Source: Wickerhamiella versatilis (lineage: Eukaryota). From it: DNA of 23,695 nt. The stretch is taken from positions 62,001 to 85,695 of the forward strand of contig JAQOWU010000004.1 in NCBI GenBank assembly GCA_030867685.1. The letters run 5' to 3'. This document shows, in pieces, positions 1 through 23,695 of the stretch. Under the pieces are notes generated by a model. The model made no database searches, was not told the origin of the DNA, and saw only the letters and a list, made by a program, of their open reading frames with translations. Position 1 is the stretch's first letter; each line of letters begins with the position of its first letter. The position numbers were made by a program, and so were the translations under genes.

Positions 1-1149
1 AGGACAGCTCTTTCATTCGACGACAGTTTAGAGGGAAGTGCCGTTAGGTTGTAAAGGGAGGCACGATGGTCACCAAGTGCGATCGAGCATCGGTTGCTTG
101 ACGCAGTATAGGAGAGACCATTTATTGGATCCAGTATATCTTCCGCGGATAAGGGCCCGGTGACTCCCGCTGCCATCGCATTGCCAAAATAGCTCGTTGG
201 AACGATTGATCGCTTGCGGAGATCCACCGGCTGCACAAGCCGCCATTTTTTGCTGCTTTTGTCGAGGGACATATTTGACGACATTCGAATGCGCACGAGC
301 GCCCTGAATAGGATAGCAACAATGCAGTCGAGCGTTGAAACGTACGTGACTACATCACCAGCTGTAGGCTTGCAAAGATGCTTAAGCCTCATGGAATCAG
401 ACGCTATCATTCTGTACAATTTGCCAATGCAGGGTGGACCAGCTGGCTTCCTGGGAGAGAGAGGCATCAAGCTTAAGGATTTTGCAGATCCCATGCCTGT
501 CATTCTCAATAATCAGCTGCTCCCTAGTCTTCGAAGCAATCTCTGTAGTGGGAAAAATTGGAAGACGGTCGTAGCTGTAATCGAAATTGTTAGGCGAAGG
601 TGCGCTTCCCTCCATATAAGCTTTAGCGCATTTACAGATCTCCGTGATCGCTAAGCTCACAGATGATCCATCAGCAACCATGTGGTTCAGGACGATTGCT
701 AAGATTACACCCTCACCAGGAACGAAGTTCACCTGCACCAGACATACGGGTCGCTCGTTCATCTTAGCAGGATGATACGTCTCGGCTGGGAGAAGACACG
801 AGAGGTCAAGGTCATCTGGCGCAAATGACCGTTGAGCGAGATCATTATATGATTTGTACTCGCCTAATCTGAACTTGCGCATATTAACCTTTGGTGTACT
901 AGCAGGCGACATCCGTGGCAGCGGTCTCCCCATTTCGTCAAGAATAATTTTTGCCGCAAGGGGCGGAAGCCGCTCACATGCCTTTTCCAATCCGAGTTGC
1001 AGTGAATCAATCATATGTTGGTCGTCAGTGTCTGACGGCAACTTGTATATCACAAAGAAAGGCACTGGAACATCAAACATCATCATGTCTTGCACCGCCA
1101 ACGAGTATGGATCCGCTAACTGTCCGTCTGCTTCAGCTGATGGCTGCAT
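1..1149 (-). pseudogene. Frameshifted CoA-dependent acyltransferase (transferase/BAHD-like, trichothecene 3-O-acetyltransferase-like); runs off the window start
   Basis: ORF 397..1206 (likely ATG at 1149, MQPS) has the HxxxD motif HMVADG, PVCLVQVNFVPG and LQLGLEKACERLPPLAAKI. It stops at 397, but a shifted frame continues to base 1 with family motifs RLKHLCKP..YVSTLDCIVAILFRALVRIR..PVDLRKR..VPTSYFGNA. The frameshift lies at about 430-500 and could be a sequencing error. Confidence 0.75.
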
Positions 1150-1279
1150 GTCACTACTATTATAAAAAGTTTGGCGATGTAGCTGCCGCTGCTTTGTTAT
1201 GGGCACTGATGTCCTGTTGGGCTAGGGGGATTTTCACTTAGCTAGAGCTTGTTTGATTTAATGCTTTAGGTACGGTCCA

Positions 1280-1292
1280 TCCAACCAGTCTC
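1280..1292 (-). repeat. Short interstitial fragment of the 41-bp unit (GAGACTGGTTGGA)
   Basis: 13/13 match on the minus strand. Confidence 0.55.
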
Positions 1293-1366
1293 GTGCAGCG
1301 TTGAAAAGAGCCCCGCACTTTCGAAATGGGTCACAAGAGGTTATGAATGTTCTTTATATTGTTCCT

Positions 1367-1379
1367 GGCTATCTTGCAT
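1367..1379 (-). repeat. Short interstitial fragment of the 41-bp unit (ATGCAAGATAGCC)
   Basis: 13/13 match on the minus strand. Confidence 0.55.
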
Positions 1380-1563
1380 GCTCCTGATTAAGTTAGTACG
1401 CAGCTGGGGTAACCCTTACCATGTCGAAAGAGAGCGACTAACGTCGATGCCTCTAGAAACGAAAATTGCTCCTGCTATGCTAATAGGCAAAAAGCTCACC
1501 TTGTCGTTTTCGGTATTCTTCCAGGATTTTTCCACAATCTTGGCTAGGAATGAACCACAAATC

Positions 1564-1601
1564 ATCTTGCATTGTCCAACCAGTCTCGGGTAGTGAAGTG
1601 G
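1564..1601 (-). repeat. Interstitial near-full copy of the 41-bp unit
   Basis: ATCTTGCATTGTCCAACCAGTCTCGGGTAGTGAAGTGG, 37/38 match to the reverse complement of the terminal array. Confidence 0.95.
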
Positions 1602-1714
1602 ACCATCCCCCATCTCTATAGAAATAGTATTTTAGGATCCCTGAAACACAGAATTCCTTATCAAGAGAGTTGCTTACCAGGGTGACCCTAAACTACATAA
1701 GTACTATGCACAGG

Positions 1715-1738
1715 TGGACAATGCAAGATAGCCCACTT
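1715..1738 (+). repeat. Interstitial partial copy of the 41-bp unit
   Basis: TGGACAATGCAAGATAGCCCACTT, 24/24 match. Confidence 0.92.
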
Positions 1739-3428
1739 AAGATTAATGTAAAATTATACCGCAAATGGGTTTCAATTATACTGAATAACAAATGGCAGTA
1801 ATGATAAAGCCAGTATAAGCCAATTCGGGGCCCACGATAGGCTGGCAGCCTCAGTTACAATTACAGAATTATTGCATACAATAATCAATCCTGTCACTAC
1901 ATGAGCTTTTGGCTATCAAGGATTACAAATAGATCATCTGCACTCTCAGCAGCTGCATTCATTGACCAGAGAATATGTTCGTCTAGAGTCTCTGCTTGGT
2001 AAACATGTGTTTGTTGAACCGTGCACGATAACCTGATCTATCAGTCCCTATTCAGTGCATATATAAAGGGTTTAGACTCCGCTTGCGTTAGTATCTTTGG
2101 CTTTTCCATGCATATTAGGATCTATTGAGTTGACTGGTTGGATATTTGCATTCGTTACCAGCGTTTGTGTCTGTGGTAAATTCGTAGTCAAGCGTGTTCG
2201 CTCTCCTGGCCTTATATTCCTGATAGTTCTTGGTCTTTTTGCTTTACTTGATGCAAGATAGTCTAGCATCGATTTACTACTGAGCTACAGATAGAGTTGT
2301 GAACCTGAGCAGTTGACTTGAAATTTGCAATTTGTTTCCATAATATATAGACTGGCACTCAACTTAATTGGTCTAAGCACGTGGCGATTGCCACAATTAT
2401 CTCTCTTGCATGATAAATTGAGATGTATATTATCAAGTCAATCCATGGCAACAAGATGAGTAAATATTATTCCCTAGTTAGTCAAGCAATTTAGAGGCTA
2501 GCGGTGATATATATTGCATTGTCAAGTCAATGTATGTTATAAATTTATAATTCGTAATTTGGCAACGTAACGCTATGATTCTTATCCAAAACAAGGAGAA
2601 TTAATTACACATTCAGAGAAGAATGATAGGTATGCCCAGTCTTCCATAATAAACCAATAAAATAAGATATTTGAATTCCTCCCACGTATCTAATCGTATA
2701 ACTTACTATAGGCACAAGATCACACCTTCGTTCCTCGAGAAATTCAGAGACACAGACATCGCGAACAGGTAGCAACTCAAAAGAAGAAAAAAGGGCAGCT
2801 ACCAAATATAAGAAACTGCTCAAGATATTGCCGTTCAAAAACGAGACCGCTGATAACTTAGAAACCAGTTCTGTTCTTACCAATGGTCATTAATATTTGT
2901 GTTTCTTCATATATCCTTAATTAGACAAGAATTGAGAGACAAATAGTACACCACACATTTTTGCAACCAATCTCAGAAAAACATGCGCCAATGAAACCCT
3001 AATATATTCAGACAAACTCGGAACCACTTGCCTTCTACAATTTTGATGTCCTTGCGAAATGTAGGATTACGCCTGGCTTTGAGAGAGGGAAGAGTCACAG
3101 TATCCGATTACAGTACATATTGTTGGACCCTATTAAAGAAATCAGGTTTCCAGTAGAAGCCGCCCTTTTTGCTGGTCTCCAACCTATACCCTAAGCCTAA
3201 AAGATAAGGCGTCAGTCTGATTCGCTAGAAGTACTCTAAAAAGCAAATGAATCTAAAGAGCTTTAATAACTAGGAGGCATTCTAGAACCCTATTTTTTGT
3301 TATCTTTACCTCCCTGCATTCGCCGATATGATAATTAGTCAACGAGGTTGACGATCAATTAATAAGAGGCGAAATATAATCGCCCAGTCTTCTTGATATC
3401 TTCCTGCTCATACAGGAAGGGAAGAAAA

Positions 3429-5033
3429 ATGAGCGACGTCAAAGAAAATCGCGTACAATATCAGGTGGAACCGGTGAAAGGTGCCGATGCCAAACCTACA
3501 AAGAGTCTAGAAGAAGGTCATATGAGCAGTGTATGGTCGAACCAAAGTAATTCACAGCGTGCCATCAAGGAGCATGAGGATGGGGATCTTGCGCTAAAGT
3601 ATCTACACAACAATGTTCATGACGGCGAAAAGGTTCCACCTGATGTGCAGCGACGAATCATGTTTAAGACAGACGTGTATCTGTTCCTTTTCATGGGATG
3701 GTGCTACTGCCTCCAGCTTGCCGATAAAACATTGGTTAGTGGGTGCAGCGTTCTTGGCATTATAGAGGATCTTAATATGGTGGATAATCAATACGACTGG
3801 GTTACTAGTGGTTTTTATCTGGGGTATTTGGTGGGAGTACTGCCCATGGTGCTTCTGATGCAGAAATTCGGGGTGGCTAGATTTTCCTGTGTAGCCTACA
3901 TAGCATGGGCCGTGGTGCTCACAGTATCGGCTGCTAGTCAAAGTTATGCCGGTTATATGGTCACACGGGTCCTGATGGGCATCCTCGAATCCGTGATAAC
4001 CCCTGCGTTCACAACCATCACTGCGCAGTGGTTCCCCAGACGCGAGCATTTCAGCCGCACCTTGTTTTGGTTCGGCTGGGATGGCCTCGGAACCATACTG
4101 GTGAATGCCATTGCGTACGGATGTTACGTCCACCGAGAAAGCATGGACCTTGCACCATGGCGCATCCTGATCATTATATTTGGCCTGATGACCCTGGTTA
4201 CTAGCGTGGTATTCTACTTCCACATACCGGACACGCCGGCCCAGGCTTGGTTTCTGACTGAGGACGAGCGGGAGTGGCAGGTCCAGATGATTCGTGAAGC
4301 AAACTCATCTTCGGGTTACGGTACCCCGGTCATCAAGACGTATCAGATCACAGAAGCAGTTCTGGACCCCGCCACATGGCTGGCTGCCATGTACATGATC
4401 CTTTCTGATGTGCCAAATGGCGCGTCTACTGGGTTCTCCAATATCTTGCTTGAGGGTTTTGGATTTGACACTACCAAGAAGTCGCTACTTATGGGTCTTC
4501 CGTGCGGCGCCCTCTCCCTGGTGGGATGTCTGGTCACTGGCATCTGCTCCTTGTTTTTCTTTAAGAACCACCGGATGGTATATGCCATTTTCCACGCATC
4601 CGCCGATGTGCTGTGCTTCTGCCTCATGGCCTGGGGGCCGAACCGGGGATCTCAATTGTTCGGATACCTCGCCACGAACTGGACGAACCAGATCGGAATG
4701 CCGGCCCTCATGTCGAATATCGCCTCAAATACCGGCGGATTCACGAAAATGCTCGTTGTAGACGCTATCTTCAACGCAAGTTTTTCTGCGGGTAACATTC
4801 TGGGACCTCAATCCGTGCAAGACAAGGAGAGGCCTACATACAGAACAGCTAAGGCAACAATGGCAGGCTGCGATGCGGGCGGTTTGGTTATGATGGTGGC
4901 GCTGATGTTCCTGAACGTTTGGAGGAACTGGAGGCGGAGCAAGAGCGGTAAGAGGCTCCCTCCGGAGATCAAGGATCCCGAATTTGCCGATCTCACTGAT
5001 TTGGAGAACCCAGAATTCCGCTATGCTCTGTAG
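3429..5033 (+). CDS. MFS transporter, anion:cation symporter family (allantoate/ureidosuccinate permease DAL5-like)
   Basis: Intact ORF from ATG 3429 (MSDVK) with about 12 hydrophobic segments. Motifs: KTDVYLF..YCLQLADK, FYLGYLV, RVLMGILESVITPAF..TAQWF, FHIPDTPAQAWFLTEDER and the C-terminal FADLTDLENPEFRYAL typical of DAL5-family permeases. Confidence 0.9.
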   Translation: MSDVKENRVQYQVEPVKGADAKPTKSLEEGHMSSVWSNQSNSQRAIKEHEDGDLALKYLHNNVHDGEKVPPDVQRRIMFKTDVYLFLFMGWCYCLQLADKTLVSGCSVLGIIEDLNMVDNQYDWVTSGFYLGYLVGVLPMVLLMQKFGVARFSCVAYIAWAVVLTVSAASQSYAGYMVTRVLMGILESVITPAFTTITAQWFPRREHFSRTLFWFGWDGLGTILVNAIAYGCYVHRESMDLAPWRILIIIFGLMTLVTSVVFYFHIPDTPAQAWFLTEDEREWQVQMIREANSSSGYGTPVIKTYQITEAVLDPATWLAAMYMILSDVPNGASTGFSNILLEGFGFDTTKKSLLMGLPCGALSLVGCLVTGICSLFFFKNHRMVYAIFHASADVLCFCLMAWGPNRGSQLFGYLATNWTNQIGMPALMSNIASNTGGFTKMLVVDAIFNASFSAGNILGPQSVQDKERPTYRTAKATMAGCDAGGLVMMVALMFLNVWRNWRRSKSGKRLPPEIKDPEFADLTDLENPEFRYAL

Positions 5034-5376
5034 GAACATCGGGCGGCATCAACTACCATGATAATACTGGCTATAGGGATAGCGGCTTATTTATAATTTG
5101 ATTTTATAATAATTGCAATTAAATATTTAAATTTTTTTTATCTCACATGGATAGTTATATTCCTGGGGGCTTTTTCTTACTGCACTATTTCTATCCTGTT
5201 ACACTGCAAGATAGGTGGATATATTTATATATGGTCAAGCCAGCTAATTAATTACTTGATACTATTATAATACAACCAAAAAGAATGGCTTCGTGAGGCA
5301 TTGAGTAGTCTAACACGTAACCATAAATCTCGATTACACGAACCGAGCCAGTGCTTTGTTAATGTAAAGCTGAAAT

Positions 5377-5406
5377 CCACTTCACTACCTGGAAAAGATA
5401 GCCCAC
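5377..5406 (+). repeat. Internally deleted copy of the 41-bp unit
   Basis: CCACTTCACTACCTG (15/15) + GAA + AAGATAGCCCAC (12/12). Preceded by GCTGAAAT, as at 19959. Confidence 0.85.
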
Positions 5407-5516
5407 AGTTAAGACTCACATCCTCTTCGTGAATGGTTTTATCAAGCATGCCGCAATTGGCTCTTTTGATGTTCCCTATATCATGAACAATGTTTCTACA
5501 AAATTCCCTATATACC

Positions 5517-5555
5517 GGGCTCTCTTGCATTGTTCAACAAGTTTCAAGCAGTGAA
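5517..5555 (-). repeat. Decayed interstitial copy of the 41-bp unit
   Basis: GGGCTCTCTTGCATTGTTCAACAAGTTTCAAGCAGTGAA vs GGGCTATCTTGCATTGTCCAACCAGTCTCAGGTAGTGAA, 33/39 ungapped. Confidence 0.85.
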
Positions 5556-5677
5556 ACGAAATACAATATATGCATGAATGAACCTAATAGCGTAAATATA
5601 CATACAATGAGAAAGCATCTAGCAACAAATTCCATCATCTATCATTACCGATACTATGGTCGCCTAATGTCTGTACA

Positions 5678-6796
5678 CTAAATTGGTCCTAATGGCTCTT
5701 CGCTGCAGGCTAAGTTGCATTGGCGATAAATACGTGTTTCTCCAGGATAGAAGCTACCAGTAACACAGTGTAGCACTCCATGATTATTGAATAGTGCAAG
5801 GTCTCCCTCGTCCCAATCCACTGGGTAGACAAGTTCAGGCGCGATACCTGGACGCTGTAAGCGGTACACTATCTCACGTACCTCTGAAAGGTCGTCCATG
5901 ACAGTGCCATTAGCACAGTGTAGTTTCTCGACAGCCAATGGATGAATTTGCAGGGCCAGCTTACCTGTCACTGGATTGCGCCAGCACATAGGAAGAATCT
6001 TAATTTTGGAATCATCAATGGGTGGTAACTGTTCATAGCCCAGTTCGAGCCCCTGGGATATCATTCCAAGTCCATTCGAGCGAGACTTCGCATTTGAGAT
6101 CCAGATGTATGGGTGTGGGGCATACTGTACTCTTGTGGTACGAGCAAACTTCTTATCTTTCTCTGACAACAAGTCATACATGGTATATGAACTCACAAAT
6201 GCGGTTGACCCGCGTGGTACTCTGAGCGACTCGCTAGTGCCATCGTCGTAAAGTAGATTCTGGTGCCCAGCCTTGGGAACCCGAACTGCCATCAGTGAGG
6301 TTACACGGGGCGGGTTGAAGTCATAAAATGCAGCATCTATGTGCCACCGGAAGAAGCGCGTATACTCCCGGTCATTTTCCGGGGTGATATATGTTCTGTG
6401 GAATGTCCGATGGTGGGGATGCTTCAACGTAAAATTCTCGAGTCCCTCGAACTCAGCAACAGAGCCGTTGCCAATTACTTGAACTTGTGGCTGATGCGGT
6501 ATAGTTTTGGCATTGTGCTGAAGGATGGATTTTGCTGCATGGATTGTCTTTCCATGGCCATATTCCTGGACGCCAGGATCGAATAATCTCGTAAGCTCAT
6601 ATTGAGCTTTGGGTGAAAGGTGGTGCTGGCCCTTGAAGAGAATAAGTTGATTTTCATAAAGTGCATTTTTTATTACCTCAAAATCTGATGAAGTGATGTT
6701 CTCCAGGTCTGCACCCTGGAGTTCTGCACCGAAACTCACTTTGGAATGATTAGGAGTGGGGAGTGGATGCACAGTTATGCAGGATGTTGCGGCCAT
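5678..6796 (-). CDS. xanA: Fe(II)/alpha-ketoglutarate-dependent xanthine dioxygenase (TauD/TfdA family)
   Basis: Likely ATG 6796 (MAATS). Metal-binding HxD in RWHIDAA and distal His in FNNHGVLHCVTG. LKHPHHRTFH, YAPHPYIW and YRQCNLA resemble fungal XanA. Divergent from a purine permease. Confidence 0.85.
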   Translation of the reverse strand: MAATSCITVHPLPTPNHSKVSFGAELQGADLENITSSDFEVIKNALYENQLILFKGQHHLSPKAQYELTRLFDPGVQEYGHGKTIHAAKSILQHNAKTIPHQPQVQVIGNGSVAEFEGLENFTLKHPHHRTFHRTYITPENDREYTRFFRWHIDAAFYDFNPPRVTSLMAVRVPKAGHQNLLYDDGTSESLRVPRGSTAFVSSYTMYDLLSEKDKKFARTTRVQYAPHPYIWISNAKSRSNGLGMISQGLELGYEQLPPIDDSKIKILPMCWRNPVTGKLALQIHPLAVEKLHCANGTVMDDLSEVREIVYRLQRPGIAPELVYPVDWDEGDLALFNNHGVLHCVTGSFYPGETRIYRQCNLACSEEPLGPI

Positions 6797-7106
6797 GATT
6801 GACACTAGTAGCCTCTTTGCACAATAGTCAAGCAACCCAAGTTAGCTAGTCAGATACAAATGTGAATCAAAAAGCAAATATAAAAGGCTGCTGACATTGC
6901 TAGGCTTAGTCCATGGTGGGTTGGGAAGCTTGTCTCATTTAGGAGATGGGGTAAAGCAACCTTAAAAGAACTCAGCCATAATTTTTATGTAGTATACCCC
7001 TCTTAATTGTTGGTTTATTTTGCCCTAGCATGAGCCTGGTTGGATACAACTACGCTGCAGGGTGAAGGACCTGGGTCATGTGCCACTATCATTAGGGCTA
7101 GGTCTA

Positions 7107-7150
7107 CGCGGAGAGTCTTATCTTCTCCACGATATCTCTCACCGCGGAGA
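7107..7150. promoter_or_regulatory. Candidate regulatory cluster in the xanA/permease divergent promoter (CGG-containing repeats around a GATA site)
   Basis: CGCGGAGA at 7107 and 7143, an inverted TCTCCACG at 7124, and CTTATC (GATAAG on the minus strand) at 7117. Consistent with Zn2Cys6 plus GATA-factor control of purine catabolism, but not proven. Confidence 0.3.
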
Positions 7151-7342
7151 ATAAGAGGTAATAGAGTGGTGGCAATTGTTGATACAGACTAGCGAAAAAA
7201 TCCAATTAATCCCATCTTATACAGTGTAAATGCACAGCGGTAACAGTAAAGTGGTGAAGGACGATTCATTCAACCTGAAGTTAACGCCCCTTAGTAACCT
7301 CCGGTTATTTCACCCTGCTTAATCTACCTCTGGCAAGATAGA

Positions 7343-9184
7343 ATGTTGTTCAACAATAATTGTTCCAATTCCAACTCTATTTGGCATAACTTTAGGGTAT
7401 CTGCTAAGAACAAAAAGCACAAAGGTCGTGCAAACCCCCTACCCCCACCAGCTCAGCATGCACCCACAAATACGTTGCGACGGATGTGGAGGGAGATATA
7501 CCATATGTTTTGCACTTATGATGGTATTATCGGTGATGAAGTGGACTACTTCTCTTTATTTAGGCCCACTATCCCCTTCACTAAATGGAAATCACAGGCC
7601 CCTCACTTTTTTTCTTTACACTCGCGTCCCCCCCTACTATTGACAATAATTCTCGGATTGCAACACGCAATGGCAATGATGGGAGGTCTTATATCTCCAC
7701 CTCTGATGTTTGCCTCAGCTGCTAACTTAGAGGATCCAGATAAAGAGTATCTCGTATCTTGCGCATTGCTGGGTGCGGGTATTCTTACCCTGATTCAACT
7801 TCTGAGGGTCCACATTCCCTACACGAAGCTCTATATTGGGACGGGTATGATCTCTGTTTTGGGAGAGTCATTTGGTGTAGTTCCAATTTTTCAAGATATG
7901 GTTCCTCGAATGTATGCAAGTGGCTTTTGCCCCACAGATGGTGATGGTAATAAGCTGCCATGTAGAGAAGCTTATGGCGCCTTTTTAGCAACAGGAGCGC
8001 TCTGTGCGCTGCTTCAGGTGGTATTATCGCTTTTACCACCTCGTATACTTGAACGTGTTTTTCCACCGATAGTTGTAGGGGCAGTGGTTCTGCTAACCGG
8101 TGCAGCACTCGCAGCGTCAGGTGTACAGGATTGGGCAGGTGGCTCAAGCTGCATGTCTGGCGGACTCTGCAATTCCAGTGTACCTAATCATACACACCCA
8201 TGGGGATCTGGGCAATGGATTGGACTGGGATTCGTGGTTATAGTTGCTATAATACTATGTGACAAGTTTGGTTCCCCGATCATGAAGTCCTGCTCTATTT
8301 TTATTGGCCTTTTGGTGGGATGCATCGTCGCAGCTGCAACAGGCTACTTCCAGCACGAATCCATTGATGTGGCTCCTAACGGCCAATTTGTGTGGGTGAG
8401 GACTTTCCCATTGAAGCTTTATGGTCCTGCAGTTCTCCCATTGTTAGCTATATACCTCGTCCAGATTATGGAGTCTATTGGCGATATAACGGCCTCAGCC
8501 GATGTTTCACGGCTCGAAGTTGAGGGTGAGGAATTTGAATCGCGGGTTCAAGGCGGCCTAATGGCCTCAGGCTTGGCCTCTATTGTAGGGGGATTAATGA
8601 CCTTGACACCAATGGCGACATTTGCTCAAAACAATGCAGTAATATCGATGACTCAAGCCCCTTCACGATGTGTGGGCTTCGCCTGTTGTTTTTTTCTCAT
8701 CATCATGGGCGTTGTGGGCAAGTTTAGTGCAGCCATTGTTGCCATTCCACACGCAATTATAGGAGGAATGACTACTTTTCTTTTCACAGCTGTGGGAGTG
8801 AGTGGGCTGGCCATTGTGTCTAAATCCACTTTTAACCGTCGTGACAGAATGGTCCTCGGAATAGGCCTGACCTTTGGCTTTGCTTCGCTAATGGTTCCGT
8901 CTTGGTTCTCAGGAGTATTCACATATAAGGGAGATAATGTTGGCAAGCAGGGTTTCATAAATGCTATTGTAACTGTTGTCGAAACTCCATATTGCATATG
9001 TGGTATAGCAGGAGCATTGGCAAATGTTTTCTTGCCGCCCCAGGACGATATGCCAGAGTTACTCGAAGGGAAGGATCCTCATCCTGATAAGATCCCCAGT
9101 AAGTGGGAGACGGTGAAGTCCAGGATGCAAAAAGGATTTGATATTGAGCCTACTGGCAAGACGGTTACGGTTCTTCCTGATTAG
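7343..9184 (+). CDS. NCS2/NAT family uric acid-xanthine permease (UapA/UapC-like)
   Basis: LGLQHAMAM (TMS1 QH), FPPIVVG, MESIGDITAS and the NAT signature region FAQNNAVISMTQ. The start is uncertain; a small 5' intron is possible. Confidence 0.92.
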   Translation: MLFNNNCSNSNSIWHNFRVSAKNKKHKGRANPLPPPAQHAPTNTLRRMWREIYHMFCTYDGIIGDEVDYFSLFRPTIPFTKWKSQAPHFFSLHSRPPLLLTIILGLQHAMAMMGGLISPPLMFASAANLEDPDKEYLVSCALLGAGILTLIQLLRVHIPYTKLYIGTGMISVLGESFGVVPIFQDMVPRMYASGFCPTDGDGNKLPCREAYGAFLATGALCALLQVVLSLLPPRILERVFPPIVVGAVVLLTGAALAASGVQDWAGGSSCMSGGLCNSSVPNHTHPWGSGQWIGLGFVVIVAIILCDKFGSPIMKSCSIFIGLLVGCIVAAATGYFQHESIDVAPNGQFVWVRTFPLKLYGPAVLPLLAIYLVQIMESIGDITASADVSRLEVEGEEFESRVQGGLMASGLASIVGGLMTLTPMATFAQNNAVISMTQAPSRCVGFACCFFLIIMGVVGKFSAAIVAIPHAIIGGMTTFLFTAVGVSGLAIVSKSTFNRRDRMVLGIGLTFGFASLMVPSWFSGVFTYKGDNVGKQGFINAIVTVVETPYCICGIAGALANVFLPPQDDMPELLEGKDPHPDKIPSKWETVKSRMQKGFDIEPTGKTVTVLPD

Positions 9185-9538
9185 ACTCGGTATACCTTTT
9201 TTATTAGGTACTACCATAGGTTGAAAAGGTATAGGTTTCAGGATTATATTTACCAAGACATCATGCATCTTCTGGAAGCTAGTTGGCGTGGCTTATCCAT
9301 TGGTATCTCATAATCGGGCAGTAAAGACGAACGGACTTCATAATAAGACCCTACTGTTTATGGCGTCATTCCTGTGGGTTTGGGTTGTATCGTTGTTAAT
9401 TATTCCATAATTCCACGGAGCTAGAGGTATTATCTAAATCAGTACAAAAAAGGAGCAAGACTATTTTCTTTTGTTTGCAGGCATAAGCTGGAGCTTTAAG
9501 TTTGCTACAATCAGAGAAAAGCATTATCCCACAAAAGA

Positions 9539-12253
9539 TTAGGGCGTACCAGCAGAGTAGAAGCTCGAACTTATGTTAAATCCTGAGGCAGAAACAATAG
9601 GTGTATTAGAAGAATACACACTGTACAACGGACTGCTTGAAACAGTTTTGCTGGAACGTGCCGAGCTCCCAGTTGAACTGTAGCGCGGTGCGGACATTGA
9701 TAACGTCGAGCTCAGCCCACATGTATCTTTACAAGGTACAATATCTGCATTAGGCCCACTACAAGAAGGTACCTCAATTTCCGTCAGCGGATTATAGTAT
9801 TCATCAAGGAAAAGATTACGGTACCTCTCATTGACCTCTTCGACCATCAATGTTGTGTTAAAAGGGCATTTTTCTGCATCAGTCGTAGCGCCAGTCAAGT
9901 CCATCAATGAGGTGAGTGATGATTGCAATAGCACATTCCAGTCGTTTATTGTGCTTGAATTAATCCATTGCAAGTCATATACACCATGGTCATAGGTATC
10001 GAAGGGTGCCCACCAGGCAAACAATACCATATCCATTCTTTCCCATAAATTATTCGCCTGGCAAGGTTTTACACAGCTGATTTGGGAGATGGCGTCAGTA
10101 AATTTGATCATCTCCCCCTCGCCTTCTGAGTAAAATTTCTGCGCTTCGGTTCCCAAGGGGAAGTTGCCGTTTGCAGCATCATATTTATCAGGATGAAGAC
10201 CACTCAGCGCACTATTCACAGCCGATGCCGCAGAGAGTGCTGCACTGTAAGCATTGCTAAAGGAATATGTCTTTGTGGGCGCGAATGTACCAGGAGCTGA
10301 TTGGGTGGGGGTTATCGAGGCTGTTGCAGTAGGATAAGCCGTGACATCCATTGTAGTTGTTGCATTGGGAGTAGCAGTACATCTGTCGGTACACTTACAA
10401 TCGTATCCTCCGCTGGCAAAGCAAGTCACAGTGGGTATGGTCGATGGCTTCACTTCTTCGCCACTCCAAATAGATCCATATACCTCATTGACACTTATAA
10501 TCGCTTCACTAATATCCACGGGGCATGCCTGTGGAACAGTCCTAGCATTTTGGAAGTTCATTAATGTTGATAATGGGTTTTCAAATAATGCTGTCCATTG
10601 ATCTACCGTAGAGACGTTAAGCCATTGGTCATCAAGTATGTCATGGCCGTACGCCTTAAGGGGGTCGTACCAATACTTCATTACGGTGTTCAACGACGCA
10701 AACAAGTTGAACGCCTGGCACGGTTGAATACAACCTATAGTTGTAACAGCCTCTGCAAAAGCCTTCATTTGGCTTTCACTCTCTGCATATATCTTTTTAG
10801 CATCCTCAGCACTAATGCGACTACTAGTATCATTAGCATGAAGGCTTGCAAGTTTGTTTCCCGCTTGCTGGGCCGCACGCAGCGCATTGTCGTAGACATC
10901 TGAGCCCGTAATTACCGGGGCGGTACAGGGAGAAGACGTTGTTGTTGGTTGATCCCATGGCCAATCAAAGCTGGTGGGAAGAGTGATTGGAGGCAAGGTA
11001 AACGGGAAAGGAAACCCACCTCCAGTGGCATCTTTGGTCGTCGTTGGCACGCTGTATCCACTAGGGGTCACTGCTTTAGGTATTGAGGACTCAATTGGCT
11101 CAACATTGGAATCACTGCTTTGCTTTACAGGAGCAATAGCATATTCATCGTTGTCCAGATCTACCGTCAAAGAAATCTGGCGCAGGATAGGATCTCCAAG
11201 AATATACATACTGGTGAAAAACTCATTTAGTCCCCGAGTCACTGAAAGTGTGTACACACCATCCTCAGCCTCGATAACCATATCTTTTGGTGGGACCTGA
11301 ATCGTAACCCCAGAGAAAGTCAGATTAAGCGGAGGCTTACCGGCCAAATCAGCATTCTGAGATACGTATGTTTGACTGACCTGTTCCCACTGAAAACCAT
11401 ATACTTCTGCAATGTTGTCAGCTGCGGTTTGGGGAAGCATTATCAATGAAGTGCCCGTATCCCAGATTCCCTCGAAATGCTCGCCATCGTCAGTTTCTGC
11501 ATCTACAGACAAATAATTGGCAGAGGATATACCCTCGTACGTTCTTGGAAGCTTGTAAAGGGGGCCATCATACTTTGCAGAATCAACCCCGCCGAAAATA
11601 ATGGTGGCCTCTGTAGAGTCTTCGTTTGATGTGAAGATTGTGAACGAGTTTGAGTCAATAGTACCTTGATCCTTAAGTCGCTGAACATACGGAGTATATG
11701 ACGGATCACGAGTCTCTGCTTTTTTCACAGAGCAACCGAATATTCCCATATTGTCCGGAAAGTACTGGGGACTGGACTGATTAGCAAAGGCAAAAGGATA
11801 GTTAGCGACTGATGCACCACCAACAGAGATGGTGTCACTGGCCCAGGATCCCGAGATTTGATTCGAGCCATCGCCATATGCAGCTTTGAAATTATTGTTA
11901 CTCCAGTGATAAGCTGATGACTTGGCTGCCTTCTCTGGGTCAAACGTGTGCTCACTGCCAGCAGCAGTAGAAAACCCCCAGGTGTCACTACTTCCCGTAT
12001 CGAAAATGCCAGTCAATTCTTGGTCGCCTACCTTATAATCAATAAGGTACTCAATACTAGTGAAGTTAAGGACAGATTCAGGGAGCCTGACATGAGCGGA
12101 CCCTGGATTATGAGTACGTCGTCTAGACGTACGAACCTTCTTTGCAGTGAGTTCAATGGACCCAGGTCCAGTTCCACTATTGGAACGCTTTTCAGGTGCA
12201 GCTAGTGCAGTGATGGCCGTGACGACCACCCCCAAAAGAACTGATCCTCGCAT
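9539..12253 (-). CDS. Secreted pepsin-like aspartic protease with a long C-terminal extension of two Cys-containing repeated domains and Ser/Thr-rich linkers
   Basis: Signal peptide from ATG 12253 (MRGSVLLGVVVTAITALA) and a KR processing site. Catalytic motifs FDTGSSDTW and WDTGTS, flap YGDGS, IIFGGVDSAKYDG and YILGDPILR. Confidence 0.9.
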   Translation of the reverse strand: MRGSVLLGVVVTAITALAAPEKRSNSGTGPGSIELTAKKVRTSRRRTHNPGSAHVRLPESVLNFTSIEYLIDYKVGDQELTGIFDTGSSDTWGFSTAAGSEHTFDPEKAAKSSAYHWSNNNFKAAYGDGSNQISGSWASDTISVGGASVANYPFAFANQSSPQYFPDNMGIFGCSVKKAETRDPSYTPYVQRLKDQGTIDSNSFTIFTSNEDSTEATIIFGGVDSAKYDGPLYKLPRTYEGISSANYLSVDAETDDGEHFEGIWDTGTSLIMLPQTAADNIAEVYGFQWEQVSQTYVSQNADLAGKPPLNLTFSGVTIQVPPKDMVIEAEDGVYTLSVTRGLNEFFTSMYILGDPILRQISLTVDLDNDEYAIAPVKQSSDSNVEPIESSIPKAVTPSGYSVPTTTKDATGGGFPFPFTLPPITLPTSFDWPWDQPTTTSSPCTAPVITGSDVYDNALRAAQQAGNKLASLHANDTSSRISAEDAKKIYAESESQMKAFAEAVTTIGCIQPCQAFNLFASLNTVMKYWYDPLKAYGHDILDDQWLNVSTVDQWTALFENPLSTLMNFQNARTVPQACPVDISEAIISVNEVYGSIWSGEEVKPSTIPTVTCFASGGYDCKCTDRCTATPNATTTMDVTAYPTATASITPTQSAPGTFAPTKTYSFSNAYSAALSAASAVNSALSGLHPDKYDAANGNFPLGTEAQKFYSEGEGEMIKFTDAISQISCVKPCQANNLWERMDMVLFAWWAPFDTYDHGVYDLQWINSSTINDWNVLLQSSLTSLMDLTGATTDAEKCPFNTTLMVEEVNERYRNLFLDEYYNPLTEIEVPSCSGPNADIVPCKDTCGLSSTLSMSAPRYSSTGSSARSSKTVSSSPLYSVYSSNTPIVSASGFNISSSFYSAGTP

Positions 12254-12816
12254 ACTGGACAAGCTAAGGCTCTATAGTGCTGGCATCGCCATTCGAATAT
12301 ATATAAGCGAGTGACAAGCTACGTCGATCATTGTCGGGTCAAGGGTATAATTAAATTAATATTGCAATTGCCGATACGGTCAGTGATCTGCATCGGTATT
12401 CCGACAATCTGGTGTAATCGAGAACAAGAGAAATCTCATTGACCCAACTGTGTACAGCTTTTCCCCCCAATCCTTTGCAGCCTACGTTCTTCTTCACACA
12501 AAATCCCCTGTCTTTTCCCTAAGAAAGTGACGATCTCGATCTACATTGACTTACTAATTGTCAAATAGTGGCCCAGCCCTCTGTGGGATGGAAGCCACAC
12601 ATAAGATATGATATAATTAACAACCGGTGGCCGCATATCAAGTTTTATACGTATCACACAAGAACTATTCTACGGTTGCATCTCCATAATCGGATATGCA
12701 GGATGCGTTACGGGTAGGATGCTGTATTGCTTATCAGCTCCTAGAGTTAAACCTAACCCATGTTGATCATAATGAGTACAGAGACTTTCGGCACATGCAC
12801 TAGGATTCAAAGCCAA

Positions 12817-12855
12817 ACTGGTTGGGCAACGCATGATAGCACACTTCACTACCTG
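12817..12855 (+). repeat. Decayed interstitial copy of the 41-bp unit
   Basis: ACTGGTTGGGCAACGCATGATAGCACACTTCACTACCTG, 35/39 ungapped. Confidence 0.9.
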
Positions 12856-12949
12856 CCACTGATTAGGTACATGATAGTCCTTAAATAATAACAATGATCC
12901 TGCATTCCTGTTGACCAGACCTTGGGTTTCTAATAAAGTTGGAAGGAAT

Positions 12950-13540
12950 TTAGCTATATGTATACATACCGGGGTTATGTGCTAAAAACCTCTGTTGATG
13001 ATAAACAAAAGCTGTTGAAAAATCTCTCCCAAAATCTGTGATACTTCGTGCTGGCTTTCCCACCACATCTTTGAAGTCATCGGTAACTAGGTTACCCCAG
13101 TTCGTGCTGTACGCCATAAAGTAACCACAAAGCAAGTTCACACTCCATTCGTCTATTCCAAAGCTTACCATCGTCTTCCAACTATCATCTATGGTTGCAG
13201 GTTAATTAGCAACCTTCTTGTGGATAGAATTGCCAATTGTCTCAGTAATCTGATTCATAGATAACGACTCCAGCCCTATTATAGTGTAAATCTTCCCTTC
13301 ATGCCCTTCTGGGTTTGCCAATATACACGCGGCAAATTCGGCTATGTCGCGAGAGTCAATGAGTCCCATTCGACTATCAGCTAATGGACAATTGAGTGCA
13401 CCCGTCTCAACTATTAACTGAGCAGATCCTAATAAGCTTTGCATGAAAAAATGTGGCTTGATTATCGTATATGGAATTTCTGAAGTGATCAGTTCGGCAT
13501 TTGACAAGCCATGCAGTCTGCTATTTCCGTAATCAAACAT
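12950..13540 (-). pseudogene. NmrA-like / atypical SDR NAD(P)-binding protein remnant, bacterial-like
   Basis: ORFs 13202..13540 and 12950..13171 are in the same frame, separated by one TAA at 13202-13204 (KKVAN*PATIDDSWKTM). Motifs: YTIIKPHFFMQSL, IDSRDIAEFAACILANPEGHEGKIYTIIG and VTDDFKDVVGKPARSITDFGRD. The N-terminal Rossmann glycine motif is absent. Confidence 0.8.
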
Positions 13541-14177
13541 AAATATAATCTCTCGTTCTTCCCGTAGCTGTTAACTCGTAAACCTGCTGTAATCACAGTA
13601 CATGCTTGTTGTGCTTGTGCTTGTTTATACGAATCGGTAGATTCGTTAGTTCCAATCTATTTTCCAGGCCATAGCTACAGTCTCATGGATCGATAAGTGA
13701 TTGCCTTTTGTTATCTCACTTATTTTCTGAAGGACACAAAAAAAAGAATACTTATGTATCTGTGCAGCATGTTACTAAGTAATTACTCACAAAGTACACC
13801 TGCGATTATGCTAACGGATTACGTCGCGTGACTTTACAATTAATACTATTCTTGGTATTTCTGGATGGATCGTCGAATAACTAGTAGAAATTGACATCGG
13901 AATCGTTTGCTTCTGTATTCTATACGTATAGCGGAGCGCGGCGGCACTGGAGCCAGTGGTGGAGGCAGGAGGTTTTGACATTTCTGCCTGCGTCCTGACC
14001 GAACATGGGTTAGCACGAAATACATGTGAAGTATTTCACTAAATGTCCAGGGACAAATAGAAGTATTGAACTATTAACGTGAATATTATTGATTAAGCGG
14101 CAATTAAGGACCTTCCCATGGTCATGGGTGACTTAGGCTCTTATTTGAAGCGATATTACGTTGACCAGAGAAGAGCT

Positions 14178-15290
14178 CTAAACGTCTTCACCAACCCTCT
14201 TATTCAAATATTTATCAATTGCTCCTTGATCGTTGGGATTATGAAGATGAGTCGGGAATTTGGTTTCCACTATAAAGTCTGCCAAAAAAACAAGGTCCTC
14301 TCCAAGAGGAATATATTTCGATGACTTGAAAGCTGAAAGTGCTTTTATCTGTATCTCGGCATTAGTTTCATTTCCAGCCATGATTAACTTGCCATAGTGC
14401 GGCAGAGTATCCGCTTTAGGCCCCCCGATCACATCGAGCGGATTATTTGGAACGTCCGAAGAGTAGCTTCCCCACACATCTCCATAGTTGACAAAACTGA
14501 TAAAGTTGGTCGCTTTTCCTGTAGCGCTGGAATTTTGCGGGAATCCGGCGCCCTCAAAAGCCACACCACCAAATCCAAACTGCCGGCCAACATACTCAGC
14601 CTCACCTGCCCCCGTCGAGTGCCCAGTGACGTAAATATCTGACACAGACCTTTTCTCGCCTTTTGCTACTACGTAAACAAGACGGCAGAATGCAGCAGCA
14701 TTCTTTTGTCCTTCATTTACCGTGCCACTTACGCTTCCTTCATCTTGAACAAGGCTTCCTAGGTCGGTAGGAAGGTTCTCTATTTGAAAGCCAGAGAATG
14801 CGATGATAATTTTGTCAGTTTCACTTACAAAAACGCGTGCATTCATACCGGTAGCAGTGTCGTACGCGCTGAGCTGCTTGTTAGAACCGGGCACATTATA
14901 TGGTTTCAAGCTCGAATTAGAGGGAACCGACGGCACGGAGTAAAAAGTGGACTTCTCGACAGCTAGTGATGCCTGCATCAATTGGTCAATGGTTGGTGCA
15001 TTAGCGTCGTTATTTTGTTCACTGGCGTCAACTGCTGGTACTGGGGCATTATTGGCATTGAGAAGATCGTAGAAAGCAGGAGCAGCGGCTTGAGAGCCCC
15101 CTTTAGGCGCCCATATCTCGCTTAATACAATATTTGCGGGTGAATACTCGTAGAGAGCCTGTAATACTTCCTGTAGCATATACACACCACGCAGTTGGCT
15201 GGCAATACTCCCGTCACCATCACGCCTTTCAAGTACAGGGGCAGAGTTCACAGCCAATAGCAGGCTGAAAAACACTGATATGCTGACCAT
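14178..15290 (-). CDS. Secreted lipase-like alpha/beta hydrolase (lipase class 3 / Mbeg1-like)
   Basis: Signal peptide from ATG 15290 (MVSISVFFSLLLAVNSAP) and a dibasic ERR site. Motifs: KIIIAFSG, nucleophile elbow IYVTGHSTG, GVAFEGAG, FVNYGDVW and a C-terminal His (THLH). Confidence 0.8.
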   Translation of the reverse strand: MVSISVFFSLLLAVNSAPVLERRDGDGSIASQLRGVYMLQEVLQALYEYSPANIVLSEIWAPKGGSQAAAPAFYDLLNANNAPVPAVDASEQNNDANAPTIDQLMQASLAVEKSTFYSVPSVPSNSSLKPYNVPGSNKQLSAYDTATGMNARVFVSETDKIIIAFSGFQIENLPTDLGSLVQDEGSVSGTVNEGQKNAAAFCRLVYVVAKGEKRSVSDIYVTGHSTGAGEAEYVGRQFGFGGVAFEGAGFPQNSSATGKATNFISFVNYGDVWGSYSSDVPNNPLDVIGGPKADTLPHYGKLIMAGNETNAEIQIKALSAFKSSKYIPLGEDLVFLADFIVETKFPTHLHNPNDQGAIDKYLNKRVGEDV

Positions 15291-16082
15291 TGTCGATAAA
15301 CAAGAAATTTCGATCACATGCTGTGCGTTCACTTTATATGCATGGATATGACCTACCCCCCGACAATACGCATCTCATCCCTTAACCAGAGATTACGCAT
15401 CGTGCTAAAACCAAGTTTAGAAGCATGAAGTCTTAATACATCAGAGGCGGCTAGCTAGTAGATATATTTCAGGCATTACGTTGCTCCTTTGACCCAATGG
15501 ATCTTAATATCTTTTATCTTTGGGCGAAGGAAAACGTGGTTTTACCACGCTATGATCCAAAGTAAGGGTTAAAGAGTGAGTTCTGGCTAATTGCTTCTCG
15601 GTATTCAATGGTTTTTATCTTGACTTTCAAATTCTCTTTATGTGAGCCCCCCCGGTCATAGCCCTAAGCCTAAAATATATACACGCATAATTTTTCAAAC
15701 GTGATGTTGTTTTAAAACCTCTTATAAGTATGCTTACACTAAAAAAAGTAATAACCGTTTAAAATTCCACGCACTCCTATCCTAAAAAGTCTGCTCAGCA
15801 AATGCTAGCTCTCAAATCTTATCGTAGTAATGACGATCTACACATGGTACGTACATATCGTGCTACAAGAGATATATCAGAATGATTAGTTATGGGCTCA
15901 ATTATGTCTAAAAAACTGTGAAAACATAGCGCACCTGTGTACACACTCACTATCTGTTTGAGATACCTAGCATCGTCAACCCAGAGGAATATCCAGGCCC
16001 CCCTGCAACTATATTTATGATATGAGATATGGGTTAGTTACAATAATTCAATAAATTAGCTTTGTTTATTTAATGTGTAGAT

Positions 16083-17170
16083 TTGGATGTCACCTTTTCA
16101 ACATTTTTGATTACAGCCTCAGCGATCATTAATAGGAAGTACCCAATGAGTAATATTAGACTTATCCAGGATGCGCTGTTTTCAATAGCCTATCAATACA
16201 ATGAAATAGAAGACGGCCAAAACGACTCGGACTCCAAATGGAAGATAAATAAGGCATTCTTTAGTTGCAGACAATCGAGAATCCTGAAATATTTGATCCC
16301 TCAAATAAACAGCTATTGCCAAGTTGGTAACGCAAAATATGGCTATTACAATGGCGAATGCGAACATAACTTTCGGCCCCGAATCCTCCCTTTTAAGGGC
16401 AAAAGTCGTTACAAAAACAACATAACAACATGCTATTATATTTGCTACGTCGAAGAGTATTTCGACTCTCAATATTGACAAGAGACGACGCCCTCATATT
16501 GCAATCGAAAAGGACGTGTAACCCCCTTATAAATAGCACACTCATCCTAGGATAAAACGTGATGTATATGTCATGTATGCGTAATGCCAAAAACATTAGC
16601 ATTGCCCAACCACGGATGCGAGTTTCAGTCATAGACTCCATCATTTGCCTGCTGTTTTCCTGTGATATTCCTAAATTTTTCGCTGTTGAGGTCTCGAATG
16701 GACAAAGCGTAGTTTGTGGTGGTGCAAGCCATAACAATGGGTCGCTTGGTTACGGGTCTGGAACTATTAATATACTGCAGTCTGATATATTCGAGTATTC
16801 GAATGGATCATTAATCGATATTTCCCATGATGGTCCAGCTAACTATGTTGTAGCAGGGCCATATGTGAGAAGTTACTATAAGAATGATAGTGGTGGATTG
16901 TACTATGTGGATCGTGGGAGCGAGCTTATACTCAGAGAATTGTTTAAGTTTTTATATTTTTCAGAGTGGAATGTGAAAAGAAATAGGCAGCTTACACACA
17001 ATGGAAACTCTGTGTTCTACGTGGATAGTGCGTCATGTGAAGTGCTGACAGATCCACCAGAAGAGTTTGGGAAAACAGGCCAAACCGTTAGTTTTTCTGT
17101 GAAGCCTATTGATCCTCTGTACCACCAAATATTGGTAGCAAGCCATTCACGACGGCCTAAGACTCCATGA
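16083..17170 (+). other. Two consecutive unassigned ORFs (131 and 203 codons), possibly one decayed orphan gene
   Basis: Same-strand ORFs in different frames in AT-rich DNA. No motif recognised. Confidence 0.25.
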
Positions 17171-17201
17171 ATCTCTTCAAACAATGAGAAGGCATACATA
17201 T

Positions 17202-17217
17202 GACATTGCAAGATAGC
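17202..17217 (+). repeat. Short interstitial fragment of the 41-bp unit
   Basis: GACATTGCAAGATAGC, 15/16 match. Confidence 0.55.
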
Positions 17218-17307
17218 TGATAGTTAATAGCTGACTGAATAGTAAATTGAAGCTCCATGTTAAATATTGTCACCAAATTGGATATTCAGCTGTAAAGCAA
17301 TCATGGC

Positions 17308-17535
17308 TTATAGTTCAGTGTGCAAGCGGGCGTCCAGGCGCTTATGGTGTCCAGGTAACAGTACCCACAGTATGAACCCCATTACACAAGCCAGAGAGGA
17401 AATACCAATACAGAAATACATTGTCCCCCGCCATGCCCTTAATTCTGGATCTGGATGGTTTTGCTGTTGAGCCAGCTGATGAGTGACAGTGCCGGCAATC
17501 CCCAAAAAAATGGAAATACCATAATGGGATAATAG
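17308..17535 (-). pseudogene. C-terminal remnant of an ATR1-like (DHA2) MFS transporter
   Basis: In-frame HYGISIFLGIAGTVTHQL...LRAWRGTMYFCIGISSLACVMGFILW resembles the last two TM segments of ATR1-family proteins (NYSISxGLGxAGTV...GYRGAxYxGIG). No upstream part of the gene is visible. Confidence 0.6.
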
Positions 17536-17715
17536 GTTTCGCTCTAGTACTTTCGACTATATTGTGCGCATATCACTTTTTTCATCACCTTCGCCAAGAT
17601 AATACAGACGTGGAAATTGGGTTTGAAAATCAAGATATCGAGGACAGATTATCTCATATTACTCACGAGAATCCGACTTAAGCCATATTGAATTCATATT
17701 TAGAAATAAGCTGTT

Positions 17716-17750
17716 CCTGAGACTGTGTGGACAATGCAAGATAGCCCACT
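17716..17750 (+). repeat. Interstitial partial copy of the 41-bp unit
   Basis: CCTGAGACTGTGTGGACAATGCAAGATAGCCCACT, 33/35 match. Confidence 0.93.
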
Positions 17751-18717
17751 CTTCTGACCTTATGATGATGAGAACTAGTAACGCTTAGGTCCAGGAAGAT
17801 GATTCAACATCTCGCTATGACAGTTATTTATAAGAATAGCATTATCGATGGCGTCGTAAATTCAGCGTACATGCGGATGCTATTGCCGTCATATTGCGGG
17901 GTTTGAAGATTTCGTTGGCAATTCGAGATTGACGCGTACAAAAAGCTCTGTGTTCAATTTTTTTTTCACATAATATCAATAAATCTATGCTTCGCTAGCG
18001 TTCCTTGGTCTTTCAGATTTCGACAGATGTCCACCAGCGATTACACAGGCACGAGACTACTTTAATCATTCTTTCGAAACTGATTTGCTGAAGACTTAGA
18101 ACATAGTTGACAAGAATCATAGTAAGAGGATTCGCATTTGTAGGTTGCCTTAGATAATGGTAGTGGACCGGAAGTGAGCCGAAGATCTTCGGTTATACCT
18201 GCTACCTTAGGGATTAGATAATATTTTATATTCCTAAAGCTATATGAGAATTATTGATTGTATCCATCTCAAACTCGTCGTCCTGCTCATCTTGAGGTAG
18301 CTGCTTAGATGTTGCATAAGTTTTATCTTGAGAAGTTGGTTGCAACAGGTATGCTACCGATATGAAAAAGAAAATATATACGGTATTCTATCTTCTATGT
18401 CTCTGCACTATTATTATTTTGATCATGGTTGAATTTTCTGGTGATAGAAACAGCCCCGTTGAGATATGTACTAGTGGAACGACATGCTCTATTATCTTAG
18501 TACAAAATACTATATATCCTAATTTGGCAATATAAGAATGAAGCATTCAACTAGTATACCTAGGTGCGTGTTGTCATAGTTATATGGATCTTTCCCGTAT
18601 ATAATGATGGTATTAAGGGAAATGAATGAATGTTGATAGGGGCTTGATCCATGGCTTATTTAGTGGATTTGTGGTCGAAGCTCTTAATGAGCTACGTACA
18701 CTTGTGTACAAAATGTT

Positions 18718-19701
18718 TTAGATTACAGGAACATAGTGAGCCAACCAGGAATCCATTACAGATGTTGCTGCATATGTCACATCTCCAAGTCGTAGGAGCA
18801 TTTCTACATGTCCTTCAAATCCCAAACCCTCAAATACGTGAAAGGATACATCAGTTCCTGCAGCGGTCAGAGTCGCAGCTAACTCGATGGCCTGGCGTAT
18901 ATCGCCTTGTCTCTGTACATGAAGGAGTAAAAAAGCACGCGCATTGGGTACATGTGCATGGTAAGTAGGTGACATGGCACGGAGTCTTGTTGGCACAGTG
19001 CCTAGCGCCTGAATCATATTGTCTGCTACAGGCCCTGGGCTATCTAAAATCTCTGCCGGTGCATTGTAATTGGATCCATCCAGAGATATTACTCCTACTA
19101 TTTTGTTGATGGGCAATCCTGACCGTTCCAGATAGCTCGTGTCAGTGCCAAGCAAAGTGGCAACATGCGCCCCTGAGCTGTGTCCCATCAGCACAATTCG
19201 TTCAGGATCAAGGTGAAACTCAGTCGCATTCTGTACTAGAAATGCCACAGATTCTGCTACCTCCTGCACCTGCTCCTCGACCGAAACTAAAGGAAATAGC
19301 GTGTAGTTGATGGTGGCAAATGCATAGCCCTCAGCAGTCAAATGGCCCACTTTGGCTGAGCCAGTGCTGTCCAAGTATGTACCAGATTTCCAACTACCAC
19401 CATGGATAAATACGATAATAGGGGCTGAGGATGATGCTGTGCTCTCCCATAAGCGAAGGCGTTGACTGTCGCGCTTTCCATATTTCAGATCCTTACCACC
19501 AGTAGGCTGGTCTAAATTCATCTGGGACATGAGATCCTGCACCCTATCTATCGAAATGTCATCCTCCGCAATTCCCTGATACAACTTCAACTCTCCCGTA
19601 ATCTCTTTTCTTTGAGGTCGTCTCGAATCGGTACTTATGGTGCTATCATTAGACACCGGCTGTGTGGATATTGAACTAGTTATTGTAGGAGAATCGCACA
19701 T
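18718..19701 (-). CDS. Alpha/beta hydrolase, carboxylesterase/arylformamidase-like (HSL-like family)
   Basis: IIVFIHGGSW oxyanion motif, GYAFATINY and nucleophile IVLMGHSSGAH, plus a C-terminal GH. Start at ATG 19701 (MCDS) or ATG 19806. Confidence 0.85.
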   Translation of the reverse strand: MCDSPTITSSISTQPVSNDSTISTDSRRPQRKEITGELKLYQGIAEDDISIDRVQDLMSQMNLDQPTGGKDLKYGKRDSQRLRLWESTASSSAPIIVFIHGGSWKSGTYLDSTGSAKVGHLTAEGYAFATINYTLFPLVSVEEQVQEVAESVAFLVQNATEFHLDPERIVLMGHSSGAHVATLLGTDTSYLERSGLPINKIVGVISLDGSNYNAPAEILDSPGPVADNMIQALGTVPTRLRAMSPTYHAHVPNARAFLLLHVQRQGDIRQAIELAATLTAAGTDVSFHVFEGLGFEGHVEMLLRLGDVTYAATSVMDSWLAHYVPVI

Positions 19702-19966
19702 GCTGAAAAATGCTACCGCACCACTTGAAAAGTAATTTGCATTATACTCCGAAGGATGTAGACCTTTTAGTAATACTGATTGCTGCCTCCTAACCACTAA
19801 CGTCATCAATGCATAACACTCCTAGTAAAAGGAAGGGGAGTTTGTGTTAATTAAGAGATATTAATAATTAAGAAATATTTGTAGAGATTATCAGCTGGTT
19901 TCGATATTTTGCTATGATCTTCTATAGCTGAGCCATTGATGCAGAGGATAGGACCTGTGCTGAAAT

Positions 19967-20012
19967 CCACTTCACTACCTGAGACTGGTTGGACAATGCA
20001 AGATACCCCACT
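19967..20012 (+). repeat. One full unit plus 5 nt of the 41-bp repeat (CCACT...CCACT)
   Basis: 45/46 match (G>C at 20006), terminally redundant CCACT, preceded by GCTGAAAT. Confidence 0.96.
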
Positions 20013-20395
20013 AAGCAGGAAGTCAGTCATCGGTCTGTTTGTTGATTAGTGCCAGTGACATCATTATCTAGAGGAAAATTCTAAGGCGTAAAGAGAGATG
20101 CTCAGAGCCTGACATTAGCCATTCAGCCCCAAAATTCTAACTATGAGCCATCCGAGAACAGAGATCTGAAATATATTCTTTCCTCCAGCACCAACTTCCT
20201 CCCAAATCACCCATCCAGGTAAATTACACCGGCCACGTTATCATCCCTCTAATTATACTAGTTTAACACCGACATAACGGTGATGAAAGTTTACCCTTTG
20301 AGTTTAGTATTTGATAAATGGCTATATGTAATAATTTATAATAAGGATCAGAGAATCAGTAATAAAATATCTCAAACATGCCAAGCAAGCTTCAT

Positions 20396-22147
20396 TCAGC
20401 CTGCTCCATATTTAGCTACTGCCTTATCATGAATCTCTTTCCCTCTTAGCCTCATGTAAATAGGCAGAGGTATAAGCATGAATGATATAAATGTGAGAAT
20501 TGTGCAGCCCCATCCTACCGGATAACCATCAATAGCAGTGTTGTTGTACATGTAACGAGCAAACAATGGGAATGCTGCAGCAAGTAAAGCCCTAGCAACA
20601 GAATTTGAAGCGAATGCTGAAGCTATTAAGTGCGAAGGATACAGATTAGCCAGGAATGACAGGTAAGATTGAAAAGCAAGCCAGAGAGAGCCACCAAAAA
20701 TGGCCAGACCAACCACCGAAGGGAACCAATGGACACCCGGATGTGAAGACCAGCCATATATTAAGAGTCCCAATGGGTACATTACTGCAGAAACGATTGC
20801 AGTATTACCGAAAATAGCGTACGGATCTACCGCTTTTGATTCACGCGGATTAACGCTTCCATCTCTTTTCAGTGGTGATATCAGGAAATACTGCAAATAG
20901 GGCGTATAAAGGAAACCCATTATGACAATCCCTGCTATAAGCCCAAGGTACATGAGACCCTGCTGTACTGCATTGAAATTATATACGCTGCCATATGATA
21001 TAGGGACGGCTTCGAAAAACAGGTACATGATAGCATACATCAGCCCTAGATGTAGATCAATAAGTGCAAGGACTGGTTCACGTATAGTTATCTCTATTGG
21101 TTTCCAAAATATTTCCTTGAGAACTTGTTGCGTGCTCTGGTTCCTGAGCTGTATATCCCCTGGGGCGACAATATTAGGATTCTTCAATCGACGACGGAGA
21201 CTCCTTGCTTTTTTCATCAGGATAGCCTGGTGACTTGTTTCAGGGAAAAGGAACAGTATGGCCACAAGAACTGCTCCAGCTTGGATCAATAGATACCAGA
21301 AAGCCCAGCGCCATGAGTTGTGTTGGACCAGCGCACCACCAATCAATGGCCCAATACAAGGTCCAAGAACAGCCCCAGCAGACCAAGCAATAAGCGCATA
21401 TGTTACAAATGGGAAACCAAATATGTCATCGTAAGTAGCACCGCCAGTTGCCAACGGTGGGCTGGCCATACACCCACCCAAGAGGCGAAGCACAGCGAAA
21501 GGGGCTATGTGATTGCATAGGGCAGTTGGAATTTGTAAAGCACAAAAGACAAGCTGGCAGAACAGGTAAATCCATAATCTCCCACCAAAGAGGGGATTGT
21601 CACTCATTGGGCTGAACCACAATGACGCAATTCCATACCCCCACACATAAAGAGATAACCCAAGCGTTACCTTGACTTCACTAGTTTGGAAGTGCCCAAT
21701 AAGCTGCTGTTCTGCCGGAGTGAACAACGCTGAACCCATGTATAAGGAAGCTGTAATCAACGCCATAACAAGAGCCACAATAGCCTTTTTTGGAAACGGC
21801 CAGTTACGGGGATTTGCAACATCATCTGGTCCATCCCAATCGACAATAATATGGTTCACGGCATCGGGATCATCGTGGCCCTTTTTCCGTCTGTAGTCTG
21901 CTGCAGAAGCGTACCTATCACCAACTATGGCCGCATCAATTTCGTTTTGGGTGGATTTTGCCTGGGAATTCCAGGATGCACTAGAGGCTGTATCTTGGTC
22001 AAAATTTTCCTCCAAATATCTTTTGGGTACTGTATAGCTCTCTAGCTCAAACAACGGTTTGCAAAAGCGCCGTCCTGATATTTCATAAATAAAAATTCCC
22101 ACACTACTGTCACGAAGTAGAGAGCTTATGCTATAAGCGATGCTCAT
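20396..22147 (-). CDS. MFS multidrug:H+ antiporter, DHA1 family (FLR1/MDR1/Caf5-like)
   Basis: IIVDWDGPDDVANPRNWP, YMGSALFTP, LGLSLYVWGYG, SPPLATGGA, LGPCIGPLIGG, FPETS, YLFFEAVPI, ASAFASN and GYPVGWG. Confidence 0.92.
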   Translation of the reverse strand: MSIAYSISSLLRDSSVGIFIYEISGRRFCKPLFELESYTVPKRYLEENFDQDTASSASWNSQAKSTQNEIDAAIVGDRYASAADYRRKKGHDDPDAVNHIIVDWDGPDDVANPRNWPFPKKAIVALVMALITASLYMGSALFTPAEQQLIGHFQTSEVKVTLGLSLYVWGYGIASLWFSPMSDNPLFGGRLWIYLFCQLVFCALQIPTALCNHIAPFAVLRLLGGCMASPPLATGGATYDDIFGFPFVTYALIAWSAGAVLGPCIGPLIGGALVQHNSWRWAFWYLLIQAGAVLVAILFLFPETSHQAILMKKARSLRRRLKNPNIVAPGDIQLRNQSTQQVLKEIFWKPIEITIREPVLALIDLHLGLMYAIMYLFFEAVPISYGSVYNFNAVQQGLMYLGLIAGIVIMGFLYTPYLQYFLISPLKRDGSVNPRESKAVDPYAIFGNTAIVSAVMYPLGLLIYGWSSHPGVHWFPSVVGLAIFGGSLWLAFQSYLSFLANLYPSHLIASAFASNSVARALLAAAFPLFARYMYNNTAIDGYPVGWGCTILTFISFMLIPLPIYMRLRGKEIHDKAVAKYGAG

Positions 22148-22689
22148 TTAGAAAACATTTAGGATATGACACAATCTTTTAACGCTAATCCTGATGACCT
22201 TACAACCGTACAGATAGACAGACTAACATTAGATAATATTACCAATATTGCAGAAATATATTACAAGCATGGATAGTCGCTCCTCATTGTTCTGACGTGT
22301 GATTTACTATTTTAGCTAGTACCATGAGCAGATTCGTCATCCGGGATACCAATAATATTGTCGAAGTTTTTTTTCCATTTTAGAACTTTGTCTGGTCCAC
22401 ACTTGTCGAGGAGGAAATAACCGTTAGGCGAGGCAAACCTAGTCTCACGCAAGGTACGCGGACTAAGCGTAACCTTTGTCAGTCCTGGTGGCGTAGGGGT
22501 AACCCTGGCTAAGTGATTTAGGCAACTGGGAGACGGTACACTTCACTTTCCATAGCAGTTGCTGGGTTTGGATTTGTCTCGAGCATCTTCCACGTGCCGG
22601 TTATCCTCAAGACCGAAGACACGTCAAGCAATGCTCAGAAAGTGAAGGATGGGTTAGCAATATCCAAAGTGAACGTGGAGGTGTCGTCA

Positions 22690-22727
22690 TCTCTGCATGA
22701 TTGGTAATATTATCAATCATGCAGAGA
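22690..22727. repeat. 38-bp near-perfect palindrome
   Basis: TCTCTGCATGATTGGTAAT|ATTATCAATCATGCAGAGA, 19-bp arms, no spacer, one G-T mismatch. Confidence 0.85.
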
Positions 22728-22946
22728 GAGGCTGAGTGACGTTGAGACTGCTGTGCCGCTCACGGTCATATACACGTACTTTTCGCATTTGGTAGCATAA
22801 CTTTTTTTGATATTTGAGATCATTTACTTGTGTACCAAAATAACTGTTGGACTTGGGACCAACAAGTCCAAGATACCTGCCCTATGTAAGGTACAATTGC
22901 CTCTAAGAACGTGCAGTGGCAATCACAACAGGGTAGGGGTGTATTC

Positions 22947-22967
22947 GACAATGCAAGATAGCCCACT
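22947..22967 (+). repeat. Interstitial partial copy of the 41-bp unit
   Basis: GACAATGCAAGATAGCCCACT, 21/21 match. Confidence 0.9.
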
Positions 22968-23048
22968 CCGGGTAGGGTTGGAAAGAGGGCTTATATTAAT
23001 TGTGATTTAACGTGAATATTGCATTTCATATTCATTATTATATAAAAG

Positions 23049-23228
23049 ATGTCTATTACGCTTGTCACTGGAGCGAACCAAGGACTGGGACTCGCATTGA
23101 TTGTTGCCCTAGCTGAACACGATTCAAGTTCTAAGTTGATTCTGGCATCTCGAAACCTCGTTAACGGGCAAAAAGCGGCTGCTGATCTCCAAAAGAAGGG
23201 ATACACGAATATTGATACTGTACAGCTT
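23049..23228 (+). pseudogene. Short-chain dehydrogenase/reductase truncated after 60 codons by the tandem array
   Basis: MSITLVTGANQGLG (TGxxxGxG), LILASRN and IDTVQL, then the frame runs into the repeat where the conserved LD(V) Asp is expected. Confidence 0.88.
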
Positions 23229-23695
23229 GGTTGGACAATGCAAGATAGCCCACTTCACTACCTGAGACTGGTTGGACAATGCAAGATAGCCCACTTCACT
23301 ACCTGAGACTGGTTGGACAATGCAAGATAGCCCACTTCACTACCTGAGACTGGTTGGACAATGCAAGATAGCCCACTTCACTACCTGAGACTGGTTGGAC
23401 AATGCAAGATAGCCCACTTCACTACCTGAGACTGGTTGGACAATGCAAGATAGCCCACTTCACTACCTGAGACTGGTTGGACAATGCAAGATAGCCCACT
23501 TCACTACCTGAGACTGGTTGGACAATGCAAGATAGCCCACTTCACTACCTGAGACTGGTTGGACAATGCAAGATAGCCCACTTCACTACCTGAGACTGGT
23601 TGGACAATGCAAGATAGCCCACTTCACTACCTGAGACTGGTTGGACAATGCAAGATAGCCCACTTCACTACCTGAGACTGGTTGGACAATGCAAG
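23228..23695 (+). repeat. Perfect tandem array of a 41-bp unit, about 11.4 copies to the window end; candidate telomere
   Basis: GGACAAT recurs at 23233, 23274, 23315 and onward (period 41). No variants or spacers seen. The array itself is certain; the telomere role is inferred. Confidence 0.95.

Follow-up and report, generated by a model that had tools for sequence, protein, structure and literature searches.

Interstitial copies of a 41-nt telomeric unit in a yeast subtelomere and their possible origin in one-pass copying of a telomerase RNA

Terminal array and interstitial copies

The window analysed here, a stretch of 23,695 nucleotides from Wickerhamiella versatilis, belongs to the subtelomere of a yeast that buds and falls in the Wickerhamiella/Starmerella group (Table 1). 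Identical head-to-tail units of a telomeric array run to the end of the contig, which on its own is not proof of a chromosome end. The array starts at phase 15 of its 41-nt unit (TGGTTGG...). The full unit is matched by 10 perfect units and, with 1 mismatch, by 19972-20012; none of 100 shuffles contained any match. The composition of the unit is A12 C11 G9 T9. It is therefore not G-rich, and composition provides no independent check of the strand.

At its inner edge the array interrupts a short-chain dehydrogenase ORF, and the junction at 23228 marks where a broken chromosome was healed by the addition of a telomere. A contig from a relative (X14 record 9) contains 22647-23227 and then continues with 1839 further letters into 13617-16082. 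Since the array lies at the + end, the ORF is truncated and the relative's contig continues past the junction, the + strand is the strand made by telomerase. Consequently, the fixed CCCACT end of the interstitial copies described below is its 3' end. The 3' direction of this strand points to the array at the contig end, and CCCACT marks the side on which a telomerase product should stop.

A blastn-short comparison with the first 23227 bases recovers 8 solid copies of the unit (E<0.01) and 3 weak ones (13-16 nt, E 0.03-0.13), all of them at the places given in a preliminary description of this DNA. The three weak copies, two 13-mers and a 16-mer, are each singly near chance level.

Table 1 Telomeric array, interrupted gene, shared flank and interstitial copies in the window
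Feature	Position	Strand	Description	Evidence
Terminal telomeric array	23228-23695	+	41-bp unit, 11.4 copies	TRF, period 41, 100% matches; sole array found
Short-chain dehydrogenase ORF, 5' part	23049-23227	+	60 codons, interrupted by array	Pfam adh_short, E 1.5e-4, under Pfam's cut-off
Non-telomeric 8-mer GCTGAAAT	5369-5376	+	directly before copy	sequence comparison
Non-telomeric 8-mer GCTGAAAT	19959-19966	+	directly before copy	identical to 5369-5376
Solid copy	1564-1601	-	38 nt, 1 mismatch, CCACT start, early stop at phase 33	blastn-short
Solid copy	1715-1738	+	24 nt, perfect, phases 19-41 plus T, end CCCACTT	blastn-short
Solid copy	5377-5391 and 5395-5406	+	internal deletion, CCACT start, CCCAC end	blastn-short
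Solid copy	5517-5555	-	39 nt, 6 mismatches (33/39 match), phases 41 to 38	blastn-short
Solid copy	12817-12864	+	48 nt, 7 mismatches, phase 13 across boundary to phase 19, array register	blastn-short
Solid copy	17716-17750	+	35 nt, 2 mismatches, phases 7-41, end CCCACT	blastn-short
Solid copy	19967-20012	+	46 nt (one unit plus 5 nt), 1 mismatch at 20006, CCACT start, CCCACT end	blastn-short
Solid copy	22947-22967	+	21 nt, perfect, phases 21-41, end CCCACT	blastn-short
Two weak copies	1280-1292 and 1367-1379	-	perfect 13-mers of unit	blastn-short, E 0.03 each
Weak copy	17202-17217	+	15/16 match, phases 21-36	blastn-short

Apart from the shared 8-mer discussed below, the 8 solid copies lie at internal sites with sharp junctions to unrelated DNA. 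The copy at 5377-5406 consists of CCACT...CCTG (15 nt), 3 other bases and AAGATAGCCCAC (12 nt), and would be the product of a single template pass that lost an internal stretch. The copy at 5517-5555 is an older one; its 3' end faces that of the copy at 5377 at a distance of 110 bp. In a second pair, the 5' start of the copy at 1564-1601 faces that of the copy at 1715, 113 bp apart. The copy at 12817-12864, the only solid one to exceed one unit plus 5 nt, is likely the relic of a real array.

Among small ORFs around the copies, Pfam recognises only an NmrA-like fragment at 13202-13570, and no truncated gene was found at the left junctions other than the terminal dehydrogenase. Target-site duplications were sought at 9 copies; a direct repeat (GGGTAGGG) occurs only at 22947 and, with P=0.02 taken singly, is not significant. 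We note that TAAG or AAG follows the boundary in three copies (1715, 19967 and 5377), a motif too short to weigh, and that a xanthine-dioxygenase-like gene adjoining the 5377 and 5517 copies looks horizontally acquired and is part of the mosaic of the end domain.

End phases, shared flank and the copies in relatives

The phases at which the copies begin and end are not scattered evenly over the unit. Five copies end at CCCAC, CCCACT or CCCACTT (5406, 17750, 20012, 22967 and 1738) and three start at CCACT (5377, 19967 and, on the minus strand, 1601), as the preliminary description had it. Its further claims, that the copy at 19967-20012 measures one unit plus 5 nt and that a single permutation window accommodates 10 of the 11 copies, hold as well, the latter for a window of 47 nt. 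In simulations that picked the phase or window after the fact, any 3-phase window receives the ends of at least 5 of the 8 solid copies with P=0.0034 (5 of all 11 copies, P=0.022), at least 3 of the 8 start at one phase with P=0.030 (3 of 11, P=0.084), and the best 47-nt window holds at least 10 of 11 copies with P=0.0037 (7 of 8 solid, P=0.0065). Two solid copies (1564 and 5517) end away from the boundary. Only the copy at 12817 crosses it, as claimed, but the end reported for it, 12855, has to be moved 9 nt further, to 12864, in array register. The fixed stop point of the repeat most likely corresponds to the end of the telomerase RNA template.

New beyond the earlier description is a shared flank, GCTGAAAT, immediately before two of the CCACT starts. 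Counting both strands, the 23227 bases outside the array contain this 8-mer 3 times, the third at 4048 on the minus strand. The copy at 17716 is preceded by AAGCTG and then TT, and AAGCTG is also present in the flank of the copy at 5377. All three CCACT-start copies, including that at 1564, are preceded by T in place of the C of the array. No paralogy of flanks, among the copies or with other parts of the window, was found besides the shared 8-mer. Since the same non-telomeric letters precede CCACT, they suggest a template continuing beyond the repeat, that is, the RNA or its gene and not the array. The shared flank thus points to a template RNA that extends past the repeat, from which it could have been copied, whereas a relic of the array could not supply it. 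Further upstream of both 5377 and 19967 there is a second, weak similarity (GAGCCAKTG), which we estimate to be compatible with chance.

We compared the window with contigs of four public runs (X1, X6, X14 and X21), three of which represent relatives 2-6% diverged. Contigs of X1, which may be the window's own source sample and hence is not independent, reproduce the 8 window stretches listed with 0 differences. Both junctions of the copy at 19967 are bridged in relatives (5' by X21 record 19, 3' by X6 record 27), and this copy is therefore old, predating the 2-6% divergence. In three cases the relatives keep a copy and its right flank and differ on the left: (I) an X14 joint from 19918 to 19969 lacks 50 nt spanning the left junction of the copy at 19967, (II) an X21 joint from 22666 to 22947, with 21 letters between, yields a longer copy at 22947, and (III) an X21 joint from 18558 to 12818 gives a 12817-type copy with another left flank. 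Such a pattern would also result from deletion or recombination that took place later at tracts already present.

The clustering of ends recurs in contigs of the four runs: among the matches listed, loose ends behind the copy at 19967 fall only at 20005, 20010 and 20012 (17+10 contigs in X1, 6+7 in X6, 5+3+4 in X14 and 8+5 in X21), a tally confounded by contigs that continue in array register and are also clipped at 19967 and 20012. The consensus of the loose letters behind the copy is array-like in X14 only and not in the other three runs; the consensus before 19967 ends in AGATAGC and is array-like. Three contigs show a copy ending in (C)CCACT, a spacer of 10, 17 or 32 letters and then a new copy at another phase. 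X14 record 9 spans 22947 with 20 unplaced gap letters, and the X6 and X21 contigs listed stop fitting at 17232 and 17220, near the weak copy at 17202-17217. X6 and X14 are almost without depth over 3895-12565 and X14 has none over 16568-17234, so that missing joins across these intervals are not evidence of absence. The summed depth of 673 for X14 in the bin 12566-13232 and the roughly doubled summed depth of X1 over 17235-18568 hint at repeats, depth not being copy number.

One-pass copying and its alternatives

The copies, with their phases and shared flank, are what the sequence shows; from them we infer telomerase as the agent, a single pass of copying and a joining step: the interstitial copies may be one-pass telomerase products joined to other DNA, similar to vertebrate TERC-ITS, a reading to which we give about an even chance. 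The telomerase of this yeast would make a regular 41-nt repeat. A DNA 3' end, from a break or an uncapped chromosome end, would pair with little or no homology anywhere along the accessible RNA, be extended to a fixed 5' template boundary so that the DNA reads ...CCCAC(T)(T), and then be joined to other DNA with no second extension. Variable pairing, a fixed boundary and a single pass together predict left ends that vary, right ends that do not, and products no longer than one unit with its terminal redundancy. For products that start at CCACT, copying would have begun at the template's 3' end or past it, and three of the products would also carry DNA copied from RNA just 3' of it, (AA)GCTGAAAT, or AUUUCAGC(UU) in the sense of the RNA. 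The predicted template comprises one unit plus about 5-6 nt of redundancy, with CCACT(T) at both ends; it is probably the 46-47-nt string put forward in the preliminary description, followed by AUUUCAGC on the 3' side. Of that description's proposal of single-round telomerase insertions, the clustering of fixed ends, their side and the shared 8-mer speak for the copying, but insertion in one step does not receive the same support: no empty orthologous site and no joint removing exactly one copy was seen in the contigs of the four runs.

The main rival holds that the copies are collapsed former telomere tracts, which we regard as a real possibility, if on the unlikely side. Telomerase would have healed breaks from differing phases of the unit; end joining or break-induced replication would then have attached distal DNA at the template boundary, where the natural 3' end sits, and slippage would later have shrunk the multi-unit terminal tracts to about one unit or less. 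The r-nt terminal repeat of a tract of 41+r nt would allow exactly 41 nt to be deleted, which would account for lengths up to 46 nt. Such a history agrees with the copy at 12817-12864, which exceeds one unit in array register, with the orientation of 6 of the 8 solid copies, which is that of the terminal array, and with the three cases in relatives in which copy and right flank are common and the left junctions other, as expected of telomeric recombination sites. Against it, array relics have no means of placing the same non-telomeric GCTGAAAT twice before CCACT, or T instead of C in 3/3 CCACT starts; two solid copies are oppositely oriented, start phases are non-uniform (P=0.03), and none of the 8 solid copies is a tract of at least 2 units, the longest being 48 nt. 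A multi-unit or degenerate tract in array register, as in relics of the X-Y' type, is found for 1 of the 8 solid copies, 12817-12864; the other 7 are no longer than one unit plus 5 nt and have unique right flanks. If the copies were collapsed tracts, the reading of the 5' template boundary would stand; the idea of a single round would be mistaken, and CCACT would no longer mark the 3' end of the template.

It is improbable that small duplications of a single ancestral junction, and not separate copying of the RNA, gave rise to the three copies flanked by (AA)GCTGAAAT. In relatives, the left junctions of these copies are prone to rearrangement, the flanks could have been trimmed independently, and GAGCCAKTG lies upstream of two of them; yet the flanks have nothing else in common on either side, the right flanks are all different, and two independent trimmings would have had to halt at the same 8 nt.

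We consider it very improbable that the copies are selected sites for a protein that binds telomeric repeats, such as insulators or promoter elements, with their ends as its footprint. All 11 copies do lie outside ORFs of at least 150 aa, 9-10 of the 11 contain part of ...GCAAGAT(AGC), and the copy at 19967 is kept in relatives. However, different parts of the unit are retained (only the first 15 nt at 5377-5391, only the last 21 at 22947), two copies are heavily mutated, and the edges do not decay, with a perfect match up to CCCACT and no residual similarity past it; a common 3' part is what would be expected as a side effect if every product ran to one boundary. An origin of array and copies without telomerase, by recombination or rolling-circle maintenance, or as assembly artefacts, is scarcely credible: the unit is not G-rich and yeasts that lack telomerase and have unusual end arrays exist, according to the part of PMC13234504 drawn on here, but fixed end phases and a non-repeat flank require a template with ends, and the X1 matches (with the reservation on their source) and the 19967 copy in relatives argue against an artefact.

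Yeast telomerase RNAs evolve fast and are hence hard to find. No perfect 46-nt match was found within the window outside the array, and no Rfam RNA matched the window at E up to 1. Scans of metagenome, genome and viral contig collections gave no match for the 22-nt centre of the unit, and the metagenome contig collection gave none for the junction of GCTGAAAT with CCACT. The sole full-length non-array copy in the window, 19967-20012, was rejected as the telomerase RNA template itself: its mismatch at 20006 is absent from the array, and the spacer between ORFs in which this copy sits is 589 bp long.

If copying in one pass is correct, the scars would reveal where the template begins and ends, its length of 46-47 nt, which would rank among the longest, and about 8-10 nt of the RNA beside it, and these 54-57 nt of the telomerase RNA would form an exact search key for its gene. 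They would also suggest a way in which these yeasts come by their variable chromosome ends. We put forward as doubtful the wider proposal that telomerase in this lineage is routinely an enzyme of break repair and fragment capture: its RNA would be copied once, sometimes from beyond the canonical template, the extended ends would be joined to other DNA, and the mosaic of the end domain would grow piece by piece, with almost every seam bearing a telomerase footprint.

Comparison with known telomere systems

In Saccharomyces cerevisiae, interstitial telomeric tracts at X-Y' junctions act as recombination sites, and telomeres are added de novo. Like the copies described here, the X-Y' tracts are subtelomeric, mostly in the orientation of the terminal tract, and adjoin variable, partly repeated segments; de novo addition heals a break inside a gene with an array, as at 23228. 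However, the S. cerevisiae tracts are irregular TG1-3 runs without a readable phase and are followed by one repeated element, whereas the phase is readable here and the right flanks are unrelated single genes. No shared non-telomeric flank is known from the S. cerevisiae tracts.

Kluyveromyces lactis has a 25-nt unit and a 30-nt template with 5-nt terminal repeats, and the template predicted here likewise comprises one unit plus short redundancy. Pichia norvegensis, with a putative 43-nt telomeric motif in the part of PMC7857110 drawn on here, shares with K. lactis and the present yeast a long, perfectly regular unit, although the lineage here is a different one. Ragged stops at the boundary resemble Hansenula polymorpha, whose telomerase copies one nucleotide past the predicted 5' boundary according to the sections of PMC3851723 used here; that overrun was shown in vitro and in vivo, whereas the stops here are read from genomic scars only. 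Four fragments of the unit had no match in the literature searched, and the supplementary motif tables of PMC7857110, outside that search, may hold the unit. The same literature describes no telomerase RNA for the Wickerhamiella/Starmerella group, and the parts of the Starmerella and Wickerhamiella genome papers covered mention telomeric repeats and give no sequence.

The closest parallels are the short interstitial telomeric sequences of vertebrates, internal telomeric repeats ascribed to telomerase at double-strand breaks in the portions of PMC8537989 and PMC2246262 considered, and TERC-ITS, in which such repeats are inserted at breaks together with retrotranscribed fragments of telomerase RNA (same portion of PMC8537989). 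Both, like the copies here, place telomeric repeats at internal sites. As far as these portions go, some TERC-ITS carry telomerase RNA sequence from outside the template, of which the GCTGAAAT flank is the candidate counterpart; head-to-head arrangements such as that of 5377 and 5517 occur there too; and one-step insertion was shown by empty orthologous loci, which were not found here. In vertebrates, moreover, the telomerase RNA is known, whereas here its template is predicted from genomic scars. If the one-pass reading is true, telomerase-RNA-templated break repair, documented so far in vertebrates, reaches a budding yeast. Copies are also far denser here than vertebrate ITS, 8 solid ones lying within 23 kb of a single subtelomere. 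While phase carries little information in the 6-nt vertebrate unit, each copy of the 41-nt yeast unit records its start and stop, and each event would be readable base by base.

Phases at which the interstitial copies begin and end

A short-word BLAST search of the window's 23,227 non-array bases with a three-unit query, together with register analysis, reveals eight solid (E<0.01) and three weak (13-16 nt) interstitial copies of the 41-nt telomere unit, referred to here by their start positions. No ORF of at least 150 aa contains any of these 11 copies.

Interstitial copies of the telomere unit in the non-array part of the window; phase is the position within the unit
Copy	Strand	Class	Length (nt)	Mismatches	Extent
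1280-1292	-	weak	13	0	phase 10 to 22
1367-1379	-	weak	13	0	phase 25 to 37
1564-1601	-	solid	38	1	CCACT to phase 33
1715-1738	+	solid	24	0	phase 19 to CCCACTT
5377-5406	+	solid	15+12, internal deletion	0	CCACT to CCCAC
5517-5555	-	solid	39	6	phase 41 to 38
12817-12864	+	solid	48	7	phase 13 to 19, crosses boundary
17202-17217	+	weak	16	1	phase 21 to 36
17716-17750	+	solid	35	2	phase 7 to CCCACT
19967-20012	+	solid	46	1	CCACT to CCCACT
22947-22967	+	solid	21	0	phase 21 to CCCACT

The preliminary description had the copies sharing a right end, a left start, and one permutation window, and we find this observation to be real and non-random. In simulations that allow for a post hoc choice of phase or window, taking the best one, five of the eight solid copies end within three phases (P=0.0034), three of the eight begin at one phase, CCACT (P=0.030), and 10 of the 11 copies fit a 47-nt window (P=0.0037). 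Register analysis also bears out that the 19967 copy is one unit plus 5 nt and that, among the 11, only the 12817 copy crosses the boundary, the CCCAC(T)(T) point where copies stop.

Two pairs of copies face one another, 5377/5517 with their 3' ends (110 bp apart) and 1564/1715 with their 5' ends (113 bp apart). We note that an 8-nt direct repeat, GGGTAGGG (within 22931-22977; 10/11 when extended), lies on either side of the 22947 copy, at -16 and +3; it was seen at one of nine copies tested, and its P of 0.02 holds for that copy alone.

Flanks and junctions of the copies

The same non-telomeric 8-mer, GCTGAAAT, stands directly before copies 5377 and 19967 and, across both strands of the non-array window, occurs at those two places and one other. 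All three CCACT-start copies have T before CCACT, where the array has C, and AAGCTG precedes both 5377 and 17716, the latter lacking the first part of the unit. Identical foreign bases before the same phase in two places are impossible for the relic of a tandem array, whereas they are possible for a template that extends beyond the repeat.

Parts of the last 5.2 kb of the window occur in 21 public sequencing runs from 13 studies (among the matches listed, which include no RNA run), and contigs of four runs (X1, X6, X14, and X21) were compared over 3228-23227. X1, with eight stretches of 0 differences among the matches listed, may be the window's source sample and thus confirms the assembly without being independent, while X6, X14, and X21 are relatives, 2-6% different. 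The left junction of the 19967 copy is bridged by an X21 contig (18701-19998), and its right junction by an X6 contig (19976-20501). In X14, a joint from 19918 to 19969 leaves 50 nt gone, including the shared 8-mer, with the copy itself kept. The 19967 copy is old.

This X14 joint is one of three cases in the relatives in which a copy and its right flank are kept and the left side is different. In X21, 22666 is joined to 22947 across 21 letters, which makes the copy longer, and a copy of the 12817 type lies behind 18558. Contigs of X21 and of a minor X1 strain fit up to 18558; a further 12 letters then lead into a telomeric copy that starts near phase 9, an arrangement that may represent a different chromosome end or a junction in these strains.

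Many other contigs match the 19967 copy and then enter unrelated DNA. Among the matches listed, those with loose ends behind the copy break off only at 20005, 20010, and 20012 (17+10 contigs in X1, 6+7 in X6, 5+3+4 in X14, and 8+5 in X21), the loose letters being array-like only in X14; loose ends before the copy number 24, 7, 5, and 10 contigs at 19967, with 3-8 each at 19968-19981. Clipping at 19967 and 20012 also affects contigs that continue in register with the array. The consensus before 19967 ends in AGATAGC, and that pile is therefore partly array-phase. The tally supports clustered 3' ends and leaves the 5' ends unsettled. Three contigs reveal restarts, with a copy ending in (C)CCACT, then 10, 17, or 32 other letters, and then a copy at a new phase.

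Over 19967-20012, joints within the unit in contigs of the four runs point to units of other lengths elsewhere in the genomes concerned: a joint going back 45 implies a 45-nt unit whose 4 additional bases lie at the boundary, and joints going back 35 and 33 imply units in which 6 or 8 bases are missing ahead of CCACT, with the intervening letters marked as not known. Summed contig depth, which is no copy number, reaches 673 in X14 over 12566-13232 (about 118 in neighbouring bins) and about 260 in X1 over 17235-18568 (about 110-130 in neighbouring bins). These bins hint at repeated elements adjoining the 12817 and 17716 copies.

The chromosome end and the genes of the window

The only tandem array, at the window's end (23228-23695; period 41, 11.4 copies, 100% identity), truncates an ORF beginning at 23049, of which the first 60 codons show a weak match to short-chain dehydrogenases. 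An X14 contig that carries 22647-23227 continues beyond this point for another 1839 letters, into sequence that matches 13617-16082. The window therefore appears to end where a gene was broken and the break healed via telomere addition, and the gene order at this chromosome end differs between strains. Since the + strand runs 3' toward the end, it is the strand expected of telomerase synthesis. With A12 C11 G9 T9 the unit is not rich in G, and its composition thus gives no second strand check.

The 23,695 bases contain long intron-free ORFs of a kind typical of a yeast subtelomere, encoding two MFS transporters, a TauD-family dioxygenase, a purine permease, a secreted-type aspartyl protease, and an alpha/beta hydrolase. 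The TauD-family (xanthine-dioxygenase-like) gene (5678-6796, minus strand), which adjoins the 5377/5517 copies, has its best named relatives among Dothideomycetes proteins (72-74% identity) and is, on sequence similarity, a candidate for horizontal acquisition; for the neighbouring permease the best named relatives come from Starmerella bombicola (64%) and Wickerhamiella sorbophila (54%). On the evidence of these two proteins, the yeast probably belongs to the Wickerhamiella/Starmerella group of budding yeasts.

An ORF fragment at 13202-13570 (minus strand) aligns with the central part of the NmrA-like family profile (138-239 of 298; E 5.8e-6, slightly below Pfam's cut-off), neighbours short minus-strand ORFs, and is likely a pseudogene. 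Near it, X14 and X21 contigs cease fitting at 13617 (among the matches listed). They also do so at 16082 (among the matches listed), where an X6 contig fits 13855-16082 and 16083-16842 with 1440 further letters between; the site of this structural difference has no telomeric copy.

Proposed origin and known systems

In sum, a 3' end that is fixed, a 5' end that varies, sharp junctions, a length capped at one unit plus 5 nt, and the foreign flank that copies share are best accounted for by a single process, to which we give about an even chance. A DNA 3' end would be extended along telomerase RNA, extension would halt at the 5' template boundary, and the extended end would then be joined to other DNA. 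The predicted template would be complementary to CCACT followed by one unit and, optionally, one more base, and the shared flank predicts AUUUCAGC(UU) for the RNA past it. Both orientations and the two facing pairs would fit extension of either break end; the 5517 copy is far more diverged than 5377 (6/39 vs 0/27), and this pair was therefore probably not made together. Support for the inferred 5' template boundary is good, and that for a template 3' end at CCACT is strengthened by the new flank evidence; the single-round insertion put forward earlier is plausible and unproven.

The main alternative, possible but doubtful, is that the copies are former multi-unit telomere tracts, healed at a variable start and later collapsed by slippage, the distal DNA having been added at the natural 3' end (also at the boundary) or gained by recombination within the tract. 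This would keep the inferred 5' boundary and drop the single round, and CCACT would not be the template's 3' end. Such a history is favored by the 12817 tract and by the left junctions that vary in the relatives; it is at odds with the shared flank, the clustering of start phases, and the absence of any longer tract. Flank similarity beyond the few shared bases was found neither among copies nor against the rest of the window, and we consider it improbable that one ancestral junction was duplicated. That the copies are selected protein-binding sites is very unlikely, and a telomerase-free origin or an artefact scarcely credible.

The Kluyveromyces lactis template comprises one unit plus 5-nt terminal repeats. 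The 41-nt unit sequence was not found in the article texts searched; a putative 43-nt motif of Pichia norvegensis is named among the longest in one report (PMC7857110). Closest to the extension along telomerase RNA proposed here are the vertebrate interstitial telomeric sequences carrying telomerase-RNA-derived DNA (TERC-ITS). That class is defined by an empty orthologous site, whereas contigs of the four runs over 3228-23227 showed no joint removing exactly one copy. Without assigning the copies to this class, we propose that they may work like TERC-ITS, one locus of which is ascribed to copying of the RNA immediately beside the template (PMC8537989).

What the first reader, a model, noticed from the sequence alone, without database searches (positions are those of the whole stretch)
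5369..19981. Two distant copies share the non-repeat flank GCTGAAAT, possibly copied from RNA next to the template
Seen: GCTGAAATCCACTTCACTACCTG is identical at 5369-5391 and 19959-19981. GCTGAAAT is not part of the unit, which has AAGATAGC there, and sequence further upstream differs. The 1601 copy also has T before CCACT. Inference: the 8-mer is complementary to telomerase RNA just 3' of the template (predicted ...GAAGUGG-AUUUCAGC), either reverse-transcribed or favoured as a priming site. A preferred target site or a small duplication are alternatives.
Basis: partly seen in the sequence, partly recalled or inferred. Interest (0 to 1): 0.75.

Follow-up and report, generated by a model that had tools for sequence, protein, structure and literature searches.

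The report
Two half-template telomerase RNA genes
The shared 8-letter flank leads to a pair of related RNA-like genes that each carry only part of this yeast's 41-letter telomere repeat, so the repeat is probably written by two telomerase RNAs taking turns.

Summary
GCTGAAAT+CCACTTCAC occurs three times in the genome: twice in the window and at C7:1162739. But A templates only 28 of the 41 repeat letters. A diverged paralog (gene B, C7:1992145; 72% identical over 110 nt, E 8e-8) carries 27 letters covering the rest. A's product primes B by 9 nt and B's primes A by 5 nt; each overlaps itself by 1 nt. 28+27-9-5 = 41, and the rebuilt repeat matches the window's telomere. Both genes can form the same pseudoknot and a template-enclosing helix, with a downstream 5' splice site and branch-point motif. 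No full-length template with this anatomy was found. Best reading (0.75): two telomerase RNAs alternate obligately, and the window copies are break-repair scars primed 8 to about 30 nt 3' of A's template. Expression and activity of A and B were not tested. The scan had already noted the dispersed 41-bp fragments elsewhere in this genome, but not the two-gene reading.

The parts
19959..19966 (+). 8-nt non-repeat flank, identical to the DNA 5' of gene A's template (complement of RNA A just 3' of its template)
   Evidence: 19959-19994 matches G000:C7:1162739-1162774 in 36 of 36 letters
19967..19994 (+). Copy of the whole 28-nt template of gene A (unit positions 0-27)
19986..20012 (+). Copy of the whole 27-nt template of gene B (unit positions 19-4), overlapping the A part by 9 nt, one substitution (C for G at 20006), ending exactly at B's 5' template boundary
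   Evidence: not part of a transcript in two RNA runs
5341..5366 (+). Diverged similarity to the sequence further upstream in gene A (further 3' in RNA A)
   Evidence: score 16; 2 of 1000 shuffles, 1 of 452 flank comparisons; alignment
5367..5376 (+). 10-nt exact flank shared with gene A (includes the 8-mer at 5369-5376)
5377..5406 (+). Older, internally deleted unit copy: positions 0-14 (A part), then positions 33-3 (B part)
1564..1601 (-). Interstitial fragment starting at unit position 0, one substitution; preceded by T only, not by the 8-mer
1715..1738 (+). Interstitial B-type fragment ending at B's boundary (+1 chance letter)
12817..12855 (+). Decayed interstitial fragment crossing the B-to-A junction
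17716..17750 (+). Interstitial fragment ending exactly at B's boundary
22947..22967 (+). Interstitial B-type fragment ending exactly at B's boundary
23228..23695 (+). Telomeric array, 11.4 perfect 41-bp units, running to the contig end; starts at unit position 19, the first letter of B's template
   Evidence: same unit at the C1 end and near the starts of C7 and C8; A+B alternation rebuilds it

Best explanation
This yeast has one TERT and two paralogous telomerase-RNA genes, each with a partial template: A (G000:C7:1162747-1162774, RNA on the minus strand, 28 nt, unit positions 0-27) and B (G000:C7:1992145-1992171, RNA on the plus strand, 27 nt, positions 19-4). Neither product can re-anneal to the start of its own template. 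An end made by B pairs 5 nt with A, which adds 23 letters; that end pairs 9 nt with B, which adds 18. Strict alternation gives the 41-bp repeat. The same enzymes act at internal breaks, usually stop after B (the 5-nt hand-back to A is weak), and the break is rejoined, leaving the dispersed fragments. In the two window copies the broken end was primed 8 nt (19959) or 10 to about 30 nt (5369) 3' of A's normal template, so non-template RNA was copied too. SHOWN (DNA): the flank match, paralogy, template extents and overlaps, the rebuilt unit, the pairing potential of the helices, the fragment-end statistics. INFERRED: transcription of A and B, TERT binding, alternation in the cell, reverse transcription as the route by which the flank was copied, break repair.
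For: (1) Flank: exact 36-nt match of 19959-19994 to gene A. (2) Paralogy, found after the two-template idea predicted it: among 216 fragments, the region 3' of B's fragment aligns to A with score 119, next best 40, median 25; 500 shuffles reach at most 45; blastn 72% over 110 nt, E 7.9e-8 at genome size. The alignment is collinear from a 5' block (3 of 500 shuffles as good) to a shared GTAAGT. (3) Arithmetic: overlaps A-to-B 9, B-to-A 5, self 1 and 1; unit 41; a 240-nt rebuild is found verbatim in the window array. Both templates match the telomere perfectly, while the flanking parts of A and B are only 57-75% alike. (4) Anatomy in both: an H-type pseudoknot (4-bp G/C stem, 8-bp second stem with one bulge, U-rich loop, A-rich strand); a 10-bp helix that ends 6-7 nt 5' of the template and closes after the pseudoknot, with different letters in A and B but pairing kept; a small hairpin with changed but kept pairs (duplex as good in 4 of 500 and 14 of 500 shuffles); GTAAGT at +310/+298 followed by a branch-point motif. 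(5) Fragment record in whole 10-kb tiles: 92 of 156 end at positions 0-5 (22.8 expected), 8 at 6-13; 35 start at 17-20 against about 17 expected; 7 start at 0 against 1.6-2.0 at neighbouring positions. Two of four telomeric arrays start at position 19. A-to-C at position 28, the letter A would add by reading one base too far, occurs 4 times in 164 against 0.58 expected. (6) One TERT locus with an open 766-aa frame. (7) No full 46-nt template with this anatomy: all 53 exact hits of one 15-mer and the exact hits of a 32-mer were inspected; the shared 15-nt motif is exact only at A and B, and none of 22 near-matches extends.
Against: Expression of A and B was not tested. In the one RNA lay (on the window copy) no read group carrying the 8-mer was among the six largest per run (smallest shown 60 and 52 reads; 93 rows hidden). 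The largest group (228 reads in X21) has a flank not found in G000. The assembly is in 8 contigs with gaps, so a third, full-length gene could be missing. Rfam gives no telomerase family match at A or B. The 10 in-register pseudoknot pairs never vary between A and B, so they show no covariation; the compensatory pairs rest on two sequences registered by hand. Folding of the 200 nt 3' of A ranks only 27 of 94 (z -2.2 for 411 nt). 93 of 214 interstitial fragments cross from A to B, and hardly any end at A's boundary, which needs a very efficient hand-off at a break and is more simply explained by one long template. No clean copy of B's 3' flank was found in a fragment (1 exact hit, the gene itself; 2 ambiguous near-copies). 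There is no read-through signal at B's boundary by substitution (1 of 62, 1.1 expected). A three-way junction was not identified.
Confidence: 0.75

Rival explanations
1. One ordinary telomerase RNA with a 46-nt template exists but lies in an assembly gap or withheld stretch; A and B are partly deleted duplicates of it (relics or minor RNAs), and the 8-mer is that gene's 3' flank.
For: Explains full-length fragments and the lack of ends at position 27 without a hand-off. The assembly has gaps. An abundant unit-bearing RNA group has a flank absent from G000.
Against: A and B differ by 25-43% outside the templates, yet each template matches the telomere perfectly and together they tile it exactly. 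Each keeps the enclosing helix at the same 6-7 nt spacing from a different template end. Relics should decay. There is a second start peak near position 19. The 228-read group starts at position 1 with a flank unlike the fragment record.
Confidence: 0.13
2. The relay may be right, but the window flanks were copied from gene A's DNA (templated insertion during end joining) or pre-existed at the break and favoured priming, rather than being reverse-transcribed.
For: The 5369 copy also resembles A for 5 letters on its right side. Short DNA-templated insertions are a general feature of end joining (established knowledge, recalled).
Against: The 19959 copy runs from the flank through A's whole template into B's and stops at B's boundary, the pattern of telomerase products. 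Three loci share 8 or more letters while no other phase-0 fragment shares more than 3, which is not the geometric decay expected from chance priming homology.
Confidence: 0.12
3. A and B transcripts are joined at the RNA level (trans-splicing or recombination at the 9-nt overlap) into one full template, so there is no alternation at the DNA end.
For: Would explain the near absence of ends at A's boundary.
Against: No AG/GT splice signals at the template ends. Both genes look like complete RNAs with their own boundary helix. An A-to-C excess at position 28 fits A's own boundary being used.
Confidence: 0.05
4. A and B are copies of an unrelated repeat or RNA gene into which telomeric fragments were inserted independently; telomerase RNA is something else.
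For: Fragments are common (216 in 584 kb sampled). A 7-nt direct repeat flanks the A template region like a target-site duplication (2 of 224 fragments show this). No Rfam match.
Against: Needs two perfect fragments at the same place in two diverged paralogs, just upstream of a telomerase-type pseudoknot, whose lengths and overlaps add up to the unit exactly.
Confidence: 0.04

Closest known systems
Vertebrate TERC-ITS loci (Sola et al. 2021, PMC8537989; abstract and Discussion read)
   Same: Interstitial telomeric sequence joined to a piece copied from telomerase RNA. One of their 41 loci (Xenopus) carries sequence from just 3' of the template, in line with the repeats, as here.
   Different: Vertebrates, hexamer arrays, mostly inverted pieces from distant domains, single RNA gene. 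Here a yeast, single-round copies, and no empty allele shown.
Fungal telomerase RNA (Yarrowia clade, PMC6746865, passages and two sections read; Pezizomycotina and fission yeast, PMC3592445, passages read)
   Same: Template, enclosing helix next to the template, pseudoknot with U-rich loop 3' of the template, 5' splice site and branch point at the 3' end.
   Different: Known templates hold a whole unit plus a terminal direct repeat for re-alignment; A and B each hold about two thirds of a unit and no such repeat. A and B appear short (about 400-450 nt, ends not mapped) against about 950 nt in Y. lipolytica. Three-way junction not identified; no Rfam match.
Telomerase RNA paralogs with different templates: Zygosaccharomyces sapae (PMC8211666, passages and Discussion part 1), Mimulus lewisii (PMC12169523, passages), Andrena bees (bioRxiv 10.1101/2025.04.29.651168, passages and one section)
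   Same: One TERT, two or more RNA genes with different templates.
   Different: There each paralog specifies its own complete motif and telomeres are mixed (random alternation in Andrena). Here neither gene specifies a repeat alone, and the telomere is one uniform unit.
Very long yeast telomeric units (Pichia norvegensis 43 nt, Wickerhamiella domercqiae 30 nt, both putative; PMC7857110, passage and supplementary table part 2 of 3)
   Same: Similar unit length; a 41-nt unit is not unprecedented.
   Different: This unit's motifs were not found in that table; no template source was given for those species in what I read.

Membership tests
Fungal telomerase RNA (genes A and B) | Stretch complementary to the telomeric strand that runs 5'-3' to the chromosome end | tested here: met
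   28 nt (A) and 27 nt (B), perfect
Fungal telomerase RNA (genes A and B) | Template holds one whole unit plus a terminal direct repeat for self re-alignment | tested here: not met
   Self-overlap 1 nt in each; only cross-overlaps of 9 and 5 nt. Hence not filed as a canonical single telomerase RNA.
Fungal telomerase RNA (genes A and B) | Pseudoknot 3' of the template with U-rich loop and A-rich strand | tested here: met
   Pairing possible in both; pairs invariant, so no covariation support
Fungal telomerase RNA (genes A and B) | Helix at the template's 5' side (boundary or core-enclosing helix) | tested here: met
   10 bp in both, 6-7 nt from the template, different letters with pairs kept; 4 and 14 of 500 shuffles as good
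Fungal telomerase RNA (genes A and B) | 3' end signals: Sm site, 5' splice site, branch point | tested here: inconclusive
   GTAAGT and branch motif in both. Sm-like motif at +203 in A and a weaker one at +269 in B, not at aligned places. The full triad occurs at 1 of 211 fragments (A), with the pattern chosen after seeing A.
Fungal telomerase RNA (genes A and B) | Template-distal three-way junction | not tested
   No junction model was fitted; two sequences are too few
Fungal telomerase RNA (genes A and B) | Match to a curated telomerase RNA model | tested here: not met
   No such Rfam match at E<=5 (A) or E<=10 (B)
Fungal telomerase RNA (genes A and B) | Transcribed | not tested
Fungal telomerase RNA (genes A and B) | Binds TERT and is needed for telomere maintenance | not testable with these tools
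   A single intact TERT frame is present
TERC-ITS (window copies) | Telomeric sequence at an internal site adjoining non-template telomerase-RNA sequence | tested here: met
   8 and 10+ nt of gene A flank, conditional on A being a telomerase RNA
TERC-ITS (window copies) | Orthologous empty site showing one-step insertion | tested here: inconclusive
   Isolate X19 carries the 19959 copy; in X1 no listed piece spans 19919-19964 and the local contigs run on unlike, but holes prove nothing

The most novel reading that the evidence does not exclude
A natural split-template telomerase: two paralogous RNAs, each unable to repeat itself, hand the chromosome end back and forth (possibly within one two-RNA complex, given how rarely synthesis stops after A) to build one uniform 41-bp repeat. 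Internal scars record both template boundaries and the RNA beyond them. Other very long yeast repeats may be built the same way.
Probability: 0.72. Interest if true: 0.93.

Novelty: categorically new. Interest (0 to 1): 0.88.

Why it matters
The standard rule is that one telomerase RNA holds a whole repeat plus its own re-alignment region. Two half-templates that can only prime each other would break that rule, though all the parts are of known kinds (a cautious reader may call it a new variant). It would explain how a repeat can exceed the roughly 30-nt templates known in yeasts and give a reason for keeping both copies of a duplicated RNA gene. It would also make an old question directly testable in a natural system: whether telomerase lets go after each round or passes the end between two RNAs. 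It predicts that template searches needing 1.5 units in one place will miss such genes, for instance in species with 30-43 nt units. The flank-bearing scars show that interstitial fragments can be used to map template boundaries and to find telomerase RNA genes.

Tried and rejected
Window copy 19959-20012 as the gene itself: rejected. RNA depth is 0-3.4 at 19772-19941 and 0 at 20044-20349 in both RNA runs, the pile sits only on the unit, there is no folding signal, and it has one mismatch to the telomere. C8:309256 and C7:2636508 (perfect 50-nt copies) as the gene: no 8-mer flank, no likeness to A, C8:309256 folds poorly (86 of 94), and C7:2636508 is subtelomeric and shares its distal side with the C8 start. 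C7:2057256: a decayed fragment at the stop codon of a forkhead gene, read in RNA as part of that locus. An intron splitting A's template: no matching 18-mer within about 10 kb and no AG at the junction. T at position -1 as evidence: fails the C-to-T control. Further pieces of gene A in other fragment flanks: 8 hits against 4-8 in six control regions and 2-10 in 30 shuffles. Read-through at B's boundary: G follows 19 of 63 ends, GG 8 of 63; weak. JGI metagenomes: 0 matches for two patterns; records near the own genome may be left out there. No RNA holder was listed among indexed runs. A whole-genome search with an A/B profile was not possible, so more distant third paralogs are excluded only through a 15-nt motif and 84 held stretches. 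The yeast's clade was not established: TERT and two other proteins had no named close relative. The earlier scan candidate e1-7147125 could not be located. Literature: searches (paralogs, alternation, template switching; yeast insertions with RNA flank; this unit) found no report of obligate alternation or of this unit. The library lacks most subscription papers; the plant paralog paper of Zavodnik et al. 2023 was not seen. Supplements of PMC12449055 and of the Andrena preprint were not readable, and 5 of 16 listed plus 3 unreadable files of PMC13376923 were not searched; these may bear on novelty.
Full report
OBSERVATION. The window is G000:C4:62001-85695 and ends at the contig end in 11.4 perfect copies of a 41-bp unit. 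The same unit, pointing outwards, lies at the end of C1 and near the starts of C7 and C8, and the genome has one TERT match with an open 766-aa frame, so the unit is telomeric. The 23-mer is identical at 5369-5391 and 19959-19981. Genome-wide, the 17-mer occurs three times, the third at C7:1162739. Among 724 pairs of fragments with the same start position, only these three pairs share 5 or more upstream letters without wider homology; 0.016 would be expected. The T at the 1601 copy is not informative: 8 of 11 against 29 of 53 in the control, p=0.22.

THE FRAGMENTS. I number the unit from CCACT (position 0). In 584,274 distinct bases fetched (subtelomeric tiles plus stretches chosen around pattern hits, about 6% of the genome) there are 229 ungapped unit fragments, 216 of them outside the four arrays. 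In the tiles read whole, 92 of 156 end at positions 0-5 (22.8 expected if uniform) and 8 at positions 6-13. The letter after CCCACT continues the unit in 25 of 89 cases, the background rate. So synthesis stops at position 4. Starts peak at 0 (7 against 1.6-2.0 nearby) and at 17-20 (35 against about 17). Most fragments point towards the nearer telomere (C7: 31 of 39 left, 37 of 45 right). This is the pattern of short telomerase additions at breaks that were then rejoined (inference; vertebrate precedent PMC8537989). Earlier notes of this scan reached the same view on other windows.

SEARCH FOR THE RNA GENE. A single gene would need a 46-nt template. I inspected all 53 exact hits of positions 0-14 and the exact hits of positions 14-4. 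Only two perfect non-array copies exist (C8:309256, C7:2636508); neither has the 8-mer or RNA-gene features. The window copy is not transcribed: in a random-primed and a poly(A) run, depth beside the unit is 0-3.4 on one side and 0 on the other. The third 8-mer site, in a 794-bp gap between a 3-hydroxyanthranilate dioxygenase and a hydrolase gene, has only positions 0-27. It was, however, the only one of 211 fragments followed on the RNA-sense strand by an Sm-like motif, GTAAGT and a branch motif (pattern chosen after seeing it).

THE SECOND GENE. The 28-nt template and the second start peak suggested a partner covering positions 19-4. Aligning the region 3' of A against the same region of all 216 fragments gave one hit: C7:1992145, score 119 against 40 for the next and a median of 25. 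Its fragment is exactly positions 19-4, 27 nt, perfect, in a gap of about 800 bp between divergent genes. With the template masked, blastn gives 72% over 110 nt, E 7.9e-8 at genome size; 500 shuffles reach at most 45. The two genes are collinear: shared motifs lie at +86/+75, +109/+99, +145/+135 and +172/+161, and GTAAGT at +310/+298 from the template end. Identity is 75% in the core and 57-64% elsewhere. The templates overlap by 9 nt (A to B) and 5 nt (B to A), each overlaps itself by 1 nt, 28+27-9-5 = 41, and 240 letters of alternating product occur verbatim in the window's array.

ANATOMY. Both can form an H-type pseudoknot: a 4-bp G/C stem, a U-rich first loop, an 8-bp second stem with one bulge, and an A-rich strand before it. 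This fits the description of fungal and vertebrate telomerase pseudoknots in PMC3592445 (passages). The pairs that are in register are invariant, so they give no covariation. A 10-bp helix ends 6 nt (A) or 7 nt (B) 5' of the template and closes just after the pseudoknot; its letters differ but pairing is kept, as in a small hairpin inside the pseudoknot (registered by hand, two sequences only). RNAalifold finds an outer helix in both as well. Rfam has no match, overall folding is only modest, and I did not identify a three-way junction. The shared 15-nt motif is exact only at A and B; none of 22 near-matches extends.

WHAT THE WINDOW COPIES ARE. 19959-19994 equals gene A's 8-nt flank plus its whole template (36 of 36); the copy then continues with B's part and stops at B's boundary (20012), with one substitution. 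The 5369 copy shares 10 exact letters of flank and about 20 more diverged ones and has lost the middle of the unit. No other phase-0 fragment shares more than 3 letters of flank (13 others). The likeliest route is priming of a broken end on the single-stranded RNA 3' of A's template, copying through it, hand-off to B, and end joining (inference). Copying from A's DNA is not excluded.

MECHANISM. Shown: extents, overlaps, paralogy, pairing potential, fragment statistics. Inferred: A adds 23 letters to an end made by B, and B adds 18 to an end made by A. The 9-nt hand-off is efficient and the 5-nt one is slow. This fits 93 of 214 fragments crossing A to B, 30 crossing B to A, 91 B-only and 16 A-only. 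An excess of A-to-C at position 28 (4 of 164, 0.58 expected) fits A reading one base too far; an excess of C-to-A at position 27 (13 of 163, 3.1 expected) is unexplained; nothing similar is seen at B's boundary.

RESULTS AGAINST. Expression of A and B is untested. In one search, reads from A would have shown as a group ending at 19959; none is among the six largest groups per run (at least 60 and 52 reads; 93 rows hidden), which is compatible with a rare RNA but is no support. The largest group has a flank that two pattern searches did not find in G000. It may be a strain-specific copy, a telomere junction, a mixed consensus (agreement 0.77) or a full-length RNA. The rarity of ends at position 27 is more simply explained by one long template. 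B's flank was not found cleanly in any fragment, and other fragments carry no excess of A-derived pieces. The assembly has gaps.

COMPARISON. Telomerase-RNA pieces beside interstitial repeats are known in vertebrates, one of 41 loci with the same 3'-of-template geometry (PMC8537989, abstract and Discussion read). RNA paralogs with different templates are known in Z. sapae (PMC8211666, passages and part of the Discussion), Mimulus (PMC12169523, passages) and Andrena (bioRxiv 10.1101/2025.04.29.651168, passages and section 6). In each, a paralog specifies a whole motif and the telomeres are mixed. A 43-nt putative unit is listed for P. norvegensis (PMC7857110, passage and table part 2 of 3). Two repeat variants from two alleles in Candida tropicalis, and functional interplay between engineered templates in S. 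cerevisiae, are recalled and come from no call. Searches found no report of obligate alternation, within a library that lacks most subscription papers. A and B work like telomerase RNAs but each fails the defining self-realignment feature, so I do not file them as canonical members. The clade label Wickerhamiella/Starmerella comes from an earlier AI note and was not tested here.

VERDICT. Confidence 0.75, interest 0.88.

Noticed in passing
G000:C8:1-3635 and G000:C7:2636508-2639608 (L018, L054): A 12-unit array on C8 lies 3.1 kb inside the contig start, and the sequence beyond it matches the sequence beyond a 50-nt fragment near the C7 end; suggests recombination between a telomere and an interstitial fragment, or an assembly join.
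   Followed up: partly
G000:C8:309250-309315 (L056:2951-3015): A perfect 50-nt unit copy is flanked on both sides by short inverted pieces of the unit, like telomerase additions to both ends of a break or fold-back synthesis.
   Followed up: partly
window 1564-1738 and 5377-5560: Pairs of oppositely oriented unit fragments about 110 bp apart; similar pairs occur in other loci.
   Followed up: no
G000:C7:2057256-2057297 (L082:1472-1519): A decayed unit copy begins three letters after the stop codon of a forkhead-type gene, preceded by a perfect 7-bp inverted repeat of its own start; it is transcribed in both RNA runs.
   Followed up: partly
G000:C7:52187-52210 (L088): A fragment starting at position 19 (B's start) is preceded by a 7-of-8 match to A's flank; either a deletion of A's part or chance (about 0.1 expected over all fragments).
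   Followed up: partly
run X21, loose ends at window 19968: 228 reads of a random-primed RNA run carry the unit behind a flank not found in G000; not among the top groups of the poly(A) run. Source unknown.
   Followed up: partly
run X19 record 9: Another isolate has a contig matching 19960-20012 with 3 differences (7 flank letters plus a whole unit), possibly a further flank-bearing copy or an undeleted allele of the 5369 copy.
   Followed up: no
all fragments, unit position 27: C-to-A changes are four times more frequent at the last letter of A's template than at other C positions (13 of 163).
   Followed up: partly
L003:1484-1490 and 1536-1542: A 7-nt direct repeat brackets A's template region, and the sequences outside it can pair as a hairpin; competes with the enclosing-helix fold.
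   Followed up: partly
window 23228-23695: The strand running 5'-3' to the chromosome end has 9 G and 11 C per unit, so it is not G-rich as most telomeric strands are.
   Followed up: no
G000:C1 start and C3 end (L012, L063): Both contig ends carry copies of the same 2-3 kb repeated segment with a 13-nt unit fragment; the gap between them may lie in a repeat array.
   Followed up: no
window 23044-23227: A short-chain-dehydrogenase-like reading frame starting near 23049 is cut off by the telomeric array, suggesting the chromosome end was healed inside a gene (family label from recall, not scanned).
   Followed up: no

Follow-up and report, generated by a model that had tools for sequence, protein, structure and literature searches.

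A 41-bp repeat array on a truncated gene in a Wickerhamiella/Starmerella yeast: a candidate telomere with scattered single copies of its unit

The window, by which we mean the whole stretch of 23,695 nucleotides analysed here, carries genes for an acyltransferase, two MFS transporters, a TauD dioxygenase, a purine permease, a secreted-type aspartyl protease and an esterase, and it ends in a truncated short-chain dehydrogenase gene followed by a tandem array. Judged from the predicted products, this gene content is typical of a fungal subtelomere. An earlier note on this DNA had likewise described subtelomere-type genes proximal to the array, and the MFS, TauD, permease, protease, esterase and acyltransferase genes, together with an NmrA-like pseudogene, bear it out. 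The closest named relatives of the purine permease are those of Starmerella bombicola (64% identity) and Wickerhamiella sorbophila (54%), with other relatives reaching up to 76%; because these relatives belong to Starmerella and Wickerhamiella, we regard the host as a yeast of the Wickerhamiella/Starmerella (W/S) clade. Scans for RNA families (Rfam) and for tRNAs returned nothing in the window, neither a telomerase RNA nor a tRNA-linked element. The gene remnants and the array are placed as follows:

12953-13570, minus strand: NmrA-like gene remnant, covering profile positions 138-239 of 298 only and with a broken frame; a pseudogene.
23049-23227, plus strand: 5' fragment (~60 codons) of a carbonyl-reductase-like short-chain dehydrogenase (from the ORF, Pfam and solved relatives).
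23228-23695, plus strand: tandem array of a 41-bp unit, 11.4 copies (Tandem Repeats Finder and raw sequence); the plus strand runs 5' to 3' outward.

The acyltransferase gene (3-1149, minus strand), which has a TRI-like N-terminal domain, is represented by two overlapping ORFs in different frames that run off the window start, a split that may be explained by a frameshift, by an intron or by the gene being a pseudogene. The aspartyl protease (9539-12253, minus strand, 904 aa) shows two long C-terminal repeats of a Cys-containing domain and a long Ser/Thr-rich (Ser-rich) tail, and Pfam names the protease domain only.

Tandem Repeats Finder described 23228-23695 as one array with a period of 41, 11.4 copies, 100% matches, 0% indels and a score of 936, and in the raw sequence the last base of the window still lies within it. 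This agrees with the earlier note, which had reported a homogeneous 41-bp array running to the window end. Our own count of the unit on the outward (plus) strand gave the same 9 G, 11 C, 12 A and 9 T as before, and thus the same lack of G bias. A G-rich or G/T-rich outward strand with G tracts is absent, since the unit holds no GGG and TGGTTGG is its sole G/T cluster. A G bias of the outward strand is shared by almost all telomerase products, and the 41-bp unit departs from it. Three units of the plus strand (23228-23350) fold at -2.8 kcal/mol as compared with -11.4 +/- 2.7 kcal/mol for shuffled sequences (z = +3.2), all 200 shuffles folding at least as well, and the minus strand gave z = +1.8. 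The poor folding of the outward strand fits a sequence that needs to be single-stranded, either as a template or as an overhang.

The abrupt start of the array within a gene, another observation of the earlier note, was seen alike in the ORF, in the Pfam match and in the alignment with solved relatives. The ORF opens with an ATG at 23049, encodes 60 codons of a short-chain dehydrogenase, enters the repeat and stops 25 codons further. Pfam adh_short matches it at profile positions 2-49 of 195 only, and the nearest solved relatives, carbonyl reductases of 274-288 aa, align only to residue 52; the start of the Rossmann fold is retained before the array. As ~60 of roughly 275 codons are left, about three quarters of the gene are missing. 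Judging from the family pattern, the native dehydrogenase would have continued ..VQLD.. past the break. The break between gene and array lies at ~23227-23229, and up to 3-5 nt (CTTGG/TTG, 23224-23229) can be assigned to either side. The array begins at unit phase 1-2 on the truncated ORF with no sequence between them. As far as the sequence can tell, an array joined without a gap to a gene that is cut near codon 60, with at most a few bases in common, is the signature of chromosome healing.

Outside the array, eight to nine single or partial copies of the unit were found in the window, all of them intergenic and on both strands (nine sites, seven on the plus strand and two on the minus strand). 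Their phases were assigned by objective alignment to a concatemer of the 41-bp unit:

1564-1601, minus strand: single copy of 38 nt, 97% identity, phases 23-19, start CCACT.
1715-1738, plus strand: single copy of 24 nt, 100% identity, phases 5-28, end GCCCACTT.
5377-5406, plus strand: internally deleted copy, phases 23-37 and then 15-26, left flank GCTGAAAT.
5517-5555, minus strand: degenerate copy of 39 nt, 85% identity, phases 27-24.
12817-12855, plus strand: degenerate copy of 39 nt, 90% identity, phases 40-37, possibly reaching into a second unit.
17202-17217, plus strand: weak partial copy of 16 nt, one mismatch, phases 7-22.
17716-17750, plus strand: single copy of 35 nt, phases 34-27, TGTGTGG replacing TGGTTGG, end GCCCACT.
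19967-20012, plus strand: longest single copy, 46 nt = 41+5, phases 23 to 27, CCACT at both ends, one mismatch.
22947-22967, plus strand: partial copy of 21 nt, 100% identity, phases 7-27, end GCCCACT.

The 21-mer core of the unit matched the window 15 times against 0.00 expected from 100 shuffles, four of the 15 matches lying outside the array, and the other half of the unit matched 13 times, twice outside the array. The length of the copies in the window has a ceiling of 46 nt (41+5; n = 9). Three of the nine have their start at the first C of CCACT (phase 23), and four of the nine end at phases 26-28 (...GCCCACT), the other five ending at phases 19, 22, 24, 37 and 37. The clustering of ends at phases 26-28 has a nominal P of 0.0027, which becomes 0.11 after correction for all 41 phases; within the window it is therefore not significant after correction, and the window by itself is not decisive. 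The fixed 3' end and the variable 5' start of the single copies are found on the strand that runs 5' to 3' outward in the array.

The copies at 5377 and 19967 have an identical 8-nt left flank, GCTGAAAT, which is not part of the unit (5369-5391 and 19959-19981). This common flank is a hint either of duplicate sites or of a flank copied from RNA adjoining the template, as in vertebrate TERC-ITS. An origin of the copies from a MITE or LTR element was rejected because no longer common flanking repeat was found in the window, only the 8-nt flank in one pair, and because the two inverted pairs have opposite topology (1564 minus with 1715 plus, as against 5377 plus with 5517 minus). CCACT was also discarded as a target-site duplication, since it is identical at every site. 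The 46-nt copy at 19967-20012 was considered as the template of a telomerase RNA and set aside: it differs from the array by a mismatch, and its location is a 590-bp spacer separating two genes.

The copy at 22947, the nearest to the array, has G-rich GGGTAGGG motifs on both sides (22930-22938 and 22969-22977), ~39 nt apart. These motifs, AGGGTAGGG and CGGGTAGGG, look like 1.5 units of a G-richer variant repeat. On the opposite strand the CGGGTAGGG motif has a 7-of-9 match in the present unit and an 8-of-9 match in the 1564 copy. The flanking G-rich motif may descend from an earlier, TAGGG-like telomere unit, or it may reflect an inversion. Motifs like GGGTAGGG matched the window six times as compared with 2.0 expected, a number reached by one of 100 shuffles, and this weak enrichment is too slight to build on.

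Twenty-four public runs matched the window. Of the sampled words, a fraction of 0.70-0.76 is present in three metagenome runs and one of 0.18-0.27 in several 'organism A' runs, which have ~10-11 Mb of contigs. We compared window positions 3400-23320 with the contigs of two metagenomes (X1 and X3) and two 'organism A' isolates (X4 and X21) at a minimum likeness of 85. Being contigs, these show presence and joins, not molecule ends; X1 and X3 may include the source sample of the window itself, and joints at <95% likeness in the metagenomes can stem from repeats or from other organisms and have supportive weight only.

The 41-bp unit was present in the contigs of all four runs, which come from four studies. 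Summed contig depth, whose baseline was ~106-150 in X1 and X3 and ~50 in X4 and X21, rose to 3215, 3538, 755 and 753 (X1, X3, X4 and X21, respectively) in the bin with the 46-nt copy and to 11402, 14350, 2613 and 2616 in the last bin, which holds one partial copy and 2.3 array units. Contigs that fit two unit-bearing places numbered 238 of 565 in X1, 271 of 586 in X3, 100 of 253 in X4 and 99 of 253 in X21. The consensus of the flanks reached an agreement of only 0.4-0.6, which means that the flanks of the unit copies differ, and the unit has some 100 different flanks in the 10.2-Mb isolate assembly. Three chromosomes are reported for S. batistae and for each of three other W/S species (PMC13376923, PMC12983215). 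If the chromosome number of our yeast is like that of those species, most junctions of the unit cannot be chromosome ends. Nor is the motif confined to one chromosome end, as in the Microstromatales type, since one unit with many flanks was found in the four runs. From the depth in X4 we calculated (755-52) x 665/46 divided by ~50, that is, ~200 unit equivalents, an upper bound because contigs with flanks are counted twice; very roughly, then, a genome would hold ~100-200 unit equivalents at most.

Among the best-supported classes of copy starts and ends listed, beyond which 469 further rows exist, where a copy end is one after which an unlike flank follows, the end class 23295 (phase 27) was seen in 12, 16, 6 and 9 contigs of X1, X3, X4 and X21, respectively, in independent agreement with the anatomy of the window copies. 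It was followed among the listed classes by ends at 23293 (11 and 14 contigs), 23291 (6 and 7) and 23288 (6), and further by 23254 (5 contigs, X4) and 23294 (4 contigs, X21). The listed copy starts were at phases 20, 30-31, 34, 36 and 39, with two to six contigs each. In X1 and X3 some tandem joints had variant spacings ('goes back 37, 39, 70'), and some units were joined to each other in inverted orientation.

The isolates X4 and X21 match the window at 13855-17232 and 18529-22517 with differences of a few percent; they have an additional 1440 letters at 16082 and no match to 17233-18528. In both, most bins of 3400-13374 are without contig cover; for neither of these parts is this proof of absence. 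The region is strongly strain-variable. The copy at 19967 is present in the 'organism A' isolates, where its site is not empty and contigs stop or start inside it at the same phase; as this copy is conserved in them, it is older than the strain split. The sites of the other copies lie in stretches that are rearranged in the isolates or lack contig cover there. An isolate contig leaves the window at 17232, just past the weak copy at 17202, and another form joins 18558 to the unit in X1 and X3, with a loose end there in X4 and X21. The distal MFS gene block (20025-22684) has two to three times the baseline summed depth in X1 and X3, and at 20495-21035 there are two isolate contigs of unlike divergence (13 and 43 differences). 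The depth of this block and its divergent contigs suggest paralogous copies elsewhere, as expected of subtelomeric families.

One contig each of X1 and X3 follows the window sequence to 21313, inside the MFS gene, and then passes into the unit from phase 26. At this junction (21313 to 23253) the unit has the same polarity as in the array, and CCA is common to both sides. Here, too, the unit follows a truncated gene; the join has supportive weight only. De novo addition onto a broken end requires a gene-to-array join with an overlap of few bases, and this is what is seen at both the dehydrogenase and the MFS junctions.

The earlier note had proposed the array as a candidate telomere. A terminal, telomere-like array on a broken gene stays the best reading of the locus; however, the unit is not specific to ends, as its scattered single copies show. 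The reading we prefer, with a rough probability of 0.55, is that the array would be a telomerase-made telomere formed on a break from a ~46-nt template, the scattered copies being products of single rounds of the same synthesis. The array would then be the telomere, or an inner part of it, added de novo onto a break in the dehydrogenase gene. In each round telomerase would copy 41 nt of an RNA template that, at ~46 nt, would be unusually long; the template would span the unit from phase 23 through 41 to phase 27 and have CCACT at both ends for realignment. The scattered copies would be interstitial telomeric sequences, each left by a single and often incomplete round of templated synthesis that had a broken end as its primer and whose product was afterwards sealed into the chromosome. 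One templated round per copy would account for the 46-nt ceiling, the frequent CCACT start, the mostly GCCCACT end and the occurrence in both orientations, and addition by telomerase would explain why the outward strand carries the fixed 3' end of the copies and why there are two truncated gene-unit junctions. Interstitial telomeric sequences require internal copies in either orientation, and such copies were seen both at the nine window sites and in the public contigs. On this reading the window end would be the chromosome end, telomerase the enzyme, phases 23 and 27 the template boundaries and break repair the origin of the copies.

Several observations speak against the telomerase reading. 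With 9 G against 11 C, the outward strand lacks a G bias, and three G in a row never occur in it; ~100 contigs of the 10.2-Mb assembly carry the unit, as would equally be expected of a dispersed element with a different origin; a contig may stop in any long perfect repeat; and five of the nine copies end outside phases 26-28, the clustering of ends standing at 0.11 after correction. The scattered copies in fact work both ways: their anatomy helps the telomerase reading, yet they also open the way to a rival, a dispersed element that became a minisatellite.

In that case the array would be an internal minisatellite derived from a ~46-nt dispersed element, for instance by slippage between its CCACT ends, and the assembly would have broken within it. 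The unit is indeed dispersed, with 100 of 253 (X4) and 99 of 253 (X21) contigs fitting two places and eight to nine copies within the 23 kb of the window; its composition is not telomere-like, assemblers break at long perfect repeats, and the contigs compared reveal no molecule end. However, the array starts at phase 1-2 and not at phase 23, the usual start of the element, and it does so right against a truncated ORF. The strand asymmetry of the single copies matches the outward polarity of the array, the second truncation point (21313 to 23253) carries the unit in the same polarity, and both the genes present and the variation between strains are as in a subtelomere. On balance we consider an internal minisatellite unlikely.

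Somewhat less likely still is a terminal array made without telomerase, in which recombination or rolling-circle copying (ALT-like) would amplify the unit of a dispersed subtelomeric element. The unit is not G-rich, and rolling-circle copying, too, would yield a perfectly homogeneous array, while the variant tandem spacings and inverted unit-unit joints of X1 and X3 are further points in favour of recombination. Telomerase-negative yeasts with long noncanonical terminal arrays are reported to exist in the Microstromatales (PMC13234504), and the W/S clade is reported to be without many DNA-repair genes (PMC13376923). However, the Microstromatales motifs are mostly specific to one end, whereas here a single unit has many flanks in all four runs. 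Neither the ceiling of one unit plus 5 nt nor the preferred start and end phases of the copies are predicted by recombination, and direct addition onto broken coding sequence with an overlap of few bases fits templated de novo addition better.

An artefact, be it an adapter, a vector or a cycle of the assembly graph traversed many times, would explain 100% identical copies at a contig end, but it is very improbable given that blastn found no match to the unit in 72,556 plasmid records (a match to adapter or vector was what the earlier note had named as a danger), that metagenome, prokaryote-genome and viral contigs likewise held no exact match to its core, that diverged copies occupy fixed genomic places in the window, and that four runs from four studies carry the unit in their contigs, with one copy conserved between strains a few percent apart.

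The template proposed in the telomerase reading has a close parallel in Kluyveromyces lactis, for whose 25-bp repeat Tzfati et al. (2000) reportedly described a 30-nt template bearing a 5-nt repeat at its two ends. The layout is the same, one unit plus 5 nt with a pentamer at both ends; in K. lactis it is experimental, whereas here it is drawn only from the anatomy of genomic copies. More generally, the array is like the long-unit telomeres of budding yeasts in having one long, invariant unit repeated head to tail at a contig end. For such telomeres the template is expected to consist of the unit plus short direct repeats (PMC7857110, PMC8211666), which in yeast telomerase templates measure 1-10 nt (PMC8211666). 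It differs from them in its clade (W/S), in the excess of C over G on the outward strand, in the lack of a G tract and in the abundance of internal single-unit copies.

Concerning length, the unit is less exceptional than the earlier note had claimed. Its benchmark of 23-26 bp for long yeast units is dated, the printed range of putative Saccharomycotina telomeric motifs being 5 nt to 43 nt, and 'much longer' than known units was an overstatement because a putative 43-nt motif, that of Pichia norvegensis, is already in print (Cervenak et al. 2021, PMC7857110). Kluyveromyces, Lachancea kluyveri and Tetrapisispora have units of 25-29 nt, and 28 bp has been called one of the longest telomere units across eukaryotes (PMC8211666). 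At 41 bp our unit is near the top of the printed motif range, not beyond it. Telomere repeats at W/S-clade chromosome ends have been reported by two 2026 papers (PMC13376923, PMC12983215), one of which used motif sizes up to 60 nt; the motifs are in their supplements. Four substrings of the unit, searched on both strands, had no match in the searchable main texts, and within the same main texts we found none describing a 41-bp unit for Starmerella or Wickerhamiella telomeric repeats or telomerase. Exact matches to the unit, first as a 36-mer and then as the 21-mer core, were zero in metagenome contigs, and exact core matches were zero in prokaryote genome contigs and in viral contigs; these collections are uninformative on yeasts.

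In vertebrates, telomerase-made repeats and retrotranscribed telomerase RNA are reported to be inserted at double-strand breaks (PMC8537989), and short interstitial telomeric sequences and TERC-ITS are thought to be inserted by telomerase in break repair (PMC8537989, PMC7215372). The yeast copies are like these in being copies of a candidate telomere unit at internal sites. Vertebrates insert several hexamers, whereas here at most one long unit is found per insertion, so that each copy reveals at which phase it starts and ends, which points to the limits of the template. The GCTGAAAT flank common to two copies is no more than a hint of RNA-derived sequence comparable to TERC-ITS. The complex repeats of chironomids and Anopheles are telomerase-independent terminal arrays. 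As in these and in the Microstromatales (PMC13234504), the candidate terminal repeats of our yeast are long and not G-rich; the Microstromatales arrays, however, are mostly end-specific and accompanied by the loss of TERT (PMC13234504), whereas here one unit occurs at many places.

A further extension of the telomerase reading is rather doubtful. It would make the ~46-nt template one of the longest telomerase templates known, with an outward strand richer in C than in G, and the enzyme a reverse transcriptase that patches breaks genome-wide. Such an enzyme would have left ~50-100 single-template footprints across the genome with a fixed 3' end and a variable 5' start, and the G bias may have been lost by inversion of a TAGGG-like segment within the template. 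If this is true, the template boundaries, and perhaps the RNA adjoining the template (GCTGAAAT flank), would be readable straight from the genome.

Were the array internal or made by recombination, it would be a minisatellite or an ALT-type end and of more limited interest. If the telomerase reading is confirmed, the telomere of this yeast would combine a unit length close to the known maximum with a lack of G bias, in a clade for which the searchable main texts hold no telomere account, and it would put to the test how much drift telomerase templates and telomere-binding proteins allow. More original than the telomere unit, and of greater importance, are the numerous single copies with their phase-bounded ends: if the reading is true, they would be a natural record of the patching of breaks by telomerase or by another RNA-templated activity, in a lineage reported to be poor in DNA-repair genes (PMC13376923), and they would predict the boundaries of the template without biochemistry.
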